From positions 80,127 to 144,126 of the forward strand of contig CAYMAI010000004.1 in NCBI GenBank assembly GCA_964388445.1: a DNA stretch of 64,000 bases. Reading direction: 5' to 3'. Source of the DNA: an uncultured Planctomycetia bacterium (GTDB taxonomy: Bacteria > 4484-113 > JAGGVC01). The notes under the pieces were generated by a model. That model searched no databases, had not been told where the DNA came from, and was given only the letters and a program-made list of their open reading frames with translations. Within the stretch, counting starts at the first letter, position 1. Every line of letters starts with the position of its first letter. Below are positions 1-64,000 of the stretch, in pieces. Position numbers and translations under genes: made by a program.

Positions 1-35
1 GCCGGACGAAGACTTGACCAAAGGAGATACCGAAG

Positions 36-323
36 ATGACTGACGAAACAGCAAGCATTGACGAAATGCCGCAGATTACGCCCCCCGAATTGTTCGAGGA
101 AAAGGTGAAACGCGTGCTCGCGAAAGTGCGCCCGTTCCTGAATATGGACGGCGGCGACATAGAGCTTTTGAAAATAGACGGCAGGAAGGCGTTCGTGCGG
201 CTGCATGGCGCGTGTCACGGCTGTCCCGGCGCGAGCATCACGCTGAAAATGGGCGTCGAGCAAGCGCTGAAAGACGAAATCCCCGACTTCGAAGAACTCG
301 TGGCGGTTGACGAGAGCTTTTAG
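36..323 (+). CDS. NifU-like Fe-S cluster assembly domain protein (Nfu-type)
   Basis: 95 aa with the conserved LxGACxGCPxxxxTLKxGVE motif typical of NifU C-terminal/Nfu scaffold proteins. Clean ATG start. Confidence 0.75.
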   Translation: MTDETASIDEMPQITPPELFEEKVKRVLAKVRPFLNMDGGDIELLKIDGRKAFVRLHGACHGCPGASITLKMGVEQALKDEIPDFEELVAVDESF

Positions 324-376
324 TCTGTTGCTGTATGCAAATCGAATCGGATGCAGGTTGCCGAAGAGATTCAATC

Positions 377-1945
377 TTATTTCCGCTTGTATCCCCGGCG
401 TTCAAGTTCCTGAATGACTTCGCCCATCGAATAGACGCTGCCGCACACCAGAAACGTTTTGTTCGCGCCTGTCGCGCGCTCCGCGGCGGTTATCGCCGCT
501 TTCACGCTTTTCGCGGCCGACGCCTGAATTCCGGACTCGCGAAGCGTATCGGCGATTTCTTCGGCGGGCATCGGTTTAAGCACGGGCACCGAAATGGCAT
601 GCGCGCCGGACGCTATTGGCGCAATTTCGGCGAACAGCTTCGCCGGGTCTTTGCCTTGCTGACAGCTGAAAACGACCGGCACGCGTATTCTGGCGTCGTC
701 GAAATGCACGGCCGGGCCGAGGTACATCACGATGCTTTTGCGCAGATTTTTCAGCCCGTCGGCGTTGTGCGCGGCGTCGAGGATTACCCGCATATTGCCT
801 TTCCACATCACTTCGAAACGGCCGCGATATTTCGTATTGAACAGGCCGGTGCGGAAGCGATGGACGCCGGGGTCGAAACCGAGCGCCTTGAGGGCGAGCA
901 GCGCAAAAAACGAGCAGTCGAGGTTGGGGCATTGGTAGGTTCCAAGCTGGTCCGTCGAAAAAACCCGCTCGTTTTCCATCACCGGACGGCCGTAGAGCGC
1001 GGCCAGGTCGTTCATTATGATCGCGACTTTCTGGCGGTCGAACGCGTAATCGTAGCGGACATGCGCGAAGCTGCGCCGGACACGAACGAGCGCGCTGGAT
1101 TTTTCCGCCGCCGCTTTTTCGATGACCGCATCGGCGGCGCGCGCGACCTCGCCCGCTTGCGAATCGCCGCTCGCTTTTACCGCGACGCCGCCCCAGACGG
1201 TAATTCCGCCGGCCGGAATAATTCCCGCCTTTTCGAACGCCTGCTTTTCCGCCGTTTCGCCCAGATATTGTTCGTGGTCGGCGCCTACGTTCGTGATTAT
1301 CGAAAGGAACGGCTTGCAAACGTTGACCGCGTCGAACCTGCCGCCGAGACCGACCTCGAAAATGCCGATATCCGCGCCGACCGAGCGAAAGTGCAAAGCG
1401 GCGATTAGAAAGGTCAATTCGAAAAACGTCAGCTTCGTTTCGGTTTTTTCGCAAGCCTCGAACGCGGCCGACGCGGCGGCGGCGAAATCGTCCTCGGACA
1501 CCGGTTCGCCGTTCACGCGAACGCGCTCGCAAATTGAAACGAGGTGCGGTTTGATAAAACTGCCTATCTTTAGCGGCTCCCCGCCCTTCGAGGCGAAAAG
1601 CGATTTTGCCGCTTCGATTTCCGGGCTGTTTGCGGCGCGGCAGATTTTTTCGATTTCTCGGTGTTCTTTCGTGGCGACGTCTTCGACGTGAACGTCGCGC
1701 TCCATGCTCCCGCCCGCGAAGTCCGCGCCTTCCGCGGGGGCGTCGGGCGAGCTTAAAATGCTGGTCAGAAACGCCGCCACGCTGCCTTTGCCGTTGCTTC
1801 CGCCGACGAGGATTACCGGATAGGCAAGGTGCGGGCCGCCAAGATGCGCGCAGACGCGCGTCAGCCTTTCGAGCGACAAGTCCCACTTGCCGGGGTCGAT
1901 TGCAAGGAGTCGCGCCTCCGCCTCGCCGAATGTCATTTTCGTCAT
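377..1945 (-). CDS. folC: bifunctional folylpolyglutamate synthase / dihydrofolate synthase
   Basis: Mur-ligase P-loop VGGSNGKGS plus family-typical central and C-terminal regions. Start moved to an internal ATG (MTKMTFGEA); the ORF track begins at 1963. Confidence 0.8.
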   Translation of the reverse strand: MTKMTFGEAEARLLAIDPGKWDLSLERLTRVCAHLGGPHLAYPVILVGGSNGKGSVAAFLTSILSSPDAPAEGADFAGGSMERDVHVEDVATKEHREIEKICRAANSPEIEAAKSLFASKGGEPLKIGSFIKPHLVSICERVRVNGEPVSEDDFAAAASAAFEACEKTETKLTFFELTFLIAALHFRSVGADIGIFEVGLGGRFDAVNVCKPFLSIITNVGADHEQYLGETAEKQAFEKAGIIPAGGITVWGGVAVKASGDSQAGEVARAADAVIEKAAAEKSSALVRVRRSFAHVRYDYAFDRQKVAIIMNDLAALYGRPVMENERVFSTDQLGTYQCPNLDCSFFALLALKALGFDPGVHRFRTGLFNTKYRGRFEVMWKGNMRVILDAAHNADGLKNLRKSIVMYLGPAVHFDDARIRVPVVFSCQQGKDPAKLFAEIAPIASGAHAISVPVLKPMPAEEIADTLRESGIQASAAKSVKAAITAAERATGANKTFLVCGSVYSMGEVIQELERRGYKRK

Positions 1946-2010
1946 GCGATAGTAATATATCACCGGAGCTCATTCGTCCGCCCCAAGGGGCTCCCGAATG
2001 AGAGATTGAT

Positions 2011-2643
2011 ATGAAATCGGCTTTTTCAACCGTAAGGCTGCATAGACTGGAATCGCCCGTCACCGTCCTCGGGCCGCATTCCCGCGCTTGTATTTGGGTG
2101 CAGGGCTGTCCCTTCAGGTGTCCCGGCTGCATTACCGAAGAATCGCTACCGTTCGAAGGCGGGTTTGAAATGTCCGTCCCTGAACTGGTTGAATGGATTA
2201 CGTCTCAAGGCGGAATCGAAGGGATTACGATTTCGGGCGGCGAGCCTTTTTCGCAGGCGGAAGCTTTGTCGGAAATTATAGATTCGGTTCGAGAAAGGCG
2301 GGATACCGGAGTGATGGTTTATACCGGTCACGTTTATGAAAAGCTGGTTAAAATTGCGGACGGCGGACAGCTGAAACTTCTCGAAAGAATCGACTTGTTG
2401 ATTGACGGGCCGTATGTTATGAAAAGGCATGCGGATTTGCTTTGGCGCGGCAGCGAAAACCAGAGGCTGATATTTCTGACGGACAGGTACAAGGCGGAAG
2501 TGGAAAGAATAATAGGCGAACGCGGGGACACCGGCGCCGGTTTAACCGCGAACGTAAACGAAAAGGGCCGAATAGAATTTACCGGCGTGCCGCATACTCC
2601 GGGCTTCAGAATCGCCATCGAAAAGGGACTCAAGGGCGAATGA
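2011..2643 (+). CDS. radical SAM glycyl-radical/anaerobic RNR activating protein-like (NrdG/PflA family)
   Basis: N-terminal VLGPHSRACIWVQGCPFRCPGC (CX3CX2C cluster with preceding GP). ISGGEP motif. About 210 aa. Confidence 0.55.
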   Translation: MKSAFSTVRLHRLESPVTVLGPHSRACIWVQGCPFRCPGCITEESLPFEGGFEMSVPELVEWITSQGGIEGITISGGEPFSQAEALSEIIDSVRERRDTGVMVYTGHVYEKLVKIADGGQLKLLERIDLLIDGPYVMKRHADLLWRGSENQRLIFLTDRYKAEVERIIGERGDTGAGLTANVNEKGRIEFTGVPHTPGFRIAIEKGLKGE

Positions 2644-2659
2644 ATTCCGCCCGGTAATG

Positions 2660-3880
2660 CTAATTCGATTCGTAGCTGATTCTGTAAATCGCTCCCGCGT
2701 GGTCGTCCGAAACGAGCATGCTGCCGTCCGGCATTAGTTCGACGTCGACCGGCCTGCCCCATCTTTGGCCGTGCGCATCCTGCCAGCCTTCGGCGAAAAC
2801 GTGATAGCTTTTCGCTTCGCCGTCATCGCCGAGTTTGACGAGCGTTACGCGAGCGCCGAGCGGGACCGTGCGATTCCAGCTTCCGTGCTCAGCGATGAAA
2901 ATCTGATTGCGATATTCCGCGGGAAACATGTTTCCGGTGTAAAACCGCATTCCGAGCGACGCCACATGCGGGCCGAGTTCCATCGCGGCGGGCGTGTATG
3001 GGCCTGCCGGCGCGGAGTTCCCGAATTCGGGATCGGGGATGCCTTTGCCGTGAAAATACGGAAATCCGAAATGCATTCCAAGCCGGGGAGCGTGATTGAG
3101 TTCGTCCGGCGGAACATCGTCGCCCATCATGTCCCGGCCGTTATCCGTGAACCAAAGCTCTTTCGTGACGGGATGCCAGTCGAAACCGACCGTGTTTCTA
3201 ACTCCGCGCGCGACGATTTCGAAGCCGCTGCCGTCATGGTTGATGCGCGTGATGCCGGCGTACGGGTCTGGGCGTTCGCAGACGTTGCAGGGCGCGCCGA
3301 CGGGGACGTAGAGCTTGCCGTCCGGCCCGAACCGGATGAACTTCCAACCGTGATGGGTGTCGCCGGGATACGCGTCCGTCACGACTTCGTATGCGGGCGG
3401 ATTCGCAAGCCGGTTTTTGATGTCGCGAAATACGATGACGCGGTTTACTTCGGCGACGTATAAATCGCCGTCGCGAAAGGCAACGCCGTTAGGCATGAAG
3501 AGGTTTTCCGCGATGACAAAAACTTCGTCGGCGCGAAAATCGCCGTCCGTGTCCTTGAGCGCATATACGTTTCCGTTGTTCCGGCGGTTGCCGACGAAAA
3601 GCGTGCCGGAAGGCGACAGGCAAAGCGAACGTGCGTTGGTTATGCCATAGGCGAAAACGTCTATTTTAAAGCCGGCGGGCATTTTGATTTTCTCGACCGG
3701 CAGCTTGTGTTTTTCCCGCCACTCGGCGCCTGTAATTGAAGGCGGATTTGCGGCAGGCGCGGGAGGGTTTTCGATTTCCGCGGCGCCGCCGGAAGTATTC
3801 GAGCCTCCGCCTGCATCCAAACATGCGGCGAAAACGAAAACAGCGAAGGTCAAAACGAATAAGGAAATTCTATTGCCCAT
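2660..3880 (-). CDS. PQQ-dependent soluble sugar (aldose/sorbosone) dehydrogenase family lipoprotein
   Basis: Signal peptide with lipobox (FAAC). Beta-propeller sugar dehydrogenase motifs (PNGVAF, HHGW, FGPDGKLYV, HGSWNR). Start set at the internal ATG with AGGGGGGA RBS. Confidence 0.7.
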   Translation of the reverse strand: MGNRISLFVLTFAVFVFAACLDAGGGSNTSGGAAEIENPPAPAANPPSITGAEWREKHKLPVEKIKMPAGFKIDVFAYGITNARSLCLSPSGTLFVGNRRNNGNVYALKDTDGDFRADEVFVIAENLFMPNGVAFRDGDLYVAEVNRVIVFRDIKNRLANPPAYEVVTDAYPGDTHHGWKFIRFGPDGKLYVPVGAPCNVCERPDPYAGITRINHDGSGFEIVARGVRNTVGFDWHPVTKELWFTDNGRDMMGDDVPPDELNHAPRLGMHFGFPYFHGKGIPDPEFGNSAPAGPYTPAAMELGPHVASLGMRFYTGNMFPAEYRNQIFIAEHGSWNRTVPLGARVTLVKLGDDGEAKSYHVFAEGWQDAHGQRWGRPVDVELMPDGSMLVSDDHAGAIYRISYESN

Positions 3881-3952
3881 AGTCTTAAGTATCCCCCCTG
3901 GAAAAGATTTGTTCATATTGCTATCAAATTGCCGCCGAAATCGGTGAATCCG

Positions 3953-5005
3953 TCATAGCCCGATATCGGAAGCGCACCAGGCGGCGAGCAATTCGACGAG
4001 ATTTTCGAGGTCGCCGAAATGAATCCGCTCGGCCGCGGTGTGGCTGAATTCGACCGGCACGCCGAACCCGAATACGCGTGCGCCGCCCGCCTCGAACATC
4101 GACGCGTCGTTGCCGCCGGGCATATATCCGTATTGCAGCGAGACGCCGAGCGCGGCGGCTTTATCGAGAATCGCTTCGCGTACGGAATCAGGAACAATTG
4201 TCGTGGAATCGAGTGCGCGCAGCACCGCGCCGCCGCCCGGTTTTACCGCATCGAACTGGCGGTTGTCGCGCGGCCCTGTGCCGACCGTGAAGCTGTCTAT
4301 CGCAATCGCTTCCTCCGGCGAATACTTTGACGCAAGCGCGCGTGCGCCGCGCAGCCCGACTTCTTCCTGCACGGCCCACGCGAGAACCGTGGAAACTGGC
4401 GGCGGTTTTTCGGCAAGGCGCGCCGCGAGCATTACGAGGGCGGCGCATCCGAACCGGTCGTCCAAGCTTCGCGCCTCGACGAAACCGCCGGCGAGACGGC
4501 GAAAGCGCTTGGGAAAAGTAACGGAGTCGAGTAAGCGCACGCCGAGCGCGGTAACCTCTTCAAGCGACTTCGCCCCCATATCGAGCATCAGGTCTTCCAC
4601 CGAGATTCGCTTGTCTTTGAAAACGCCTGTGCGAAAAGTCACGTGGTGGCTGACGGGCGAAAAGACGGCGGGAATTGCGCCGGATTTCGAGTGAATTTCA
4701 ACCTGCGCTCCTTCGTAAAGCTGCGGGTCTATTCCGCCCGTCGCGATTACGCGGCAGACGCCGTCCGCACCGATCGAAGTAATTCGAAAGCCGATTTCGT
4801 CCATGTGCGCCACGAGAACGCGCCGGGGGGATTCGCCGCCGCCGAAGCGCACGAAACGGTTTCCGAGGCGGTCTTTTTCGATGCGCGAAACATCCAGGCC
4901 GGCCGTTTCGAGCAACGCTTCGATTTCACGCGCGACCGCGTCTTCCGCGCCCGAAACGCCGGGCGCGAAAACGAGCCTTGAAAGAACGTCAAATAGCGAT
5001 TCCAT
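3953..5005 (-). CDS. M42 family metallopeptidase (glutamyl aminopeptidase / FrvX-like)
   Basis: Motifs HMDEIGF, SLDDRxGC and AWAVQEEVGLRGA are typical of M42 peptidases. Start set at the internal ATG (MESLFDVL). Confidence 0.7.
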   Translation of the reverse strand: MESLFDVLSRLVFAPGVSGAEDAVAREIEALLETAGLDVSRIEKDRLGNRFVRFGGGESPRRVLVAHMDEIGFRITSIGADGVCRVIATGGIDPQLYEGAQVEIHSKSGAIPAVFSPVSHHVTFRTGVFKDKRISVEDLMLDMGAKSLEEVTALGVRLLDSVTFPKRFRRLAGGFVEARSLDDRFGCAALVMLAARLAEKPPPVSTVLAWAVQEEVGLRGARALASKYSPEEAIAIDSFTVGTGPRDNRQFDAVKPGGGAVLRALDSTTIVPDSVREAILDKAAALGVSLQYGYMPGGNDASMFEAGGARVFGFGVPVEFSHTAAERIHFGDLENLVELLAAWCASDIGL

Positions 5006-5169
5006 GAGGGTAGTATATAACGGCAGTCCGCGATTTTCGATGCGGGAAAACGGAATTGCGGCAGCGCGCGGGAAATTGCCAAATTTTGTATAGCTGTTGA
5101 GGCTTGACAAATTTTATGTTAGAATAGTGGTGCCGCTATGGCGAAATTTCAGTTTTCGGAGGGATTTTA

Positions 5170-5480
5170 TGCCTTTTCACACATTGACGCAGGGTGAGAT
5201 GGACGCTCTCGGAGATTACGTGTTCTCCAAGAACAACGTTTCGGGGAGCCAAACCATCGAAAGCACCGGCCACACTCCTGCCGAGTGGGTGCAGGAGTTT
5301 AACGACGCGCTTCAATGCAAATTGATGTCGGGATTCGGGATTCCATACGCGAATCGCCCGGTCAGTCCGCCGTACCCGCCGAAGAACATGAATGGGGAAT
5401 TACACCCTCCCGAAGAACCACCAACAGTCAAGTTGGAAAGGGTCCCCGAAAGGTTTGTTGGGATGGACATTGAGGTCTAG
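5170..5480 (+). CDS. hypothetical protein (AT-rich islet)
   Basis: ORF in a lower-GC segment. TTGACA...TAGAAT promoter-like hexamers lie upstream at 5103-5127. No recognizable domain. Confidence 0.35.
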
Positions 5481-5481
5481 T

Positions 5482-6069
5482 ATGCAATACTTCCCTTCGC
5501 TTCCTAAAGCCGACTTTACCAAATGGCGCAACCTAAAAACTGTCTCCCATTTTCAGGGGATGAAAGCTATTCACAATCAGGACGCGCCTCATCTCAGAAG
5601 GACTATTTCTTCTTGGGACGCGGAAGTCAAAATTCCAGAGCAGAAAATTTACTCATTGTATTTTAGAGCTTTTTTGTTCATGATTTGGCGCTCCGATCCC
5701 GCTTGGTATGGATTTTTGGAAAAAGCGGACGAGGTGATCGGCGAGGGAGGATTTGAGCGGTTTAAAATCGACAAGCTACGCACGGTTTTCGCAACCGCTA
5801 TGTGGGCATCTGCTCTGAGGGGATCTTCAGAAAAAACCGAAATCTATGCCGATTTGGCTAAGCAGTTTGGCGAGCCTGAAGAAACCATTTTGTGCGCCCG
5901 AGCACTGGCGGAAAGAAATTTGGCAAAGGCCTGCGATTTGTCTGAAGCAGCAATACAGGCTGTGAAATCCGTTGACCCCAACGGTTTCTACCACCATTTT
6001 CTTCGCAGCGTTTTCAGCGAGGAGCATCTTGCGATGCTCGACGTAGTTCCGGAGGAGGCGCTTGCTTAG
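5482..6069 (+). CDS. hypothetical protein (AT-rich islet), coupled to the upstream ORF
   Basis: ATG lies 1 nt after the upstream TAG stop. 195 aa with no recognized motifs. Lower GC than its flanks. Confidence 0.4.
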   Translation: MQYFPSLPKADFTKWRNLKTVSHFQGMKAIHNQDAPHLRRTISSWDAEVKIPEQKIYSLYFRAFLFMIWRSDPAWYGFLEKADEVIGEGGFERFKIDKLRTVFATAMWASALRGSSEKTEIYADLAKQFGEPEETILCARALAERNLAKACDLSEAAIQAVKSVDPNGFYHHFLRSVFSEEHLAMLDVVPEEALA

Positions 6070-6072
6070 CGC

Positions 6073-7158
6073 TTACAGCTTCGCCAAAAGCGCGGCAAGA
6101 ATATAGTCCTCGCTTACGTTTTGTTCGAGCCAAAGGCCGGCGCGATCCAGCGCTTGCGGCAGTTTGTCAAGCCGCTCGCAAGGGTCGCCGCCGGCCTTTT
6201 TTTCCTCGAGCGAACGTTTAATCAGTCCCTCGCGAAGCCAATCGAAAGCCGTTATCTGGGCCATTCGCTTCAGTTCGTTCGACCGCGTCGTGCCGACGCT
6301 CCATCGGTCGAGCGATTTTTTGTCCTTCACGTCGAGCACTTCTTTATCCGGCAGCGTCCAGGTGATGACTTCCGACTCGCGCCGAATCATGGCATCCGAA
6401 AGCTCATCGGCGGCGGCCATCAGCGACCCCATCAGTCCGTACTTGTTTCCGCCTCCCTTTAGAACCGATGCGAAATCGCGCATCAGCTTTTCCGCGCCGT
6501 CAAACAGCGGTTTTTCGCGCATCAGCGTTTCCGCGAGCACCCATTTGCCCTGCGAAAGCGATGCCGCGCGCCGGGCGGCCACTTCGTCGTATCCGCGAGA
6601 GGCAAGCTCCGAGGCGATGAAATCGACCGACTCGCCGGTGAAACGAATTTCTTCGCACCGGCTGCGGATGGTGGGAAGCACTTCGTAGGGCCTGTCGGTG
6701 ACGAGAATGAAAACCGTTTTGTCGGGCGCTTCTTCGAAAAGCTTGAGCATCATGTTGCCGGTTTGGTCGTTCAGAGCGTGCGCGCTGTCGATGAAAACGA
6801 TTCTGCGTGCGGAATGGGAAGGCAGCCGCAGCGCGCCGGAAAAATCGCCGTACTCGTCCTCTACGATTTGGACGGTTATTTGTTTCGTGCGCGGGAGCAC
6901 GAAAGTGAAATCGCCGTACGGACCCGACATCAGGGCGCGGCATGCGAAGCATTCGCCGCAGGCAAAAATGCCGTCCGCGGGCTCGCCGGTGCATAAAAGC
7001 GTGCGCGCGTAAATAAGAGCGAGCGTTGTTTTGCCCGTCATCGGCGGGCCGCTGAACAGAATCGAGGTAGGCGAATGACCCTTGCGCCTGAAGCCGGAGA
7101 GCCGGGCAATCGCCCTTTTCTGGCCTACGAATCTGCCTGGATTGAAATCGAATGTCAC
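6073..7158 (-). CDS. holB: DNA polymerase III subunit delta prime
   Basis: AAA+ clamp-loader motifs: Walker A GPPMTGKTT, zinc module CGECFACR, SRC motif TIRSRCEEIRF. Start uncertain; GTG at 7158 (VTFDF...) chosen, and the ORF track extends to 7284. Confidence 0.65.
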   Translation of the reverse strand: MTFDFNPGRFVGQKRAIARLSGFRRKGHSPTSILFSGPPMTGKTTLALIYARTLLCTGEPADGIFACGECFACRALMSGPYGDFTFVLPRTKQITVQIVEDEYGDFSGALRLPSHSARRIVFIDSAHALNDQTGNMMLKLFEEAPDKTVFILVTDRPYEVLPTIRSRCEEIRFTGESVDFIASELASRGYDEVAARRAASLSQGKWVLAETLMREKPLFDGAEKLMRDFASVLKGGGNKYGLMGSLMAAADELSDAMIRRESEVITWTLPDKEVLDVKDKKSLDRWSVGTTRSNELKRMAQITAFDWLREGLIKRSLEEKKAGGDPCERLDKLPQALDRAGLWLEQNVSEDYILAALLAKL

Positions 7159-7331
7159 GGCAAAAGTATAGCAAAGGAAATTTTTCGCCAATTCGCGCGA
7201 ACTTATATGCGAGTGGTATAATGAGTTGACCGGGAATTGCCATAAAGTGGCCGGTTCAATCGTTGAACGCGGCGGTTCGGACATATATTCGTGATTGCGT
7301 CATTGGGTTGTTGTGTCAGCGCATCGGCAGG

Positions 7332-8567
7332 ATGTGGAAGATGGTAATGGCTGTCTTCGGAAACGGCGGCGGAGGCGGGGAAAGCCTCGAATGGACCGAT
7401 ATTGAGGTTTCGCTCCTTACCGTGGGGCAAATACTCGCGTCCGATATTTATTCCGGCGAGCAGCGGCTGCTCGCGAAAGGCTCGATCGTCACCGAGGGCT
7501 TTATCGCCGCGCTGGGAAAACGCGGCATAACGAAGGTGCGGGTTTCCGTCGAAGCCGCCGCGGACATCGAAAAAAACGCCGTGCCGAAAGAGGAACATCC
7601 GTCGAAGCCGGCGCGGGACGAAGAAATCGCGAGCAAACTGCATAAGGACGAGCGCAAACTTTGGCAGGAGTCCGGCATCGAAACCGCGGTGGAAGAAGAA
7701 CTGCTGGTCGAAACTTCCGCGTGCGTCGAGGAAGTGTTCAGCAGGCTGCGGGAAGGCGCGCCGGCCGCGGAGGAAATGGAGGAGGTCAAAAAGCTCGCCC
7801 GCCAGATTATCGAACAAACTTTGGCGAAACCTTTCGCCGCGATTAAGCTTTTGGACGTGGCGCATTACGACCAGTACACGTTCCGCCATTCGGTCAACAC
7901 CGGTCTTTTGTTTTTGACGCTCGCGAAGGGTCAAATTCCCGACGAAAAAGTCGAAGGCGCGACGGTCGGCGTTTTGCTGCACGACGTGGGGAAAACGAAA
8001 CTGCCGCTCGAAATCATTACGAAACAAGGAAAACTTACTGACGAGGAATATGACCTTATAAAAACCCATCCGGTTCTCGGCGAAGAGATATTGCGGGAGC
8101 ATGGCGGATTTACGGACGAGGCGCTGGATATTACGCGGCATCATCATGAAAGATGGGACGGCAGCGGCTATCCCGACGGGCTTGCGGGCGAAGAAATTTC
8201 GCCGGAATCGCAGCTTACAGCGGTAGCCGACGTGTACGACGCGCTGACGACCACGCGGAGCTATAAGGAAAAAATGGATTTCCACAGCGCAATTAACATA
8301 ATCGTGCAAAGCAGCGGCAAGCACTTTTCGGAACGCGGAGTGAGAAGGCTGTTTTCGTCGCTGGGACTATATCCTATCGGCACGTTCGTAAGGCTGACCA
8401 CCGGTGAAATCGGCGTAGTGCGCAAGGTCAATCCGGCTGCGGTAGTGCGTCCCGAAGTGTCGGTTTTGTTCGACCAGAATTTCAAACGGCTCGAAGTTCC
8501 GAGAATACTCGACCTGTCGAAAACGCCGGACGTTGCGGTTGAAAAACCGCTAAAAATGAAGTATTGA
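7332..8567 (+). CDS. HD-GYP domain c-di-GMP phosphodiesterase
   Basis: Motifs LLHDVGK, HHERWDGSGYPDGL and YDALTTTRSYK define an HD-GYP domain. Start among clustered ATGs at 7332/7341. Confidence 0.75.
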   Translation: MWKMVMAVFGNGGGGGESLEWTDIEVSLLTVGQILASDIYSGEQRLLAKGSIVTEGFIAALGKRGITKVRVSVEAAADIEKNAVPKEEHPSKPARDEEIASKLHKDERKLWQESGIETAVEEELLVETSACVEEVFSRLREGAPAAEEMEEVKKLARQIIEQTLAKPFAAIKLLDVAHYDQYTFRHSVNTGLLFLTLAKGQIPDEKVEGATVGVLLHDVGKTKLPLEIITKQGKLTDEEYDLIKTHPVLGEEILREHGGFTDEALDITRHHHERWDGSGYPDGLAGEEISPESQLTAVADVYDALTTTRSYKEKMDFHSAINIIVQSSGKHFSERGVRRLFSSLGLYPIGTFVRLTTGEIGVVRKVNPAAVVRPEVSVLFDQNFKRLEVPRILDLSKTPDVAVEKPLKMKY

Positions 8568-8693
8568 CATTTTTTTAAATAAGCGCGCCTGAAAAGGAGT
8601 ATTATACTGTCGGCTCGCCTCGCGCGAATTCCGGGAATCGCTCCGGAAGCCGCGGCCGCGCCGTCTTGATTTAAATTCGAATACGGATATAGG

Positions 8694-9890
8694 TTGGAAG
8701 CCAACTACGTTTCAGTGGACGTCGCCGTTTTGCCGCCCGGGCAAACGCTGGCGTCGGATATTTACGACGGGGAAAACCTGCTGCTCCGGCAAGGGTATGA
8801 AATCTCCGAGGCGTTCATCGCGACGCTAAAAGAGCGCGGCATTTCGCGCGTCAACGTATCGCGAGCGGTGGCGGACGAGCTTATCGAGGAATCCGTACTG
8901 GGATATTCGCCCGGCGCCGGCGCCGTGGACATAGACCTTTCGCTGGAAGAAATTCGGGAAGCCGAAACCGGCATTTTCGAGAAAGCGAACATCGAAAGCG
9001 CGGTAGAGCCGAAAATCTTGAGCGAAGTCACGGAATGCGTGACGGACGTCTTCACGCGCATCGCCGAAGGCGGCAAGCTCGATATCACGGACCTTAAGCG
9101 GCCGCTTACCGAAATGATTCAACAGGCGATAAAGAGGCCGAACGCGGCGGTGAAGCTGTTGGACGTGGCGCATTACGACGAATATACATTCAGACATTCA
9201 GTGAACGTCGCGCTGCTATTTCTCGCGCTCGCGCGCGACGTCTATCCGATGCACAGGCTTATGAACCTTGTTATCGGCGCGGTGCTGCACGATATCGGCA
9301 AGACGCGGATTCCGATGAGCATTTTGAACAAACCGGGCAAGCTTACGACCGCGGAATTCGAACTCGTAAAATCGCACGCGAGCATGGGCGCCGAGATATT
9401 GAAACAGCACGGCGGATTCGTGAAAGAAGTAATCGAAATCGCCCACTTTCACCACGAAAGATGGGACGGCACGGGGTATCCGAAAGGTCTTAAAGGCGAG
9501 CAGATTGAAAAGCACGTGCAAATCGCGGCGGTATGCGACGTGTACGACGCGCTGACCACGAGCCGCAGCTATAAAACGAAAATGGACTTTTATTCGGCGA
9601 TGAACATTATCGCAAGCAATTCCGGCACGCATTTTTCGCGCGAAGCCGTGGCGCTGATGGTTCGCAAAATCGGGCTTTATCCGGTCGGAAGTTTCGTTCT
9701 TTTGTCGAACGACCAAATAGCGGTCGTCAAGCAAACCGACGAAATAAAAATCATCCGCCCGATAGTTTGCACGCTTTTCGAAGCGGACGGAAAGCCGGTA
9801 TCGCCGCCTCGCGAAATCGACCTCGGACGCGTGGACGACGTCGCGATTGTGCGCGGACTGCCGGTGCAGGAAGTGGTGGCGAGAAGATAG
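8694..9890 (+). CDS. HD-GYP domain c-di-GMP phosphodiesterase (tandem paralog)
   Basis: Motifs HHERWDGTGYPKGL, VLHDIGKTRIP and YDALTTSRSYK. Collinear with the upstream paralog. TTG start in the ORF track. Confidence 0.75.
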   Translation: MEANYVSVDVAVLPPGQTLASDIYDGENLLLRQGYEISEAFIATLKERGISRVNVSRAVADELIEESVLGYSPGAGAVDIDLSLEEIREAETGIFEKANIESAVEPKILSEVTECVTDVFTRIAEGGKLDITDLKRPLTEMIQQAIKRPNAAVKLLDVAHYDEYTFRHSVNVALLFLALARDVYPMHRLMNLVIGAVLHDIGKTRIPMSILNKPGKLTTAEFELVKSHASMGAEILKQHGGFVKEVIEIAHFHHERWDGTGYPKGLKGEQIEKHVQIAAVCDVYDALTTSRSYKTKMDFYSAMNIIASNSGTHFSREAVALMVRKIGLYPVGSFVLLSNDQIAVVKQTDEIKIIRPIVCTLFEADGKPVSPPREIDLGRVDDVAIVRGLPVQEVVARR

Positions 9891-9891
9891 C

Positions 9892-10698
9892 TCAGGCGGT
9901 ATCGCCGGAGCCTTCCTTTTCGCCTTCGCCCGCGGGTTTGCCCGAAATGTCCCTGTCGAATTCGTCCGGCCTGTCGTAGCCGAACTGCATATAGCCTTTG
10001 CGCGCATCGGGAGAAAGCAGAAAGTCCGCCAGCTTTTGAGCGCCGCTCTTTGCGCCGGGAAGCAAGACAAGCGGGTATGCGTACGGAGTGTGGCTTTCGG
10101 GCGGCAAGTAATCGACGATTGTCAGATAGTCTTCGCCGTGAATTTCGCTTGCGAAAACAATTGCGCAATCCGCTTCGGCTTTTTCGAGAAAGAGGCGCAT
10201 CGAGCTTAGCGCGGGGAGAACGAGCACTTCGGATTCGCCCTTGCCCGCGCCGTAAAACTCGAGCGATTCGTTCGCGAGCAGCCCGGAGCGCGAAGCGGTG
10301 GGCGAGAGCACGGCTATTTTCCGGGCGTGCCTGACGAATTCGACGGCGTTTTGGCCTTCGAGCGACGGCGGCGCGCCTTCGGCGCGGAAAATGACGACCG
10401 CCAGCCTTTCGAGAAAAAGGAATTTGACGTTTTCCTCGCCGGCAAGCTCCCTTTGGGCGAGGAAGTCTATCGCGCCGGGCGCGTCGGGAATGAAAACGTC
10501 GCACTCCGCGCCGCCGCCAATCGTGCGGGAAAGCTCGCCCGAATCGCCGGTGATGAGCGTGTAGTCGATTCCGGTTTCGGCTTTGAAAATTTCAAGCGAA
10601 TTCACGACCGGAGCGGAAAGCCCGATGCCGGCGAAAACGACGGCGGGCTCGTTCGGCGGCGCCTTTTCGCGCGGACACGCAGTAAAGAGAATCGCCAT
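9892..10698 (-). CDS. ModA/TupA-like periplasmic substrate-binding lipoprotein (molybdate/tungstate family)
   Basis: Lipobox (FTAC). VFAGIGL...DSGELSRTIGGGAECDVFI pattern resembles ModA-type binding proteins. No ABC partner genes adjacent. Start set at the internal ATG. Confidence 0.5.
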   Translation of the reverse strand: MAILFTACPREKAPPNEPAVVFAGIGLSAPVVNSLEIFKAETGIDYTLITGDSGELSRTIGGGAECDVFIPDAPGAIDFLAQRELAGEENVKFLFLERLAVVIFRAEGAPPSLEGQNAVEFVRHARKIAVLSPTASRSGLLANESLEFYGAGKGESEVLVLPALSSMRLFLEKAEADCAIVFASEIHGEDYLTIVDYLPPESHTPYAYPLVLLPGAKSGAQKLADFLLSPDARKGYMQFGYDRPDEFDRDISGKPAGEGEKEGSGDTA

Positions 10699-10755
10699 TG
10701 CGGCAGCGGCGGCGAAAATGCACGCTTTGCGCGGCCGGAAAATTATGAACATCGG

Positions 10756-11463
10756 TTAGACCACCGTGTTGATTCGCGACGCGGCGCTGCTTACGCTTCC
10801 CGCTCGCGCCGATGCGGAGGATTGGGCGTCGAGGTTGGCCTTCGCCACTTCGTAAGCCGCCGCTTTCGATTCGGCCATTTTTTCGCGCTCGATGCCCGCT
10901 ATTTGCCTGTCCAGCGCCGCCACCTCGCGTTCCAGACTTTTTCTTTCGCGGACCTGCTGTTTTCTATCGAAATCCGCGACTACCGAATCGGCCTTTTTCC
11001 GCGACTCGGACGCGAGCCTGAGCCGGAGTTCCGCTATTTTGCGCTCGACAACCGAGCGCTCGACGCCGAGGGATTCGCGCCGGCGTGCCGTGAACGAATC
11101 TCCCTGTTCTCCGCGTGAACCGGTGTCCGGATTGGCGCGGTTCGAGGCGCTTCGAACGGCGTCGCGTGCGCCTTCTCGCGGCGGAAGTTTAGCGGATTCG
11201 CCGCGCTCGTACGCGGCGCGCGCCGCGACTTCGGGCGGCACCGAATATGCCTGCCTTTCGGCGGAGCGGATTTTGAGAGTGCGCCCCGAAATTTCCGCTT
11301 TGAAATCCGGACTGGGCGCTGCGGGCGCGTCGGCGCGAACGTTCGTTGCCGGTTTTGCGCCGGACTGTGCGCCGGGCGCGCGGGTATCCGGCCTATCCTC
11401 CGGGACATGCGTACCGGTTTTCGCCCTAATCACCGAGCCGATCAAGTCTTCGGGTATTTTCAT
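10756..11463 (-). CDS. hypothetical coiled-coil protein
   Basis: ATG preceded by GGAGG. Arg/Glu-rich C-terminal half (ELRLRLASESRKK...EREVAALDRQIAGIEREK) suggests coiled coil. No family call. Confidence 0.45.
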   Translation of the reverse strand: MKIPEDLIGSVIRAKTGTHVPEDRPDTRAPGAQSGAKPATNVRADAPAAPSPDFKAEISGRTLKIRSAERQAYSVPPEVAARAAYERGESAKLPPREGARDAVRSASNRANPDTGSRGEQGDSFTARRRESLGVERSVVERKIAELRLRLASESRKKADSVVADFDRKQQVRERKSLEREVAALDRQIAGIEREKMAESKAAAYEVAKANLDAQSSASARAGSVSSAASRINTVV

Positions 11464-11671
11464 CGCTGCCTCCGGGCGGCACAAAATTATACCCCGCGAA
11501 GCCGGATTATCGGGATAAAATCCGCGTCTTTGGCGCAAATCCGTTCGAAGCGGGCGGCGCGATGGCTTGCGGAACTCGATTTTTTTCGAAATAGCGAAGA
11601 AACCGTGCGGATTGTGGTAGAATAAACTGGCTTTATAAGCGGCGTTTTGCCGCATTATTAGGAGTATCGAG

Positions 11672-13483
11672 ATGAGGAATTGGCTTGTTTGTGCGGGAGT
11701 ATTGCTGTCATTTATCATACTAGCGGCGCTTCAGGCCTGCACCGGCTCATCGCTGTCGCACGAGCCGTCATCGAACGATCCCGCGCCGAAAGGATACTCG
11801 GCGCCGAAAGACGGCGAGCGCGTTCAAACCGGCGGCGGGTTTTCGATTCACCCCACGGACGAACGCGGCAATCCGCGCCCCGACCTTGCCGCGAATTTTT
11901 CGCTGAAAGTCATCGAAGCGAAAGACGCGACCATCGTGGAGGTGTACGCGGTGAACTTCGAGGACGCTGACTGGGCGTTTTTCAAACTCAACTACAACTG
12001 GAACATGTATAAGCCCAAGAGCGTGGACTTCACGGAATTCATGGGCGGTCCGGGCGAAGTGATTTCGCTTGCGATAACCGGATATTGGAAATACGTGGAC
12101 GTCGGAATCGTGCGCACGTACTTCGACAAGCGTCCCGGCGTGGACGGCAGTGGAATGCTATGCCGTGCGTACTTCGACAACTCGCCTTTCGGCGAAAAGC
12201 GCTATGTGGCGAGAGACCCGCAGAATCCGGCCAACGACGCGCCGACGAGCGACGTCAACCGCGTGACGATTACGGTGGCGCTCGTTGACGGCAAGCCCCA
12301 GCTTACATGGCGCGAGCGCAACATCGGCGACGGCGACAACAGCGGCGAAGTGGGAATTCCCGATATCACGCCTATCGCGCTGAACTATCTCGATACGCTT
12401 CCGAACCCGTCGAAGCCGTGGCTGGAAATCGTGGATTACGACGCTAACGGCGAAATCGGCGTTCCGGACATTACGCCCATAGCAATCAGGTATCTTACGA
12501 ATCTAGTCGGCTATCAGGTGCTTACGAGCACGAACGGCGTGAATTTCACGCCGCTTACGAGCGGCGCGACCGTGACCCGCAGTTCGATGAACCCCGCGCC
12601 GAAAACGTCGGACGGCCGGATTCAATACACATGGAGCGCGGCGACGCTGCCGGACGTGGACACTTTCTATCGCGTGGCGCCGGTTGCGGCGAACGGCAAC
12701 ATCGGCCAAATGTCGAACACGGCGCAGTTCCAAACCTCCCAGCCGCTTCAAAACGTCAGGATTATCAACCCGGTGACGGGCGATCCGATTCTCGGCATCG
12801 ACCCAGACCCGAACGCGCTGCCGCTAATCGTTACCGAAACGAGCAGGATTTCGCCGAGCGCGGCGGAAGGATTCGCTCGCCCGCAGGTGCAGCTTCGCGC
12901 GTACGGCCTTCCGGTCGGCGCGGCGCAGGAAATCGAAGTGACCGACCAAGTGCTTTGGGACATCGAACTTCACGACCAAGTGGCGATGGTTGGCAATTCG
13001 AGCGAGGACAAGGGTCTCGTGACGGGCCTAAACCGCGGCTTCGCCGTAGTGCGGGCGATGAGCCCGTTCGATTTCCAGGTGAAGGCGACGTTCACGATTT
13101 CTTGCGCGACGATTCAATCGCTCGACATGACGACGGGCGGCTCGACGAACCCGATTAACATAGCGGCCGGAACCGATGTGCCGTTCCAGGTGCTCGCCAC
13201 GTTTTCGGACGGCTACGACCCCGACCCCGGCACGCCGCAGGACGAAACGCCCGATATAACCGGAATCAACATCACGCCGTACGTGGGCTGGTTGCACGTG
13301 CAGAACACAGTTAACCCCGTGAACTTCATTTTCCGCACGGACGGCACGCTGATTACCACGAATCCCGGAATTCAAACCGGCGATTGGGTGCGCGTGTTCT
13401 GTCAGTATCCCGCGGAGGAAAACCCGGTAATCGCGTTCGGCTTCGTCGCGACGAGCAACCCGATTCAGGTGAATTTCAATTAG
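11672..13483 (+). CDS. surface lipoprotein with duplicated dockerin-like Ca-binding repeat
   Basis: Lipobox (LQAC). Twin segments DGDNSGEVGIPDITPIALNYL and DYDANGEIGVPDITPIAIRYL at nt ~12330-12490. Paralogous to the genes at 47866 and 52803. Confidence 0.7.
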   Translation: MRNWLVCAGVLLSFIILAALQACTGSSLSHEPSSNDPAPKGYSAPKDGERVQTGGGFSIHPTDERGNPRPDLAANFSLKVIEAKDATIVEVYAVNFEDADWAFFKLNYNWNMYKPKSVDFTEFMGGPGEVISLAITGYWKYVDVGIVRTYFDKRPGVDGSGMLCRAYFDNSPFGEKRYVARDPQNPANDAPTSDVNRVTITVALVDGKPQLTWRERNIGDGDNSGEVGIPDITPIALNYLDTLPNPSKPWLEIVDYDANGEIGVPDITPIAIRYLTNLVGYQVLTSTNGVNFTPLTSGATVTRSSMNPAPKTSDGRIQYTWSAATLPDVDTFYRVAPVAANGNIGQMSNTAQFQTSQPLQNVRIINPVTGDPILGIDPDPNALPLIVTETSRISPSAAEGFARPQVQLRAYGLPVGAAQEIEVTDQVLWDIELHDQVAMVGNSSEDKGLVTGLNRGFAVVRAMSPFDFQVKATFTISCATIQSLDMTTGGSTNPINIAAGTDVPFQVLATFSDGYDPDPGTPQDETPDITGINITPYVGWLHVQNTVNPVNFIFRTDGTLITTNPGIQTGDWVRVFCQYPAEENPVIAFGFVATSNPIQVNFN

Positions 13484-14269
13484 GCGGCGGACAGCTTTGA
13501 CCGATGGATCTTGACGAGCCGATTGGCTCTTTAAGTCTATATTTCGCTTAAGCAGGGCCGAATCCTTACGGGAGTTTGGTTAATCAAACGATTCGAAGTA
13601 ACGCGGCTCTCGATAAAATAATCGGCTTTCCCGGCAGGTAAGCACTTTTGGCAATTTGGTCATTGATGAAGCTTTGCCATTACGTTTTTCGATGAGACAT
13701 AAATCTATAAATTTTGCGCTGACGATTGCGAGAGTAGCCTATTTAATGGTCTTTTTGACCATGATTACTCCGCCAGGTTCGCACATTAAACTTTGTTTTT
13801 CGGGAAAAGTACCGCCGAAATTAATACTCTCCGATTGCACCGCGGATTCTTCAAAGGTCGGTGGCAATTGCCAAAGCGGCTTCGTATGCTCGGAGCATAG
13901 CGTCGAATGCAAGGATATCGTAATCGTATGCGGAATATCCCAAGACAAAATCCGCAATCCGCGGTTTGCGGACAAAATGGATACGGGTTTCGATTTGCAA
14001 ATTCGGAAATGTTCGAATTTGCTTTTAGTCATGCCTAGAGCCATATTTCATTCGCCGGATAGTCGCACAATTGTTTTCGGCAACTACTTAATTCATCAAT
14101 TTCGGCAATTGAACGCGCTTAAAGCGGTCGTTTTACGCATATAAAAACAGCCCGCCGGCAATAGCCGGAATTTTATCGCGCTCGGGCGATTGGCCTTGAT
14201 GGCCGGTTAGCAATCATCGCTTCTGCGCACATTATCCTAGCGAAACTACTTTTCACGGGTGAAAGCCAA

Positions 14270-15676
14270 ATGAAACGCCTGCATTCGATTTACTTTTTGT
14301 TCGCATTCGCCTTGTTTCCGGTTTATGCCGCAAGCACACCGTTTTCATCTGCTGTCGCGCGGGGCGAACCGTATTCGTCCAACGTAATTCAGGTCGGAAA
14401 AAACGGACGTCCGGCTGCGGAGCGGATTCAAACTTCTCAATCGGATGACCATCGGCATGCGATAAACCTTCAAGCCGCTCTTCTTCTTGCGCTGAAAAAC
14501 AGCCCCGCGCTCGCGGCGGCGATCGAAGAAATAAAGGCCAAAAACGCGGCGGCATATCAAGAAGGACTTCGTCCGAATCCCGAGCTTGGGCTGGAATTGG
14601 AAAACTTCGCGGGGCAGGACGAACTAACGGGATTCCGAAGCCTCGAAACCACGATTTCGTATTCCCGGCTGGTCGAAGTAAAAAACAAAAGAAAGCTGCG
14701 CCGCCAAGCCGCTTTTTACGAATCCGCGATTAAAGAATGGGATTATCGCGCGAAGGCGCTTGACATAATCGCGCTTGCGGCATCCGCGTATTTCGATGTG
14801 TCTTTCGCGCAAAAGCAAGTTGAACTCGATTACGAACTGCTCGACATCGCGGAGAAAACCGCCGCCGCGGTAAGCCTGAAAGTGGAAGCCGGCAAAGTCG
14901 CGCCGATGGAAAAATCGCGTTCCGAAATAGAGCTCGCCTTCGCGAGAACAAGCGCGAACAAATCGGAAAGCGAGTTATCGGCGGCCAAGGATCGCTTGGC
15001 GAAAATGATTGGATTGGAGGTTGAGGACATTTCGGTAATTGCTTCCGAGACCGAAAACTTGTCAATGCCGGATTGGGAAGCCGGGCTTGCCGACGGGATA
15101 ATGAACAATCCGGATTATGCCAGATGGGAGACCGAAATCGGTTTGAGTCAATCGAATTACTTATTGGCCGTCGCAGACTCTCACTCGGATTTAACCTTGA
15201 GCGCGGGCATACGAAATTTTCGGGATGCCGATGCATTCGCGTTTCTTTTGGGCATTTCCATACCTTTGGCCGTGACCAACAAAAACCAAGGCAAAATTGA
15301 AGAAACCATCGCGCTCATAGAAAACGCGAAGGCGAGTCGCGATGCCGCCGAAATCGCTCTGCGCACCGAGGTTTCGGAGGCTCTACAAAACTTGTCAACG
15401 GCATATATCGAAGCGGTCGCGCTTCGGGACGAAATCTTGCCGAAAGCGGGCGAGCTTTACGAAGCGAATTTGCTCGGCTATCGCGAAGGAAAATTCGACC
15501 TTTTGCAAATGCTCGACGCGCAAAGAACTCTGTTCGACATGAAAAGGCAATATTTGAATTCGCTAAAGGAATATCAATCGGCAAAAATCCGTTTAAACCG
15601 GTTGATTGGAGAAATACCGGAAGGCGCCGAAACCGTGCTTACTTTAGGGCAAGGCATTTTGGAGGTTGAAAAATGA
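14270..15676 (+). CDS. czcC: outer membrane efflux protein, heavy-metal RND system (CzcC/TolC family)
   Basis: Signal peptide. OEP-family repeats. First gene of a C-B-A operon. Confidence 0.75.
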   Translation: MKRLHSIYFLFAFALFPVYAASTPFSSAVARGEPYSSNVIQVGKNGRPAAERIQTSQSDDHRHAINLQAALLLALKNSPALAAAIEEIKAKNAAAYQEGLRPNPELGLELENFAGQDELTGFRSLETTISYSRLVEVKNKRKLRRQAAFYESAIKEWDYRAKALDIIALAASAYFDVSFAQKQVELDYELLDIAEKTAAAVSLKVEAGKVAPMEKSRSEIELAFARTSANKSESELSAAKDRLAKMIGLEVEDISVIASETENLSMPDWEAGLADGIMNNPDYARWETEIGLSQSNYLLAVADSHSDLTLSAGIRNFRDADAFAFLLGISIPLAVTNKNQGKIEETIALIENAKASRDAAEIALRTEVSEALQNLSTAYIEAVALRDEILPKAGELYEANLLGYREGKFDLLQMLDAQRTLFDMKRQYLNSLKEYQSAKIRLNRLIGEIPEGAETVLTLGQGILEVEK

Positions 15677-16998
15677 AAAGAGGAATTGCGATAGTTCTTG
15701 GCATCGCGGTTATCTTGTTTTTGATTCTCGGCATGTACTACTTGGTTATCGCCAAACTCGGACCGTTAACCGCCGGAAACGGGCAAGGCGGAATGGAAAA
15801 TGTGGATGAAGACCCCCACTCAATTCATGGCTCGCACTCCGATCACGATCACGAGGACGGGCATGACGGCGCACACGACGACGGCGAATCGAGCGAAGAT
15901 GAGGACGATCATGCGCACGGCGGCGAAGCTCACGAAGATGACGTGGTCAATTTGACGGAATCCGAACTTGAAGAATTCGGCATAGAGGTTTTAACTGCGA
16001 AACCCGGAAAAATCGTGAAGTTTGTCGAACTACCCGGCGAAATCGTGCTAAACGCAGACCGATTGGCGCATGTCGTTCCGCGGCTGTCGGGCATCGTTCG
16101 CGAAGTGAAAGTCAAAGTGGGCGACTCCGTAAGGGCCGGAAACGTCCTCGCGGTGATTGACAGCCAAGAACTCGCGGAAGCTAAAAGCGCGTTTCTCGCC
16201 GCAACCGAGCGGGAAAAATTGGCGGCGGCAAATTTCCAGCGGGAGGAAAAGTTATGGGAGAAAAAGATAACGAGCGAGCTTGAATATCTCGAAGCCAAAC
16301 AAACCCTTGCGGAAGCGCGCATTACAAGAAACGCCGCAACGCAGCAGCTATTGGCGCTCGGAATTCCGGAGAGCAGTCTCGAAAAGATTTTGCTCGATTC
16401 GGACCCGGTTGTAACGAGATTCGTAATTCGCGCGCCGTTCGGCGGAACTATCATAGAAAAGCATATCGCTTTGGGAGAAAGGGTTGGCGCCGAAACCGAT
16501 ATTTTCACGGTCGCCGACCTTTCGACCGTGTGGGTGAATGTCAGCATATACCAGAAAGATTTGGCCGCGATTCGAAAAGGGCAAACAGTGGCGATTGACA
16601 TCGGCCACGATATTCCCGAAGCGAAAGGAACCATAGCCTGGATTAGCCCGCATGTGGACGAAGCGACAAGAACGGCCTTGGCGCGCGTCGTGTTACCGAA
16701 TCCGGACGGGCTGTATCGTCCCGGCTTGTTTCTGACGGCGAAAATCGCGACTTCGGAAGAAACGGCGAGCGTCGTTGTTCCGAAGGGCGCGCTTCAGACA
16801 TTCGAAGGAAGAACCGTCGTGTTCGTTCAAACAAACAGGGGATTTGAACCTGTGCCGGTGGAAGTGGGGCAAGAAAACACGGACACGGTCGAAATCGCGT
16901 CTGGGCTGGCGGAAGGGCAGCACTATGTCAGCAAGGGCGCATTCACATTGAAAGCGACGCTCGAAAAGGGCGCGTTCGGAGACGGCCACAACCATTGA
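15673..16998 (+). CDS. czcB: RND efflux membrane fusion protein (CzcB/CusB family) with His-rich metal-binding N-terminus
   Basis: ATGA start/stop overlap with czcC. N-terminal TM helix followed by an HSIHGSHSDHDHEDGHDGAHDDG...DHAHGGEAHED tract. HlyD-like beta-barrel/lipoyl motifs. Confidence 0.8.
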   Translation: MKRGIAIVLGIAVILFLILGMYYLVIAKLGPLTAGNGQGGMENVDEDPHSIHGSHSDHDHEDGHDGAHDDGESSEDEDDHAHGGEAHEDDVVNLTESELEEFGIEVLTAKPGKIVKFVELPGEIVLNADRLAHVVPRLSGIVREVKVKVGDSVRAGNVLAVIDSQELAEAKSAFLAATEREKLAAANFQREEKLWEKKITSELEYLEAKQTLAEARITRNAATQQLLALGIPESSLEKILLDSDPVVTRFVIRAPFGGTIIEKHIALGERVGAETDIFTVADLSTVWVNVSIYQKDLAAIRKGQTVAIDIGHDIPEAKGTIAWISPHVDEATRTALARVVLPNPDGLYRPGLFLTAKIATSEETASVVVPKGALQTFEGRTVVFVQTNRGFEPVPVEVGQENTDTVEIASGLAEGQHYVSKGAFTLKATLEKGAFGDGHNH

Positions 16999-17014
16999 AA
17001 GCGAGGATTGAAAA

Positions 17015-20000
17015 ATGCTGATTCGATTCGTATTGCGCAACCGCCTGTTGATGGGTGTAATGGGTTTGCTCGTATTCGCCGCCGGCTGGTACAGCTATGA
17101 AGAACTTCCCGTGGACGCCTTTCCGGACGTGACGCCCGCTCTGGTGCAAGTATTTACCGAAACCGAAGGGCTGGCGCCGGAAGAAGTTGAAAAATTCGTC
17201 ACCTATCCCGTTGAATCCGCGATGAACGGACTCCCGAACCTTAAAGAAATTCGTTCGACATCCAACTTCGGGCTATCGGTTGTCAACATCTATTTCGAGG
17301 ACGACACCGATATTTATTTTGCCCGCCAGCTTGTGGGAGAACGGCTTCAACTTGCTCGCGAGGAAATATTCGAAGGTTTCGGCGTGCCGGAAATGGGGCC
17401 GATTGCGACCGGTTTGGGACAGATTCTGTTTTTCGTGGTCGAAGACGAGTCGAAAACCCGGACGCCGGAAGAGCTGAGGGAAATTCAAGACTGGCTAATA
17501 AAGTACAACCTGCAAATCGTACCCGGCGTCACCGAGGTTTTATCGCTCGGCGGAGAGGTTAAGCAATTTCATATACTTGTCAGTCCGGCGAATTTGCTTC
17601 GCTACGGCATTACGATAAGCGATCTCAAAGAAAAAGTGCAAGCAAACAATTCGAATGCCGGCGCGCAATTCCTCGTAATCAATTCCGACGAATACATTGT
17701 GCGATCCGTCGGGTTGGCGGAAAAAATCGCCGACCTTGAAAACATAGTTCTAAAGGTGGAGGACGGAACGCCGGTTTATCTAAGCCAAGTCGCAGAAATT
17801 CGGGTTGGCGGCGAAATCCGGCGCGGACTAGCGACGATGAACGGCGCGGGAGAAGTTGTCGTAGGAATGGTGCTGAAGCTTATCGGAACAAACACATCCC
17901 AAGTAATAACCGACGTCAAGGCGAAACTTAAGGAAATCAACGGCGTTCTCCCCGAAGGCGTAAGCGTTGTTCCATATTACGACCAAGCGACTTTGGTTTC
18001 GAAGTGCATTAAGACGGTTTCCGACGCGTTAATCGGCGGCATATTGCTCGTTGCGGGAATCTTGCTGATTTTTATGGGCGGTTTTCGCGCTAGTCTTGTC
18101 GTTGCGCTTTCGATTCCGTTTTCGGTCATGTTCGCGTTCATCATGATGAAGGCGTTCGGCATAAGCGCAAATTTGATGTCGCTAGGCGGACTCGCGATCG
18201 CCATCGGAATGATGGTGGACGCGACAATCGTAATCGTCGAAAACGTTGACAGAATGATAAGGGAGGCAGAGCCGGGCGATTCAAAAATGTCTATCGTGGC
18301 GAGGGCATGCGCGGAAGTTGAAAGACCGATATTTTTTGCCATAGCGATTATCGTTCTCGTGTTCCTGCCGCTTTTCACGCTTCAAGGAGTCGAAGGAAAA
18401 ACGTTCAGGCCGCTGGCGCATACGGTCGCGCTGGCGATGATAGGGTCGCTCATTTATGCGCTTTTTCTTGCTCCGGTTTTGTCCCAGCTGTTCATGAACC
18501 GGCCGAAAAAACCGGCAAGCGGCAAGCAATCGAAGGAAGTTTGGATTGTGCGGCGGATGTTGATTTTGTATGAGCCGCTTGTACGCGTTTTTGTGCGTCG
18601 CCGGTTTCTGGCTATCGCTCTTTCGGGGCTGCTTTTAGGAGCGGGAGCGCTTGTGGTTCCGCGACTTGGTTCCGAATTCGTCCCGAGACTCGACGAAGGC
18701 GATCTGCTTATTCGCGTGACGATGTCGCCTTCCATATCGCTTGAGGAAGCGCGCGAGACCGTATTGCGTTTTGAAAAACGGCTTATGGCGGCTTTCCCGG
18801 AAGTTGTGCAGATTGTGTCGCGTGTCGGGCGCGGCGAAGTCGGAGCGCATGCAGACCCGGTCAACAACGCGGAATCGTTCGTCTCCTTAAGGCCTAAAAG
18901 CGAATGGAAGAACGCTGAAAATTCCGGAGAGTTATATGAGCAGATAAGCGAAACTTTCGAAACTTTTCCCGGCGCGCAGATCAATGTCACCCAGCCAATC
19001 GCTGCCGCTGTTGACGAACTTCTGACCGGAACGAAAGCGGAACTCGCCATCAAAATCTTCGGCCCCGATATGGACGTTCTGCAAGAACTTGCTGCAAAAG
19101 TGGAAAGCGAAATTGGCGGGCTTCGCGGGGCCTTTGACGTTCAGAAAGACCAAGTTGCAGGTACTCCGCAGCTATTGATTCGAATAGACCGAAAAGCGAT
19201 TGCGCGCTATGGCATCAACGTAGATGACATTCAAAGCATCGTCAGGACGGCGGTGGGCGGCGAAACCGCCGGGAAAATATTCGAGGGCGTAAGGCGGTTC
19301 GACATCGTCGTCCGGCTTGCCGAAAGCGCACGAAACAACGTCGAGAAAATACGCCATATATTAATCGCCGCGCCGGACGGCGCGCTCGTTCCGCTCGACC
19401 AGCTGGCATACATCGAGACAATCGTCGGGCCGAGACAGATTACGAGGGAAAACAATCAGCGCTTCATCGCCGTTCAATGCAACGTTCGCGGCCGGGACAT
19501 CGGAAGCTTTGTCGCGGAAGGCCAAAAAGCAATAGGCGACAAAATACAAATGCCAGCCGGTTATTTTGTCAATTGGGGCGGTCAGTTCGAATTGCAGCAG
19601 GAAGCAAACCGGCGGCTCGCCCTAGTCGTGCCTTTCACGCTTTTGATTATCACGCTGCTTTTGTTTATGAATTTCAATTCGCTCAAAAACACGATACTCA
19701 TACTATTCAATATTCCATTGGCGCTTGTCGGCGGCGTCGTTGCGCTGTTGATCACCGGTCAAAATCTTTCCGTTCCCGCTTCGGTCGGTTTTATAGCCTT
19801 GTTCGGCATAGCGCTAGAAAACGGAATGGTTCTCGTCACCTACTTGAATCAGTTGCTTCTAAGGGGAATTAACGTCGATGAAGCGTCGATCACCGGCGCG
19901 TGCCTTAGACTTAGACCGGTTTTGATGACTGCGGTGACCACCGCTTTGGGACTTATTCCGCTGCTGCTCAGCACTGGAACGGGAAGCGAAGTCCAGCGTC

Positions 20001-20110
20001 CGCTCGCTACCGTGGTTCTCGGCGGCCTCGTGACTTCGACTATACTGACGCTGCTCGTCATTCCGGCGTTATATAAATGGTTTGCAATACAGGTTAACAA
20101 GGAGGCTTGA
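17015..20110 (+). CDS. czcA: heavy-metal RND efflux pump, HME family (CzcA/CusA)
   Basis: 1031 aa with 12-TM RND topology. Motifs are typical of AcrB/CzcA-family transporters. Confidence 0.9.
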   Translation: MLIRFVLRNRLLMGVMGLLVFAAGWYSYEELPVDAFPDVTPALVQVFTETEGLAPEEVEKFVTYPVESAMNGLPNLKEIRSTSNFGLSVVNIYFEDDTDIYFARQLVGERLQLAREEIFEGFGVPEMGPIATGLGQILFFVVEDESKTRTPEELREIQDWLIKYNLQIVPGVTEVLSLGGEVKQFHILVSPANLLRYGITISDLKEKVQANNSNAGAQFLVINSDEYIVRSVGLAEKIADLENIVLKVEDGTPVYLSQVAEIRVGGEIRRGLATMNGAGEVVVGMVLKLIGTNTSQVITDVKAKLKEINGVLPEGVSVVPYYDQATLVSKCIKTVSDALIGGILLVAGILLIFMGGFRASLVVALSIPFSVMFAFIMMKAFGISANLMSLGGLAIAIGMMVDATIVIVENVDRMIREAEPGDSKMSIVARACAEVERPIFFAIAIIVLVFLPLFTLQGVEGKTFRPLAHTVALAMIGSLIYALFLAPVLSQLFMNRPKKPASGKQSKEVWIVRRMLILYEPLVRVFVRRRFLAIALSGLLLGAGALVVPRLGSEFVPRLDEGDLLIRVTMSPSISLEEARETVLRFEKRLMAAFPEVVQIVSRVGRGEVGAHADPVNNAESFVSLRPKSEWKNAENSGELYEQISETFETFPGAQINVTQPIAAAVDELLTGTKAELAIKIFGPDMDVLQELAAKVESEIGGLRGAFDVQKDQVAGTPQLLIRIDRKAIARYGINVDDIQSIVRTAVGGETAGKIFEGVRRFDIVVRLAESARNNVEKIRHILIAAPDGALVPLDQLAYIETIVGPRQITRENNQRFIAVQCNVRGRDIGSFVAEGQKAIGDKIQMPAGYFVNWGGQFELQQEANRRLALVVPFTLLIITLLLFMNFNSLKNTILILFNIPLALVGGVVALLITGQNLSVPASVGFIALFGIALENGMVLVTYLNQLLLRGINVDEASITGACLRLRPVLMTAVTTALGLIPLLLSTGTGSEVQRPLATVVLGGLVTSTILTLLVIPALYKWFAIQVNKEA

Positions 20111-20111
20111 G

Positions 20112-20438
20112 GTGAAGGAAATCAAAGCATACGTGGCGAAACGAAAACTTGGCGCCATTACGAGGGCTCTGCACAAAGTGGAAGGCATCACGGGAATGAG
20201 CGTAATCGACCATTTGGGATACGGCCGGGGATTGGCAGTCGCCGCGGAGCCCGAACTGGACTTTCATCACGGGATAAAGATTGAAATAATTTGCAAAGAC
20301 GAATTGGTCGACACAATCGTCTCCGCCATCGAAAAAGTCGCGCGCACCGGCCTTAAAAGCGACGGGAAAATATACGTTTCGCCGATAGAGCAGGCGATTA
20401 GAATCAGCACCGGCGAGCGCGGGGATGGCGCGATATGA
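20112..20438 (+). CDS. P-II (GlnB-like) family small signal-transduction protein associated with RND operon
   Basis: About 108 aa with a GTG start after AGGAGG. Its size and a GlnB-like pattern (EIKAYV...GITGMSV, GKIYVSPIEQAIRISTGE) fit the P-II family. Confidence 0.55.
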   Translation: MKEIKAYVAKRKLGAITRALHKVEGITGMSVIDHLGYGRGLAVAAEPELDFHHGIKIEIICKDELVDTIVSAIEKVARTGLKSDGKIYVSPIEQAIRISTGERGDGAI

Positions 20439-20580
20439 TTGGTGCGAGGTTTCGCTCGCCGGAATTATTGCGTCATTAATCGCCTCACCGCCGATAATCC
20501 GAGCCAATCACGAAATGCGCTGGCTTAAATCGCCCGCGGATTCGATCGGGCCGAATTCGTCCGCCCGCCGGACGGGACAA

Positions 20581-22281
20581 TCATGGCCTGGATTGGCCGA
20601 ACAGATATCCGATTAGTGCGGCGTCGCGTTCGTCGATGACGCCGTCGCGGTTTCCGTCAAGCGTCGGGAAGAGCGAGGCGGAATTGTTAAAGGAAGGCAT
20701 TACTGTACCGAACCAGAATGCGTAAAGCGCGTCGAGATCCGCAAGGTCGATTTTGTCGTCACCGTTGTAATCGCCGTCGAATACGCGCGTATAAAACGGC
20801 TGGGGCTCGCTTTCGAAAGATTCGTCGCGCCGGTGTGCGCGCACGGTCAGAAACTGCACGTTGTTCGTGAAGTCGTCAGGATTCAGCGTGAACTTGAAGC
20901 CGTTCGCGGGCGTGTCATCCGAGCGGTACACCGCGCCGTTAATCAGGAATTCGACGGATTCCACGTTCGAATTCGTGACGATTTCGATTTCGTAAAGCGA
21001 GCCTTTTTCATACGCCGAGCCGGCAAAGCCTTCCGGGAAATTGAAAAAGACTTCGGTGTCGTTGATATAGGTAATCACATTCGAGGGGTTGACGGAAACT
21101 ATGAGAACGTCGCCTTCAATCCAATCTTCCGTTATGGTCGCTTTCACTTCCGAGGGCGACCACGAGTCGGTTGCAACTTCGAGCGCTGACACGAGAAGCT
21201 GGCCGGATGTGCCGAAGTGTTTGCCAGTTATCGTAATTTGGTTGCCCGTAGAAGCGCGAATCGCCGACGGCGCGGTTATAAGCGGGTCGATTGCAATCGT
21301 CAAAGTGTTAAGCGCATTTCCGCCGATTGTGACGGTTATGATTGACGAGCTTTGAACGGCGTTTATCGGTGGGACGTTTACGGAAATCTGGGTGTCGGAC
21401 CACAAAACTACCTGCGCAGGCGATTCCTCGCCGCCGAACGAAATCGTGCTTGCGCCTTGCGTCGACCCAAGTTTCGAGCCGCTGATGACGAGCGATTCGC
21501 CTTCCGCCGCGTTCGTTTTGTCCGCGCCGGTCAAAAACGGATTGCTGACTTCAAACTCACCGTCCGTCGCAGCGATTGTGCCGTCTATGATGACGAAAAT
21601 CTGGCCCGTAATCGCAAAGTCCGGAACCGCGACGCTTATTTGGGTATTCGTCCAATTGAGGATTTCGGCGGGGATAGTATCGGGGCTTCCGGCAAAATGA
21701 ACTTCGTCTGTCGATTCGTCGAATGTGCCGAAAAACGTACCGGTTATCGTCACGGTGTCGCCGTATTCGCCGGACGACGGCGTGAAGAACGTGACATCCT
21801 GCTCTTGCACGGTATAGGAAAATTCGTTACTGAAAAAGCTCTCTTCGCCGGCGGTATCCACGACGGTTACGCGATAAAAGTATGTCTCGCCGACAATCGG
21901 ATGGCCGCCGGTGAACATCATATCGTCGAAAGTTATCGGGTCGCCGGGCTGTTGCGGAATTGCGATGCCGTCGTTCACGCGAATCGTCACGTCACCCTCG
22001 CGGCCGTCCGCGATGGGGCTTGTATCGCGGTAAAGAAAATATCCCGCGGCGGTGGGCTCGGCAACGCGCGTCCACGTCAGCCGGATGCCGACCGGAAGGC
22101 CAGACGTCGTGCGCCCGAATGGCATAAGTGCAGACAAAATTTTGGGGGGCGAAAGCGCGGCATTGCCGCGTGCGCCTTGTTCAAGCGCGTTCCCGCTTCG
22201 TCCGCCGCATGCGGAAACCGAGAGAACCACCGCCGCCGCAAGCGCCGCAAAAATCGAAAAAGAATAAAACTTCTTTAGCAT
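20581..22281 (-). CDS. FN3/IPT-domain surface lipoprotein with C-terminal type-I dockerin
   Basis: Lipobox (VSAC). The N-terminus is shared with the 22294 gene (GIRLTW...ETYFYRVT). The C-terminus carries DGDYNGDDKIDLADLDALYAFWFG...DGNRDGVIDERDAALIGYLFG, a duplicated dockerin segment. Confidence 0.7.
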   Translation of the reverse strand: MLKKFYSFSIFAALAAAVVLSVSACGGRSGNALEQGARGNAALSPPKILSALMPFGRTTSGLPVGIRLTWTRVAEPTAAGYFLYRDTSPIADGREGDVTIRVNDGIAIPQQPGDPITFDDMMFTGGHPIVGETYFYRVTVVDTAGEESFFSNEFSYTVQEQDVTFFTPSSGEYGDTVTITGTFFGTFDESTDEVHFAGSPDTIPAEILNWTNTQISVAVPDFAITGQIFVIIDGTIAATDGEFEVSNPFLTGADKTNAAEGESLVISGSKLGSTQGASTISFGGEESPAQVVLWSDTQISVNVPPINAVQSSSIITVTIGGNALNTLTIAIDPLITAPSAIRASTGNQITITGKHFGTSGQLLVSALEVATDSWSPSEVKATITEDWIEGDVLIVSVNPSNVITYINDTEVFFNFPEGFAGSAYEKGSLYEIEIVTNSNVESVEFLINGAVYRSDDTPANGFKFTLNPDDFTNNVQFLTVRAHRRDESFESEPQPFYTRVFDGDYNGDDKIDLADLDALYAFWFGTVMPSFNNSASLFPTLDGNRDGVIDERDAALIGYLFGQSRP

Positions 22282-22293
22282 TTTCTACCGCCG

Positions 22294-23919
22294 TTAAATC
22301 TGTCCGCCGCCCGTCAGGTTTGGCGGTGGAAGAACAATCGTAATCGAAGAACCGCTGCTGTCCACGCTCGCCACGCGAACGTACACGCTGCCGGTCTTTG
22401 CCGTGTCGGGGATTTCGATGGTTATCGAGGTTTGACTCCACGATACGTAATCGCCTGCTTGCACCTCGACATCGTCGCCGGTGTCGCCCGGAGTGCCGTT
22501 ATCAAACCAGACCGTGCTGGTGCCGCGTGCCGCGCCGAAGCCGTTGCCCGAAATCACGAGTTGGTCGAGTTTGGTCTTGCGCGCCGAATCGAGGCCGGAA
22601 ATTGACGGCTTGACGTTGAAGTTGAGCGTATTGCTTTCGAGCGTTTCTTCTGCGCTGTCGCCGCTGACGTTCGCCTTGACCGTAACTTTCACCGCGACCT
22701 GTCCGCTGATGCCGCTGGGCACCGTGGCTTGTATTTGCGTGTTGTTCCAACTTGAGACAGTCGCGGCCGCCGCGCCGAATTGAACTGAACTGGTGCCCTG
22801 AGACGCGCCGAACGTGTGTCCGTTAATCGTCACAGACGAGCCGATTTCGCCTTCGCTTACTGAGAGCGAAGTAATCTTCGGCAGCACGTCGAAGCTGGCT
22901 GTATTGCTCGTGTTGTTTCCGGTCGAAACGGTAATTGCGCCGTCGGTAGCGGCGCCGACCGGAACGTTGACTTCGATTTGTGTATTGGTCCAGCTTACGT
23001 AATCGCCGGACGCGGCTTCCTGCGTGCCGAAAAACACTTTGCCGTCCCCCGCCGAGCGGTCGGCTTCGAAGTGGTTTCCGCTTATCGTAATCGTGTCGCC
23101 GACGCGTCCTTGATTGGGGTCAACCGTGGCTATGGACGGGGCTACGACGGTGAAGTCGCCCGTCGATTCAATGATTTGCGCCGCTTCGAGCGTGACCCTC
23201 ACATGACCCGTTACCGCTCCGGTGGGAACGACGACGGAAATGTTGGCATCCGTCCACGAATTGATGTCGGCTTCAATCCATGTGCCGCCGGGTCCGCTGA
23301 ATTCGACTTTGTCGCCCGAATCCTGAGTGCCGAAGCCTTCGCCGAGAACCTCAATGGTATCGAGAATGCTCGCCGATCCCGGATTGAAGCCCGTTATGGA
23401 AGAACCTATGGTTATGGACAACTCGTTGCTTACGTCGGATTCGTCGTCCGTATCGTTGATGTTCGTTACGCGGTAAAAATAGGTTTCTCCCCAAGCGGGA
23501 GGTCCTTCGGCGGGCGGCGAGCCGCCGCCAAAATAGATGTCGTCCCAATCGACTTCGTCGCCGGAGCCGGGATTGGCTATGGAGCTTGCATTTACCTTCT
23601 TGTCCGCGTCGGCAAGCCCGTCGTCCATCGTCTCGACGTCGCGATAAACGTTATAGCCGCCGTCGGCCTCTGCTTGGCGGTCCCAAGTGAGTCTGATACC
23701 TTCCGGCATACCGCTCGCTCCACGGATTATTTCCGCCCGCAGATTCCCGCCGGCGTTCGGATAGGTGGAGCCTGTCGGAAGAAAATCGCCCGGAACAGGC
23801 ATTACGCGCTGGGCGGGTGGCTTGAGATCCTGACTTGATGCGCCGCCGCCGCCGCCGCAAGCGGCGATTAGGATCGCCAGCAAGGAAGCCAAAATAATAA
23901 ATACAATTCCTCTTGTCAT
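22294..23919 (-). CDS. FN3/IPT(TIG)-repeat surface lipoprotein
   Basis: ATG with AAGGGGGA RBS. Lipobox (IAAC). Repeated IPT-like modules (SISGNHF, TINGHTFG, VISGNGFG). C-terminal tail VLPPPNLTGGGQI. Confidence 0.7.
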   Translation of the reverse strand: MTRGIVFIILASLLAILIAACGGGGGASSQDLKPPAQRVMPVPGDFLPTGSTYPNAGGNLRAEIIRGASGMPEGIRLTWDRQAEADGGYNVYRDVETMDDGLADADKKVNASSIANPGSGDEVDWDDIYFGGGSPPAEGPPAWGETYFYRVTNINDTDDESDVSNELSITIGSSITGFNPGSASILDTIEVLGEGFGTQDSGDKVEFSGPGGTWIEADINSWTDANISVVVPTGAVTGHVRVTLEAAQIIESTGDFTVVAPSIATVDPNQGRVGDTITISGNHFEADRSAGDGKVFFGTQEAASGDYVSWTNTQIEVNVPVGAATDGAITVSTGNNTSNTASFDVLPKITSLSVSEGEIGSSVTINGHTFGASQGTSSVQFGAAAATVSSWNNTQIQATVPSGISGQVAVKVTVKANVSGDSAEETLESNTLNFNVKPSISGLDSARKTKLDQLVISGNGFGAARGTSTVWFDNGTPGDTGDDVEVQAGDYVSWSQTSITIEIPDTAKTGSVYVRVASVDSSGSSITIVLPPPNLTGGGQI

Positions 23920-23954
23920 ATCCGTTATCCCCCTTGTAAGGATTAAACAGAACA

Positions 23955-26900
23955 TCAATCAATTTTCCCCGCGCCAGTAAGATTTGGCGGGGGAAGCACA
24001 ACAGTAAATGGACTTTTGTTCGATTCGGTAATCTTGAAAACCCATACGCCGTCCGAAGCATGGCTTTTCGCTCCCGCGGGCACGTCGCAAACGATTTCGT
24101 TGTTGGACCAAGAGGTGACGGTGGATTGCGTGACGTGACCACCCGATCCGTTGTTGAACCTTACTTCGCCCGACCCTTGAGAATCGCCGAAACCGCTGCC
24201 CGAAATGGTTATCGAAACGCCTACAATGCCGCGGTCCGGCGTTGCTCCCGACACGAACGGCCCTTCGTTTTCGACGCTGATATCGTCAATGAAAATTCCT
24301 ACGTCCGATCCCGATGAGCCTCTCGGGTAGAAAAGCACCCTGCCCGAGTGTCCGACGAAAGATGAAAGGGGATTTTCCGCGAGCGTCCAGTCGGCCTGGT
24401 CGATGTTCATCGTGTCGATTTTCGTGTAACCGAGCCAAGTAGTGTAAAAATAAACGTCGAAATAGCGGCTCGACGGGGTGCTCATTTTGTAGTAGTACCT
24501 GAGTATCGGCTCGATTATGTCCTCTCCGGACAAATCAATGGCGTGCCTTCCGCTTGCAGGCGCGATTCCGCGAAACCACGCGTAATCGTTCGGCGTACCT
24601 CCCCATGCGCCGGGCGCGATCCAGCCGAGACATTGCGTTCCGCTGCGCCCGTCGTCCGTAACCAGCTGCCATTGAGGTTGAATCCCGTCGTTTTCCAATA
24701 GCCACTGGTCGTCGATCCCGCTTTCGATGTCGTCGGAAGCGGGATAGTTGTTTTTGGAGTTTTTAAACGCTATCGTGATTTCGGCTTTTTCGCTGGCGAT
24801 GTCGTCGTCGTCGAGAGCGTAAGCCATAACCTTAATCGCAGGATGATTGTCGTCGTTCAGCGTATTGCGGGTATAGCGCCATGGCGCCGCGGTATCGGTG
24901 GAAACGAGCGAGCCGTTCACGTAGAAAAACACTTTTTGAACGCTGCCGTCGTCCGTCGCGTCGACGTCAAAATTCGTACTTCCCGAAACGTCCGCACCGT
25001 CCGCGGGATTCGTGAAAGTCACTTGAGGCGGGTCGCTCGGACATTCGCGGATAACGAAATCGTCGAGGTTCACGCTGGCTGCCGCATGTTCGTCTCCGCG
25101 AAATCTGCCGCCGTACTTAATGGCGAAATATACGCTTTCTCCTTGGAACGCATATGTGCCGCTAAACATTGCCCATGGAGTTGTACTGCCGGAAGTTGTG
25201 GACGGCAAGTATTCGAGCGTTTCCCAAGTGGCGCCCTCGTCCGTGGACGCAAGCAGCATAAGCGCATTCGGTATGCCTCTTTTGTCCCTCATACGATAGA
25301 AAAACTTTATCTGTACCGGCCTGGTAAAGCCCGTGGCGTCTATTCGCTGACTTCGGAGAATCTGATTCGCGGTGAAATTTTGGTTGGAAACCGGTGCCTT
25401 TACGTACGCTTCCTTGCCGCTGCCGAGCGGCGAGGGCGTGCCGGGACTCGTGCGGGTATCCCAAGAAGATTGCGAACCGGAGCCGAAATTTTCGACAAAG
25501 AATCGGATTTCATGGTTGTTGTCTATTTTGCGCCATTTGAAGAAACCACCGTCCTCCGCATCTTCGAAACCGTCAGTAACGGAAGCGGCTCCTGAATTAC
25601 TGACGGTTACGCTTACGACGTCCGTTCCCGCCTGACCTTCTTCGTCCCATGCGCGAGCGGCGATGTTCGAAGTCTTGTTGAAATCGACGAGCGAGTTCCA
25701 TGTGTATGTTTCCGTCGCGCCGGGCGTATCCCAACTCGCGACCATAACGCCGTCGATTAAAAGTTGCAGTTTCGTCACCGCGTTGTCGTCCGAGCAGTCA
25801 ATGCTGACCGTAACGCCGCCGCTCAACGTGCCTCCCGAAGGCTCGGTTATTTCCACCGACGGCGGATTGCTGGTGAACAAAATGAAGTCGGCGGTCATGG
25901 TATCGCCCGCCGCCGAAGTGTCCACGCAATTGATGCCCGGATTCGTGCCGTCGTAAAGGTTCGAATTCGGGGTCGAATCCGGCGTCAATTCGGCACCGTC
26001 CTTATAGAAATCGCCAGCATTCGCTTGCTGACCTTGCTCGATTTCTTCGAGGCCGTCGGCCTCCATCAAGCGAACCAGTTTGTGTTCCGTATAAGAATTG
26101 TCCCACACCAAATAGCCGTCGTTGTCCACTTCGGCGTCGATATGCCAAAGCAAAATGCCGCTTGTCGGATAAGTCGTATCGAGGCCTTGCTTTCGCCTGT
26201 TTTGAGCGATGAAGAACTCCTGCCATGGATTTACCGGGTCGAAACCAGGCATAAAAATCACTGCGTCGCCGTAATCGTTAGATTTTCGCAGCTCATGGTC
26301 TTCTAGATTAGTAAACGCTATTGTCGGCTCCAGCCAGCCGAGGACGAATTTATGAAAGCAATTATGGTCGCCCCAGTTTCCGTGCATCATATCTAGTCCG
26401 CCGACGCCGCCTCGCGGGCCGACGCTGTCGTTGTAATCGTATAGGTCGGGCAAGCCGACGCCGTGACCGGTTTCGTGAATAGTTACGAGCGGGTCCCATC
26501 GCGCGAGTGCGGGCGGAGATTGCGCGAAGCCGTAATATCTCTCCCACTGCCACGAATACGTTTGGAAAGTCACTCCGTCAACTTGCTTCGCTGCTAGTTG
26601 GCTGATTTGCGTCAAATATCCCCACCAAAAAGATGACCATGCGCCTACCGGGCCGGCCCAAATGACCAAGAAATAGTCCACGATGCCGTCGCCGTCGTTG
26701 TCGTATTGCGAAAAGTCTTCGCCGGCCGCGTCCGCCGCTTCTATCGCCTCGAATATCAGAAGTTCACGGCGCAAAGTATCGGATGGATAGCTGCTATTGT
26801 CGTTAGGATGATAATAGGCCCGCGGATTTCGCGCGGTGTACCATCCGTAAACCTGCCCTTCTATCTCCAGCTGTTGATATGACGCCTGCTTGTAATACCA

Positions 26901-27431
26901 AGAAAGACCTCGGTAATAATATGCGGTATCGCCTTCGCCGAAAATGTTCTTTTCGAACTCATCTTTGGCGAAATATGCCGGATAATCCGGAAAATCGATT
27001 ATAAGCGCGAAAGTTTTGCTTGAACCGATCGACGACATCGCCGCAGTATTTCTCGGAGACGGAAAGCCGAGAGAAAGAATGTCCCGTTCATCCACAACCC
27101 TGTCGTGATTGCGGTCGAAGTTCAGCCACGCGAATTCGCGGGATGGGGTCTTGCCTATCGAACTCGGACTCCTGTCCGCGAGCGAGCGTCCGTAGTGTTG
27201 CATTACGCCGTCAGCGAGAGCGTGCGGATTCGAATCACCGCCGCCGCCGCCGCGATTCGCTGCCTGCATTTTGTGGTTGCCGAGTTCTTCCGCTCTTTTC
27301 AAAGCTTCTTCGTAAGTGCCATCGGCTATCATCTCTTCGATCATACCCGGCGGTGGCGGCTGAAGCGCGTGCGCCGGAAGCGCGGTCATGGCGAAAAAAA
27401 TGGCGGCGAAAATGAAAATCGTACTTTTCAT
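23955..27431 (-). CDS. M6 family (immune inhibitor A-like) secreted zinc metalloprotease with C-terminal IPT domain
   Basis: Signal peptide. HETGHGVGLPDLYD zinc-binding motif as in InhA/M6 peptidases. C-terminus ends TVVLPPPNLTGAGKID. Confidence 0.8.
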   Translation of the reverse strand: MKSTIFIFAAIFFAMTALPAHALQPPPPGMIEEMIADGTYEEALKRAEELGNHKMQAANRGGGGGDSNPHALADGVMQHYGRSLADRSPSSIGKTPSREFAWLNFDRNHDRVVDERDILSLGFPSPRNTAAMSSIGSSKTFALIIDFPDYPAYFAKDEFEKNIFGEGDTAYYYRGLSWYYKQASYQQLEIEGQVYGWYTARNPRAYYHPNDNSSYPSDTLRRELLIFEAIEAADAAGEDFSQYDNDGDGIVDYFLVIWAGPVGAWSSFWWGYLTQISQLAAKQVDGVTFQTYSWQWERYYGFAQSPPALARWDPLVTIHETGHGVGLPDLYDYNDSVGPRGGVGGLDMMHGNWGDHNCFHKFVLGWLEPTIAFTNLEDHELRKSNDYGDAVIFMPGFDPVNPWQEFFIAQNRRKQGLDTTYPTSGILLWHIDAEVDNDGYLVWDNSYTEHKLVRLMEADGLEEIEQGQQANAGDFYKDGAELTPDSTPNSNLYDGTNPGINCVDTSAAGDTMTADFILFTSNPPSVEITEPSGGTLSGGVTVSIDCSDDNAVTKLQLLIDGVMVASWDTPGATETYTWNSLVDFNKTSNIAARAWDEEGQAGTDVVSVTVSNSGAASVTDGFEDAEDGGFFKWRKIDNNHEIRFFVENFGSGSQSSWDTRTSPGTPSPLGSGKEAYVKAPVSNQNFTANQILRSQRIDATGFTRPVQIKFFYRMRDKRGIPNALMLLASTDEGATWETLEYLPSTTSGSTTPWAMFSGTYAFQGESVYFAIKYGGRFRGDEHAAASVNLDDFVIRECPSDPPQVTFTNPADGADVSGSTNFDVDATDDGSVQKVFFYVNGSLVSTDTAAPWRYTRNTLNDDNHPAIKVMAYALDDDDIASEKAEITIAFKNSKNNYPASDDIESGIDDQWLLENDGIQPQWQLVTDDGRSGTQCLGWIAPGAWGGTPNDYAWFRGIAPASGRHAIDLSGEDIIEPILRYYYKMSTPSSRYFDVYFYTTWLGYTKIDTMNIDQADWTLAENPLSSFVGHSGRVLFYPRGSSGSDVGIFIDDISVENEGPFVSGATPDRGIVGVSITISGSGFGDSQGSGEVRFNNGSGGHVTQSTVTSWSNNEIVCDVPAGAKSHASDGVWVFKITESNKSPFTVVLPPPNLTGAGKID

Positions 27432-28006
27432 TGCGCCACCGTCCTGTGTTCGAGATCGAAAGAGAGCCGCTCGCGCTTGCCGTTTCGAAGGTGCAAAAAT
27501 TGGGCGTCGTTCAAAAGCCGAACGCGTGGAGCGCCAGCCGGGTCCGCGATAATCCTGAACATGACGCTGAGAATTTCGCCCTTTCCGGCGGGTATGCCGC
27601 GTCCGCCGTTCGTTTGGGTGAATGCGAACGGAACGAATTCCGGGTGGTCCAGCTTGGCGAAAAACACGGCGGAATCGGGAACGGCGCCGCGGGATGCGCG
27701 AACCGGCTGGACGAACCGCCGGTCGTACACAAGCCTGCCGCTCATTTGGTAAAGCTCTTCGGCTAGTTCGAATTTCAGTTGCACGTCGAACTCGTCGCCG
27801 GCGGACATCGCCGCAATATCGGGGGAAACGACGGTAAGCGTATTTCTGTCGGGGGCGGAGGTATCAATCGGCGTTTCGGGTTTCGATGCGGCGGGTTTGC
27901 CCGAAGGACCGCCGTGAAATGCGGACGGCTTGTTGCCCCTTCCGCAGGATATGGCCGCGACAGCCAGCACGGCGGCCGCCAGCACTGCAAACAATGCAAG
28001 CCTCAT
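27428..28006 (-). CDS. small lipoprotein with cohesin-like beta-sandwich domain, translationally coupled to the M6 protease
   Basis: Lipobox (AISC). Its stop overlaps the protease ATG (ATGA). Residues 50-160 resemble the N-terminal domain of the dockerin-lipoprotein paralogs (GDEFDVQLKF...LVYDRRFVQPV...GEILSVMFRI). The cohesin assignment is inferred. Confidence 0.5.
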   Translation of the reverse strand: MRLALFAVLAAAVLAVAAISCGRGNKPSAFHGGPSGKPAASKPETPIDTSAPDRNTLTVVSPDIAAMSAGDEFDVQLKFELAEELYQMSGRLVYDRRFVQPVRASRGAVPDSAVFFAKLDHPEFVPFAFTQTNGGRGIPAGKGEILSVMFRIIADPAGAPRVRLLNDAQFLHLRNGKRERLSFDLEHRTVAQ

Positions 28007-28136
28007 AACTCCTCCGCAATTACCATAAATGGGAAGCGCCCTAAAGAGCGTTTCCCGATTTTAAAATCCCAAAATATTACCTCATAAGGCGTAATCCGCA
28101 ACATAATTGCCGCGTTTTTGCCGATTCGCGGCGCTT

Positions 28137-31100
28137 TCAGTTAATCGGATTCACGCCCTTCAAAACGGGCGGAACAAGCGCCACACCGAAGTAATACCCG
28201 TTGGAATCGTATCCTTGAACATTTACGACCACGTTTCCGCTTACGGCGTCCGCGGGAACGACTACCTCGATGGCGTTGTCGCCCCAGACGTTCACGGCCG
28301 GCGATGTGCGCCCGCCGCCCTCTTTCGCGAACGTAATCGTGCTGGTTTCTTGAAGCGGGCCGAAATAGTTGCCGTTCACGGTGACGGTCTTGCCGGGCGC
28401 GCCTGACGGGTCAACGATGGATGTAATGCGCGCGCCGGCGATGAAAACTTCGTAGTCGTCTATGAACCAGCCCTTCCCGGCGCTTCCGTCCGAATTTGCG
28501 TCGAACTTGAACAGGATTCGGAACTCTCCGCCTTCCGCGAAAGTAAGGTCGAAATACTGCTCCGTCCAATCCGCGATGTCGCTGCGGTATTCGCCGATTA
28601 TCACTTCGGATTCGTCCAGGCCGTCGTACCTGACGAGTACGATGCGCGCCACGTCGCCCGTGCCGAGGTCGAGCTTTTGCGAAAGCCGCAAGAACGGATG
28701 TTCCGCGTCGCCGGGGTCGTGAAACGGACCGTACAGCCTGCCGGACGCGCCGTTACCGTAATCGCTATCGTCTTCGGGACCGAATTTCGCCGAAAAGTCG
28801 CCGTCCGCCGCGGATTCGCCGGTCACGCGCCACATGTCCGCGCCGCCGCCCCAAACGTACCAGTCGCCGTCGAGCGCGCCGCCGGACATTCCGCCGAGCT
28901 CGGCTATATCTTCGAACGAATCGTTCCACCGCGGGTCGCGCGATTCGATGACGGCGTTAAGCGCGACGTACGCCACCTGCATTAGCCCGTCTTCCGCGTC
29001 GCTGTCGAACGCCATAATCGTCAAGAGCGCGCCGCCGGAATAAACATAGCGGGAATCCCAGTCGAAGCTGAATTCCGTGTCCGCCGCCTGCGTGTCGTAC
29101 GCGAGATAACCGCCGAAATCGGGGGGTTGAGCGTAAACTCTAATGCGCTCCACGTTTTCGATTTCAAGCTCGATAGGCACCGCGCCGCTTACGCTTGCGC
29201 CGTTAGCGGGCGAAACGATTTGGATGGACGGCGGCGTGCCTTCCGCGCCGGTGACTTCTACGTCGTCGATCCACATTCCGGGGCCGGAGCCGCTGCTGGC
29301 AATCAGCACCCAATACGCCCTGATTTCACGCCCCGCCCAAGGCGAAAGCGATATGCTGAAATTGTCCCAATCTTGCAGCGTCGTCGAGGTGAAATCCCAA
29401 ATTGCGAGGTTGCGGTCGTCCGTGGTTATGCAGAAATATATCGCTCCGTTCGAACCCATCCGGTAGCGCCGGTCGAACGAAAGCGTTGCGCTCGCCTGAT
29501 TCGTCAAATCTATAACGGGCATGTAAAGCCAGTCGTTGCTGCGCGCCACGTAGTTCGCAGCCGCGCCGCTCGAATGAAGCGATGGCGATTCCGCGCCGAA
29601 TTGCGACGTGTCCGCTCCCCATTTGGTCGAGCCCGTGCCTTTGTTTCCGTCGAAGTGATACCAATCCGTTGGGATTTCGTTATCCGCGACGCCGGTGAAA
29701 TCTTCCTGCAAGGGTATCGCAGCGCGGGCGTTTTCCGGCGTGACGTTTATCGTCGAGCGGGTAATCCTGCCCTCGTCCGTTATTACAATCGCCCGAAGCC
29801 GCATTTCTCTGTTGAATTCGAACGTAGTATCCCAATCGAATTTATAAAATCCTTCGTCGAGAACGTCCGTCGCGCCGAGAAATCGGGTAGGCGTTTCGAA
29901 CTCGACTTTGACGACGTTTCCCGTGCCTCCGCTTATCGAAATGCGGATTTCGGTGTCGCCGGTTACGGTCGCGCCGTCCGCCGGATTGTCCCATTCTATT
30001 TCGTACGCGATTCCCGCGCCGGATTCGTACAGCTCCAGCGCTGCGTTTACGTCAACGAAACGCACCGTGCCGTTGCTGTCGTTGTCCCGAAAGCCGCGAG
30101 GGTTCACGCCGTTGTTCAGCTTTTCCATCGGGCGCGCCGAGCCCTGCAAAAGCTCGCGCACTTGAAGCGCGGTCGGAGTTTCGAACTGCGAAATGTACGC
30201 CCACAGCAGCGCGGCGCAGCCCGCGGTGTATGGCGTGGCAAAGCTCGTGCCCGCCACCGAAGCGACGTATGCGTTATCCGCGGTAATGTGTGTGGTTCTA
30301 ACTTCCACGCCCGGCGCGGCGATGTCGACCCAGTCGCCGTAATTGCTGAAGCCGGCGCGCGCGTCGTAGCGCGTGTCGATAGGCAGAGCGTCGTCCACGA
30401 GCGAAAAGTCCTGGTTGTTCGAATCGTTGACCAGCGTGGTTGCGCCGACCGCGACGCATTCCGGATAGTAGCCGGGATACAGCGGCGCGTCCGTATAGGA
30501 ATTGCCGGCGGCGATTAGAATCAGTTTGCCGTCCTCGTAACACTGCTTAACCGCAAGCTGAATCGTGCGCTCCGGGAACGGGCCGCCGAGCGAGAGGTTT
30601 TGGATGTGCGCGCCGAGGTAGTTGGCAAGCAGCATCCCTTCGGCGACGCCGCTGTAGGTGCCGGAGCCGCCCGAATTTAGCACTTTAATCGGCAGAATCG
30701 TAACCGTGTGGTTGATTCCCGCAAGCCCGAGCCCGTTGTTTCCCACCGCGCCGATGCAGCCCGCAACCATCGTGCCGTGATAATGGTCGTCCATCGGGTC
30801 GTTGTCTTTGTTGACGACGTCGGTAAGCACGCCCGGTTCGTTGTACGGCGGCGTGTCCGCCGGGACTATCATGTTCGCCGCAAGGTCTTGGTGCGTGTAC
30901 CTTACGCCGGTGTCAATGTCCGCGACGATTACGCTTGCGCTGCCCGTTGTTTTATCCCAGGCTTTGCCGTCCACCGCGCCGACGCGCCAGTTTGCCCACG
31001 TGCCGCCCTGCGTGCCGTTTTTGTTGAGGTGCATCGGGTCGTCCGGCGGCGCGCTGACCGTGCGATTCACTTCCTGCGCCGATTCGGGCTTCAGGAAACC

Positions 31101-31796
31101 GGGCAGAAACTTATGACCGGCGGGGCTGTCGCCGGGCTGCGCGGGTTCGCCAGCCGTTTCGTAATAGACGTAGCCGCCGATTGGCGCGAAAACCGAAACG
31201 TAAAAATCGTAGCCGACTTCCGCGACGAGGCCGCGGTTTTCCGTCAGCACTTTCATCATTATCGCGTCGAGCTTGGCGGCGTCGTCGATGTCCTTCGCCT
31301 TGTACGTGACAAAGTTGACGCCGCGGAAAAACACTCTGCGGTCGATTTCGAGCCCGTATTTCGCGGCGAGATTGACGCTTACCATTTTGAAGTACGGGTG
31401 ACTTACGAGCGGGCGATTGTCCTTTTCGAAAGCGGCGTTCGCGCCTTCGCCTTCGGCGTCGCCGCTTAGATATTCTGCAAGCGCCTGAGCGGACGGGGAG
31501 TTTTCGAAAATTACGTTGAATCTGTCCGCCGGAAAGTCAATGCCGGCGCGCGCCGCGAATTTGGGCATCGGGAGAGATTCGCGCGGGCCTGCCAAGTTCG
31601 ACGCGCCTTCGGCGAGAGCCGGAATGCCGGGAATTTCGATTCGCTCTTCCGCCGGGGGGATTTGGAACTTCGCTTCCGCGGGAGCCGCAGGCCCGGAGCG
31701 GGGCTTTTTCCCTCCGCATCCCGCTGCAAAGCATAAAAGCGCCGCAAGCGCGGCAAGCGAAAGCGAAGCGATGAAAAGCGCCTTACTCATACCCAT
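28137..31796 (-). CDS. S8 family subtilisin-like serine protease, large multidomain, C-terminal IPT domain
   Basis: Lipobox (AAGC). Catalytic triad motifs VADIDTG (Asp), HGTMVAG (His) and GTSFATPYTAG (Ser). About 500 aa of C-terminal beta-rich domains. Confidence 0.85.
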   Translation of the reverse strand: MGMSKALFIASLSLAALAALLCFAAGCGGKKPRSGPAAPAEAKFQIPPAEERIEIPGIPALAEGASNLAGPRESLPMPKFAARAGIDFPADRFNVIFENSPSAQALAEYLSGDAEGEGANAAFEKDNRPLVSHPYFKMVSVNLAAKYGLEIDRRVFFRGVNFVTYKAKDIDDAAKLDAIMMKVLTENRGLVAEVGYDFYVSVFAPIGGYVYYETAGEPAQPGDSPAGHKFLPGFLKPESAQEVNRTVSAPPDDPMHLNKNGTQGGTWANWRVGAVDGKAWDKTTGSASVIVADIDTGVRYTHQDLAANMIVPADTPPYNEPGVLTDVVNKDNDPMDDHYHGTMVAGCIGAVGNNGLGLAGINHTVTILPIKVLNSGGSGTYSGVAEGMLLANYLGAHIQNLSLGGPFPERTIQLAVKQCYEDGKLILIAAGNSYTDAPLYPGYYPECVAVGATTLVNDSNNQDFSLVDDALPIDTRYDARAGFSNYGDWVDIAAPGVEVRTTHITADNAYVASVAGTSFATPYTAGCAALLWAYISQFETPTALQVRELLQGSARPMEKLNNGVNPRGFRDNDSNGTVRFVDVNAALELYESGAGIAYEIEWDNPADGATVTGDTEIRISISGGTGNVVKVEFETPTRFLGATDVLDEGFYKFDWDTTFEFNREMRLRAIVITDEGRITRSTINVTPENARAAIPLQEDFTGVADNEIPTDWYHFDGNKGTGSTKWGADTSQFGAESPSLHSSGAAANYVARSNDWLYMPVIDLTNQASATLSFDRRYRMGSNGAIYFCITTDDRNLAIWDFTSTTLQDWDNFSISLSPWAGREIRAYWVLIASSGSGPGMWIDDVEVTGAEGTPPSIQIVSPANGASVSGAVPIELEIENVERIRVYAQPPDFGGYLAYDTQAADTEFSFDWDSRYVYSGGALLTIMAFDSDAEDGLMQVAYVALNAVIESRDPRWNDSFEDIAELGGMSGGALDGDWYVWGGGADMWRVTGESAADGDFSAKFGPEDDSDYGNGASGRLYGPFHDPGDAEHPFLRLSQKLDLGTGDVARIVLVRYDGLDESEVIIGEYRSDIADWTEQYFDLTFAEGGEFRILFKFDANSDGSAGKGWFIDDYEVFIAGARITSIVDPSGAPGKTVTVNGNYFGPLQETSTITFAKEGGGRTSPAVNVWGDNAIEVVVPADAVSGNVVVNVQGYDSNGYYFGVALVPPVLKGVNPIN

Positions 31797-31977
31797 ACCC
31801 CGGCGGACGATTTGGCGGGCTTTCGCCGCGCCACGCCGGATTCATTTTACCCCATGTCTGTACATTTCTGTATAACCGGCGCGCTAACGAAGCCCGATTC
31901 CGTCGGACGTTCGATTTCGGCCATAACGGCGAAAACATTTCGCAAGATATAGACCGTCATATCAAGCGCGCTCTTCC

Positions 31978-32006
31978 TTGACGCAATCATCCCCGCGGCG
32001 TATGCT
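31978..32006 (+). promoter_or_regulatory. candidate sigma70-type promoter (TTGACG-17-TATGCT) upstream of the aminotransferase-pckA operon
   Basis: Hexamers with 17-nt spacing, about 110 nt upstream of the ATG at 32118. Confidence 0.3.
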
Positions 32007-32117
32007 TTAGTGACGCCAAGCCGCTTGGCGCAGCCGGTTGCGCCGCGTGAAAAGCCGGTAGAGCTTCAATTCCCGCGCCGTCTTTCGCGGGCGGATGCGG
32101 ACGGAGGGATACTGGTC

Positions 32118-33335
32118 ATGAGCATTAGTGCGATTGGTAGGAATATCGGCGAATCGGCCACGCTCAAGCTTAACGAAATCGCTTCGATTCTTAGGGCGAA
32201 GGGCGAGCCGGTCATTCACCTCGGCGGCGGCGAGCCGAAAAGCAAGCCGCCCGTGGACGCGCTCGTTGCGGCGGGCGGAATGCTGCAATCCGGCGAAATC
32301 CGCTATACCCCGCCGGACGGAATTCCGGCGCTTAAAAAGGCGATTATCAGATACACCGAGGATTTTTACGGCAGGCTTGCCGCGCCCGAAAACGTGATGG
32401 CGTCGGGCGGCGCGAAGCAGTCGCTTATGTGCATTCTGCAAGCGATTTTGAACCCGCAGGAAGAGTGCATTTTCCCCGCGCCGTACTGGGTGAGCTATCC
32501 CGACATGGTGCGGCTTTGCGGAGCGATTCCCGTGCCGGTACTTCCCGAAGACGGCACGTTTCATCCCCGGCTTCAGGACATCGAACGCGTGGTGACAAGC
32601 TATACGAAGGCGGTCATTATCAACAGCCCGAACAATCCGTCGGGAATCATGTATTCCGAGGAGTTCATCGCCGAAATCGTGGATTTCTGCGAGAAGCGCG
32701 GGCTTTATCTGATTATGGACGATATTTATCACCGGCTCGTGTTCGGCGATAAAAAGCCCATCAACTGCTGGAAGTTCGCGAAGCAGACCGGCGAGGACAG
32801 CAAGCTGATCATCATCAACGGCGTATCGAAGCAGTACGCGATGACGGGATTCAGAATCGGCTGGGCGGTGGCGAACAAAGAGCTGATTCACGTAGCGACG
32901 AACATACAGAGCCACCAGACGAGCGGCCCGTCCGCGCTTTTGCAGCACGCGGCCACGGCGGCGATTTCGGGCGTGCAGTGCGCGGTGGAGAGCCTGCGAG
33001 TCACTCTTGAAAACAACTGCCGGGTTATGGTACAGGAACTGCGCGGTTTCGACGGCGTGCATATAACACCTCCGGACGGCACTTTTTACAGTTTTCCGGA
33101 TTTCAGTTATTATGGAAAGGACTCCGTCGCGCTGTCCAAGTTTCTTTTGGACAAAGTGCGCGTGGTTGTAGTACCGGGCGCCGAGTTCGGTATGGAAGGA
33201 TACCTGCGGCTGTCCACCTGCGGAACCGTAAAGGACATTACCGAAGGTATCGAACGTATGAAGTGGGCGCTCGACCCGAATGCGCCGAACGAGCTTTACA
33301 TCGGGGAAAGAAAACTCGTGAGGGACTGGGCATGA
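32118..33335 (+). CDS. class I/II pyridoxal-phosphate aminotransferase (aspartate aminotransferase family)
   Basis: GGAGGGA RBS. PLP-lysine region SKQYAMTGFRIGWA. NSPNNPSG motif. Confidence 0.75.
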   Translation: MSISAIGRNIGESATLKLNEIASILRAKGEPVIHLGGGEPKSKPPVDALVAAGGMLQSGEIRYTPPDGIPALKKAIIRYTEDFYGRLAAPENVMASGGAKQSLMCILQAILNPQEECIFPAPYWVSYPDMVRLCGAIPVPVLPEDGTFHPRLQDIERVVTSYTKAVIINSPNNPSGIMYSEEFIAEIVDFCEKRGLYLIMDDIYHRLVFGDKKPINCWKFAKQTGEDSKLIIINGVSKQYAMTGFRIGWAVANKELIHVATNIQSHQTSGPSALLQHAATAAISGVQCAVESLRVTLENNCRVMVQELRGFDGVHITPPDGTFYSFPDFSYYGKDSVALSKFLLDKVRVVVVPGAEFGMEGYLRLSTCGTVKDITEGIERMKWALDPNAPNELYIGERKLVRDWA

Positions 33336-34981
33336 CCAAATATTTGGAATTCGATACGCCGGCGGTGAAGCAGGCAACCGAGTTCAAAAGCGATTTCGGG
33401 CTCGAAAACCACGGGCTCATGGAACTCGACCGCGTCTTTTGGAATTTGCCGACATCGGCGCTGTACGAAGAAGCGGTGTTCCGGGGCGAGGCTAACGTCG
33501 TCCACGGCGGCCCGCTTATCGTGAATACGGGCAAGTGGAGCGCGCGCGCCGCGCAGGACAAGTTCACCGTGAAAGAGCCTAGCAGCGACGACCGGATTTG
33601 GTGGGGCGCATACAACCGGCCCTACGACCCGGAAAAATTCGACGTCTTGTTCGCCCGCGTTCAGGCGTACCTGCAAGGCGAGGAGTTGTTCGTTCAAGAC
33701 TGCTATGCCGGCGCCGACCCGCAGTATCGTATGCCCATACGCATAATCACCGAAAAGGCCTGGCAAAGCCTGTTCGCCCGCAACGTTTTCATAACCGAGC
33801 GGAACAAGGACGCTCTGAAAAAACACGTGCCCGAATTCACCATCATCGCGGCCACCGGTTTCAGGCTCGACCCGCGAATCGACGGCACGCGCACGGACAC
33901 CGCGATAATCCTCAATTTCGCCGAGCGGCTGGCTCTGATTTGCAACACCAGTTACGGCGGCGAAATCAAGAAAACGATTTTCACCGTGATGAACTATCTT
34001 CTGCCGCTCGAAGGCGTGCTTTCGATGCACTGCAGCGCGAACGTAGGCGAACAAGGCGACGTGGCGCTGTTCTTCGGGCTTTCGGGCACGGGCAAGACCA
34101 CGCTGTCCGCCGACCCGTCGCGCAAGCTTATCGGCGACGACGAGCACGGATGGAGCGACCACGGCGTGTTCAACATCGAAGGCGGATGCTATGCGAAAGT
34201 CATCCGGCTTTCTAGCGAGCACGAGCCGCAGATTTACGAATGTACGCGCAAATTCGGCACTGTCCTCGAAAACGTGGTGTGGGACAGAGCGAGCAGGCGG
34301 CTCGACCTTGACGACGACAAAAACACCGAAAACACGCGGGCGGCATATCCCATCGAGTTCATTCCGAACGTCATCGAGGATGGCTACGTAAGCGAGCATC
34401 CGAAGAACATCATATTCCTTACTTGCGACGCGCAGGGCGTTTTGCCGCCTATCGCCAGGCTGACGCCCGAAGAGGCGATGTATCACTTCATCAGCGGATA
34501 CACCTCGAAAATAGCGGGCACCGAAATCGGCCTCGGCATCGAGCCGGTGATAACGTTCAGCGCGTGCTTCGGCGCGCCGTTCATGGTGCATCATCCCTAT
34601 GAGTACGCGAATATGCTGCGCGACAAGACGCTTCATCACGGCGCGCAATGCTGGCTCGTCAACACCGGTTGGGTGGGAGGCGGCTGGAACGTGGGCAAGC
34701 GAATTTCGATCAAGCACACGCGCAACCTTTTGAACGCCGCGCTCGAAGGCAAGCTCGAAGGCGTGAAATACAGAAACGACAAGCTGTTCGGGTTCCAAGT
34801 GCCGTTAAGTTGCCCGGACGTGCCGGAAGACGTTCTCGACCCGTCCGCGGCGTGGGCGAGCAAGGACGAATATTGGAAAAAGTACGACGCGCTTGCCGCA
34901 AGATACATCGAAAACTTCAAGCAATTCGCGGACGGATGCCCGCCGGAGGTGCTGAAAGCGGGGCCGAAGAGGTTGGGGTAG
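33332..34981 (+). CDS. pckA: phosphoenolpyruvate carboxykinase (ATP)
   Basis: Kinase-1a motif GLSGTGKTTLS. ATP-PEPCK family signatures. ATGA overlap with the upstream aminotransferase. Confidence 0.9.
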   Translation: MTKYLEFDTPAVKQATEFKSDFGLENHGLMELDRVFWNLPTSALYEEAVFRGEANVVHGGPLIVNTGKWSARAAQDKFTVKEPSSDDRIWWGAYNRPYDPEKFDVLFARVQAYLQGEELFVQDCYAGADPQYRMPIRIITEKAWQSLFARNVFITERNKDALKKHVPEFTIIAATGFRLDPRIDGTRTDTAIILNFAERLALICNTSYGGEIKKTIFTVMNYLLPLEGVLSMHCSANVGEQGDVALFFGLSGTGKTTLSADPSRKLIGDDEHGWSDHGVFNIEGGCYAKVIRLSSEHEPQIYECTRKFGTVLENVVWDRASRRLDLDDDKNTENTRAAYPIEFIPNVIEDGYVSEHPKNIIFLTCDAQGVLPPIARLTPEEAMYHFISGYTSKIAGTEIGLGIEPVITFSACFGAPFMVHHPYEYANMLRDKTLHHGAQCWLVNTGWVGGGWNVGKRISIKHTRNLLNAALEGKLEGVKYRNDKLFGFQVPLSCPDVPEDVLDPSAAWASKDEYWKKYDALAARYIENFKQFADGCPPEVLKAGPKRLG

Positions 34982-35290
34982 GAGGGGGAGCTTTTCCCCG
35001 AGGCACGAAGGCACAGAGAGGAGATACCCCTTGTTTAGGAGCACTTCTATTCTCGCTTGTTCATACTGGCGGGCTATAGGTTCGCAATGTTGGTTAATTT
35101 CGGAATGTAATAGAGTTTTACTTTGGCAAAATCAATATATCTTGTAAATGGCTTTGTTCTAGGTTCAAATGAACCAAAAGCGAGTAGTTCAACAAAAACT
35201 GCACGCAAACATTGCAGGCGTACGACCTTTTTTAAACACTCTTCCATTGGCAAGATTATTACAATTCCTGTTTCAGAATCGCACAAAAGA

Positions 35291-36085
35291 ATGAACACGA
35301 GATTTTTCGTCTCATGCTTCAGCGAAGACAAGGCGTATTTCCTCGGGAACGCATTTCTTGCTATTGCAGGCGTATTTCTCGGAAAATGGCCGGTAGATTC
35401 TCATTGGAAGCTCACTCGCTTGACATCCTTGCCCAACGCAGATTCGTCTTTTGATTCAATAATGGAGTTAGCGAATGACGACGATTTGACATCTCGCTCG
35501 CAGTTTAGCGGGTACACCCTATTAGACATTAATTATGCCAAATCTCTTAAAGCTCTGTTAAAGTGTATTATTGATAAACCAGATATTGTGGATGCAATCC
35601 GAAACTTGGAATCCAGCTATTATCTTATAAATGGCCAGATAATCAATGTCGAAATGGAAGAATATATTAGAATTCGGAAAAGTAATCCGCAAATGCATCG
35701 CAAATCATATCTAGAAAATAGGTTGCTATTTGAACTATCATTCCTTGCCGCATTTCGCGCAATTGAGGCACTCGTGCCCGCGCAAATGACAATTACTAAT
35801 AAACAGCGGAGGACAAGCATTAAAAACGCTGATACGGCACTTAAAAAAGTTGAAATTAATTACAAGGTTGAAATTCGGAATGAAAAATACCAATGTCTTT
35901 TTCGCGTTCCTGACAATGATTTATACAATTCAACCGATTGGCTTGATCATTTTAGAAAAAAACGGAACAGCCTTGCGGCACATTGGGGAATTTCATCCGA
36001 CGAACAATATGTCAGCGACACAGATGTACTTGAAATTCAGAACTATGCTTTATGGGTTGTATGTAAGTTAATAAACTCTCTTTAG
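35291..36085 (+). CDS. hypothetical protein in AT-rich island, possible HEPN (Rx4-6H) motif near C-terminus
   Basis: GC drops to roughly 40-45% over 35040-36300. 264-aa ORF with RNSLAAH about 25 aa from the C-terminus. No homolog recognized. Confidence 0.4.
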   Translation: MNTRFFVSCFSEDKAYFLGNAFLAIAGVFLGKWPVDSHWKLTRLTSLPNADSSFDSIMELANDDDLTSRSQFSGYTLLDINYAKSLKALLKCIIDKPDIVDAIRNLESSYYLINGQIINVEMEEYIRIRKSNPQMHRKSYLENRLLFELSFLAAFRAIEALVPAQMTITNKQRRTSIKNADTALKKVEINYKVEIRNEKYQCLFRVPDNDLYNSTDWLDHFRKKRNSLAAHWGISSDEQYVSDTDVLEIQNYALWVVCKLINSL

Positions 36086-36339
36086 AGGAAGCAATGGCAG
36101 CTCATTATCCCAATTCCGATTAAGGGGACGGTAGGTTTTGCTATCTAAAAGGCAAATGTTAACGGCGCATCAATTCGCAAATTGTCCTGGATTCCGCCTG
36201 ACAGCAGTTTGGAGCAATTTCTAATCAACATACGGGTTTTCGGCGAAAGGCACTTCGAGCGAATACGCAGCAAGGTTTTCAAAAGAAATGCACTTCCGTG
36301 CATTCGATAAAGAAGCCACTTCCGTGGCTTATTCCCAAG

Positions 36340-36500
36340 TATTAGGGGCTACGGGGAGCCGCCAAAGTCATTTCGCAATTTGCAGGCTTGAAGCCTGCGC
36401 TACGGCGGCGGACGCAATATGCAAGCCAGAATCGTGCAATGCGGCGGCGGACGCAATATGCAGGCTAGAAGCCTGCGCTACGGCGGAATATTCTGCAATT
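36340..36500. repeat. REP-like palindromic repeat units (BIME-like)
   Basis: Hairpins GCAGGCTTGAAGCCTGCGCTACGG and GCAGGCTAGAAGCCTGCGCTACGG. The unit CGGCGGCGGACGCAATATGCA occurs twice. Related to the repeats flanking the RAYT gene at 59 kb. Confidence 0.45.
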
Positions 36501-36601
36501 TTTTCACTTGCGCGCCCTGCGCCCCGGTTTCCCGCCGCGCTCTGTTATCATTTCCGGCGGGTTCGTTAACCGGACGATTTCATTCAAGAGGTGGCAATGT
36601 T

Positions 36602-37567
36602 TTGAGCGAGAACGTAAGTAGCGAAAACGGGAAAGTTTGGGACACGATTATCGTAGGCGCGGGGCCGGCGGGGCTTACCGCGGCGATTTACGCCGCGCGC
36701 GCAAACCTATCCACGCTCTGCTTCGAGCGGGCGATAACCGGCGGGCTTGTCAGCATGACGCACGAAATCGAAAACTATCCCGGCTTCGTCGAGGTGATGC
36801 ACGGGCCGGAGCTTATGCGCAGGTTCGAAGAGCAGGCGAAGAGGATGGGCGCCGCCTTCGAGGCCGCGGAAATCCTTAAAATCGAGGACGCGCCGGACGT
36901 TCATCCGGTGGCGAAAAAGCTGACCGATTGGACGGGCAAGGAGTATTTCGGCAAAACCGTGATTATCGCAACCGGCAGTTCGCCGAACAGGCTGCCCGCA
37001 AAGAACGCCGAAGAGCTTTTCGGGAGGGGCGTAAGTTATTGCGCCACGTGCGACGCGAACTTTTTCGTTGACCGGCACTGCATAGTCGTCGGCGGCGGGG
37101 ACGCGGCGCTCGAAGAAGGGCTGTATCTCACCGGCTTTTGCAGCAAAGTAACGCTCGTGCACAGGCGGCAGGGCTTTCGGGCGACGCCGCGAGCCGTCGA
37201 AAAGGCGAAAAACCACCCGAAAATGGAATTCGTGCTCGATACGGTGGTCGAAGAAGTTATCGCGGACGACTTCGTGAAGGGCGCGAGGTGCAGAAACGTC
37301 GAAACCGGCGAGGAGTTCGTAATCGACTGCGACGGCGTTTTCGTTTTCATCGGGCATACGCCGGCGACCGGGTGGGTCAAGGACTACATCACGCTTAACA
37401 GGCTTGGCGAAATCGCGGTGGACTACCGGATGCGCACGGAAAGGCCGGGCGTGTTCGCGGCGGGCGACGTCGTAGAAAACGCGGAAAAACAGGCTGTCGT
37501 GAGCGCTGGACAAGGCTGCATCGCGGCGATAAGCGCGCGGCATTTTATCGAAGAACACGGGGAGTAG
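36602..37567 (+). CDS. trxB: thioredoxin-disulfide reductase
   Basis: FAD site GAGPAG, redox-active CATCD and NADPH site GGGDAA. Start placed at TTG after AGAGGTGG. The longer upstream ORF runs through the REP repeats. Confidence 0.8.
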   Translation: MSENVSSENGKVWDTIIVGAGPAGLTAAIYAARANLSTLCFERAITGGLVSMTHEIENYPGFVEVMHGPELMRRFEEQAKRMGAAFEAAEILKIEDAPDVHPVAKKLTDWTGKEYFGKTVIIATGSSPNRLPAKNAEELFGRGVSYCATCDANFFVDRHCIVVGGGDAALEEGLYLTGFCSKVTLVHRRQGFRATPRAVEKAKNHPKMEFVLDTVVEEVIADDFVKGARCRNVETGEEFVIDCDGVFVFIGHTPATGWVKDYITLNRLGEIAVDYRMRTERPGVFAAGDVVENAEKQAVVSAGQGCIAAISARHFIEEHGE

Positions 37568-37592
37568 TCCCATAGGGATTTCCGGCGGTTAT

Positions 37593-37985
37593 ATGGGCGA
37601 AAAAACAGGACGGTTCGAAGTTTCCGGCGAGATTATTTTCAAAGCGTCGCATTATTTGCGCACGTATCGCGGAGGCGCGGAAGAGCCGCACGAGCATAAT
37701 TACAGGCTGAAGATCACGCTAGCGACGCGCGAACTGGACGAAGACGGCATTTCGCTGGATTTCGTTTTGTTCGATTCGATTTTGAACGAGCTAAAAACTC
37801 AGCTCGGCGGCGACCTAAACGGGCATGAATGGTTCGCGGACAAAAATCCTTCCGCCGAACATATTGCGATTGCCGCGGCTGAATTCGCAAACGGGAAGAT
37901 TCCGGAAGAAACAGGCGCGTTCGTGACGCGCGTCGAAGTGTGGGAACTCGGCCATATGTCCACTATTTACTATCCGCAGGATTAG
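37593..37985 (+). CDS. queD: 6-carboxy-5,6,7,8-tetrahydropterin synthase / 6-pyruvoyl-tetrahydropterin synthase family
   Basis: PHEHNY motif and the size typical of the PTPS/QueD family. Confidence 0.7.
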   Translation: MGEKTGRFEVSGEIIFKASHYLRTYRGGAEEPHEHNYRLKITLATRELDEDGISLDFVLFDSILNELKTQLGGDLNGHEWFADKNPSAEHIAIAAAEFANGKIPEETGAFVTRVEVWELGHMSTIYYPQD

Positions 37986-37994
37986 CCGGAAAAT

Positions 37995-40952
37995 CTACGC
38001 TCCCGCCTGGGCTTGAGCTTCCTGTAAAAGACTGTCGAAATAGGATTTGGCCTCGGCTTCGATGCCTTCGGGAAGCGGGAAAAACGAACGGAGCTCCGGC
38101 GACTTTTCGGCCACCGCGAACGCCTGCGGGTTCATCTGTTTCACTTTCCAAAGCATAATTTGGCCGAGTTTCCTCTCGTTCGTATAAATCGTGAGATAGG
38201 CGAAGTTGAGAGGGAAGATGTGGTCGGCCGGGAAATTGACGAGGCACGCGCGGAAGTTGTCCGCCGCCTGCCTGTATTCCTTCAAGGGAACGAGCGCGAG
38301 GACGCGGTTTTGCCACGCCAGCCTGTGCTTGGGCTCGATTTTGATTACTTCGTCGTAGCAGTCGATGGCCTTTGCGTATTGCTCGAGCTTTGCGAGAATC
38401 GTGCCTTTGTTGAGCCATGCCTTGAGGTGGTCGGCCTTGAGCTTGATCGTGCGCTCGTAAAACTCGATGGCTTTAAGGTAGTCTTCGAGATTGTCCAAAG
38501 AAAGCGCCCAGTTGAAATAGACTTCAGGATTTCTAAGCTCCGACTTGACGATGCGCTCGAAACAGTCGATGGCGTCGTGATAGCGGCCGAGGTTGTTATA
38601 GGCGATGCCGAGGTCGAGCCAAACTTCGAGAGAGAGCGGGTTTAATTCGAGGCTCTTGAGATACGCCTCGGACTCTTTTTGCCACATCGCTTTTTTATCT
38701 TCAAGGGCGGCTTTCTCGTCGCTGAGCGAGCGGTAGGCGTGGCCGAGTTCGTACCAAGCCTTGTAGTCCTCCGGATTTCGTTCGATGAACTTTTCGAGCG
38801 ATTGGATTTCCTCTTGGAAGCGTTTGAGCTCGTGAAGCAGCCGGCTTTTCATATAGAAGCCGAGGTCGTATTCTTCTTCAAGCTTGATGCAGGTGTTGAA
38901 GTCCGTAAGCGCTCTTTCGAGGTCGCCCAGCTTCCAGTGGACGCGGGCGCGGTTGTAATAGACTTTCGCTTCGTCGGGCTTGCCGCCGATAAACTTGTCG
39001 AACAGGTCGAGCGACTTCGGCATGTTGCCCACGAAGAAATGGGCGAGACCGAGGTTGTTCCACGCGTAAATGTCGTTCGGATAGTGTTCCAGATAGTAAT
39101 CGTAGTTTTCGATGGCCTCTTCCCAGTGGCGCGTGTTGACGAGCGCGCAGCCGCGGTTATAAAGGATGTCCACTTCGGGTTTGAGCTCGTAAGCTTTTTC
39201 GATGTATTCGAGCGCGCGATTGTTCTGGCCGACTTTGCCGAGGATGATGCCGCTGTTGTACCAGGCATAGCTGTGCTTGGCGCTCGATTCGTACGCATTC
39301 TGGAAACAGCTTAGTGCGTCCAAAATGAAACCTTCCTCGTAATACATGATTCCGAGGTTGTACCAGCTTTCCGCGTGCCGCTTGTATTTCGCGATGCAGT
39401 CTTTATAGCCTTCACGCTCTTTCTCGCGGTCGCCGAGATAGTGAAATGCGAGGGCGGCGTTGTAGAACATATAGTCTTCGGGGTTTTTGAATTCCGCCGC
39501 TTTCGTCCAGCATTCGATTTCCGCATCGTGTTTTCCGCCGCGGTTGTTGCTTAGCGCCAGAAGAAGCCACGTTGCACGGTTTTTGGGATTTAGCTCCAGC
39601 GCCTGCTTGAGCGCCTTGACGGATTCGTCGTATTTTTCGAGCTGGAAAAAGCCCCAGCCTTTGCCGAAAAACGCGTTTTCGCAGCGGGGGAAGCGCTTCA
39701 AGACTTCGTCGAGCTTGCCGAGCGCTGTTTCGGCGTTGCCGCGTTTAAGGTCGTTGAACGCGTTTATGAGCATCCGCTGTTCGAAATCTTTCTGCTCGCG
39801 CTCGCGGTCGGGTTTTTTCTTGAACAGGTCGCGAAAGCCCGATTTATTCATTTCGAGAATTTCGTTGAAATCGCTTATGAGGAAGCCTTCGTCGATAAGC
39901 TCGCGGTCCACGAAGTCCACGACTTTCGGCAAGACGAATCCCGAGCGCGGCTTGAGGTCGGTGTAGGGGCTGTGGTTGAAGAAGCTGAATGTGTATTTCA
40001 TCTCCTCTTCGATCAGCGGAAGGGAGAGCTTTTTGCCGAGCGCTTCGAAAAACGCGTCGGACGAAGATATTTCGAAAATCCTGAAATCCTTGCCGGCCGA
40101 GCGCGCCTTAACGAAAAGCTGCATCAATTGGACGGGCGGGCGTTTCACGCTGTCTTTGAACGCCCAGATAAGCCCCTTGTTCAAGACTTCCGGGTCTTCT
40201 TCGACGAGTTCCATTATCGTGTTCATCACACCGTACTCGAGGCCGCCGTAGCCGATGACGAGAAGCCCGGAGCCCCGCAGCGACTCGCGCAGCTTGGCTT
40301 TCATTTCGTCATGCAGCTTGCCCATTCCTTCGCGAAGATAGGTGACGTTGTAATTTTCGACCGAGCCGTGCACTTTCAAAACGTAATGCCGGTTGTCGTC
40401 TTTGATTTCGGGAAGATGCTCGACGTCCTTGATTGTGATGCAGGTTACGCCGCGAAGCAGATAGAAAGCGTCTTCGAGAAGCGTATCCCAGTTTGTCGTG
40501 TAAATAAGCGGATTAATTTTGCCGAACTTGACCGCGAGTGCGAGCAGGAAGTGGCCGGGGGACGGGTCCTTGCCTTTCAGAAGCTTCGAAAAGTATTCCT
40601 TGCGAAGCGTGTTGGCCGGATATTCCTTTTCCAGACAGGAAATATACGCATAGTCCTTGTTGAACCACTTTTCTTTGCCAAGCCAGTCCGCGATGTCTTC
40701 CGCCTTGACCATGCCGCGGCGGGCGGGGTGCATTTTCTCGTAAACGATAACGCTAATCTCGTCCACGATTTCCTGGCTTACCGGCATGCCCGCGCTCTGG
40801 CTTACGCCCGCGCCGACAAAGAACTGCCATTCCTTGCCGTTGGCCGCAATCCGCTCCAAAGCTTCTTCTTCGCTGATGAACGACTCCTCGAAGACCTGCT
40901 TCGGGTCAAGCTCCATCAGCTCTTTTTCCTTCTGGCGGCGAATCTCGATCAT
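37995..40952 (-). CDS. SIR2-domain (SIR2_2-like) / TPR-repeat fusion protein, DSR-like candidate antiphage NADase
   Basis: ATG with GGAGG RBS. N-terminal domain has FFVGAGVSQSAGMP, GHFLLALAV, IYTTNWDTLLEDAF and LKVHGSV, the SIR2 signature including catalytic N and H. It is followed by about 600 aa of canonical TPR repeats. The gene has lower GC than its flanks. Confidence 0.8.
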   Translation of the reverse strand: MIEIRRQKEKELMELDPKQVFEESFISEEEALERIAANGKEWQFFVGAGVSQSAGMPVSQEIVDEISVIVYEKMHPARRGMVKAEDIADWLGKEKWFNKDYAYISCLEKEYPANTLRKEYFSKLLKGKDPSPGHFLLALAVKFGKINPLIYTTNWDTLLEDAFYLLRGVTCITIKDVEHLPEIKDDNRHYVLKVHGSVENYNVTYLREGMGKLHDEMKAKLRESLRGSGLLVIGYGGLEYGVMNTIMELVEEDPEVLNKGLIWAFKDSVKRPPVQLMQLFVKARSAGKDFRIFEISSSDAFFEALGKKLSLPLIEEEMKYTFSFFNHSPYTDLKPRSGFVLPKVVDFVDRELIDEGFLISDFNEILEMNKSGFRDLFKKKPDREREQKDFEQRMLINAFNDLKRGNAETALGKLDEVLKRFPRCENAFFGKGWGFFQLEKYDESVKALKQALELNPKNRATWLLLALSNNRGGKHDAEIECWTKAAEFKNPEDYMFYNAALAFHYLGDREKEREGYKDCIAKYKRHAESWYNLGIMYYEEGFILDALSCFQNAYESSAKHSYAWYNSGIILGKVGQNNRALEYIEKAYELKPEVDILYNRGCALVNTRHWEEAIENYDYYLEHYPNDIYAWNNLGLAHFFVGNMPKSLDLFDKFIGGKPDEAKVYYNRARVHWKLGDLERALTDFNTCIKLEEEYDLGFYMKSRLLHELKRFQEEIQSLEKFIERNPEDYKAWYELGHAYRSLSDEKAALEDKKAMWQKESEAYLKSLELNPLSLEVWLDLGIAYNNLGRYHDAIDCFERIVKSELRNPEVYFNWALSLDNLEDYLKAIEFYERTIKLKADHLKAWLNKGTILAKLEQYAKAIDCYDEVIKIEPKHRLAWQNRVLALVPLKEYRQAADNFRACLVNFPADHIFPLNFAYLTIYTNERKLGQIMLWKVKQMNPQAFAVAEKSPELRSFFPLPEGIEAEAKSYFDSLLQEAQAQAGA

Positions 40953-41251
40953 CTGACCCTCCGAAAATATCTTTCCCCAACCACCTTGTCCGTAAGATAC
41001 GCCGAGACTATTCCTCACGAACACGCGGCTTTTCCGTCGAGGCCACTTTCCGCCAAGCAACGCGTGGCGGCGATACCCGAGCGGGGTAAAGCCGGATTAT
41101 AACACAGCGAAACCCTTCAAAATCAATCCCTTGCGCCAAAAAAAGCAAGAACGAGATTGCGCTTCGCGGCACTTAACCTTCGCGGACGGTTTTTGGCGAA
41201 ATCGGCGGCTTTTCGGGATATAATCCGCGCTTTCAATTTTCGGAGCTATTC

Positions 41252-42355
41252 ATGAAAATCCCTCTCGTTGACCTTTCCGCACAATACGCCGTTCTCGGCG
41301 CGGAAATCGACGCGGCGCTAAAGGGCGCGTGCGAGCGCTCGCAGTTCATTCTCGGCCCCGCGGTCGAAAGCTTCGAAGCGGGCTTCGCCGGATTCACGGG
41401 CACGAAATTTTGCGCAGCGGTCAATAGCGGCACGAGCGCGCTGCACCTTGCGCTAATCGCGGCGGGCGTCCGGCCCGGCGACGAGGTCGTGTGCCCGACG
41501 TGGACGTTTATCGCCACAATCGAAGCCGTGCTTTACGCCGGCGCGATACCCGTGTTGACCGACGTGGACGAGCGCACGTATTGCATGACGCCGGAGGCGT
41601 TTTCCGCGGCGATTACGCCCAAAACGAAAGCGGTCATTCCGGTCCATATTTACGGCTATCCCTGCCGGATGGACGAAATCATGCGAATTGCGAACGAGCG
41701 GGGAATCGCGGTCGTCGAAGACGCCGCGCAGGCGCACGGCGCGTCCTATGCGGGAAAACCGGCCGGATCGTTCGGAAAGGCTGGTTGCTTCAGCTTTTAT
41801 CCCTCGAAAAACCTGGGCGCGTTCGGCGAAGGCGGCGCCATCGTTTCGGACGACGCGGACTTCATCGCCAAGGTGAAGCGGCTTAGAAGCCATGGCGAAA
41901 GCGAGCGCTATATTCATGCGGAACTTGGATTCAACATGCGGATGTGCGGCTTTCAGGGCGCGATTTTGGGCGTGAAACTGCCGCATATCGCGGGCTGGAA
42001 CGATAAAAGGCGCGAAGCAGGGGCTATGTACCGGAAGGCTCTGGCGGACACTCCGCTGACGCTTCCGCCTGAGGACGGCGACAAGGAGCGCCAGGTGTAT
42101 CATTTGTTCGTGGTGCGCGCGCCGAAGCGCGACGAACTTAGGGAATTCCTTACGTCGAAGGGCGTTGGAACGGCGATACATTATCTGAAACCGTCGCACA
42201 AACAGCCGATGTGGACGGGATTGTTCGGCGAGCACCCGCCGCTTCCGGTAAGCGAAAAGCTTGCGGAAGAAATATTGTCGCTTCCGATGTATCCCGAACT
42301 CGGCGCGGAGCAAATCGAATATATCGCCGGTTGCGTTCGCGAATTCTATTCTTGA
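41252..42355 (+). CDS. DegT/DnrJ/EryC1/StrS family sugar aminotransferase
   Basis: N-terminal IPLVDLSAQY. PLP-dependent family pattern (FSFYPSKNLGAFGEGGA). Confidence 0.8.
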   Translation: MKIPLVDLSAQYAVLGAEIDAALKGACERSQFILGPAVESFEAGFAGFTGTKFCAAVNSGTSALHLALIAAGVRPGDEVVCPTWTFIATIEAVLYAGAIPVLTDVDERTYCMTPEAFSAAITPKTKAVIPVHIYGYPCRMDEIMRIANERGIAVVEDAAQAHGASYAGKPAGSFGKAGCFSFYPSKNLGAFGEGGAIVSDDADFIAKVKRLRSHGESERYIHAELGFNMRMCGFQGAILGVKLPHIAGWNDKRREAGAMYRKALADTPLTLPPEDGDKERQVYHLFVVRAPKRDELREFLTSKGVGTAIHYLKPSHKQPMWTGLFGEHPPLPVSEKLAEEILSLPMYPELGAEQIEYIAGCVREFYS

Positions 42356-43815
42356 GTTTCGTCCGCACCGTCCGAAGATTCGACAGGTTCGCCTGTTTCG
42401 CTTTCGCCGTTATTGGACATTTCGCCGCCGCCGGTTTCGTCCGCGGAAACTACGGTCGGTTCGGCTGCAGGTTCCGCTTCTTTCAGGCAAACAAGCCTGC
42501 CGTCGTTCATTGGAACGAGCAGGCGTTTATCGGCGGCTAAAACGAGCTGAGCGCCGCTGACGGCGGCATCGCCCGTAATCTGAAACGAAGCGACGATTTC
42601 TTTGCCCTTCACCGCGAGCACGCGATTGTCGAGCGCGATGTAAACCACGCCTGTCGCGTCCATCACCGGATGAGCGCCGAATTGAGGACCGGCAATGAAC
42701 GATTCCGCGAGCGCTTTGCGCATTTTGCGCGTGCCTTCCGCGTCCGCCCATGCACCCATGTAAATCGCTTCCTTCAGTTCGCCGGGCCGGTCCGAAAACA
42801 TCGCAACGAGCTCGAATTCGCCCGGCGCATCGCCTTCCGCTTCCGCCGTCCTAAGCAGCGGCGGCCAGTAAAGCCCGGAGATGTAATCTTCGTTCTCCTT
42901 CGCAAGCTCTTTTTCGCGGGCAGGCGCGTCGAATAGAAGCTCGATTCGCCACCTTTCCCGTCCGCGCATATCGGACGCGTAAACGTAGCCGTCCATGCAG
43001 GTTGCGAACAACCTGTCTTTGTAGAGCACGGGCGAAGCGAGAAACGCACCTTTTCCGTTGAGCGTCCAGTTGAGCCTGCCTTCGGGGCTTATCCGATACA
43101 CGTTTCTGTCGCTCGACGCAGAATACGCGTTGCCGTCTTCGTCGAACGAAGCCGGATTGGGCGACGTGCCTTTCGTTCTAACGCTCGTTATCGGCTGGCC
43201 GGTGCGGTCGAGCAGGAGAATCGAGCCGTCGGCGAGAGACGCCACGAGTCCGCCATTTGGCGAAATCGCAACGTTGAGAACGCCGCCTTGCGGCATGAAT
43301 CGAGATTCCATCCGCCAGATTTCCTTTCCGTCCATATCCAGGCAAACGATGCCTCCCGAAGTGGCGAGCCAGATTTGGCCGTCGCCGAGCGCCGCTTGCG
43401 AGCGAAGTTCGTCCGGCGTAACGCCGTTTTCGGACGCACCGCCGAACGTGAAAACCGGCGAGCCGCCCGGGTCGAGGCAAACAAGCGCTCCGCCGAGAAC
43501 GCCGGTGTAAATTTTCCCGCTCGAATCTACGACCGGCGAAAGTACCGAGCCTTCGCCGATTGCCGCTTCCCAGTCGATAGCGAGAGTGCGCGGACCTTCG
43601 AGCGCGCTTACCCCGTGATTATCCGCCGTGCCGCCGGCGCGCGGCCAAAAATGGCTTTCGGACGGGGCCGAAATCACTACGCTTGCCGGCGTGAACTTTT
43701 CAGGAAGACCGTCCTTGCCTTCGCCTTCGGGGCAACCGGCGAAAAACGCAACCGGAAGCGCCGCGGCGGCCGCGAGAACGGCGGACAAAAAGAGCTTGCG
43801 ATAATTAAGCGGCAT
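42346..43815 (-). CDS. PQQ-like beta-propeller repeat lipoprotein with acidic C-terminal tail
   Basis: Lipobox (FAGC). Repeated SPxV/ALDxxGxxxW propeller blades. Asp/Glu-rich C-terminus. Confidence 0.55.
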   Translation of the reverse strand: MPLNYRKLFLSAVLAAAAALPVAFFAGCPEGEGKDGLPEKFTPASVVISAPSESHFWPRAGGTADNHGVSALEGPRTLAIDWEAAIGEGSVLSPVVDSSGKIYTGVLGGALVCLDPGGSPVFTFGGASENGVTPDELRSQAALGDGQIWLATSGGIVCLDMDGKEIWRMESRFMPQGGVLNVAISPNGGLVASLADGSILLLDRTGQPITSVRTKGTSPNPASFDEDGNAYSASSDRNVYRISPEGRLNWTLNGKGAFLASPVLYKDRLFATCMDGYVYASDMRGRERWRIELLFDAPAREKELAKENEDYISGLYWPPLLRTAEAEGDAPGEFELVAMFSDRPGELKEAIYMGAWADAEGTRKMRKALAESFIAGPQFGAHPVMDATGVVYIALDNRVLAVKGKEIVASFQITGDAAVSGAQLVLAADKRLLVPMNDGRLVCLKEAEPAAEPTVVSADETGGGEMSNNGESETGEPVESSDGADETQE

Positions 43816-43954
43816 TTATGCACCTTCCGCGCCAATGCGCGACGGCATCGATTATAGCAATGCCAACCGGAATGCACGGAATCGAAACGTCAAGATACGA
43901 AATGAGTAAATCCCGTTTGACGGCGCGAGCGCGTAGTGATAAACTTTCGACGCC

Positions 43955-44506
43955 ATGGTAGAAACGCCCCTTGCCGAATCGTTTTTCGAGGCGCGAGCCA
44001 AGGAAATGCTTCTGTTCACGTACGACGTGTATATGGACGTCGTGCGGCTACACCGCTATATCCCCAGCGCGCGCGAACCACGGCTTTTGAGGCTGCCGAA
44101 TTACAAGCTTTGGTTTCCGAAGTTTTTCTATCCGGCGCAAAGCGGACTTCCGTCCGTCATCAGATCCGAAGGCGACGAAGTATGGGGAATCGGATGGCGG
44201 GCGAGCACGGCGGAATTGCCGAGGTTCAAAGGCAAACTCGTTATGCCTAACCGTTATCACATGATCGATGTGCGGCTGACAGATAGAGGAAGCGACAAAA
44301 TCGCAGGCGTCACGTACGAAATCACGCAACCGGACTTTCCCGAAAGCAAGCCGTCGAAAAGCAAGCTGGAATCCATAATCGCGCTCGGAACAAGCCTCGG
44401 GCTTCCCGATGGCTATCTCGAAAAGCTGGGCGCGCTCGAAACATTGCCCGACATAGATTGGGACGATGCGGAAGGCGCGGAAGGCAAGGAAACCGCGGAA
44501 AATTAA
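43955..44506 (+). CDS. hypothetical protein, possible gamma-glutamylcyclotransferase (AIG2-like) fold
   Basis: Weak N-terminal resemblance (LLFTYDVYMD) to the YFAYGSN motif. Low confidence. Confidence 0.35.
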   Translation: MVETPLAESFFEARAKEMLLFTYDVYMDVVRLHRYIPSAREPRLLRLPNYKLWFPKFFYPAQSGLPSVIRSEGDEVWGIGWRASTAELPRFKGKLVMPNRYHMIDVRLTDRGSDKIAGVTYEITQPDFPESKPSKSKLESIIALGTSLGLPDGYLEKLGALETLPDIDWDDAEGAEGKETAEN

Positions 44507-44527
44507 AACGTAAAATCTGCGGCTCCT

Positions 44528-45610
44528 TTAGCCGGTTTTCTCCGGCGATTTTATATGCGGCAATCTCGGGCGGTCGAGTTTGATTTCACCCGAAATAATT
44601 TCGTTTTTAAAGGTCTCGACCGCCGAAACGTAGGTGTCGTCAACCGTGCTGTAACGGCGGTATTCCGCGAAGCCCGTATTGCCTAGAAGCCCCGAATCTA
44701 GCCCGAACATTTTCAGTCCGGGTTTTTCCTCGCCGCTCGCGCTCGCGGCCGCATCGGATATCAATGCTTCCAGCGCCCCGCGATAGTCGCAAATGTAACT
44801 TGTCACGCAGTTGCCCGGAACGACCGAATCTATATTTCTGCCGAAGGCGAAAAGCCGCCGCTGCGTGCCCGCGATTGCGATGACCGGATAATCGCCGAAA
44901 TGAGCGGAATCGTAGAGCAGATATTCGCCGCCCGCAAGATAGAAAGCCTTGACTGCGGTTGCGATTTTATCGTGTTGAAGTTCCTTCGGGGCCGCCGTAT
45001 CTATGCTTGCCCCGCCGCGAGTCCATTTAGCGCCTTGCTGGATGCCCGACAAAAGCGATAGCCCCCTGTTTGTCGAATCGTCGAAAAACGCGGCGAGTTT
45101 TCCGGCCTTGGTCATTTGAGCGGCAAGCGCTCCGCCGAGAAAACCGAGCGCGGTGTAATCGAAAGTGACGGCCGTAACGCCGGAAGATGCCGGAAACTCC
45201 GCGTCGTAAAACGCATATACGTGCGCCTTTCCGTCCAGCGCCTTTGCGAATTCCAAAATCGAAGGAGGCGTGAAACCCGCGGAAACGATTACGATGCCGC
45301 CGGCGATGTCAAGCTCGCTCGCCGTATCCGCAGACAGATGTTCGACGGTAATCGCTTCGCCGCTTATTTTCTGTGCGGCGGAAAGCTCTTCGAATTTCGC
45401 CGAAAGCTCCGACGCGACAAAGGACTCAATCGAGGACGATGTTCTGGGAATGGGCGCAAGTTCGGGAACGATTAGAGTCGCGGCAACCTTCGCGTGCGCG
45501 CCGGAACCTCGCCGTCCGCCGCCGTTTTCATCTCCGCCGCCGCCAGGACATCCGGCGAGTGCGAAAACCGAAAGCGTCAACAAAACCATAACTGCAAGTT
45601 TTCTGTTCAC
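44528..45610 (-). CDS. BMP-family (Med/PnrA-like) substrate-binding lipoprotein
   Basis: Lipobox (LAGC). Periplasmic-binding-protein type I pattern. No transporter partners in the window. Confidence 0.45.
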   Translation of the reverse strand: MNRKLAVMVLLTLSVFALAGCPGGGGDENGGGRRGSGAHAKVAATLIVPELAPIPRTSSSIESFVASELSAKFEELSAAQKISGEAITVEHLSADTASELDIAGGIVIVSAGFTPPSILEFAKALDGKAHVYAFYDAEFPASSGVTAVTFDYTALGFLGGALAAQMTKAGKLAAFFDDSTNRGLSLLSGIQQGAKWTRGGASIDTAAPKELQHDKIATAVKAFYLAGGEYLLYDSAHFGDYPVIAIAGTQRRLFAFGRNIDSVVPGNCVTSYICDYRGALEALISDAAASASGEEKPGLKMFGLDSGLLGNTGFAEYRRYSTVDDTYVSAVETFKNEIISGEIKLDRPRLPHIKSPEKTG

Positions 45611-45676
45611 GAATCGAATTATAACCTTCGCGTGTTACCATGCGAACGCCGCAGCAATTTGCGGAGTCGTTCCAAT

Positions 45677-46633
45677 ATGCTCAAGTTATTCGCCCTGTCC
45701 GTTGCAGCAACGATTTTGGTTTTGTTTTTCGCTTTGGAAACCGGCGCAGGCGCCGCGGCAAACCCGCGCACTCTTTCCCTCAAGCTTTCGCCGGACGAAT
45801 CGCGGCAAATCGCGCTTGCGGGCTTTTCGGGCGAATTAAACTTCACTCGCTCGGCGGGCGAAAGCGCGGAAATAACCGTGACGATATTTCCCGCCGAAAA
45901 AGGGCTTGGAATACAGGCGAAAATCGCCGCATTCAGACTTGAGAAAATTCAGGGCGAAAACGGAACGTCGGTCACGCTCGTTCCCTTTCCGGGAATCGAG
46001 GACGGCGCTTACAAAATTTCCGCGAGCGCCGCATTGCCTGAAGGCGCGGGGCTTGCCGTCGAGATTCCGGAAGGCTCGGTCAAAATGCGCGGCGTTAAGT
46101 TGGGAAAGGCGGCGGTTCGGGTTTCGGGAGGAAGAATCGACATTTCTTCATGCGCGTTCGTCGCTCTGTCCGCGTACGCAAGCGCTGGAATATCCGCGCG
46201 TTCAAGCAAAGGCGCCCTTAACCTTTCGGCGGACGGCGGCGATATTTACCTGCAGAATCACGCCGGCGCCGTCAGCGCGAACACCGGCGAAGGCGCGATA
46301 AAAATCGAAGGGGGGCTTGGAAACCGCAGCGTGGCGAGCGATTCCGGAAGCGTCTTCATTTCCGCCGCAAGCCCGTCCACTCGCGAAGAGCGCGAGCAGC
46401 ATTTTTACGACGCAATTCAGGTGAACACTTTTTCCGGAAACGTTAAACTCGAACTTCCCGCGGGAGATTATTCGATTTCCGCAATCTCGAAAACCGGCAT
46501 CGTAAGATGGCGAATCGCGAAGGGACTCGGCGTGAAAAAAACCGGCAAGATGACGGTCGTCGGGGAGGGTCACATGGCGGTCGCGGTCGAAACGGAATCG
46601 GGCGGAGTGGATATCGCCGCCGGCTACTCGTAA
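45677..46633 (+). CDS. putative adhesin / DUF4097-like all-beta repeat protein
   Basis: Signal/TM N-terminus. Repeated beta-solenoid-like segments (GxVxLxxxxGxIxI). Confidence 0.45.
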   Translation: MLKLFALSVAATILVLFFALETGAGAAANPRTLSLKLSPDESRQIALAGFSGELNFTRSAGESAEITVTIFPAEKGLGIQAKIAAFRLEKIQGENGTSVTLVPFPGIEDGAYKISASAALPEGAGLAVEIPEGSVKMRGVKLGKAAVRVSGGRIDISSCAFVALSAYASAGISARSSKGALNLSADGGDIYLQNHAGAVSANTGEGAIKIEGGLGNRSVASDSGSVFISAASPSTREEREQHFYDAIQVNTFSGNVKLELPAGDYSISAISKTGIVRWRIAKGLGVKKTGKMTVVGEGHMAVAVETESGGVDIAAGYS

Positions 46634-47562
46634 CTGCGGATGCGCCAGTCGCTGTAATCCTGCGGCCCCGCGCCGGACACCGGACCCGGCTTCGACGAGT
46701 TCGCGAGCATTTCGCTCAAGGTCACGAAGTTATAGCCTTTTGCTTGAATGTCTTCGATAAGCTGCGGAAGAATCGCAATCGTCGCGTCCGAGCCGTCGTG
46801 AAGAAGAATGATGCTGCCCGGCTCGACGCTGTCCAAAATGCTTTTGTGAAGTTTTTTCGGGTCGGAAACGTCGAGATCTTTCGAATTGTACGTCCATAGA
46901 GCGACGGCGAGTTTATGCTCCGCGATGCGTTTCAAAACCGCCTGGTCGTATCTGCCGCCTGGCGGGCGCAAAAACCTTGGGCGCTGGCCGGTGATTTCGA
47001 CGATGGCGTCCACGCTCTGCTTTATTTGGTACACCACTTCGTCGTCCGGCAAACTCGTCAGCCGGAAATGGTCGTAGGTGTGCGTGCCTATTTCGTTTCC
47101 CAGCTGGGCGGTCATCTTGGCCCAGTGGGGATATTTGTTCATCATGAAGCCGACCATGAAAAACGTCGCCCGAATCCGGTAGTGCTGCAAAATCGAAAGG
47201 ATTTTCGACGTATAAACAGGGTGCGGGCCGTCGTCGAACGTGAACGCGACTTCGCGCCGGGCGACGCTGCCGCGAGCCAGCGTGATGACTATCGGATTGC
47301 CGAATTCGTCCAAATTGATTTTCGCCGCCTGCATTTCGTCGAGCAAAACGTCGTCGCGCGAATCAATCGGCGAGTCGTAGCGATACACATCGCCGTTGCC
47401 GCTCGGCGCATCGTCGCCGGAATGGCCTTCCCCGCTGTCGTTGTAAACGTAGTAAGTGTCGCCGGTTTTCTCGTCTTTTTCGAGATTGGCGTAAGCCGCG
47501 TGTAAAACGCCGGAAGCGAGCGTAAAAACAATTAAAAGCGTCAAAAAACGAACGGCGAGCAT
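46624..47562 (-). CDS. polysaccharide deacetylase (NodB homology domain, CE4)
   Basis: TFDDGP motif, RATFFMVG, and His motifs downstream. GGAGGA RBS before the chosen ATG. Confidence 0.75.
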   Translation of the reverse strand: MLAVRFLTLLIVFTLASGVLHAAYANLEKDEKTGDTYYVYNDSGEGHSGDDAPSGNGDVYRYDSPIDSRDDVLLDEMQAAKINLDEFGNPIVITLARGSVARREVAFTFDDGPHPVYTSKILSILQHYRIRATFFMVGFMMNKYPHWAKMTAQLGNEIGTHTYDHFRLTSLPDDEVVYQIKQSVDAIVEITGQRPRFLRPPGGRYDQAVLKRIAEHKLAVALWTYNSKDLDVSDPKKLHKSILDSVEPGSIILLHDGSDATIAILPQLIEDIQAKGYNFVTLSEMLANSSKPGPVSGAGPQDYSDWRIRSYE

Positions 47563-47751
47563 AACGATAAATCCTCCAAACGCGGCCCGAAGGCGCCGGA
47601 TTCTATCATCGCCCCGCCCATTGCGCAACCCTAACGGGCGGCTGGTGTTTGCGCCGGTTATGGCACAAAACCGCCATGCTTCGCCGCCTTTGAGACTAAA
47701 TAGCCTAAAAATCACATCGGAATAGTGTTTTATCGATTTTTCGCCGGGGGA

Positions 47752-47779
47752 TTGAAAAATCTACGCAGTAATGTATAAT
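47752..47779 (+). promoter_or_regulatory. near-consensus sigma70-type promoter TTGAAA-16-TATAAT
   Basis: Located about 90 nt upstream of the ATG at 47866. Confidence 0.35.
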
Positions 47780-47865
47780 GTAAGAGGCAGGGAGTACGCG
47801 CGCTTCGCGCGTCATGTTTGGAATCGTTTTAATTGATCTGTTCCATCTTGGAGAATTGGGAGTTG

Positions 47866-50262
47866 ATGAACGTGAGGAGAGGGCTTTGGCTCATTCTTGT
47901 CCCCCTCGTCATCGTCGCGTTCGCCTGTAGCAACGGCTCGATGCAATCGCCCAGCGTCAGCGGCGATCCGCCGTCCGGATTCAAACTGGACGGGGTTCGC
48001 GGCGCCGCCGCGCTTCCGCTCAGCCTTGCAGTCAGCGAAACGGCGCCGGGCTTCGAGGTAAGCGTCGAACTTGCATCCCCGGTCGCGACGGACGACGTGT
48101 ATTTCAAAATTTGTTACGACGCGAGCAAGGTGAATCCCGCCGGCGTAGAATTTCATGGCGCGCTCGGCGAAAGCATAGACCTTGCGATAACCACGATACC
48201 GGGCGAAGTCGCCGCCGGCACGAGCCGGATTCGCGAAATAGGCGATTCCCCGGCAATGATTTCGGGTCTTATCGCTACGCTGAAGTTCGAGAACCGTCCC
48301 TGCACTATCGAACGTTCGGCGAGCGGTTTAGCCCCGATAAATCAGGAAAACAAAGTTGACGACCTGACCGCGCTCGTGGCCGGCGGCCAAGCGACGCTGA
48401 CGTGGACCGAGAAAAACCTCGGAGATTACGACAACAGCGGCGAAGTCGGCATCCCGGACATCACGCCTATCGCGCTGAACTATCTGCGCACAGCCGGTAC
48501 GATTCTGGAGCTGGTTGACGGCGACAAGAGCGGCGAAATCGGCATTTCGGACATCACGCCAATCGCGCTGAATTACGGCAACTACGTGGAAGGTTATCGC
48601 GTGAACACGCGGCGCGGCGGCTCGTGGACGAAAATCGATTGCGAAGCCAATCCCGCATCGCCTTACACGGTTACCCGACCGGCCAATCCGCCGTCGGACA
48701 GGCGCTGTACATACGAGTTTATGTATACGCTGGGCGCGGAAGACGAAGAAAACTTCACGGTTCAGCCAACCGGCCCGGACGGCAGCGCGGGAATCATTTC
48801 GAACACGACCGGCGGTGGCGGGCTTGACATTCCGCCGCCTCCGAGAATCGAAGACCTTACGGCGCGCGGCGGCCCCGACCTCGGGGACGGCGTAATCGAG
48901 CTTACATGGACCGCGCCGGACGACCCGTATCTGGACAGATACAACGTCTGGTGGGAAAAAGGCGGCGACGGCACGAACCTCGTTCCTTACAATCCGAACC
49001 TCACGCCGACCGCGACGAGCCTGCTCGTAACCGGCTGCGAACCCGGAGCGACCTATCATTTCCGGATTTGGGGCACGAACTTCAACGAGTACGGCCAGCG
49101 TCAGGACGCTCCGGCGAGCAACCTTGCATCCGCAATGGCGTTTTCGCCCGCGGGAATCCCGGTGATAAGCGACCTTTCGATTCTTAGCGACGCTTCGACC
49201 GGCAACGGCAACATCAAGCTGATGTGGACGATTCCGAGCGACCCGTACCTGCACCATTTCGAAATTTTGTGGCAGCAGGGCGGAGACGGCGGCAGCCTGA
49301 CCACGCTCGACAACAACGTTTCGCCGACCGCGAACGAGTATATGGTCACGGGATGCGCGCAGGGGCCGAGATTTTTCTTCAAAATCAAGTGCGCCTACGA
49401 CGGATTCCTGGGCCAAGCGTCGAACATGGTTTCGAGCACGGCATATCCCACCCCGAACATCCCGCCGCTTTCGATAACGTCCGTCACGCGCAACCGCACG
49501 ACGTTTATGCCGGGCGACGCGATTAACCTCAGCGTTAACACGAACCTCGACGCGGAATACGCAAGCGACCTTCGCTATGAATGGACGGTCGCGAGCGGCC
49601 CGGGCAACATCACTGGCGGCGCCTCCGCGAAGAACGCCACCGGCGCGGTGACCGCGAAAGGCACGGTAACGTTCCAAGTTCGCGTGACCGTGAACGGAAC
49701 ACCGGGAGCGGACTACGACAAGACCGCGACAGTAATGGCGATTGGAACAACCTTAGCTCCTGCAATTCAGGTTGCCGGCGTAACGAATCCAAAATTCGTT
49801 TTTACCGGGTGGAATTACTTCGCCGGAAGAAACGAAAACATAGATGATTACTACACGCGAGAACATGTTGTAGGAATTTCGCTATGGGCTACTTGGTGAG
49901 GCGCGTGCGTCTCGGAGTTTCCGAGATTGCAAAACCTTTATGACAGATTGACTGCCGAAGGCGAAGATTACTACTACATAACTTTAGATTGCCAATACGG
50001 TTCTGACACGCAAGCGGTTCACGATGCTTTCCTCAATGTAAACGGTTATGACTACACTGCAGCCTTCTTTACCAATGAAAGCGGAGTTTCCGCGGCTTAC
50101 ATGGGAATCTGCGGCGATTTTGGTTTTTCACCGAACTACCTTCCAACAAATTTCATAATGGATCGCGACGGATGCATTCGCGCAGGGCAAAATACGGTTC
50201 CGGATCCGATTACCGCTTGGGAAAATAAGATTCGAGAGCTTTTGGGTGTTAATTTCGAATAA
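47866..50262 (+). CDS. candidate selenoprotein: cohesin/dockerin-like surface lipoprotein with C-terminal TlpA-type thioredoxin-fold domain (UxxC), UGA recoded at 49897-49899
   Basis: The ORF track splits this into 47833..49899 and 49927..50262, which are in the same frame. The in-frame TGA aligns with the first Cys of WCGPC in the paralog at 52803 (W-U-G-A-C versus W-C-G-P-C). Homology continues for about 110 aa after the TGA. A hairpin follows the TGA. Confidence 0.6.
49910..49926 (+). promoter_or_regulatory. candidate bacterial SECIS upper stem-loop (TCTCGGA-GTT-TCCGAGA)
   Basis: Perfect 7-bp stem with a GUU apical loop. 17 nt long, beginning 11 nt after the in-frame UGA. Confidence 0.4.
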
Positions 50263-50281
50263 ACAGCAATTTGAAAACAAG

Positions 50282-50310
50282 AGGCCGCGCCTTTCGGCGC
50301 GGCCTTTCTT
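50282..50310. terminator. bidirectional rho-independent terminator (GGCCGCGCC-TTTC-GGCGCGGCC + T-rich)
   Basis: GC-rich 10-bp stem. T-rich on both strands. Sits between convergent genes. Confidence 0.45.
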
Positions 50311-50315
50311 AAATT

Positions 50316-52454
50316 CTAAAACTGGCTATTGTGTGAATCCACAATCCATGAATACCAGCTTCCTTTTTGGCGTGGAACAATTCCGTACTTATTTGCTCTA
50401 ACTAGGTAATTGAGGCCGAATGACTCAAAGAGGTAATGGGAGCCGTATTTAGAATATGGGGAAACACTGAAGTTTGAACGATAATACAGAAATGCCATTG
50501 GCAAATCTTCGGGGTCCTTTGCGGGAATCGCCCAATAAGACTCCCAATGAAGTCGTCCCGCACCACGACCTGTACCGTCAAAAGAAGATATATCCAGCAA
50601 TTTGATTTGGCTTAAAGCAGAAGCTATGCGAGCAGTTTCCCTGTTTTCCGTCAGATAAAGCACTACCCCAGAGTCCTCACATTCGACATACCAACGCTCG
50701 TAGCCCATCCCAACCGGTGCTTGCCAATCATGCCGGTGGTTTACAACCTTCGAGCGCATTTCCATCAAATTCGTGCGCGTGTTCAAAATCCAGTAATTTA
50801 TGTCGAACAATGCAAAATCTGCTGTCTCCATTGTGCTAACGTACTTGTTTCGAGAAGATAATGTTGGATGAAGAAACTGCACCTCATATTCCAAGACAGG
50901 CGGCAACGGGGGATAGAAAACGGGCGAGTTTTCGACGACATCTAGTTCAAGCGGTTCCCCTATTTCCGGATTCCAAGCCCACACTACCGCCCCGGGATCA
51001 TCTCCATCTAATTGTTTCCATCTAAAAGCAAAGAAAACTCGACTTACCTTCCTGTCCGTAGGCTTAATGTTGTATCCCGGGTAATATGGGCCTTCTCCAA
51101 CAAAATAAGTGTTTTCAATCCAAGTGATTCCTAGGTTGGTTTCCCAGACATTGTCATCTCGCTCAATGAGCAAATCTGCTGTGCGCTCAAATTCGCAGTA
51201 CAGGCCTGTCCATTGTTCGTGTTCGTTGTTGACGGCGACAATTTCTGGACTGTCCCAGCTTCCGTTGGATTGCTGTAACACAACGCGCAGTGAATCAAGC
51301 CTATCATCTTGATTTATCGCGTCTCGTTCAATCCAGTGGAATGCAACCCCTCGCATATAATCACCCTCATCCGAAAAGTGCTCTACGTCTATACCATCCC
51401 CTATGATAGCGGGCAAGTAAAATGTATTGCTTGTCACGGGCCAAAATCTAGAATTTGTGGGGCTGTATGCTGAATCTCCCCACGTCTCCAAATACACTTC
51501 GCCTGTTTGGTCGTCCCAAGCAACTTCATATTGCCCACAAAAAATCCTTGGACCGCTTGCCATTTGGTAATTGTTTACCGAAGTCGCAAGACTGAATCTT
51601 GTGGTTTCTCCATCATAATCAGGTGTCAGTCCAATTTCAGGAGAAATGTTTAAAAGATATGTTTGCTCGGACGGCCAATCAGCTGCGCTTGCGGCCAATA
51701 CGCCAAAAACCTTAAACTCATAGTTTTCAACCTCAGGGTCTGGATTGAAATGCCCAATAGCAACACACAACACTGGATTAACGGGTCCATATTGAGGAAC
51801 CACCTGATTAAAGGCCTGTGCGCCGTAAAATGAAATGACAACTATCGGCCGCGTGTTTACGAATGGCTCCTCATTAATTTCATACTCATCATAAGTGGGT
51901 GCAACATAGGTAATTGCGATTGGGCCATGCGCACGGTATTCGTGAGCGGTTTCGGGGTAATGCCAACCCCCTGCAGAGCTTTTGTAGCTCAATGGTACAA
52001 AGTTGCCTTCAACCACCGCAGTCGATTTAGACCAAGTCATTTCATCAGGAAGCCATTCTTGAAAGAGAATTTTTGGCGTTTCAGGATACTCCCTGTAGTC
52101 AGCACCTTGTTCATCAACATCAAACGGTCCATCTTCCCAGAGAACCGCACTTCCGACCCTATTATCGCCTATTTCCTCATCATAATAGTGGTCTGCGACT
52201 GACATTACGATTTGAGCGTTGTCAATATCATCAATTTCGTGCTCGCTCAAATACTCACTTACGTAACCCGGCTCTGGCCAAACCTGGCCCGGCCAAGTGT
52301 TGTTAGGAATGATGTGCTGAGACTCCGAATCCTCAGACGCTCCCACAACTGGCACTTTCCCCACATCAACGGAACCCTTTTTCTTGCCGGAGCAAGAAAC
52401 GACAACTACAAAAAGCGCAAGTGCGCAAACGAAGAACAACAAAATTCTACCCAT
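50316..52454 (-). CDS. hypothetical surface lipoprotein encoded in AT-rich insertion
   Basis: GGAGGG RBS. Lipobox (VVSC). 712 aa. GC is about 45%, against about 62% in the flanks. No recognizable domain. Confidence 0.55.
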   Translation of the reverse strand: MGRILLFFVCALALFVVVVSCSGKKKGSVDVGKVPVVGASEDSESQHIIPNNTWPGQVWPEPGYVSEYLSEHEIDDIDNAQIVMSVADHYYDEEIGDNRVGSAVLWEDGPFDVDEQGADYREYPETPKILFQEWLPDEMTWSKSTAVVEGNFVPLSYKSSAGGWHYPETAHEYRAHGPIAITYVAPTYDEYEINEEPFVNTRPIVVISFYGAQAFNQVVPQYGPVNPVLCVAIGHFNPDPEVENYEFKVFGVLAASAADWPSEQTYLLNISPEIGLTPDYDGETTRFSLATSVNNYQMASGPRIFCGQYEVAWDDQTGEVYLETWGDSAYSPTNSRFWPVTSNTFYLPAIIGDGIDVEHFSDEGDYMRGVAFHWIERDAINQDDRLDSLRVVLQQSNGSWDSPEIVAVNNEHEQWTGLYCEFERTADLLIERDDNVWETNLGITWIENTYFVGEGPYYPGYNIKPTDRKVSRVFFAFRWKQLDGDDPGAVVWAWNPEIGEPLELDVVENSPVFYPPLPPVLEYEVQFLHPTLSSRNKYVSTMETADFALFDINYWILNTRTNLMEMRSKVVNHRHDWQAPVGMGYERWYVECEDSGVVLYLTENRETARIASALSQIKLLDISSFDGTGRGAGRLHWESYWAIPAKDPEDLPMAFLYYRSNFSVSPYSKYGSHYLFESFGLNYLVRANKYGIVPRQKGSWYSWIVDSHNSQF

Positions 52455-52517
52455 AACAACCCTCCGAACTTTTAGTAAAATGCGCCAAGGATTTTCAATG
52501 GCACACAGCGATTTTAC

Positions 52518-52532
52518 AAAAAAAAAAAAAAA
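52518..52532. repeat. homopolymeric A15/T15 tract in the promoter region of the 50316..52454 lipoprotein gene
   Basis: 15 consecutive A on the plus strand, about 65-80 nt upstream of the minus-strand ATG. Confidence 0.6.
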
Positions 52533-52802
52533 GGAAAATTCAAGCTTCCACACCTTGTTATAGAAATAACAAGCTTTCCGTGCTATGAATTCCAAACAAC
52601 AAAACACTTTGAAACAGCCATCCTGGCACCTTGCGCTTTACAAGTCGCCGTAACATTTGTTAAATATTGTAAAATCCGCCCGAAAAGCCTCTTTTTGCTT
52701 GCGTAACTATTCACATAATATCCTATCGATGTGATATAATATCGGCGCCGGGCAGGCCGCGCCGTTGCGCAGTCAATCCCAATTCATCCCGGCATTGGGG
52801 AG

Positions 52803-55205
52803 TTGATGAACGTGAAGAGAGGATTATTCGGATTTATTCTGCTTCTACTAATCTTCGCCGCAATCGCTTGCGGCAAGAACTCGGCGCCCACGCACGCTCC
52901 GCAGGCTGAAAAATCGTCCGGTTTCGAGCTGGACGGCGTGCGCGGAACGGCCTCGCTTCCGCTAAGCCTTGCGGTCGGCGACACCGCGCCGGGATATGAA
53001 ATAAGCGTCGAGCTTGCGGCTGAAACCGAGGCGAACGACGTTTTCTTCAAGGTCAAGTACGACCCGGCGGCGGTCAGCCCCGCGGGCGTGGATTTCCACG
53101 GCGCGCTGGGCGAAAGCATTGACCTTGCGATTACCTCGGTGCCCGGCGAAGTGGCGGTAGGCACAAGCCGCATTCGCGAAGCGGGCGACGGGCCGGTAAG
53201 GATTTCGGGCGTCATCGCGACCTTGAGGTTCGAAAACGGCGCGTTCGGCGTGGAGCGCCGGGTCAGCGGGCTTGCGCCGGTGAACTCCGACAACAAAGTG
53301 ACCGACCTTATCGCGACCACGGTTGGCGATCAGGTTACGCTTAATTGGACGGAGAAAAACCTCGGCGATTACGACAACAGCGGCGAGGTCGGCATTCCGG
53401 ACATCACGCCTATCGCGCTTAACTATCTCAAGACTACCGGCACGGTTCTCGAACTCGTGGACGGCGACAAGAGCGGCGAAATCGGCATATCCGATATAAC
53501 GCCCATCGCTCTGAATTACGGAAACGCGATTGCGGGCTACCGCATCAACAGCCGGCGCGACGGAAGCTGGGTCAAAATCGACAGTCCGTCGAACCCCGGC
53601 TCGGCGTACACCGTAAGCCGTCCGTCCGCGCCTCCGCAGGACAGCCTTGTTCGCTACGAGTTCGTTTACACGCTCGAAGCGGGCGACGAGGAGAACTTCC
53701 AGACGCAGCCGGTCGGCCCGGACAACAGCACGGGCATCGTATCGAACGCGACGGCGGGCGGCGGAATTTCGATTCCCGCGCCTCCGAGGATTGAAGACCT
53801 TACGGCTCGCGGCGGCCCCGATTTGGGCGACGGCGTAATCGAGCTTTCTTGGACGACGCCGGACGACCCGCACCTAGACCGCCAGAACGTATGGTGGGAG
53901 AAGGGCGGCGACGGCTCGAACCTCATTCCTTACAATCAGAACGTACCGCCTACCGCGAACAGCCTGCTCATTTCGGGCTGCGAGCCGGGCGAGACCTATC
54001 ACTTCCGGGTGTGGGGCACGAACTTCAACGAATACGGCCAGCGTCAGGACGCGCCGGCAAGCAACCTTGCATCGGCTTTGGCGTTCTCGCCGGCGGGCAT
54101 TCCCGTAATTAACGACCTGTCCGTACTTAGCGACGTCACGACCGGCAACGGAAACATCAAGCTTATGTGGACGGTTCCTAGCGACCCGTATCTGCACCAC
54201 TTCGAAATCCTCTGGCAGGAAGGCGGCGACGGCAGCAATATGACGGTGCTCGACGGAAACGTTTCGCCGACCGCTAGCGAATTCATGGTGACCGGATGCT
54301 CGGAAGGACCGAGGTATTTCTTCAAGATTAAGGCGGCTTACGACGGATTCGTGGGACAGCCCTCGAACATGGTTTCGAGCACGGCGTTCCCGACACCGAA
54401 CATTCCGCCGCTTTCGATTACTTCGGTGACGCGCAACCGCACGACGTTTTCGCCCGGCGACGCGATTAACCTTGGAGTGGCTACCAATCTCGATGCGGAG
54501 TTCGCAAGCGACCTCGTGTACGAATGGACCGTGGCGAGCGGACCCGGAAACATCACGGGCGGCGCGTCCAGCAAAAACGCGACCGCGGGCGTGACCGCGA
54601 AAGGCACCGTGACGTTCCAAGTTCGCGTGACCGTGAACGGCGCGCCGGGCGCGGAATATGACAAGACCGCGACAGTGAAAGTCATCGGCACGACGCTCGG
54701 CCCGGCGATTAAAGTCATCGACACGACAAGCCCGGCGTTTCTTTTTAACGGCTGGAACTTCTTCGCGCAGGCGAACGAAGACGTCAACGACTACTACAAT
54801 CAGCAGCATGTCGTAATGCTCAATATGTGGGCGACTTGGTGCGGCCCGTGCCTTGCCGAGTTCCCGCGTATTTACGATATGAACCAAAGGCTGACGGCGG
54901 AAGGCGAAGACTTCTTCCTCGTGACGCTCGACTTCCAGTTCGGCTCGGACACTAAGGTGGCGCATGACAACTGGCTGACGAACAGCGGTTATCAGTATGC
55001 GGCGGCGTTCTTCGAGAACAACAGTGCGGCGGCGAACGCGTATATGGGAATGTGCAGCAGCTACGGCTTCTCGCCTGGCTACATTCCGACCAACTTCCTT
55101 ATGGACCGCGACGGTTACGTAAGGGCCGGTCAGAACGCAGTTCCCGACCCGATTACAGGTTGGGAAAACAAGGTTCGCGAACTTCTGGGAGACGACTTCG
55201 AGTAA
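52803..55205 (+). CDS. cohesin/dockerin-like surface lipoprotein with C-terminal TlpA-like thioredoxin domain (WCGPC), Cys paralog of the 47866 gene
   Basis: Lipobox (IAAC). Twin dockerin-like segments DYDNSGEVGIPDITPIALNYL and DGDKSGEIGISDITPIALNYG. C-terminal WATWCGPC thioredoxin active site. Confidence 0.75.
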   Translation: MMNVKRGLFGFILLLLIFAAIACGKNSAPTHAPQAEKSSGFELDGVRGTASLPLSLAVGDTAPGYEISVELAAETEANDVFFKVKYDPAAVSPAGVDFHGALGESIDLAITSVPGEVAVGTSRIREAGDGPVRISGVIATLRFENGAFGVERRVSGLAPVNSDNKVTDLIATTVGDQVTLNWTEKNLGDYDNSGEVGIPDITPIALNYLKTTGTVLELVDGDKSGEIGISDITPIALNYGNAIAGYRINSRRDGSWVKIDSPSNPGSAYTVSRPSAPPQDSLVRYEFVYTLEAGDEENFQTQPVGPDNSTGIVSNATAGGGISIPAPPRIEDLTARGGPDLGDGVIELSWTTPDDPHLDRQNVWWEKGGDGSNLIPYNQNVPPTANSLLISGCEPGETYHFRVWGTNFNEYGQRQDAPASNLASALAFSPAGIPVINDLSVLSDVTTGNGNIKLMWTVPSDPYLHHFEILWQEGGDGSNMTVLDGNVSPTASEFMVTGCSEGPRYFFKIKAAYDGFVGQPSNMVSSTAFPTPNIPPLSITSVTRNRTTFSPGDAINLGVATNLDAEFASDLVYEWTVASGPGNITGGASSKNATAGVTAKGTVTFQVRVTVNGAPGAEYDKTATVKVIGTTLGPAIKVIDTTSPAFLFNGWNFFAQANEDVNDYYNQQHVVMLNMWATWCGPCLAEFPRIYDMNQRLTAEGEDFFLVTLDFQFGSDTKVAHDNWLTNSGYQYAAAFFENNSAAANAYMGMCSSYGFSPGYIPTNFLMDRDGYVRAGQNAVPDPITGWENKVRELLGDDFE

Positions 55206-55253
55206 ACCGGCGAAATCGATTTTTCGATATAACCGATGAAATGTGAAAAATTT

Positions 55254-55280
55254 GCCCCGCTCCGGCGGGGCATTTTTTTT
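55254..55280. terminator. rho-independent terminator GCCCCGC-TCCG-GCGGGGC followed by T8
   Basis: Canonical GC stem plus U-tract after the 52803 gene. Also serves the convergent gene. Confidence 0.55.
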
Positions 55281-55365
55281 GCAATTGAAGTAGGCAGCGG
55301 GTTTATCCCGTTCCGTTATCGAATTAGGAATGGGGGCTTATCCCATCAATACATCGCGATGGTAA

Positions 55366-57027
55366 TTACAGGTGGTCCGCGACTCGCTCGATAACCGTTG
55401 CGAGATAGGTATCCGAATAAATATTGCCGATTTTATCGCTCCAATCGGCGAATGCCGCGCCCGTGCCGGCGCCGAACCGCGGGGGCGAAACGTTTCCGTT
55501 TTCGCAAATTCCAAAGACCGCTCGTATGCCCTGCACCGCGCAGATAACTTCGATGGCGATTACGTTTTTCAGATTAGCGGTTATTCGCCGAAGCTGGCGC
55601 GTAGAAATCGAGCCCATGCTCACGTGGTCTTCCTGTCCCGCGCTCGTCGGGATGCTGTCCACGCTGCCGGGGTGCGCCAGCGTTTTGTTTTCGCTGACGA
55701 GCGCGGCGGCGGTGTATTGCAGAATCATCAGCCCGGTGTCCGCCGGCGTTTGCGCGAGGTCGGCGGGAAGCCCGTAGTTGTGAGCCGGGTCGAGAAGCGC
55801 GGCGATGCGGCGCTCGGCGAGCGAGGCGATTTCGGCGGCGGCGATTTTAAGATAGTCCGCCACGACCGCAAGCGGCTGGCCGTGGAAGTTAGCGCCGGAC
55901 AAAACTTCGATGCGTCCGCCCTCGTCCTCGCTTTCGAAAAATAGCGGATTGTCCGTGGCGCTTTCCATTTCGCGGGTGAAGACGGCGCGGGCGTGCTCCA
56001 TCGCGTCGTGGCATGCGCCGAGAACCTGCGGAATTGCGCGGAAGCTGTATGCGTCCTGAAGCCGGGGGATTTTCGGGTCGAGCTTGCGTGCCGGGCGGTC
56101 GGGGTATAGGCGCATCGCGGCTGAAGCGAATTCCTTGCGAAACTTCGGCGTGCAAAAGCCGGAGCCCGCAAGCATTTCGCGCATCAAGCGCGCGGTCTTT
56201 AGCGCGCCCGGATGCGCGCGCGCGGCGGCAATTCGCTCGTCGAAAGCGCGAGCCTCGGCGCGCAGCCCCTCGCACGACATCGCCGCGGCCTCGATTGCGC
56301 GCTCGAAAAGCGCTTCCATTTTCAATAGCGAAACGAGCCCTTCGGCGAGAATAAGCGTCGCGCCGTTCGAGAGCGCCAATGCTTCTTTTGCCGCAAGCTC
56401 GAACGATTCGCGCTCGCCCGCGAGATTCCACGCCTTGCCCGCATCCATAATTTCGCCGCCGAAAATTACTTGCGGCTGCTTTTCGAGCGGCATCAGCGAG
56501 CCGCCCGAATCACGGTGGAAAAGCACGCCCATCGCGCAAGCCGCGAGATGGGAAAGCGGAGCGAGATCGCCGGACGCGCCGACGCTGCCTTGCGCGGGAA
56601 TGACGGGAGTGATGCCGGCGTTCAGCATCGCCGCAAGCCGCATCGCAAGCTCCGGGCGGACGCCGGAGTGGTTTTTGGTGAACGACAAAAGCCGCAGATA
56701 GACCATTCCGCGTGCGACGTCCATGGGCAACGGCTCGCCGACGCCGGTGCAGTGCGCGGCGATGAAAATGCGCTGGAATTCCAGAATGTCCGCCATGTTC
56801 TCGACGGTTTCGCCCTTCTTGCTGCCGACGCCGGTGTTCACGCCGTATATCGGCTCGCCGACGGCGATGAGCGCGTCCAGTTTTTCGCGGACGGCGGCGA
56901 GCGACGCGAGTAGCGAGGCGGATAGCTCGACGCGCATGCCTTCATAGACGACGCGGCGAAAATCGCCGGGCGTCATTCCGGACGCGCCGTCGAGGACAAG
57001 AACGGCATATTCGGAATCGGGATTCAT
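55366..57027 (-). CDS. aromatic amino acid ammonia-lyase (HAL/PAL/TAL family, MIO cofactor)
   Basis: GSVGASGDLAPLSHLA contains the Ala-Ser-Gly MIO-forming triad. 553 aa. Confidence 0.8.
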   Translation of the reverse strand: MNPDSEYAVLVLDGASGMTPGDFRRVVYEGMRVELSASLLASLAAVREKLDALIAVGEPIYGVNTGVGSKKGETVENMADILEFQRIFIAAHCTGVGEPLPMDVARGMVYLRLLSFTKNHSGVRPELAMRLAAMLNAGITPVIPAQGSVGASGDLAPLSHLAACAMGVLFHRDSGGSLMPLEKQPQVIFGGEIMDAGKAWNLAGERESFELAAKEALALSNGATLILAEGLVSLLKMEALFERAIEAAAMSCEGLRAEARAFDERIAAARAHPGALKTARLMREMLAGSGFCTPKFRKEFASAAMRLYPDRPARKLDPKIPRLQDAYSFRAIPQVLGACHDAMEHARAVFTREMESATDNPLFFESEDEGGRIEVLSGANFHGQPLAVVADYLKIAAAEIASLAERRIAALLDPAHNYGLPADLAQTPADTGLMILQYTAAALVSENKTLAHPGSVDSIPTSAGQEDHVSMGSISTRQLRRITANLKNVIAIEVICAVQGIRAVFGICENGNVSPPRFGAGTGAAFADWSDKIGNIYSDTYLATVIERVADHL

Positions 57028-57131
57028 CGGCGTAATAATAGCAGTTTGGAAAACGCATTAAAATCGCGCCGCAAAGAAAGGGCTTTTCTTTTTTTAAACC
57101 AATAGCGGATGCCAATCCAGTCCGAACTCTG

Positions 57132-57512
57132 TTATGAACGGATTTCGTTTAGCTGCGCGATGGCGATTCTGTTTCCGTACGGGTCGAGGACTTCGCACAG
57201 CCAAAGCCCGCCGGATTCGATTACCTGCGAAACGAAGCGCGCGCCGTGGCGGTGGAGGTGGAAAACCGCCGAGTCCACGTCTTCGACGAGCAGCGTCAAC
57301 CTGAATGAGTTTGCCGGCGCGATTTCGGTTTTTAACAACGGGGGCGCGCCTTTTTCGTCAAGCGTAAGCGCGAGGCGCGAGTCGGGAATGTAAAACACGA
57401 TGCGCCCGGCGGATTCGGAAATCACCGGCAGTTGCAGCGCGCCGCCATAAAACTCGCGGCCGGGCGAAAGGTCGGTTACGAAAAATTCGGCGGATTCGGT
57501 TGCGGTGAACAC
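57132..57512 (-). CDS. VOC (glyoxalase/bleomycin-resistance) family protein
   Basis: 126 aa with a beta-alpha-beta-beta-beta pattern (LCEVLDPYGNRIAI). Confidence 0.55.
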   Translation of the reverse strand: MFTATESAEFFVTDLSPGREFYGGALQLPVISESAGRIVFYIPDSRLALTLDEKGAPPLLKTEIAPANSFRLTLLVEDVDSAVFHLHRHGARFVSQVIESGGLWLCEVLDPYGNRIAIAQLNEIRS

Positions 57513-57514
57513 GG

Positions 57515-58699
57515 CTAGTCCCTGTATCTCGGCGGCACGGTTTTGGGATCTATTTTGGTTTCGTCGCCGAATTTGCGGCCGGTGCGCCTAGCCGTCCACC
57601 AGTAGCCGCCTTCGATCGCGGCCGGCAGCGCGTCGCCGGCGCGAGCCGCGATGTATTGCGCACGGCGAAGCTCGAGCGATTCGAGCTTAATCAAATATTC
57701 CTCCGCTGCGAGCGACGAGGGCGTGGCGGCTTCGGCAAGCCCGCCGTCTTGGGCATAGAGATAATCCGCCATCTGGCGCAGCATTTCGCCGTACATAAAC
57801 GCGACGAGTTCGTGGCGGCGGGCGTTCGGCAAGCGGTTTTTACGGTCGGTTTCCGGGTCGCTGCCGCTGAAAATCAAATTTATCCAATCGGTCTTGACTT
57901 CGCCCGTACGCGTGAGCGCGGACGCCCACCGGTGCGCAAGAGCGCTTTTGAACCACGACGCCGCGCTTTCGGGCGTATGCTTTTCGGCGGATACAATAAT
58001 TTCGACTTCGAGCGGGATATCCATCGCGATTCCGCCGGAGCGGGTTTTCGCGACCAGCGAGCCGGTCATCGAAACTTCGCCGGGCGCGGCGGACGGGCCG
58101 ATGAGGAACAGCGCGGACGCCGTGACGAATTCCTTGCCGCCGGATTTCACGAGCGTCATATCGGCAAGCTCGGCGGAGACGCCGGGGACGGGCGGGCGAA
58201 GGACGAGAGACATCGACGCGGTTTCGGCGGGGAATTCCTTGGCGAAGTGCGCGTATATCAACCTGCCTTGCGGGACGGGGGTTTCCGTGCGCACGAGAAG
58301 CGCGCCGGTTTCGGAATCGGTTTCGCGCACGGCGATCGACAAAAACGAGCGAGTGGCGCCGGGCTTTTCGCCGGGGGTTTCGATGTTCGGCGTGTCAGAG
58401 AGCTTGACGAGTTCCTCGACGGATTTGTCGAGAACGCGAGTCCAGCGGGGGAGCGGCGCGAGCTCGAGAATTTGAATGAAGGCGTTCACGTCCTTCGCGG
58501 CGCGTGCGCCCTCGAACCGGGCGTCCCAGTCCACGCTCTCCGGGTCGCTCAGCGCGGACGCGGCGGGCGCGGGGCCTTGCGCGAACGCGGGCGCGGGAAT
58601 CGCCGCAACGAGCGCAAGCGCGAAAATCGCGGCGGAAATCAGGGCGCCGGCCGGCAGCGAAATCGCGGCGGAAATCGAAAGCGAAAATGAAGGTTTCAT
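57515..58699 (-). CDS. hypothetical secreted protein
   Basis: Hydrophobic N-terminus. No family call. Confidence 0.4.
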   Translation of the reverse strand: MKPSFSLSISAAISLPAGALISAAIFALALVAAIPAPAFAQGPAPAASALSDPESVDWDARFEGARAAKDVNAFIQILELAPLPRWTRVLDKSVEELVKLSDTPNIETPGEKPGATRSFLSIAVRETDSETGALLVRTETPVPQGRLIYAHFAKEFPAETASMSLVLRPPVPGVSAELADMTLVKSGGKEFVTASALFLIGPSAAPGEVSMTGSLVAKTRSGGIAMDIPLEVEIIVSAEKHTPESAASWFKSALAHRWASALTRTGEVKTDWINLIFSGSDPETDRKNRLPNARRHELVAFMYGEMLRQMADYLYAQDGGLAEAATPSSLAAEEYLIKLESLELRRAQYIAARAGDALPAAIEGGYWWTARRTGRKFGDETKIDPKTVPPRYRD

Positions 58700-58785
58700 A
58701 CCGGCATAATTATAGCCGCTATGGGATTAAGATAGGGTTAAGACGGAGGGCGGGGATTGATAAAACCCAAACCCGGACAATGAAT

Positions 58786-59030
58786 TATAACCGCTTTCCG
58801 CACGTAGCGCAGGCATCCTGCCTGCATGTGCAAATTGCCGACCGAATTCGACGGCGCGCTATTACGTGCTTAGCATAATGCAGCCTGGAAGGCTGCGCTA
58901 CGATTATAGCTTCAATTCGCGCGCAGCGCAGGCATCCTGCCTGCATGTGCAAATTGCCGACCGAATTCGACGGCGCATTTTTGCATATTTGACATAATGC
59001 GGCCTAGAAGTCCGCGCAAGGAATAGCGTT
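58786..59030. repeat. tandem ~119-bp REP/BIME-like repeats (left flank of RAYT)
   Basis: Unit contains hairpins GCAGCCTGGAAGGCTGC and GCAGGCATCCTGCCTGC. About two copies here. Confidence 0.7.
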
Positions 59031-59592
59031 ACTCTCGTTTCCACACCCAAGGCCATTTAGTCAAGCCAGCTTTAGCAGGGTTGTCCATGACGTAAGCAAT
59101 TGTTTTGTAAAACTCGTCTTCGTCGCGGATAATCCGGTCAAAGGTTTCCTTCTGCCAAAATGCTCCGGCTAATCCAAGTTCCGCATTGGCCTGATTCGCG
59201 GAATATGACTTCCACGAATGAAGTATCTTGGCCAGCGTGTGTGGTGGAAGCGGTCTAAAAACTGTATGAACGTGGTTTGGCATTATGCAATAAGCATAAA
59301 GATCGTATCTTTCATCTTTAAAATACAGCAGGGCTGTTTTTACGATTTTTGCGATTTCAGGATTGGACAAATGAGGGGTTCCGAAGCCGGAATCCAAAAG
59401 CCGGTCTATTTTCATAATTTCTTCAAATTCAATTTCCGATTCACAACCCCGGACGTTTTTCATTTCAGTCCGAAGCTGCTCCAAGGCTTCTTTGGGCAGC
59501 GAACCCGCCAGCCGGAATGTGACAAAGTAAGTGGCGCCGTCCAATTCCCAATGCGGCAGATAACCTCTACTTCGTTTTTTAATGATTGCCAT
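59029..59592 (-). CDS. REP-associated tyrosine transposase (RAYT, IS200/IS605-like Y1 transposase)
   Basis: Motifs GYLPHWE, YFVTFR and CIMPNHVHTVF (HuH and Y1). Flanked on both sides by REP hairpin repeats. Confidence 0.8.
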   Translation of the reverse strand: MAIIKKRSRGYLPHWELDGATYFVTFRLAGSLPKEALEQLRTEMKNVRGCESEIEFEEIMKIDRLLDSGFGTPHLSNPEIAKIVKTALLYFKDERYDLYAYCIMPNHVHTVFRPLPPHTLAKILHSWKSYSANQANAELGLAGAFWQKETFDRIIRDEDEFYKTIAYVMDNPAKAGLTKWPWVWKRE

Positions 59593-59762
59593 TTTGCGCT
59601 TGATGCAGCCTGGAAGGCTGCGCTACGATTATAGCTTCAATTCGCACGCAGCGCAGGCATCCTGCCTGCATGTGTAAATTGCCTACCGAATTCGGCGGCG
59701 CGCTATTACGTGCTTAGCATTATGCAGCCTGGAAGGCTGCGCTACGATTTCGGCTATAATCC
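59593..59762. repeat. tandem ~119-bp REP/BIME-like repeats (right flank of RAYT)
   Basis: The same unit as at 58786-59030, about 1.4 copies. Confidence 0.7.
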
Positions 59763-59804
59763 CCTTCGCTCTTAATCGGGCGGTTTTATTTTTGCGGTGA
59801 GAGT

Positions 59805-61349
59805 ATGGCGTACGTTGACGGCGTGATGGACAAGCTTGCGAGCCTGTGCAAGCGGCGCGGGTTCATCTTTCAATCGAGCGAGATTTACGGCGGGTTCGGC
59901 GGGTTCTGGAACTACGGCCCGCTCGGCTGCGAGCTGATGGCGAACGTGCGCGCATTTTGGTGGCGGCGGATGGTGCGCGAGCGCCGGGACGTCGCCGGCC
60001 TCGATTCGAGCATAATCAGCAACCCCGAAGTGTGGGTCGCGAGCGGCCACGTGGGCCATTTCAACGACATTCTCGTGGACGACAAGAATACGAAAGAACG
60101 GTTTCGAATCGACCAGCTCAAGTATAAGAACGACGAAGACGCGAAGAAAGCGGAAGAGCTGGCGAAGGAATTCGATGGTGAAAAAGGAATTTCGTATTGG
60201 GACGCTTTGAAAGAAGTTATCGGGTATTTTCCGCTTAATCCCAATACCGGAAAGGAGTCGAGGTTCACCGAGCCGTCGCAGTTCAACTTGATGCTGCAGA
60301 CGAACATCGGCGCGAAATCCGACAAGTCGAGCGTCGCGTACCTGCGCGCCGAAACTTGCCAGCCGATTTTCGTGGACTTCGAGCAAATTCGCATAAGCTC
60401 GCGCCAGAAGCCGCCGTTCGGCGTGGCGCAAGTGGGCAAAGCGTTCAGAAACGAAATAAATCCGCGCAACTTCACTTTCAGAAGCCGCGAGTTCAGCCAG
60501 ATGGAAATGGAGTTTTTCGTGCCGCCGGACGAAGTGGTCGAAAAGGCGCGCATCGAAGGCGACCGGACCGAAATGGAATGGTTCGAGTATTGGAAGGAAG
60601 AGCGGCGCAAATATTACGAGGCGCTGGGGCTTTGGGACGGCGTGCGGATGCGGCTGCGCGACCATGCGGCGGGCGAGCTTGCGCATTACGCAAAGGCGGC
60701 GTGCGACTTCGAGTTCGAGTTTCCGTTCGGGTGGGCGGAATTGGAGGGCGTGCATCATCGCGGCGACTTCGACCTGCGCCAGCATCAGGCGCACAGCAAA
60801 AAAAGCCTCGAATATCACGACCCGGACAGGGGCGGCGCGAAATATCTGCCGGCTTGCATCGAAACGTCGGTTGGGCTCGACCGCACGGTGCTGGCGCTTC
60901 TTTGCGCGGCGTACGGCGAGGACTTGCAGGCCACGAAGAAGGAAGGCGCGGACGAGGACGTGCGCGTGGTTTTAAGGTTGCCGCATTTTATCGCGCCGGT
61001 GCAGGTGGCGGTTTTGCCGCTGTCGAAAAAACTGAACGATTATGCCGACAAGCTTGAGCGCGATTTGTCGGGACATTTCGCGACAGAGTTCGACGTGACC
61101 GGAAGCATCGGGAAAAGGTATCGCCGGCAGGACGAAATCGGCACGCCGTTTTGCGTGACGGTGGATTTCGAGACGCTCGAAGGCGCGCGGGAAGTCGGCG
61201 AGAGCGCGGGCGCGGCGGTGCCCGTCGAAGGCGGACTTGCGGACATCAAAGACACGGTGACGGTGCGCGAGCGCGACACGCTTGCGCAAGTGCGGGTGCA
61301 CGTGGACCGGCTGGCGGAGTGGATTAGGGATAGGTTATCGAAGGAATGA
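59805..61349 (+). CDS. glyQS: glycine--tRNA ligase (alpha2 dimeric type)
   Basis: Class II aaRS motifs. FQSSEIYGG...WNYGPLG N-terminus is typical of GlyQS. Confidence 0.9.
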   Translation: MAYVDGVMDKLASLCKRRGFIFQSSEIYGGFGGFWNYGPLGCELMANVRAFWWRRMVRERRDVAGLDSSIISNPEVWVASGHVGHFNDILVDDKNTKERFRIDQLKYKNDEDAKKAEELAKEFDGEKGISYWDALKEVIGYFPLNPNTGKESRFTEPSQFNLMLQTNIGAKSDKSSVAYLRAETCQPIFVDFEQIRISSRQKPPFGVAQVGKAFRNEINPRNFTFRSREFSQMEMEFFVPPDEVVEKARIEGDRTEMEWFEYWKEERRKYYEALGLWDGVRMRLRDHAAGELAHYAKAACDFEFEFPFGWAELEGVHHRGDFDLRQHQAHSKKSLEYHDPDRGGAKYLPACIETSVGLDRTVLALLCAAYGEDLQATKKEGADEDVRVVLRLPHFIAPVQVAVLPLSKKLNDYADKLERDLSGHFATEFDVTGSIGKRYRRQDEIGTPFCVTVDFETLEGAREVGESAGAAVPVEGGLADIKDTVTVRERDTLAQVRVHVDRLAEWIRDRLSKE

Positions 61350-61383
61350 AAAGCCGCAAGGTATAATGTAGGCGGTGATTGAA

Positions 61384-61764
61384 ATGGCATCGGTTGTAAA
61401 AACGGAATCTGCGAAAAAAAGGCCGCCGGCGAAATCCGGCGGGAGCAAAAAGGTGCAAGGCGCAATCTCGAAAAAAATCGCATCCGAAAAGAAGCGCAGT
61501 CCGGGACGGGATCTGGACGCAAAACTCCTCGAACTCGAAACGAGAATCGAAAAGCTGGAGAAGGCAATCGCAAGATATTCTTTCGCAGTTTTGGGTCAAA
61601 ACGTCGTTTGCATGGATGGCGAAGAGCCGCTATTCGTACTACCAAAGGCGACGCGCGACGACGTGGCGTTTCTTTTCGTAATGGAACAGGAGGAAACGAA
61701 GGAAGCTCTCTTGGAAGTTCGGGAATGGAGGAAGCAGCGAAGCGATGCCGGTAATCGTGACTAA
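61384..61764 (+). CDS. hypothetical protein, candidate antitoxin of an overlapping TA pair
   Basis: Lys-rich N-terminus and coiled-coil. Its 3' end overlaps the downstream RelE/ParE-like ORF by 20 nt. TATAAT box 18 nt upstream. Confidence 0.35.
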   Translation: MASVVKTESAKKRPPAKSGGSKKVQGAISKKIASEKKRSPGRDLDAKLLELETRIEKLEKAIARYSFAVLGQNVVCMDGEEPLFVLPKATRDDVAFLFVMEQEETKEALLEVREWRKQRSDAGNRD

Positions 61765-62092
61765 GCGTGCGCAAAAGGACTGCAAAGGCCAATCCAAGAA
61801 TAAGAAATTAAGAGAAAAGCTCGCTGATAGTCTTGAGCGTTTTAAGGGGGCCGCACCGGTAACAACGTCGCCCGAGTTTGAGGCAAAAGGATTTTGTACG
61901 ATTCCGGAATTCAGGCATGAGCGCCTTTGGACGTTTTGCCCGCTGGGCAAGGGAAAACCCGAAAGAGTCGTGTTTGTTTGGAATGAACACGAGAGCGAGC
62001 AATTCGTACTTAGAATTTTTTCGAAGCACGATTATTACGACAGATTTCTAGATAACAATTCGAGAAGAGACCTTCCGCCGAAGCAGAGATAG
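61745..62092 (+). CDS. RelE/ParE-superfamily toxin-like protein
   Basis: 115 aa. C-terminal ERVVFVWNEHESEQFVLRIFSKHDYYD resembles the RelE/ParE core (VVYVLRIGHRKDIY-like). Confidence 0.45.
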   Translation: MPVIVTKRAQKDCKGQSKNKKLREKLADSLERFKGAAPVTTSPEFEAKGFCTIPEFRHERLWTFCPLGKGKPERVVFVWNEHESEQFVLRIFSKHDYYDRFLDNNSRRDLPPKQR

Positions 62093-62142
62093 CCGATGCC
62101 GAAAAGACCGGCTAAATCTTATTCGTTTTCGTTTGACAAAAA

Positions 62143-62676
62143 TTATTCCGATTCGATGTCCGCTTCCCAGTCCTCTCCGCCGTCCCCCTCCTCCTCATCC
62201 TCTTCCACCTTTTCGTAAAGCTCGGATGCGCGGTCGTTGATTAAGATGCCGTCCAGGTGGTCGTTTTCGTGCAGCACGACGCGCGCCGAAAAGCCCTCGA
62301 ATTCTTCTTCGAGCTGCTCGAAGTTTTCGTTTTGAAACCTAAGCTTCACCCGAAGCGGGCGCTCGACCATCCCCCAAAGCCCCGGAAACGAGAGGCAGCC
62401 TTCCTCGCCGAGGTCGAAACCTTCGGTTTCCAAAATAACCGGGTTTATGAAAACGCGGTCGCCGAATTCGCCGTCTTCGTTTTCGATTTTCGCGACGAAG
62501 AGCCGGATGGACTTGCCGATTTGCGGCGCGGCAAGCCCGACGCCGGGCGCGTCGTCCATCGTCTCTATCATGTCGCCGATTAGCTCCGGCAGATTTTCCA
62601 CGTCGCCGGGCTTAAGTTTCCTTGCGGGTTTTTTAAGCACCGGGTCGGGATATTCTCTGATTTCAAGCACGCTCAT
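62143..62676 (-). CDS. def: peptide deformylase
   Basis: Motifs GVGLAAPQIG, EGCLSFPG and HENDHLDG. Acidic C-terminal extension. Confidence 0.85.
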   Translation of the reverse strand: MSVLEIREYPDPVLKKPARKLKPGDVENLPELIGDMIETMDDAPGVGLAAPQIGKSIRLFVAKIENEDGEFGDRVFINPVILETEGFDLGEEGCLSFPGLWGMVERPLRVKLRFQNENFEQLEEEFEGFSARVVLHENDHLDGILINDRASELYEKVEEDEEEGDGGEDWEADIESE

Positions 62677-62794
62677 AACCTCTCACGTCCTTCGGGGGCG
62701 GAAATACTATACCCTTGCGCCGGCGAAATTCGGCTATTTCATGCCCCCGGCGTGCTAATATGAACGTCCCGGCGAGGCGCAATGCCCACCGGTT

Positions 62795-63475
62795 TTGTTT
62801 ATTATGGGTCTAATCGAAAATATTCTCGAACCCGTTGCCGAGTGGATTAAAAACTACATCGGCGAAGCGGGCTATATCGCCGTCGTAGTGACGATGGCAA
62901 TCGAAAGCGCGAACGTGCCGCTCCCGTCCGAGATAATCATGCCGGCGGCGGGCTACCTGGTTTACGAAGGGCGCTTTACGATGTGGGGGGCGACGCTTGC
63001 GGGCTCGCTCGGGAACTTAATCGGCAGCATCGCGAACTACGCGCTCGGATATTACGGCGGGCGGCCGTTCCTTGAAAAATACGGCAAGTATTTTTTCATC
63101 AAAAAACACGAGCTGGACGTTGCCGACAGGTTTTTCGAAAAATACGGGCAGGCGACGGTTTTTTTCACTCGCAACCTGCCAATCATTCGAACGTTTATAT
63201 CGCTTCCAGCGGGCATCAGCCGGATGAATTTTCTGTGGTTTTGCATCTTGACGTTTCTCGGCGCGATTCCATGGTGCTATTTCCTCACGTGGGCGGGACT
63301 GAAGTTCGGCGAAAACATGGAGGAGTTCAAGAAATACTGGCACATTTTCGACTATGCGGTCGTTATCGGAATTATGGCGCTTATTGTTTATTGGTGGTTC
63401 AAAATTCGTAAAACGAATGCAAAAAACCGGCGTGAAAGCGCAAGCGGCAAGCCGGCTGATACAATCGAACCGTGA
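62795..63475 (+). CDS. DedA/VTT-domain family membrane protein
   Basis: Multi-TM protein. DedA family pattern (GYIAVVVTMAIES...LPSEIIM; FFTRNLPIIRTF). Confidence 0.7.
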   Translation: MFIMGLIENILEPVAEWIKNYIGEAGYIAVVVTMAIESANVPLPSEIIMPAAGYLVYEGRFTMWGATLAGSLGNLIGSIANYALGYYGGRPFLEKYGKYFFIKKHELDVADRFFEKYGQATVFFTRNLPIIRTFISLPAGISRMNFLWFCILTFLGAIPWCYFLTWAGLKFGENMEEFKKYWHIFDYAVVIGIMALIVYWWFKIRKTNAKNRRESASGKPADTIEP

Positions 63476-64000
63476 CGGACGAACTAGAAAAAAGCGGCGC
63501 CGCAGAAGAAATCGAACCGGTATTTTCCGAAAGCGTTTCGGTGATACCGGAATTCAGGATTCCCGAAATTAAAAATCCTCATCCCGATCTCAAACCGGCC
63601 ACGTGGATTTCGCTTGCGGCGGCGGTAATTATCGGCTCGGCAGTTTATTACGGGTTTATTACGAATATGCTGACCGAAAAGGCGGAAAGCCCGGTCGCGG
63701 TAAACGGCGTAACGATTCCGGCGTCGCTTGCGGGATATCCGCTGGAATTTGGAAGCGACAGGCGGCACGACGCGCACCGCAAACTTGCCGCGTCTCCGCC
63801 GGAGAAAGGAACACTGAAGGGAGTGATTTACGGCAGTCCGGCGGCGGGAAAAGGCGTTATTCTATTTACAACGGGCGAAACCGAGGGAGAATCGATTGAG
63901 GAATATTCATTTCGAATACTAACTTTAATCGGCGCTACCGGAATCAAAGCGCATGGCGAAACTGAAGGAAAAATGATTTTCGCCGCGAATCGAGAAGGCG
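63472..64000 (+). CDS. hypothetical membrane-anchored protein (partial, runs off window end)
   Basis: GTG start overlapping the DedA stop (GTGA). Open frame of 176 codons to the window edge. One TM helix (WISLAAAVIIGSAVYYGFI). Not in the ORF track because it is incomplete. Confidence 0.3.
   Translation, partial: MTDELEKSGAAEEIEPVFSESVSVIPEFRIPEIKNPHPDLKPATWISLAAAVIIGSAVYYGFITNMLTEKAESPVAVNGVTIPASLAGYPLEFGSDRRHDAHRKLAASPPEKGTLKGVIYGSPAAGKGVILFTTGETEGESIEEYSFRILTLIGATGIKAHGETEGKMIFAANREG

What the first reader, a model, noticed from the sequence alone, without database searches (positions are those of the whole stretch)
11672..55205. Three paralogous lipoproteins carry a duplicated dockerin-like Ca-loop/helix pair conserved almost identically at the nucleotide level
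The genes at 11672, 47866 and 52803 each contain two ~22-aa segments, D-x-D-x-S-G-E-V-G-I-P-D-I-T-P-I-A-L-N-Y and a second copy. These have the Asp/Asn spacing of EF-hand-like dockerin calcium loops followed by a helix (nt 12330-12490, 48421-48590, 53361-53530). The DNA encoding them is near-identical among paralogs (gacaacagcggcgaagtcggcatcccggacatcacgcctatcgcgctgaactatct), which suggests gene conversion or recent duplication. Their N-terminal ~110 aa resemble a cohesin-like beta-sandwich. Each protein would then be a cohesin+dockerin adaptor, as in scaffoldins, yet none is linked to carbohydrate-active enzymes.
Basis: partly seen in the sequence, partly recalled or inferred. Interest (0 to 1): 0.7.

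Follow-up and report, generated by a model that had tools for sequence, protein, structure and literature searches.

The report
Surface lipoproteins with cohesin-like and dockerin-like modules
Three membrane-anchored lipoproteins each carry a calcium-binding "dockerin" plug nested inside an FN3 domain, next to a "cohesin"-shaped domain; they belong to a large undescribed family in uncultured bacteria that probably uses cellulosome-style plug-and-socket parts for purposes other than cellulose breakdown.

Summary
Genes at 11672-13483, 47866-50265 and 52803-55205 are paralogous lipoproteins, each with two 22-residue loop-helix repeats (D-x-D-x-S-G-E-V-G-I-P-D-ITPIALNY).

**Dockerin-like module.** Pfam Dockerin_1 and Cohesin do not hit the window proteins. 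However, a family profile of the module finds only dockerins as its top 8 hits among solved structures. Two homologues also pass the Pfam dockerin threshold at the same site.

- The dockerin-like module is inserted between strands B and C of an FN3 domain.
- This lipoprotein head is shared by a family of at least about 1,300 clusters at 50% identity, with 8-20 loci per genome in five of the nine genomes that matched, most of them labelled Planctomycetia/Planctomycetales or just 'bacterium'. The C-terminal cargo varies.
- Gene 2 does not end at 49899. Its TGA is a selenocysteine codon (WATW-U-GAC) followed by a SECIS-like hairpin.

**Not supported.** Gene conversion or recent duplication: synonymous-codon identity inside the module is no higher than outside it.

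**Untested.** Actual Ca-dependent cohesin-dockerin binding.

Verdict: a new variant of a known kind, non-cellulosomal cohesin/dockerin.

The parts
11672..13483 (+). G1: 603-aa lipoprotein (lipobox Cys23 at 11738-11740) = cohesin-like domain + FN3 with nested dockerin-like module + Ig-like C-terminal part
   Evidence: Weak Big_2 hit only (E 0.074). Orthologues in L009 and L011 at 51-55% identity.
11828..12229 (+). G1 cohesin-like N-terminal beta-sandwich (family HMM envelope)
   Evidence: hmmsearch with the A4 profile, E 3e-43. Fold assigned by homology to the G3 domain modelled.
12329..12493 (+). G1 dockerin-like module: DGDNSGEVGIPDITPIALNY ... DYDANGEIGVPDITPIAIRY
47866..50265 (+). G2: about 799-residue lipoprotein (Cys21 at 47926-47928), read through an in-frame UGA. 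Order: cohesin-like, FN3 with nested dockerin-like module, 2 x FN3, PKD-like, thioredoxin-fold domain with a UxxC motif
   Evidence: Public gene calls stop at the UGA, giving 677 aa.
47971..48345 (+). G2 cohesin-like domain
   Evidence: A4 profile, E 2e-41
48352..48774 (+). G2 host FN3 domain, split by the insert (approximate borders, transferred from the G3 model)
48424..48576 (+). G2 dockerin-like module
49897..49899 (+). In-frame TGA read as selenocysteine (WATW-U-GAC), aligned to the first Cys of G3's WATWCGPC
   Evidence: The same TGA position occurs in relatives L005 and L081, and a C-U variant in L022 and L069.
49906..49931 (+). SECIS-like hairpin (stem UCUCGGA/UCCGAGA, apical loop GUU) starting 10 nt after the UGA
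   Evidence: dG -17.4 kcal/mol, z -3.3. Different stem sequences with the same GUU-containing loop in L022, L069 and L081.
52803..55205 (+). G3: 800-aa lipoprotein (799 aa from ATG 52806; Cys23 at 52869-52871). Same architecture as G2, but with a CGPC motif in the thioredoxin-fold domain
52911..53291 (+). G3 cohesin-like domain (structured sandwich about 52923-53237)
53295..53717 (+). G3 host FN3 domain. Strands A-B (...TLNWTEKN) lie before the insert and strands C-G (GYRINSR...) after it
53367..53519 (+). G3 dockerin-like module: two F-hand repeats with helices from loop position 10, plus a short linker helix
54783..55202 (+). G3 thioredoxin-fold (AhpC-TSA / Redoxin / TlpA-like) domain with CGPC
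   Evidence: PF00578 E 1.7e-9, PF08534 E 2.4e-6. DsbE/ResA/TlpA-like hits lie below the NCBIfam cut-offs.
20611..20775 (-). Canonical C-terminal dockerin of a fourth lipoprotein (gene 20581-22281). That protein has an uninterrupted N-terminal FN3-like stretch and TIG domains. It is a possible further partner for the cohesin-like domains
   Evidence: PF00404 E 1e-4, 22.8 bits against a cut-off of 22.9. Sequence.

Best explanation
**What it is.** G1, G2 and G3 are envelope lipoproteins built on a shared N-terminal head. The order is: lipid-anchored Cys, a small cohesin-fold beta-sandwich, then an FN3 domain. The loop between FN3 strands B and C is replaced by a ~55-residue dockerin-type module. 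That module has two EF-hand-like calcium loops, each running into a helix, plus a short linker helix.

**Cargo.** Behind the head sits variable cargo. G1 has Ig-like domains. G2 and G3 have FN3, PKD and a thioredoxin-fold thiol:disulfide oxidoreductase domain, with selenocysteine in G2 and cysteine in G3.

**How it most likely works.** The nested dockerin binds two Ca2+ ions, folds, and presents a conserved, largely hydrophobic helix face (positions 10, 11, 17, 18 = I, P/S, A, L). That face docks onto a protein partner. The obvious candidate is the cohesin-fold domain carried by about one third of the family, on the same or on other molecules. Differently loaded lipoproteins would then be assembled into complexes on the cell envelope: a non-cellulosomal cohesin-dockerin system.

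**Shown versus inferred.**
- Shown: the sequence motifs, the family, the predicted folds, and homology of the module to dockerins.
- Inferred: calcium binding, from the ligand pattern.
- Inferred and untested: cohesin-dockerin binding, the identity of the partner, and the cellular location.
For: **Dockerin homology**
- The family profile (A3, 31 sequences) against all PDB sequences gives dockerins as its 8 best hits, aligned over both repeats (4fl4_A E 1.3e-4, 4wi0_B, 2y3n_B, 4u3s_B, 2ccl_B, 4cj0_A/1clc_A CelD, 1ohz_B). Classical EF-hand proteins come only after them.
- Homologues P0008 and P0022 exceed the Pfam Dockerin_1 gathering score at the homologous site.
- Loop positions across 97 family members: pos3 D/N 99% in repeat 1 and D/S/N 99% in repeat 2, pos5 N/S/D about 95%, pos6 G, pos8 V/I. 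Asp, not Glu, is at position 12, as in dockerins.
- The AF2 model (pLDDT 86.9) has helices at loop positions 10-18 of both repeats and a short linker helix.

**Cohesin fold**
- The best Foldseek hit of the 285-aa model is the cohesin+FN3 pair of C. perfringens GH84C, 2w1n, E 6.9e-6.

**FN3 host**

**Family-wide docking head**
- 2,818 representatives at E <= 1e-3 and 1,292 at E <= 1e-30.
- 144 stretches in nine genomes; among the 77 kept loci, five genomes hold 8-20 each and four hold 1-3.
- The lipobox Cys is nearly invariant. Cargo is diverse: PKD, FN3, beta-propellers, Peptidase_C11, GH5, GH114.
- 37 of 108 dockerin-bearing ORFs also carry the cohesin-like domain.
- Some members carry Pfam-detectable cohesins (P0003).

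**Precedent**
- A peptide-degrading cohesin/dockerin 'planctosome' has been proposed for Planctomycetes (PMC6461901).
Against: - Pfam Dockerin_1 and Cohesin models do not hit the window proteins, even on excised segments at E <= 10.
- Loop position 9 is Gly rather than the Asn/Asp usual in dockerins.
- The dockerin helix motif DITPIA is far more conserved across species than the cohesin-like domain (23-35% identity). That is not what a co-evolving pair would obviously show. It fits equally well with a face that packs against the host FN3 domain or binds some other conserved partner.
- Two thirds of family members lack the cohesin-like domain, and no multi-cohesin scaffoldin was seen in the loci examined.
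- No binding, calcium or localisation data exist.
Confidence: 0.55

Rival explanations
1. Structural calcium clamp only. The dockerin-type insert binds Ca2+ and merely rigidifies or stabilises the membrane-proximal FN3 stalk of these lipoproteins. It has no partner, and the cohesin-like sandwich is just another spacer domain.
For: - The helix motif DITPIA is almost invariant across distant family members, while the putative cohesin partner is poorly conserved.
- Two thirds of members have no cohesin-like domain.
- The module is nested in a domain rather than exposed at a terminus.
- From general knowledge: many non-cellulosomal dockerin-like modules have no known partner.
Against: - Strong conservation of solvent-facing positions that contact cohesin in true dockerins (10, 11, 17), and the preserved two-fold internal symmetry (16/22 identical between the repeats of G2 and G3), exceed what calcium ligation alone needs.
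- The module co-occurs in one family with cohesin-fold and Pfam-positive cohesin domains.
Confidence: 0.25
2. The dockerin-like module docks the lipoproteins to a conserved non-cohesin envelope component, such as an S-layer, outer-membrane protein, glycan or sorting machinery. It would then be an anchoring or sorting tag rather than part of a cohesin-dockerin pair.
For: - The module always sits 120-300 residues from the lipidated N-terminus, whatever the cargo.
- It is far more conserved than any candidate cohesin.
- The family reaches CPR and DPANN genomes (L040 Kazan, L075 Nanoarchaeota).
Against: No candidate receptor was identified. The sequence and fold relationships point to the cohesin/dockerin pair specifically.
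Confidence: 0.15
3. The nucleotide-level similarity reflects gene conversion or a recent duplication of the dockerin segment among the paralogues.
For: - The first repeat is 91-95% identical in DNA among the three genes.
- In that 18-codon stretch, G2 and G3 share 15/18 codons against a background of 0.56 (p = 0.015, a post-hoc test).
Against: - Over the whole module, the same-codon fraction at identical residues does not differ from the rest of the genes (p = 0.22, 0.71, 0.70).
- Synonymous identity is as high or higher in the downstream FN3 region.
- Codon usage is strongly biased (GAC, GGC, CCG, ACG).
- G1 has orthologues at 51-55% identity in other genomes, and G2/G3 are only 74% identical.
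- The same peptide motif is conserved in hundreds of distant proteins. Purifying selection is enough to explain the similarity.
Confidence: 0.07
4. The repeats belong to an unrelated calcium-binding fold, either thrombospondin type-3 repeats or a generic calmodulin-type EF-hand pair, and the N-domain is a generic Ig/CBM-like sandwich.
For: - Generic EF-hand proteins (centrin, calmodulin) appear in the profile search at E 0.01-0.7.
- There is a weak EF-hand_1 hit at E 0.13.
Against: - No TSP_3 hit, and helices follow each loop.
- Dockerins outrank EF-hands by about two orders of magnitude in E-value and align over both repeats.
- Position 12 is Asp, not the Glu of canonical EF-hands.
Confidence: 0.03

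Closest known systems
Type I dockerins of cellulosomal enzymes (e.g. C. thermocellum Xyn10B dockerin 1ohz_B/2ccl_B, Cel9 dockerin 4fl4_A; Pfam PF00404)
   Same: - Two tandem 22-residue F-hand repeats: a 12-residue D-x-D/N-x-D/N/S-G-x-V/I-x-x-x-D loop running into a helix.
- Asp at position 12, a short linker helix and internal two-fold symmetry.
- They are the best profile hits.
   Different: - Nested in the B-C loop of an FN3 domain near the N-terminus, rather than a free C-terminal module.
- Cohesin-contact positions are hydrophobic (I-P/S ... A-L instead of S-T ... K-R).
- Gly at position 9 and a Pro in the helix (DITPIA).
- Below the Pfam threshold.
- Carried by lipoproteins with non-cellulolytic cargo.
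Non-cellulosomal cohesin-dockerin pairs: C. perfringens GH84C cohesin-FN3 (2w1n, 2vo8) and the Archaeoglobus fulgidus cohesin (2xdh)
   Same: - A cohesin-fold domain directly followed by FN3; 2w1n is the best Foldseek hit.
- No cellulosome context.
   Different: - In C. perfringens, cohesin and dockerin sit on different secreted glycoside hydrolases.
- Here both are in one lipoprotein, the dockerin is inside the FN3 domain, and the cohesin-like domain is shorter and not detectable by sequence.
Adaptor scaffoldins (cohesin plus dockerin in one polypeptide, e.g. ScaA/ScaB types) and the hypothetical 'planctosome' adaptor of freshwater Planctomycetes (PMC6461901)
   Same: - One protein carries both a cohesin-type and a dockerin-type module.
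- The proposed role is assembly of non-cellulolytic (peptidase) complexes in Planctomycetes.
   Different: - A single cohesin-like domain, never in arrays.
- A lipid anchor instead of an SLH or LTD anchor.
- The head is repeated at 8-20 loci per genome in five MAGs.
- Neither system has been shown experimentally.
Prx-like thiol:disulfide oxidoreductase / redoxin-family UxxC selenoproteins (PMC9312934)
   Same: - G2's thioredoxin-fold domain has UGA at the first position of the CxxC motif.
- It has a Cys-containing paralogue (G3) and a hairpin about 10 nt downstream of the UGA.
   Different: Here the domain is the distal cargo of an ~800-residue multidomain lipoprotein with the cohesin/dockerin head. 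NCBIfam selenoprotein models are not matched.

Membership tests
Dockerin (type I, Pfam PF00404) | Two tandem ~22-residue segments, each a 12-residue calcium loop followed by a helix (F-hand), about 60-70 residues in all, with a connecting helix | tested here: met
   The motifs are read directly. AF2 places helices at loop positions 10-18 of both repeats, plus a linker helix, with pLDDT above 90.
Dockerin (type I, Pfam PF00404) | Calcium-ligand pattern: oxygen-bearing side chains at loop positions 1, 3, 5, 9 and Asp at 12 | tested here: met
   - Window: D1, D3, S5/N5 and D12 in all six loops.
- Family: D1 and D12 are invariant in the unanchored alignment A3. Pos3 is D/N/S 99% and pos5 N/S/D 95% (positions 1 and 12-17 were used to anchor that count).
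- Deviation: position 9 is Gly in 70-87% of members.
Dockerin (type I, Pfam PF00404) | Scores above the Pfam gathering threshold | tested here: not met
   No PF00404 hit for G1-G3 as whole proteins (E <= 1) or as excised modules (E <= 10). Homologues P0008 (26.9 bits) and P0022 (25.0 bits) pass the 22.9-bit cut-off at the same site.
Dockerin (type I, Pfam PF00404) | Detectable homology to experimentally defined dockerins | tested here: met
   The profile of 31 family modules against PDB sequences gives dockerins as its top 8 hits, E 1.3e-4 to 9e-3, covering both repeats.
Dockerin (type I, Pfam PF00404) | Ca2+-dependent binding to a cohesin | not testable with these tools
   Needs ITC, pull-down or a complex structure.
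Cohesin (Pfam PF00963) | Elongated jelly-roll beta-sandwich of the cohesin topology | tested here: met
Cohesin (Pfam PF00963) | Sequence-model membership | tested here: not met
   No PF00963 hit. The profile of 12 N-domains finds no cohesin among PDB sequences at E <= 10. hhalign against a Pfam-positive cohesin of P0003 gives probability 0.2%.
Cohesin (Pfam PF00963) | Binds a dockerin | not testable with these tools
   No complex prediction or experiment was available.
Fibronectin type III domain (host of the insert) | Seven-strand sandwich with conserved Trp in strand B and Tyr in strand C | tested here: met
Bacterial lipoprotein | Signal peptide ending in a lipobox with an invariant Cys | tested here: met
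   By sequence only...ALQAC...VAFAC...AAIAC. The Cys is nearly invariant in 63 family members. The lipobox positions -3 and -2 are non-canonical. No predictor was run.
UxxC thioredoxin-fold selenoprotein (Prx-like thiol:disulfide oxidoreductase) | In-frame UGA aligned with a redox Cys of homologues, with conserved coding sequence downstream | tested here: met
   - WATW-UGA-GAC in G2 against WATWCGPC in G3.
- 122 further codons are 50-80% identical to G3, with mostly different codons.
- The same UGA position occurs in L005 and L081, and a C-U variant in L022 and L069.
UxxC thioredoxin-fold selenoprotein (Prx-like thiol:disulfide oxidoreductase) | Bacterial SECIS hairpin shortly after the UGA | tested here: met
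   The hairpin lies 10 nt after the UGA, dG -17.4 kcal/mol, z -3.3. Relatives have different stems with the same GUU-containing loop. The L005 hairpin is weak.
UxxC thioredoxin-fold selenoprotein (Prx-like thiol:disulfide oxidoreductase) | Genome encodes SelA, SelB, SelD and tRNA-Sec | not testable with these tools
   None is in the 64-kb window: no tRNA and no sel gene among the ORFs scanned. The rest of the genome is not available.
   No TSP_3 hit. Each loop is followed by a helix. There are no Cys residues in the module.

The most novel reading that the evidence does not exclude
The nested FN3-dockerin head could be the universal connector of a previously undescribed envelope display system in uncultured Planctomycetia-like bacteria, with outliers in CPR and DPANN genomes. 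In this reading, dozens of lipoproteins per cell are plugged by Ca-dependent cohesin-dockerin contacts into hetero-oligomeric surface assemblies. Their cargo includes proteases, beta-propellers, glycosidases and Sec/Cys thiol oxidoreductases. It would be a lipid-anchored, non-cellulolytic counterpart of the cellulosome. The cohesin+dockerin members, such as G1-G3, could polymerise head-to-tail as the scaffold.
Probability: 0.3. Interest if true: 0.7.

Novelty: new variant of a known kind. Interest (0 to 1): 0.45.

Why it matters
- Cohesin-dockerin pairs are the classic high-affinity connectors of cellulosomes and are widely reused in protein engineering. Their roles outside cellulose degradation remain mostly hypothetical.
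- This finding defines a large, uncurated family: at least about 1,300 clusters at 50% identity, with no Pfam or NCBIfam model.
- In that family a dockerin-type module is nested inside an FN3 domain at the lipid-anchored end of diverse envelope proteins. One third of members also carry a cohesin-fold domain.
- If binding is demonstrated, it would give an experimental handle on how poorly known bacteria organise their surface enzymes. It would also add a new, compact, domain-embedded connector.
- The Sec/Cys paralogue pair (G2/G3) is a natural case for studying selenocysteine use in extracytoplasmic thiol-disulfide chemistry.

Tried and rejected
- **Pfam and NCBIfam scans.** Scans of the whole proteins and of excised modules gave no Dockerin_1, Cohesin, TSP_3 or curated family hit. 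Family membership could only be reached through relatives and profiles.
- **Sequence link to cohesins.** The profile of the N-domain against PDB sequences and hhalign against a Pfam-positive cohesin of P0003 showed no sequence link.
- **Rfam.** A scan of the window at gathering thresholds found nothing, so there is no curated model for the hairpin.
- **tRNA scan.** No tRNA-Sec in the window.
- **Hairpin alignment.** MAFFT misaligned the five post-UGA regions. Hairpins were therefore folded singly, and no covariance model was built.
- **Exact-protein look-up.** G3 from TTG 52803 is not on record. From ATG 52806 it is.
- **Unavailable resources.** The afdb50 fold library was not available. Peer et al. 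2009 (PMC3035643) is not held.
- **Gene conversion.** Tested with codon identity at identical residues and rejected.
- **Not possible.** Extracting a dockerin-only model for a fold search, inspecting inter-domain contacts or PAE, and predicting a cohesin-dockerin complex.

Full report

- ORF listing shows three long + strand ORFs: G1 11672-13483 (603 aa), G2 47833/47866-49899 and G3 52803-55205 (800 aa).
- Each begins with a hydrophobic signal ending in ...A-C, which is lipobox-like.
- A three-way alignment shows two invariant blocks, GD(Y/G)DNSGEVGIPDITPIALNYL and D(G/Y)D(K/A)(S/N)GEIG(I/V)(S/P)DITPIA.
- A six-frame scan finds DITPIA only in these genes, six copies.
- The quoted 56-mer is exact in G2, has 3 mismatches in G3 and 5 in G1. 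None is expected by chance.

'Near-identical DNA' applies only to the first repeat. Over the whole module, G2/G3 are 86% identical and G1 is 71-72% identical to either.

**2. Gene conversion or recent duplication?**

- At residues that are identical between paralogues, I compared the fraction using the same codon inside and outside the module. The values were 0.67 vs 0.56 (G2/G3), 0.57 vs 0.53 (G1/G2) and 0.59 vs 0.63 (G1/G3). None is significant (p 0.22-0.71).
- The downstream FN3 region shows equal or higher synonymous identity.
- Codon usage is strongly biased.
- Only the 18 codons of repeat 1 show a weak, post-hoc excess: 15/18 for G2/G3 (p 0.015) and 13/18 for G1/G2 (p 0.08).
- G1 has its own orthologues in other genomes (L009 and L011, 51-55%).
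- G2 and G3 are 74% identical to each other, and each is 46-49% identical to the single orthologues in L005 and L006.

The G1 versus G2/G3 split is therefore old, and the G2/G3 duplication is lineage-specific but not recent. Purifying selection on the peptide explains the DNA similarity.

**3. Is it a dockerin?**

There is no PF00404, PF00963 or TSP_3 hit on whole proteins or on excised segments at E <= 10, and no NCBIfam hit for the head. Relatives settle the question:

- A search with G3 residues 36-320 found 46 homologues, the best at 49% identity. P0008 and P0022 pass the Pfam Dockerin_1 gathering score exactly at the homologous double motif.
- A profile of 31 modules (A3) searched against all PDB sequences returns dockerins as its 8 best hits, aligned over both repeats. 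These are 4fl4_A at E 1.3e-4, 4wi0_B, 2y3n_B, 4u3s_B, 2ccl_B, CelD (4cj0_A/1clc_A) and 1ohz_B. Centrins and calmodulins follow at E >= 0.013.
- The loop pattern is D1-x-D/N3-x-S/N/D5-G6-x-V/I8-x-x-x-D12. Asp rather than Glu sits at position 12, as in dockerins. D1, D12 and A17 are invariant in the unanchored alignment.
- One deviation is Gly at position 9.
- Another is that the positions contacting cohesin in classical dockerins (10, 11, 17, 18) are I, P/S, A, L. That comparison rests on textbook knowledge of the Xyn10B dockerin, not on a test here.

**4. Structure**

- AlphaFold2 on G3 residues 36-320 with 48 sequences gives mean pLDDT 86.9.
- The model has a beta-sandwich (model residues 6-110) and two strands (135-148). 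Three helices follow (163-171, 180-184, 194-202), then five or six more strands (210-269).
- Helices 1 and 3 start at loop position 10 of each repeat. This is the dockerin F-hand arrangement.
- The dockerin-type module is therefore an insertion in the B-C loop of an FN3 domain. No solved chain matched more than one of the three parts, apart from cohesin+FN3 pairs.

**5. Is the N-domain a cohesin?**

- By sequence, no.
- Foldseek with the 285-residue model ranks the cohesin-FN3 double module of C. perfringens GH84C first (2w1n, E 6.9e-6).

**6. The family**

- A scan of one genome per species found 144 stretches in only nine genomes. These are MAGs labelled uncultured Planctomycetia/Planctomycetales or just 'bacterium', plus one Kazan (CPR) and one Nanoarchaeota genome.
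- Among the 77 kept loci, five genomes hold 8-20 each (CAZRQJ01, JAGGVC01, JAUWGS01, JAOZQG01, JAGGTK01) and the other four hold 1-3.
- An exhaustive profile search of 1.84 billion representatives gives 2,818 hits at E <= 1e-3 and 1,292 at E <= 1e-30. Almost all have the match at the N-terminus. Some weak hits are plain FN3 arrays such as P0168.
- In 63 full-length members the lipobox Cys is nearly invariant. The C-terminal cargo is diverse: PKD 24, FN3 13, Ig, PQQ/BNR/SBBP propellers, Peptidase_C11 3, GH5, GH114, CarboxypepD_reg.
- Of 108 ORFs with the dockerin-like module (loci plus window), 37 also have the cohesin-like domain. It is always a single copy directly upstream. The rest have a short helical N-region instead.
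- P0003 also has a Pfam-positive cohesin at its C-terminus. P0049 has two FN3-dockerin modules.

**7. Context in the window**

- The three genes lie among ordinary chromosomal genes. These include an RND efflux operon after G1, PEPCK, DegT, DNA polymerase III delta', peptide deformylase and histidine ammonia-lyase after G3.
- No glycoside hydrolase is adjacent. However, a Polysacc_deac_1 gene (46624-47715) lies divergently upstream of G2, and also upstream of its orthologues in L005 and L006.
- A fourth lipoprotein (20581-22281, minus strand) has an uninterrupted FN3-like N-terminus, TIG domains and a canonical C-terminal dockerin (22.8 bits against a cut-off of 22.9). It sits in a cluster with another TIG protein, an M6 peptidase and an S8 subtilase.
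- That arrangement recalls the peptide-degrading 'planctosome' proposed for Planctomycetes (PMC6461901).

**8. Mechanism**

- Best supported: a non-cellulosomal cohesin/dockerin-type docking head. The nested module binds Ca2+ and offers a conserved helix face to a protein partner.
- The cohesin-fold domains of the same family are the obvious candidates. Proteins such as G1-G3, which carry both modules, could link head-to-tail or bridge other members.
- The main weakness is that the dockerin helices are far more conserved than the cohesin-like domain, and most members lack that domain. A purely structural calcium clamp, or docking to another conserved envelope component, remains a serious rival.

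**9. A finding outside the brief**

- G2's 'stop' at 49897-49899 is TGA, at the position of the first Cys of G3's WATWCGPC. The frame continues for 122 codons of thioredoxin-fold sequence to 50265.
- That downstream region is 50-80% identical to G3 in protein, with mostly different codons. It is therefore under purifying selection.
- A hairpin (UCUCGGA-GUU-UCCGAGA) begins 10 nt after the UGA (dG -17.4, z -3.3).
- Relatives have the same arrangement: L005 (WSYW-U-GYC), L081 (GSSG-U-HYC), and L022 and L069 (DDYC-U). Their stem sequences differ but the loop still contains GUU.
- G2 is therefore a UxxC selenoprotein of the known Prx-like thiol:disulfide oxidoreductase kind (PMC9312934). Public gene calls truncate it to 677 aa. 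G3 is its Cys paralogue.

**10. Verdict**

Its evolutionary reading (gene conversion or recent duplication) is not.
- Non-cellulosomal cohesin and dockerin modules are already known. What is new is the nested FN3-dockerin topology, its use as a family-wide lipoprotein head, and the size of the family.
- I rate it a new variant of a known kind, with moderate interest.

Noticed in passing
window 49897-50265 (+), hairpin 49906-49931: G2 is a selenoprotein. An in-frame TGA replaces the first Cys of the CxxC motif (WATW-U-GAC against WATWCGPC in G3). A SECIS-like hairpin follows, then 122 conserved codons. Public gene calls truncate the protein at the TGA.
   Followed up: yes
L005 7581-7583; L081 2367-2369; L022 9207-9209; L069 1507-1509: Other family members with thioredoxin-fold cargo carry TGA at the same site (U-G-Y-C, U-H-Y-C). 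Two have a Cys-Sec dipeptide (DDYC-U-TFP) with no resolving Cys at +3. All have hairpins whose stems differ but whose loops contain GUU.
   Followed up: partly
window 20581-31796 (-): A cluster of secreted or lipoproteins. It holds a TIG protein with a canonical C-terminal dockerin (20611-20775), a second TIG protein (22294-23958), an M6-type peptidase with Big_7/TIG (23955-27431) and an S8 subtilase with Big_7/TIG (28137-31796). It may be a dockerin-linked protease set.
   Followed up: partly
window 46624-47715 (-); L005 4189-5190; L006 8609-9619: A polysaccharide deacetylase (Polysacc_deac_1) gene lies divergently upstream of G2 and of its orthologues in two other genomes. This is conserved synteny with a carbohydrate-active enzyme.
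   Followed up: partly
window 50316-52607 (-): A 712-763-aa ORF lies between the paralogues G2 and G3. It has a lipoprotein-like N-terminus (VVVSCSGKKKG) and no significant Pfam hit. It is present at the same place in the public contigs.
   Followed up: no
L040 (candidate division Kazan, CP011216) and L075 (Nanoarchaeota MAG; = P0022): The FN3-dockerin head also occurs in a CPR bacterium and a DPANN archaeon MAG. This is far from the Planctomycetia-labelled genomes that hold most copies. It could reflect horizontal transfer or a binning artefact.
   Followed up: no
P0049 (1341 aa) and P0003 (482 aa), metagenomic relatives: P0049 carries two FN3-dockerin modules and a cohesin-looking stretch between them. 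P0003 combines the cohesin-like N-domain, the FN3-dockerin module and a Pfam-positive cohesin at residues 331-430.
   Followed up: partly
window 37995-41060 (-): A 1021-aa protein with an N-terminal SIR2_2 (SIR2-like) domain fused to a long TPR array. The function is unclear.
   Followed up: no
window 7263-8567 (+) and 8694-9890 (+): Two adjacent HD_5/HD-domain proteins (HD-GYP-like), apparently tandem paralogues.
   Followed up: no

What the first reader, a model, noticed from the sequence alone, without database searches (positions are those of the whole stretch)
20581..22281. Classical C-terminal type-I dockerin on an FN3/IPT lipoprotein at the end of a protease operon
The C-terminus DGDYNGDDKIDLADLDALYAFWFG...DGNRDGVIDERDAALIGYLFG is a textbook duplicated dockerin module. 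It sits on the last gene of a four- or five-gene minus-strand cluster that also encodes S8 and M6 proteases. Dockerins imply a cognate cohesin partner and a surface-assembled complex. Here the cargo would be proteolytic, not cellulolytic.
Basis: partly seen in the sequence, partly recalled or inferred. Interest (0 to 1): 0.65.

Follow-up and report, generated by a model that had tools for sequence, protein, structure and literature searches.

The report
Cohesin–dockerin pair in a protease operon
The dockerin is real, and its likely partner, an unannotated single-cohesin lipoprotein, lies three genes upstream in the same operon, fused by a 4-base overlap to a metalloprotease gene; this looks like a small envelope-anchored protease assembly related to cellulosome parts, and none of it has been tested experimentally.

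Summary
Residues 503-557 of the 566-aa protein (window 20611-20775, minus strand) form a two-repeat dockerin. Scanned alone it scores 27.4 bits against Pfam Dockerin_1 (cut-off 22.9). Its best PDB match is a cellulosomal dockerin. The gene is the last of five co-oriented genes: S8 protease, a 192-aa lipoprotein, M6 metalloprotease, a TIG lipoprotein, and the TIG-dockerin lipoprotein.

The 192-aa lipoprotein (27428-28006) is a cohesin:
- 9 of 12 family members hit Pfam Cohesin.
- The AF2 model has pLDDT 83.
- All top 50 Foldseek PDB hits are cohesins.

In all 16 related loci with sequence downstream, the cohesin gene is followed by the M6 gene. The M6 N-terminus always carries one invariant dockerin-type calcium loop, and M6 is the only protein of the set without a lipid anchor. 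A full dockerin recurs in three lineages: on the TIG protein (this window clade and L012/L014) or on the C-terminus of M6 itself (L016).

"Type I" and "FN3" are not verified. The dockerin here sits on a non-catalytic protein, not on a protease. The closest precedent is the hypothetical "planctosome" of Planctomycetes. I rate this a new variant of a known kind. Binding is inferred, not shown.

The parts
20581..22281 (-). 566-aa lipoprotein (lipobox VSAC). It has an N-terminal FN3-like segment (unverified), three or more TIG/IPT domains, a Big_7-like Ig domain and a C-terminal dockerin.
   Evidence: Pfam TIG 57 bits, Dockerin_1 22.8 bits, Big_7 weak. Orthologues: P0014, P0015 and the L012 619-aa protein (33% identity over 529 aa, E 3e-67). 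Paralogue of the adjacent TIG gene (37% identity).
20611..20775 (-). Dockerin module, residues 503-557. The two calcium-loop repeats lie at 20737-20772 and 20623-20658.
   Evidence: Pfam Dockerin_1 27.4 bits, above the 22.9 cut-off, when scanned alone. PDB best hit is dockerin 2y3n_B, E 5e-4. Pattern scan against shuffles.
22294..23919 (-). 541-aa TIG/IPT lipoprotein (lipobox IAAC). It is a paralogue of the dockerin protein but ends in the tail IVLPPPNLTGGGQI instead of a dockerin.
   Evidence: Pfam TIG 105.6 bits, 4 stretches. Start taken from the gene call in L001. Lipobox. Tail.
23955..27431 (-). 1158-aa M6 (InhA-like) zinc metalloprotease with HETGH, choice-of-anchor J, Big_7 x2, a TIG domain and an LPPPNL tail. 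Its signal peptide is the signal-peptidase-I type (AHA/LQ); it is the only non-lipoprotein of the five.
   Evidence: NCBIfam TIGR03296 144.6 bits, above the 110.8 cut-off, and choice_anch_J 33.7 bits, above 30. Pfam. Signal peptides in 14 loci.
27081..27116 (-). Single dockerin-type calcium loop plus helix (FDRNHDRVVDERDILSLG) in the M6 N-terminal pro-region.
   Evidence: Present in the M6 gene of all 16 loci that reach it. D83 N85 D87 D91 E92 R93 D94 L96 L98 G99 are invariant in alignment A4. The only PDB profile hit is a dockerin and is not significant (E 0.57).
27428..28006 (-). 192-aa single-cohesin lipoprotein (lipobox AISC). A disordered linker spans about residues 22-46, followed by a 9-strand cohesin beta-sandwich at residues ~55-190. 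The stop codon overlaps the M6 start (ATGA). A GGAGGA Shine-Dalgarno sequence precedes the start codon.
   Evidence: 9 of 12 family members hit Pfam Cohesin (best 1e-6). The profile against PDB gives cohesins as its top 3 hits. AF2 pLDDT 83.1. Foldseek PDB top 50 are all cohesins, best 2xdh at 3.5e-8. Sequence junctions.
28137..31796 (-). 1219-aa S8 subtilase lipoprotein (lipobox AAGC) with choice-of-anchor J, Big_7, a TIG domain and the tail ALVPPVLKGVNPIN. It is the first gene of the cluster.
   Evidence: Pfam Peptidase_S8 135.3 bits. NCBIfam choice_anch_J 40.6 bits. An S8 gene sits upstream of the cohesin gene in L004 and L006 as well.

Best explanation
The five-gene minus-strand operon (28137-31796 down to 20581-22281) encodes a small protease assembly held at the cell envelope. 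It is built on one cohesin-dockerin pair.

Proposed mechanism:
1. The 192-aa protein is lipid-anchored through its N-terminal cysteine. It presents a single cohesin domain on a flexible, glycine/proline-rich tether.
2. The 566-aa TIG lipoprotein presents a calcium-dependent, two-repeat dockerin at its C-terminus. The two bind 1:1.
3. This ties the long TIG-repeat stalk protein to the cohesin anchor, next to the S8 lipoprotein and the secreted M6 metalloprotease.
4. M6 has no anchor of its own and is translationally coupled to the cohesin gene. It is probably held in the same assembly, either through its invariant N-terminal dockerin-type calcium loop or through its C-terminal TIG domain and LPPPNL tail.
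5. The likely role is degradation of extracellular protein for nutrition.

Shown here: the identities of the dockerin, cohesin, M6, S8 and TIG modules; the signal-peptide types; and the gene linkage across lineages.

Inferred: that this cohesin binds this dockerin; that binding needs calcium; that the complex is surface-exposed; and how the proteases join it.
For: - Dockerin identity.
- Cohesin identity.
- Both lie in one co-oriented cluster with gaps of 130, -4, 35 and 12 nt.
- Cohesin plus full dockerin co-occur in the same operon in three separate lineages whose cohesins are only about 44% identical. These are the window/L006 clade (TIG-dockerin), L012/L014 (orthologous TIG-dockerin, Dockerin_1 34.5 bits) and L016 (dockerin at the C-terminus of M6, where the other M6 proteins end in the LPPPNL tail).
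- The L016 arrangement is the classical 'anchored cohesin plus dockerin-bearing enzyme' layout.
- Cohesin, TIG and TIG-dockerin proteins carry a signal peptide ending in a lipobox-type cysteine in nearly all loci examined, whereas M6 always has an AxA signal-peptidase-I site.
- No other cohesin or dockerin Pfam hit is found among about 40 other ORFs of the window.
- Similar protease-bearing cohesin/dockerin complexes have been proposed from genomes of Planctomycetes (PMC6461901) and Cloacimonadota (PMC8542988).
Against:
- Both proposed partners are already lipoproteins, so the pair is not needed for anchoring in this window.
- A clade with the same, well-conserved cohesin (L003, L007, L010) has no full dockerin within 10 kb. 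The cohesin must therefore have a function that does not require an operon-encoded dockerin.
- The window's own cohesin gives no Pfam hit; its assignment rests on family members and on the predicted fold.
- Many dockerin-like modules occur in genomes without cohesins (own knowledge of Peer et al. 2009; that paper was not held).
Confidence: 0.55

Rival explanations
1. The cohesin's conserved ligand is the M6 metalloprotease, not the 566-aa protein. The lipid-anchored cohesin binds the N-terminal pro-region of M6 through its single dockerin-type calcium loop and helix. This tethers, and perhaps latches, the only unanchored protein of the operon. The full dockerin on the TIG protein would then be a later addition, which either competes for the same site or binds elsewhere. 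This reading is not exclusive of the main explanation.
For: - The cohesin gene is followed by the M6 gene in 16 of 16 loci with downstream sequence; in this window the two genes overlap by 4 nt (ATGA).
- The calcium loop DxNxDxxxDERDxLxLG is the most conserved stretch of the M6 N-terminus, with 10 invariant positions.
- M6 never has a lipobox, whereas the other proteins do.
- The L003/L007/L010 clade keeps cohesin and M6 but has no full dockerin nearby.
- In this window the M6 loop (VVDERDILSLGF) closely resembles dockerin repeat 2 (VIDERDAALIGY).
- Both M6 and S8 carry a 'choice-of-anchor J' domain, a family named for its variable anchoring devices.
Against: - To my knowledge a single repeat is not known to fold or bind as a dockerin.
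- The profile of the M6 N-terminus hits a dockerin only at E 0.57, and Pfam gives nothing.
- The loop could simply be a structural calcium site of a propeptide that is removed on activation.
- Gene adjacency also fits a chaperone or inhibitor role, or mere co-expression.
- The DERD resemblance to repeat 2 is absent in L012 and L016, whose dockerins read TEAD.
Confidence: 0.25
2. The dockerin works without any cohesin. It would be a calcium-stabilised terminal module that binds something else, such as glycan, S-layer or another envelope protein. The neighbouring cohesin-fold protein would have an unrelated role.
For: - Dockerin-like modules are widespread outside cellulosomes, often without detectable cohesins (own knowledge of Peer et al. 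2009, cited in PMC6461901 and PMC8542988).
- The window's cohesin is very divergent, with no Pfam hit of its own.
- Both proteins are already membrane-anchored.
Against: - Cohesin and full dockerin recur in one operon in three lineages. In one of them the dockerin sits on a different protein of the same operon, M6 in L016.
- This cohesin family is rare: 34 clusters at E<=1e-30 among 1.84 billion representatives. Chance adjacency is therefore unlikely.
Confidence: 0.15
3. The 'dockerin' is a chance pair of EF-hand-like motifs in a low-complexity Asp/Gly-rich tail and has no modular identity.
For: The whole-protein Pfam score is 0.1 bit below the gathering threshold. The precomputed Pfam annotation of this exact protein lists only TIG.
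Against: - The isolated module passes the threshold.
- Solved dockerins are the best PDB hits.
- Both repeats are conserved in orthologues down to 33% identity.
- The motif count is 5 against 0.025 expected.
Confidence: 0.03

Closest known systems
Cellulosomal cohesin-dockerin pairs of Firmicutes (for example Clostridium thermocellum OlpC/SdbA-type single-cohesin anchoring proteins with dockerin-bearing partners)
   Same: - A two-repeat calcium-loop dockerin at a C-terminus.
- A nine-strand cohesin beta-sandwich.
- A cell-bound protein with one cohesin that would hold a dockerin-bearing partner.
- The top structural matches are these very cohesins, and the top sequence matches are these dockerins.
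   Different: - Anchoring is by an N-terminal lipid rather than SLH domains or sortase.
- The host lineage appears to be Gram-negative: an OEP/RND efflux system lies next door, and relatives are annotated as Planctomycetales MAGs.
- There are no glycoside hydrolases and no multi-cohesin scaffoldin.
- The neighbours are S8 and M6 proteases.
- The dockerin is on a non-catalytic TIG lipoprotein.
- Partner and anchor are encoded in one operon.
- Sequence identity to solved cohesins is only 9-18%.
[quoted passage not shown]
   Same: 2xdh is the best structural match of the cohesin model (E 3.5e-8). In both cases single cohesin and dockerin modules occur in an organism with no cellulosome.
   Different: The domain of life and the protein contexts differ. 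Here the pair is operon-linked to proteases and lipid-anchored.
The hypothetical 'planctosome' of freshwater Planctomycetes (Andrei et al. 2019, PMC6461901) and the protease-bearing cellulosome-like complex proposed for Ca. Stygibacter, Cloacimonadota (PMC8542988)
   Same: - The idea is the same: cohesin-dockerin assembly of peptidases at the surface of a non-Firmicute.
- Both rest on genomic inference only.
- Relatives of this locus are annotated as Planctomycetales MAGs.
   Different: - The planctosome model uses a 2,210-aa anchoring protein with an LTD domain, an adaptor carrying both a dockerin and a cohesin, and M12B/M14 peptidases.
- Stygibacter has a 3,755-aa multi-cohesin scaffoldin and dockerins on the S8 and C25 enzymes themselves.
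- Here there is a 192-aa single-cohesin lipoprotein, translationally coupled to an M6 peptidase, with the dockerin on a TIG lipoprotein (or on M6 in L016).
Dentilisin (PrtP-PrcA-PrcB) surface protease complex of Treponema denticola
   Same: An S8 subtilase lipoprotein is encoded in an operon with accessory lipoproteins that form an envelope protease complex. The S8 protein here gives a sub-threshold NCBIfam match to PrtP (78 bits against a cut-off of 300).
   Different: Dentilisin has no cohesin-dockerin modules. The match reflects only the shared S8 catalytic domain. This is a functional analogy, not membership.

Membership tests
Dockerin (Pfam PF00404 Dockerin_1) | Two tandem ~22-residue segments, each a 12-residue calcium loop (D1, D/N3, D/N5, D/N9, D12) followed by a helix, joined by a short linker | tested here: met
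   DYNGDDKIDLAD plus helix, a 16-aa linker, then DGNRDGVIDERD plus helix. The regex finds both repeats. The motif is far above the shuffle expectation.
Dockerin (Pfam PF00404 Dockerin_1) | Profile score at or above the curated gathering score (22.9 bits) | tested here: met
   27.4 bits for the isolated module. The whole protein scores 22.8 bits, 0.1 bit short. The L012 orthologue scores 34.5 bits.
Dockerin (Pfam PF00404 Dockerin_1) | Dockerin fold (a pair of calcium-bound helix-loop-helix motifs) | tested here: inconclusive
   The AF2 model of the full protein, built on a 3-sequence alignment, failed (mean pLDDT 33). Its helices at 513-530 and 551-560 are in the expected places but are not trustworthy.
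Dockerin (Pfam PF00404 Dockerin_1) | Calcium-dependent binding to a cohesin | not testable with these tools
A biochemical test is needed.
Type I dockerin (as opposed to type II or III) | Phylogenetic and recognition-residue grouping with type I pairs; no X-module; binds a type I cohesin | tested here: inconclusive
   The best PDB hit, 2y3n_B, comes from a complex with a type II cohesin. The cohesin model matches type I, type II and non-cellulosomal cohesins about equally. Positions 10-11 differ between the repeats (LA against ER), so the symmetric dual-binding signature is absent (read from the sequence).
Cohesin (Pfam PF00963) | Profile match to the cohesin family | tested here: inconclusive
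   The window protein itself gives no hit at E<=1. Nine of its 12 family members do hit (best 1e-6). The family profile against PDB returns only cohesins, with E-values of 0.023-0.86.
Cohesin (Pfam PF00963) | Nine-stranded flattened beta-sandwich (jelly-roll) fold | tested here: met
   The AF2 model has pLDDT 83.1, and mostly 88-97 per 10-residue block across the domain, with nine strands. All top 50 Foldseek PDB hits are cohesins, with probability 1.00 and target-normalised TM-scores (TMt) up to 0.75.
Cohesin (Pfam PF00963) | Binds a dockerin | not testable with these tools
   Only gene linkage is available.
Peptidase M6 (InhA-like) | M6 catalytic domain profile above the cut-off, and an HExxH zinc motif | tested here: met
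   TIGR03296 scores 144.6 bits, above the 110.8 cut-off. HETGH is present.
Peptidase S8 (subtilase) | S8 profile and Asp/His/Ser triad motifs | tested here: met
   PF00082 scores 135.3 bits. The motifs DTG, HGT and GTSFATP are visible in the translation.
Fibronectin type III domain (N-terminus of the 566-aa protein) | Profile match to fn3, or an FN3 fold | tested here: not met
   There is no Pfam hit on the isolated segment at E<=0.05. A profile of seven paralogues against PDB gives nothing significant (best E 0.1). Only the 'YFYRVTVVD..GEES' signature suggests FN3. True fn3 hits in other genes of the window show that the model does work here.
Bacterial lipoprotein | Signal peptide ending in a lipobox [LVI][ASTVI][GAS]C | tested here: met
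   VSAC (dockerin protein), IAAC (TIG), AISC (cohesin), AAGC (S8). M6 has AHA/LQ and no cysteine. This is a pattern-level test only; no dedicated predictor was available.

The most novel reading that the evidence does not exclude
The core of the system is not a classical cohesin-dockerin pair. It is a minimal 'cohesin plus half-dockerin' latch. A 190-aa lipid-anchored cohesin, always translationally coupled to an M6 metalloprotease, would bind the single invariant calcium loop and helix in the protease's N-terminal pro-region. This would hold the zymogen on the envelope until propeptide cleavage releases it, or until a full dockerin (on the TIG protein, or on the M6 C-terminus in L016) displaces it. 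That would be a new binding mode for cohesins. It would also be a new way to couple anchoring to protease latency. The conserved C-terminal 'VLPPPNLxGxxQY' tails would be a second, still undescribed assembly signal.
Probability: 0.2. Interest if true: 0.75.

Novelty: new variant of a known kind. Interest (0 to 1): 0.52.

Why it matters
Cohesin-dockerin pairs are the best-understood high-affinity assembly device of bacterial surfaces, but almost all experimental work is on plant-cell-wall degradation in Firmicutes.

This locus offers a compact test case outside that setting. It has one cohesin and one dockerin in one operon, with two large proteases, in a lineage whose relatives are annotated as Planctomycetales MAGs. 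The 'proteolytic cellulosome-like complex' idea (planctosome, Stygibacter) has never been tested. Here it could be tested with two small recombinant domains.

Standard annotation misses both modules in this genome. The cohesin has no Pfam hit and the dockerin falls 0.1 bit below threshold. Genome surveys that count cohesins and dockerins therefore probably undercount such systems.

The obligate cohesin-M6 coupling and the invariant single calcium loop raise a specific question: what is the smallest unit a cohesin can recognise?

Tried and rejected
1. AF2 co-fold of a cohesin-(G4S)6-dockerin fusion.
2. AF2 of the full 566-aa protein with its three orthologues. Mean pLDDT was 33, so the model is unusable and says nothing on the FN3 or dockerin fold.
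3. Homologue search with the first 150 residues of M6, to build a deep alignment of the pro-region. No hits were scored, so no structure could be predicted for the half-dockerin.
4. FN3 tests on the N-terminal segment. Pfam on the isolated segment and a seven-paralogue profile against the PDB were both negative.
5. The idea that the 603-aa lipoprotein (11672-13483) also starts with a cohesin. hhalign against the cohesin family matched only the signal peptide, and the PDB search found only Big_2-like hits. Rejected.
6. A third dockerin-like loop in the S8 protease (30051-30086, RDNDSNGTVRFVD). It is not conserved in the L004 S8 orthologue, where the key Asp residues are replaced. I treat it as probably part of the subtilase fold and not a docking element.
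7. Promoter and terminator scan of 20000-32400. Counts were at or below the shuffle expectation, so it says nothing on operon boundaries.
8. The ~280-aa genes upstream of the cohesin gene in L003/L007/L008/L016. They have no counterpart in the window, and only the L003 and L007 proteins resemble each other. They are not part of the conserved core.
9. Other dead ends:
   - The contig look-up for P0015 found nothing on record.
   - Peer et al. 2009 is not held in the library.
   - Public sources give no names for any of the operon proteins.
Full report
**1. The observation**

The ORF at 20581-22281 on the minus strand encodes 566 residues.
- Its C-terminus reads FDGDYNGDDKIDLADLDALYAFWFG, then a 16-residue linker, then LDGNRDGVIDERDAALIGYLFGQSRP. 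Each half has the 12-residue calcium loop with acidic or amide residues at positions 1, 3, 5, 9 and 12, followed by a helix. This is the dockerin repeat.
- Pfam Dockerin_1 scores 22.8 bits on the whole protein, 0.1 bit below the gathering score. On the isolated 74-residue module it scores 27.4 bits, E 3.8e-6.
- A phmmer search of the PDB puts the Cel48 dockerin 2y3n_B first (E 5e-4). Other solved dockerins (2jnk/2ozn, 2yik, 4fl4_A, 2vn5_B, 5lxv_B) follow at weaker E-values, mixed with EF-hand and other proteins.
- A strict calcium-loop pattern occurs five times in the six-frame translation of the 64-kb window. The mean in 200 shuffles is 0.025, and a paired occurrence never appeared in the shuffles.
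- The module is conserved in orthologues of 85% and 73% identity. It is also conserved in a 33%-identical full-length orthologue from a distant locus, where Dockerin_1 scores 34.5 bits.

**2. The rest of the protein**
- The N-terminus has a signal peptide ending in a lipobox (LSVSAC).
- Pfam calls three TIG/IPT stretches and a weak Big_7 Ig domain before the dockerin.
- The 'FN3' label is not verified. The isolated N-terminal segment gets no Pfam hit. A profile of seven paralogous segments finds nothing significant in the PDB. The fn3 model does fire on two other genes of the window.
- An AF2 model of the whole protein failed (pLDDT 33).
- 'Type I' is also unverified. The best dockerin hit belongs to a complex with a type II cohesin. 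The two repeats differ at recognition positions 10-11 (Leu-Ala against Glu-Arg).

**3. The operon**

Five co-oriented genes lie between a divergent aminotransferase gene and a convergent P-II/RND efflux cluster.

| Gene | Coordinates (-) | Features |
|---|---|---|
| S8 subtilase | 28137-31796 | 1219 aa, lipobox |
| 192-aa protein | 27428-28006 | lipobox |
| M6 metalloprotease | 23955-27431 | 1158 aa; TIGR03296 144.6 bits, above cut-off; HETGH |
| TIG protein | 22294-23919 | 541 aa, lipobox |
| TIG-dockerin protein | 20581-22281 | 566 aa, lipobox |

- The gaps between successive genes are 130, -4 (ATGA overlap), 35 and 12 nt.
- The two TIG proteins are paralogues (37% identity).
- Both proteases carry a 'choice-of-anchor J' domain above threshold.

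**4. The missed partner**

The 192-aa protein has no Pfam hit of its own.
- Four of its eleven homologues carry a precomputed Cohesin hit. Nine of the twelve family members (the query included) hit PF00963 when scanned (best 1e-6).
- The family profile finds only cohesins in the PDB (1g1k, 2vn5, 4uyp).
- An AF2 model built on the 12-sequence alignment has mean pLDDT 83, and mostly 88-97 per 10-residue block across the domain. It shows a nine-strand sandwich after a disordered tether.
- All of the top 50 Foldseek hits in the PDB are cohesins. The best is the non-cellulosomal cohesin of Archaeoglobus fulgidus, 2xdh (E 3.5e-8).

No other cohesin or dockerin hit was found in about 40 other ORFs of the window.

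**5. Comparative evidence**

Exact-protein look-ups, one genome scan and one metagenome scan gave 19 related loci. The named relatives are Planctomycetales MAGs.
- In all 16 loci that extend past the cohesin gene, the next gene is the M6 protease. Its N-terminal region always contains a single calcium loop plus helix, D-x-N-x-D-x-x-x-D-E-R-D-x-L-x-L-G. Ten of these positions are invariant in an alignment whose members share 39-79% identity with the window sequence.
- Cohesin, TIG and TIG-dockerin proteins carry a signal peptide ending in a lipobox-type cysteine in nearly all loci examined. M6 always has an AxA signal-peptidase-I site and a conserved mature N-terminus, QPPxPGM.
- A full two-repeat dockerin recurs in three lineages. 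It is on the last TIG protein in the window/L006 clade and in L012/L014; these proteins are orthologues. In L016 it is on the C-terminus of M6 itself, where the other M6 proteins end in the LPPPNL tail.
- The L003/L007/L010 clade has cohesin-M6-TIG and no full dockerin within 10 kb.
- The cohesin family is rare. It has 34 clusters at E<=1e-30 and 247 at E<=1e-3 among 1.84 billion representatives. The close members are all about 190-215 aa.

**6. Interpretation**

The most economical reading is a lipid-anchored single cohesin that binds the operon's dockerin 1:1. This builds an envelope-bound assembly that includes the TIG stalk proteins and the two proteases.
- The L016 arrangement (cohesin lipoprotein plus dockerin-tailed M6) is the textbook anchor-plus-enzyme layout. 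It shows that the dockerin and the protease belong to the same functional unit.
- In this window the dockerin is on a non-catalytic lipoprotein. How the proteases join is therefore inferred.
- One strong alternative, which is not exclusive, is that the cohesin's universal ligand is the M6 pro-region with its single dockerin-type loop. It has perfect linkage, M6 lacks an anchor, and the cohesin stays conserved in the clade without a dockerin. Against it, a single repeat has no precedent as a cohesin ligand to my knowledge, and the similarity to dockerins is not statistically significant (E 0.57).
- A cohesin-independent role for the dockerin is possible. It is disfavoured by the recurrent co-occurrence with a rare cohesin family.

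**7. Relation to what is known**
- The modules are members of the dockerin and cohesin families; the feature-by-feature results are in the membership table.
- The system resembles single-cohesin anchoring proteins of cellulosomes. It differs in its lipid anchor, apparently Gram-negative host, protease neighbours, one-operon encoding and lack of any scaffoldin.
- The concept of protease-bearing cohesin-dockerin complexes has been proposed from genomes as the 'planctosome' (PMC6461901) and in Ca. Stygibacter (PMC8542988). Those have different architectures and no experiments.
- No paper in the library links dockerins with M6/InhA peptidases.
- I therefore rate it a new variant of a known kind, of moderate interest.

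**8. Limits**
- No binding, localisation or expression data exist.
- Taxonomy is inferred from relatives.
- Only 64 kb of the genome was available for the cohesin and dockerin census.
- Lipoprotein calls rest on pattern matching.
- The shuffle control preserves only base composition.

Noticed in passing
window 22315-22332 and 23979-23996 (-), also the S8 C-terminus near 28140-28180 (-); L003, L004, L006, L007, L010, L012: S8, M6 and the 541-aa TIG protein all end, right after their last TIG domain, in a short conserved tail: V-L-P-P-P-N-L-x-G-x-x-(Q/K)-(I/Y/D)-stop (S8: VALVPPVLKGVNPIN). The tail is conserved in relatives (for example VILPPPNLQGGEQY, LVLPPPNLVDLDQY). The L016 M6 protein ends in a dockerin where the other M6 proteins carry this tail. 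No transmembrane segment follows it, so it does not look like an exosortase- or sortase-type signal. It may be a second assembly or sorting peptide. Its function is unknown.
   Followed up: partly
window 11672-13483 (+): A 603-aa putative lipoprotein with no significant Pfam hit. It carries two tandem variant calcium-loop repeats, DGDNSGEVGIPDITPIALNYL and DYDANGEIGVPDITPIAIRYL, 35 residues apart, followed by a weak Big_2-like region. The same 'D-x-TPI' double repeat occurs in PKD-domain proteins next to the cohesin gene in L016/L017 (835 aa) and near it in L008/L013 (1132 aa). Dockerin_1 does not call it. It could be a divergent dockerin class and a further cohesin ligand.
   Followed up: partly
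window 30051-30086 (-): A calcium-loop-like motif, RDNDSNGTVRFVDVNAAL, lies just after the S8 catalytic domain. It is conserved in the close clade only; in the L004 orthologue the key Asp residues are replaced. It is probably a subtilase structural element rather than a docking repeat.
   Followed up: yes
window 37995-41060 (-): A 1021-aa protein combines a SIR2_2 (SIR2-like) domain at residues 185-301 with a long TPR array. This combination is reminiscent of SIR2-type NADase defence or signalling proteins.
   Followed up: no
window 59029-59592 (-): An IS200/Y1-type transposase fragment or gene (Y1_Tnp, 33.9 bits) lies next to a class II tRNA-synthetase-like gene.
   Followed up: no
window 47833-49899 (+), 52803-55205 (+), 50316-52607 (-): Two large secreted-looking proteins have true fn3 domains; one is fused to an AhpC/TSA-thioredoxin domain and a PKD-like domain. 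A 763-aa ORF with no Pfam hit lies in a low-GC stretch (GC 0.46 at 50-52 kb, against about 0.56 elsewhere).
   Followed up: no
window 14270-20438 (+): An OEP - HlyD/CusB-type membrane-fusion protein - AcrB-type RND efflux operon is followed by a P-II protein gene, convergent with the dockerin gene. It supports a diderm (outer-membrane-bearing) host.
   Followed up: no

Follow-up and report, generated by a model that had tools for sequence, protein, structure and literature searches.

A cohesin-domain lipoprotein gene coupled to the gene of an M6 metalloprotease with a dockerin-like repeat in uncultured Planctomycetales-labelled bacteria

What does a small lipoprotein with a cohesin-like domain do when its gene runs directly into that of a secreted metalloprotease? 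The question is raised by a locus in the 64,000 nucleotides of DNA from an uncultured Planctomycetia bacterium that were analysed here (the window); all features described below lie on its minus strand. Pairs of cohesin and dockerin are known above all from cellulosomes, and what they do elsewhere is largely conjecture. The initial annotation had put the lipoprotein forward as a candidate membrane-anchored cohesin that tethers dockerin proteins, or else as a cognate inhibitor or chaperone of the protease.

The gene (27428..28006 in the list of open reading frames, stop codon TGA at 27428-27430) encodes 192 residues. A GGAGGA at 28010..28015 (tcctcc on the plus strand), called Shine-Dalgarno-like from its resemblance to the consensus only, is followed 3 nt further on by the ATG. 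A word-indexed search returned 12 homologues of the protein with 40-100% identity, and an exhaustive profile search of a 1.8-billion-protein library with its family gave 34 representatives at E <= 1e-30; on these sequence comparisons the gene is therefore judged to be real and conserved. Residues 1-21 (27944..28006) form a predicted lipoprotein signal peptide: MRLALFAVLAAAVLAVAAIS-C21 comprises a hydrophobic signal sequence and a lipobox, AISC, as in bacterial lipoproteins, with Cys21 as the predicted site of lipidation, and an AlphaFold2 model has the signal-peptide helix at residues 2-19. The cysteine after the hydrophobic stretch is kept in 46/46 members of the cohesin-lipoprotein family, most of which also have a lipobox-like tetrapeptide. 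Next comes a Pro/Ser/Gly-rich disordered tether, residues 22-52 (27851..27943), which differs in length and sequence across the family and was modelled with pLDDT <50 at residues 22-46. The remainder, residues 53-192 (27431..27850), is a single cohesin domain with nine β-strands.

The assignment as a cohesin comes from the fold and from family profiles. In the AlphaFold2 model (pLDDT 83 for the whole protein, with the blocks of the domain at 88-97 and the domain itself put at >90) nine strands across residues 55-190 make up a nine-stranded β-sandwich (jelly-roll) of about 140 residues, the cohesin fold. Fold prediction and structure comparison had been named as the check on the initial annotation, which came through it well: the best 50 of 73 significant Foldseek matches in the PDB were all cohesins (probability 1.00, TM up to 0.75 normalised to target), some of them solved in complex with dockerins, and the best match was 2xdh, a non-cellulosomal cohesin from A. 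fulgidus (3.5e-8). When the PDB was searched with the family profile, only cohesins were found (E = 0.023-0.86). Pfam Cohesin (PF00963) was matched by nine of 12 close family members (best 1e-6), and in the 1.8-billion-protein library the family profile reached multi-domain, multi-cohesin proteins at 1e-14 to 1e-10; nine of the ten of these distant proteins that were tested lie above the PF00963 cut-off. The window protein alone gave no match in Pfam at E <= 1, below every threshold, and noise only in NCBIfam, while its family and profile reach cohesins, so the homology is supported at the level of the profile and not by the single sequence. Against the PDB, the 192-aa protein gave phmmer matches to designed helical repeats only; these involved its signal peptide and low-complexity stretches and were disregarded. 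Fold, profile and lipobox thus agree, and together they support the proposal that the protein is a membrane-anchored cohesin.

The family-invariant residues are Q87 and R91 in strand 3, P126 and T130 in strand 6, and L171, L173 and R174 in strand 8. Judged by strand order only, that is, from the secondary-structure string and not from coordinates, all of these are carried by the 8-3-6-5 sheet. In type I cohesin-dockerin complexes this sheet of the cohesin is the dockerin-binding face.

The stop codon of the cohesin gene overlaps the start codon of the protease gene, as the initial annotation had it: TGA 27428-27430 shares bases with ATG 27429-27431, giving ATGA at 27428..27431 (tcat on the plus strand). 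The second gene (23955..27431) encodes a secreted M6 metalloprotease of 1158 aa. Its earlier description as InhA-like is borne out by matches to TIGR03296 (144.6 bits, cut-off 110.8) and PF05547 (29.9 bits, cut-off 22) and by an HExxH zinc site, present as HETGH at residue 319. The order in the protein is signal peptide, N-terminal region, M6 catalytic domain, two Big_7 domains, choice-of-anchor J and a C-terminal TIG domain with a PPPNLTGAGKID tail.

In 12/12 loci examined, down to 36% M6 identity, the cohesin gene directly precedes the M6 gene; relatives of the pair occur in MAGs labelled Planctomycetales. A 4-nt overlap is usual at these junctions. ATGA or GTGA recurs in all seven of the seven loci read base by base, so the overlap is not due to chance; the coordinates of L011-L013 point to the same 4-nt type, the two genes overlap by 11 nt in L014, and in L017 TAG is directly followed by ATG. 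Two short M6 genes lacking the N-terminal motif described below had no cohesin gene upstream. The cohesin gene is the first of a conserved, translationally coupled two-gene cassette in which the M6 gene is the second; L012 has tandem duplicates. A literature search found no paper on a cohesin lipoprotein paired with an M6 protease. Upstream of the cassette in the window is the gene of an S8 subtilase lipoprotein (28137..31796), which shares the orientation of the cassette in two cases only, the window and the closest relative, and is therefore placed outside the conserved core; other genes precede the cohesin gene in L002, L004, L011, L013 and L014. A scan of the operon for promoters and terminators gave counts at the level of shuffled sequence.

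The M6 protein is itself a candidate ligand. Its TIGR03296 match begins at residue 143, and the residues before it, 23-142 (27006..27365), form a subfamily-specific N-terminal region that is conserved in the orthologues, of which about 45 full-length examples were found. AlphaFold2 modelled this region as helical with moderate confidence (pLDDT 71, pTM 0.42), and phmmer found no PDB matches for residues 1-480. Within it lies a single dockerin-type Ca-loop and helix, LNFDRNHDRVVDERDILSLGF, at residues 103-123 (27063..27125). Its consensus, DxNxDRxVDERDxLxLG, is near-invariant at the N-terminus of essentially all of the ~45 members of the subfamily and was not found in more distant M6 proteins, including 660-aa M6 relatives. 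The loop, D106-R-N-H-D-R-V-V-D-E-R-D117 followed by ILSLG, is invariant at loop positions 1, 3, 5, 9 and 12 and follows the pattern of the Dockerin family (PF00404), DxNxDGxIDxxD and then a helix (the F-hand); residues 106-120 were modelled as a loop and then a helix.

In hhalign the motif aligned with the second repeat of the same lineage's canonical dockerins (90.5% probability, E = 1.4e-6). The database matches of the element are marginal when taken singly (E = 0.0037, 0.04 and 3.4): the best PDB profile match was a dockerin, 6kg9 (E = 0.04), Pfam Dockerin_1 was matched by 9/29 M6 members, always under the cut-off, and Foldseek with the N-terminal model gave two matches only, both X-dockerin chains and neither significant. 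Defined dockerins have two repeats. Two tandem F-hand repeats of ~22 residues each are not present in M6 residues 60-125, where hhalign aligned one repeat, and the segment upstream of it, GDSNPHALADGVMQHYG, has no acidic ligand at position 5 or position 12 of the loop. As there is one repeat only and the Dockerin_1 matches in 9/29 members fall under the cut-off, the element should be named dockerin-like and not a dockerin. A single Ca loop could merely stabilise a pro-region.

Because the cohesin gene always directly precedes, and as a rule overlaps, the gene of an M6 protease bearing the dockerin-like element, the most likely role of the lipoprotein is to tether this protease to the cell envelope. 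On balance, the protein is probably a single-cohesin lipoprotein that anchors its own M6 protease specifically, with the half-dockerin as the probable point of attachment; here we infer the binding, the element bound and the location. Both proteins would be exported, the M6 protease by Sec, and lipid on Cys21 would fix the cohesin to a membrane with the ~30-residue flexible tether in between. The 8-3-6-5 face of the cohesin would then capture M6, the likely contact being the Ca loop and helix DRNHDRVVDERDILSLG (residues 106-122), and the protease or its pro-form would be held at the cell envelope in a stoichiometry of about 1:1. A more specific version is put forward tentatively, as a possibility: a minimal cohesin-dockerin system in which the cohesin binds to a lone F-hand repeat within the N-terminal pro-region of the co-translated M6 protein, so that the zymogen is parked on the membrane and is released or repositioned once the pro-region has been cut.

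The genes downstream of M6 bear on the first alternative. A TIG-repeat lipoprotein gene (22294..23919, a 554-aa ORF) has the same PPPNLTGGGQI tail as M6, and its orthologues lie downstream of M6 in L001, L004, L008 and L011. It probably starts at ATG 23919 rather than at TTG 23958: the ATG has a Shine-Dalgarno-like GGGGGA and agrees better with a 539-aa orthologue. A start at the TTG would give a TTGA overlap with the M6 stop codon; this is possible, but as the ATG fits the orthologue better, no coupling is claimed for this pair. The next gene (20581..22281) encodes a 566-aa TIG lipoprotein with a canonical two-repeat dockerin at its C-terminus (20584..20787), for which Dockerin_1 gave E = 1e-4 and 22.8 bits, just below the cut-off of 22.9, and an in-house dockerin HMM gave 4.4e-22 with both repeats visible. 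The initial annotation had aligned the core of the cohesin lipoprotein with the N-terminal domain in these dockerin-bearing paralogs. The alignment did not hold up, with a best BLASTP E of 0.12 for the 566-aa and 1.5 for the 554-aa protein and family HMM scores, among 410 ORFs, of 5.6 bits (E 0.23) and 8.8 bits (E 0.023) respectively, and the plural was also wrong, as only the 566-aa protein has a dockerin.

The lipoprotein might instead serve canonical two-repeat dockerins in general as a cohesin anchor, those of the 566-aa TIG protein and of the C-termini of some M6 proteases; the Ca loop in the N-terminal region of M6 would then be a structural site unrelated to docking. To our knowledge, every cohesin ligand defined by experiment is a two-repeat dockerin. 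A canonical dockerin is near the cohesin gene in ~5/12 loci: the window and L001 encode it two genes further downstream, in L012 and L017 it lies in the vicinity of the cassette, and in L013 it is fused to the C-terminus of M6, as it also is in ~11 orthologues. Such dockerins could be the true ligands, and the cohesin may have a second ligand in that of the 566-aa protein, whose gene belongs to the same operon. However, no canonical dockerin was found within the sequenced flanks of L004, L008, L011 and L014, the cohesin-M6 junction is kept throughout, and the overlap with M6 would be unexplained in orthologues without a C-terminal dockerin, that of the window included. A general anchor is therefore considered unlikely as the whole explanation, although it is compatible with a dedicated M6 anchor and does not exclude it. 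The dockerin of 20581..22281, which the initial annotation had favoured as partner, is accordingly not the best-supported one, since a dockerin is near in ~5/12 loci and M6 adjoins in 12/12, and M6 has its own conserved dockerin-like repeat. If the cohesin did bind canonical dockerins only, it would be an ordinary non-cellulosomal cohesin.

A strict pairing with a single protease gene, coupled at translation, is also typical of stoichiometric partners of another kind, and inhibitor genes stand beside other bacterial metalloprotease genes. The β-sandwich lipoprotein could thus act as a cognate inhibitor, latency factor or folding chaperone, sitting on the active site or the pro-region and keeping M6 inactive or aiding its maturation near the membrane; the position of the dockerin-like element before the catalytic domain, in a possible pro-peptide, would suit this. 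Such a role is quite unlikely, however, as the structural neighbours are exclusively cohesins, with no inhibitor in the best 50 of 73, no inhibitor or chaperone family was matched in Pfam or NCBIfam at E <= 1, and the conserved residues map, by strand order, to the sheet with which canonical cohesins dock. The lipid anchor and long tether are better suited to display, and a cohesin that holds the pro-enzyme would still be compatible with them. A cohesin-fold domain with a non-docking use, such as glycan or cell-wall binding, that is merely co-expressed with envelope hydrolases is highly improbable: β-sandwich folds are functionally promiscuous and the window protein falls under the Pfam cohesin threshold, but the profile-level link to bona fide cohesins, the conserved polar residues in strands 3, 6 and 8 and the 12/12 pairing with a protein bearing a dockerin-type loop all argue against it.

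The dedicated anchor for M6 is thus the preferred reading, and the cassette offers a small test case for it, with two genes, a 140-residue cohesin and a protease N-terminal region of ~120 residues. If the two proteins bind, this would show by what means proteases are displayed on the envelope of uncultured diderm bacteria. If a single repeat is enough, the rules of cohesin recognition would be extended and the pair would be a very compact affinity pair. Docking through an N-terminal, zymogen-linked half-dockerin would be a mode undescribed for any cohesin, and one that a lineage of uncultured bacteria labelled Planctomycetales has conserved.

The closest known systems include two proposals, the 'planctosome' hypothesis for Planctomycetes, itself untested (Andrei et al. 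2019, ISME J, PMC6461901), and, for Cloacimonadota, inferred peptidase complexes of a cellulosome-like kind (PMC8542988). In these, as in the present proposal, cohesin-dockerin modules would bring Zn-peptidases together at the envelope of diderm bacteria that are not cellulolytic. Those models rely on multi-domain anchors and adaptors of very large size, on peptidases of the M12B/M14 or S8/C25 type and on C-terminal dockerins, whereas the one put forward here is a minimal two-gene cassette of an M6 enzyme and a lipoprotein.

The surface-anchoring scaffoldins of cellulosomes (OlpC/SdbA of C. thermocellum, CohA2 of C. acetobutylicum) likewise have an envelope-tethered cohesin, which captures dockerin-bearing enzymes there, as is proposed here. 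Their type I/II cohesins (4dh2, 2bm3, 6kgc) match the 192-aa model with TM 0.65-0.75 normalised to target at an identity of only 9-18%. Scaffoldins are held by SLH domains or sortase anchoring and their cargo is a glycoside hydrolase; in the present case the anchor is a predicted lipidated Cys and the cargo a metalloprotease, with one cohesin and no scaffoldin repeats. The M6 enzyme shares its catalytic domain and HExxH site with Bacillus InhA (MEROPS M6). For the Bacillus InhA enzymes, neither a partner gene encoding a cohesin nor a dockerin-like repeat at the N-terminus is known to us.

Cohesin and dockerin modules outside cellulosomes have reportedly been surveyed by Peer et al. in 2009. 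Like the one described here, non-cellulosomal cohesins such as that of A. fulgidus (2xdh) occur as a single module in an organism that is not cellulolytic, and the operon encodes no carbohydrate-active enzyme. What sets the present cohesin apart from them is that it is a stand-alone lipoprotein whose gene forms a fixed pair, with overlap, with the gene of a single protease family, and that its candidate ligand is an N-terminal single repeat rather than a C-terminal two-repeat dockerin.

The small gene (27428..28006, minus strand) is an open reading frame for a 192-aa protein. Its TGA overlaps the ATG of the following gene in the sequence ATGA (27428-27431, minus strand; tcat on the plus strand), and GGAGGA lies 3 nt 5' of its own ATG. 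When the corresponding junction was read base by base in seven loci, ATGA was found in six and GTGA in one. The product begins with the lipoprotein signal MRLALFAVLAAAVLAVAAIS-C, whose cysteine is present in all 46 aligned family members. Both the ATGA coupling and the lipoprotein assignment proposed in the initial annotation are therefore borne out. The downstream gene (23955..27431, minus strand; 1158 aa) had also been correctly named as that of an M6 metalloprotease: the protein scores 144.6 bits with TIGR03296 (cut-off 110.8), matches PF05547 above cut-off and has HETGH at residue 319. It also contains two Big_7 domains, one choice-of-anchor J domain and a C-terminal TIG domain, and a search gave some 45 orthologues of full length (1105-1285 aa).

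Scanned alone, the 192-aa sequence matched no Pfam family. A word-indexed search found twelve homologues (40-100% identity), four with a precomputed match to PF00963 (cohesin), and nine of twelve family members matched PF00963 when scanned singly (best 1e-6). Against the PDB, the family profile gave only three sequences at E <= 10, all cohesins (1g1k, 2vn5 and 4uyp). When 1.84 billion representatives were searched exhaustively with the profile, 247 matches at E <= 0.001 were obtained. The best 34 (E <= 1e-30) are small proteins resembling the 192-aa one, mostly of 185-215 aa; below them are large proteins, each aligned over several stretches. Ten of these were scanned and nine have Pfam Cohesin above cut-off (up to 688 bits), several of the ten also carrying Dockerin_1 or type IX secretion tails. 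The nearest multi-domain relatives (P0188, P0192, P0196, P0199 and P0205) have cohesin repeats, Dockerin_1 and the C-terminal sorting domains Por_Secre_tail and CHU_C (type IX secretion), and appear to be scaffoldin-like proteins of a Bacteroidota kind with no cellulolytic context. The claimed alignment of the small protein's core with the neighbouring TIG lipoproteins did not hold up: BLASTP gave E = 0.12 for the 566-aa protein and 1.5 for the 554-aa protein, and the family HMM 5.6 and 8.8 bits.

An AlphaFold2 model built from the family alignment (mean pLDDT 83; block means 88-97 over residues 51-190) showed a helix-free domain of nine strands, with residues 22-46 disordered. Foldseek against the PDB gave 73 matches at E <= 0.001, the best 50 of which are all cohesins. 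The first is the non-cellulosomal Archaeoglobus fulgidus cohesin 2xdh (3.5e-8), followed by cohesins crystallised with dockerins (6kgc, 2y3n, 4uyq, 2vn5 and 4dh2; TM 0.6-0.75, target-normalised). This supports the predicted cohesin fold and, with the family profile and lipobox, the reading as a membrane-anchored cohesin. Taken with the signal and the disordered stretch, it follows that the 192-aa protein joins a lipid anchor to a single cohesin domain by a flexible Pro/Ser/Gly tether. The protein could be sited on either membrane, facing the periplasm, or on the cell surface. G70, Q87, R91, G107, P126, T130, F150, L171, L173 and R174 are conserved in all 46 members and cluster on predicted strands 3, 6 and 8, as judged by strand position in the model. 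The docking face in type I cohesin-dockerin complexes is formed by strands 8-3-6-5.

The closest related locus, L001 (74% identity), retains the order S8 protease, cohesin, M6, TIG lipoprotein, TIG-dockerin lipoprotein; more distant loci keep only part of it. In L002, L003, L004 and L008-L010 (the last three being MAGs labelled Planctomycetales), the gene directly upstream of a large M6 gene is a family member. The reverse test, from the protease side, used the contigs of five distant M6 orthologues (P0027, P0035, P0039, P0053 and P0059; 36-49% identity). In all five a small gene ends at, or overlaps, the M6 start, and its product matches the family HMM at 1e-34 to 1e-69. The cohesin-M6 pair is present in 12 of 12 loci; two short M6 proteins from the same search (676 and 687 aa), the negative controls, have no cohesin-family neighbour. 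The S8 gene upstream of the cohesin gene (28137..31796, minus strand) is not conserved in that position, and the gene after M6 in the window, L001, L004, L008 and L011 codes for a TIG protein of about 500 aa. In L012 (1-7423) there are tandem M6 paralogues with a cohesin-like gene between them, then a TIG protein and a TIG-dockerin protein.

Canonical two-repeat dockerins are found on the 566-aa TIG protein (20581..22281) and its counterparts in L001 and L012; L017 has a canonical dockerin on a 455-aa TIG protein, and L013 has them on the M6 C-terminus and a PKD protein. The sequenced flanks of L004, L008, L011 and L014 showed none. Set against the invariable pairing, this patchy distribution makes the M6 gene, N-terminal repeat included, the constant companion of the cohesin; the canonical dockerin is a frequent yet dispensable one. 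The cohesin reading of the initial annotation is supported, but the adjacent M6 protease replaces the 566-aa dockerin protein as the likely partner. The 64-kb window holds exactly one cohesin and one canonical dockerin, plus the half-dockerin of M6 (a single Ca-loop and helix); the canonical dockerin and the half-dockerin could both be ligands. That the lipoprotein is a general anchor for canonical dockerins is unlikely, given the four loci in whose flanks none was seen.

In about eleven further M6 orthologues the TIG domain and a short tail give way to a C-terminal dockerin, which suggests that tail and dockerin are two alternative means of anchoring or sorting. The tail is otherwise kept in M6 orthologues (consensus VxLxxPxLxGxxQx). 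A TIG domain and similar tail (FTVVLPPPNLTGAGKID, SITIVLPPPNLTGGGQI, ALVPPVLKGVNPIN) end three operon proteins, all on the minus strand: M6 (23955-24010), the 554-aa protein (22294-22340) and the S8 protein (28137-28180), which shares the 'choice-of-anchor J' domain with M6. As called mechanically, the 554-aa frame starts at a TTG overlapping the M6 stop (TTGA; 23917-23958, minus strand). The true start is probably the ATG at 23919: GGGGGA stands before it, a normal lipoprotein signal (MTRGIVFIILASLLAILIAAC) results, and the protein then agrees with the 539-aa orthologue in L001. Just past the end of the protease operon (17015-20438, plus strand) lies a putative efflux transporter gene (1031 aa; RND type, labelled by eye), followed by a small overlapping frame of 118 aa.

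A stretch of about 120 residues N-terminal to the TIGR03296 domain is common to every orthologue in this M6 subfamily. It contains a segment that hardly varies, W-L-x-x-D-x-N-x-D-R-x-V-D-E-R-D-x-L-x-L-G-x-P (residues 102-124 in the M6 protein of the window), absent from shorter M6 relatives, in which D106, N108, D110, D114 and D117 occupy positions 1, 3, 5, 9 and 12 of the dockerin Ca-loop consensus. Profile-profile comparison with canonical dockerins of the lineage (those of the 566-aa protein and, at the C-terminus, of twelve M6 orthologues) aligned it with their second repeat (90.5% probability, E = 1.4e-6, 19 columns). In a Pfam scan of the region Dockerin_1 matched more members than any other family (9/29, best 0.0037), and the profile of the region had as its best PDB match 6kg9, a dockerin of Clostridium acetobutylicum (E = 0.04). 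When residues 23-150 were modelled with AlphaFold2 (pLDDT 71), a helix, loop and helix were seen over residues 97-120; for this model Foldseek gave only two matches at E <= 10, both X-dockerin chains and neither significant. No second repeat was detectable in the region and the upstream segment lacks the acidic ligands, so the element counts as dockerin-like and not as a dockerin by definition.

On balance, by a narrow measure, we favour a lipoprotein anchor that would dock its co-translated M6 protease, most likely through this N-terminal repeat. The specific contact of cohesin and repeat, taken alone, is a more tentative proposal, falling somewhat short of an even chance. That the lipoprotein is instead an inhibitor, latency factor or chaperone of M6 is improbable, the inhibitor reading having no family or fold support; a cohesin holding a pro-enzyme would blur the distinction between tether and latency factor (M6 residues 23-142 are a putative cleaved pro-region). 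A role other than docking is very improbable. The predicted mature N-terminus of M6 (residues 23-34; 27330-27365, minus strand), directly after a signal-peptidase site between AHA and LQ, is nearly invariant in orthologues, (A/M)(L/M)(E/Q)PPxPGM(I/L)ExM. In Bacillus InhA the N-terminus of the pro-peptide blocks the catalytic zinc, and by analogy these residues might have a similar latency role.

Peer et al. reportedly described in 2009 that cohesins and dockerins are widespread outside cellulosomes. A literature search turned up no account of a cohesin lipoprotein that stands alone and is coupled to an M6 enzyme. Untested proposals of peptidase-bearing cohesin-dockerin assemblies exist for Planctomycetes (the 'planctosome', PMC6461901) and Cloacimonadota (PMC8542988). 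They invoke giant scaffold proteins, dockerins at C-termini and peptidases of other families, whereas the cassette here consists of a lipoprotein and an M6 protease. The interaction principle is already known, but this conserved two-gene cassette for putative docking in uncultured bacteria is directly testable, and half-dockerin, zymogen-linked docking would, if confirmed, be a novel variant.
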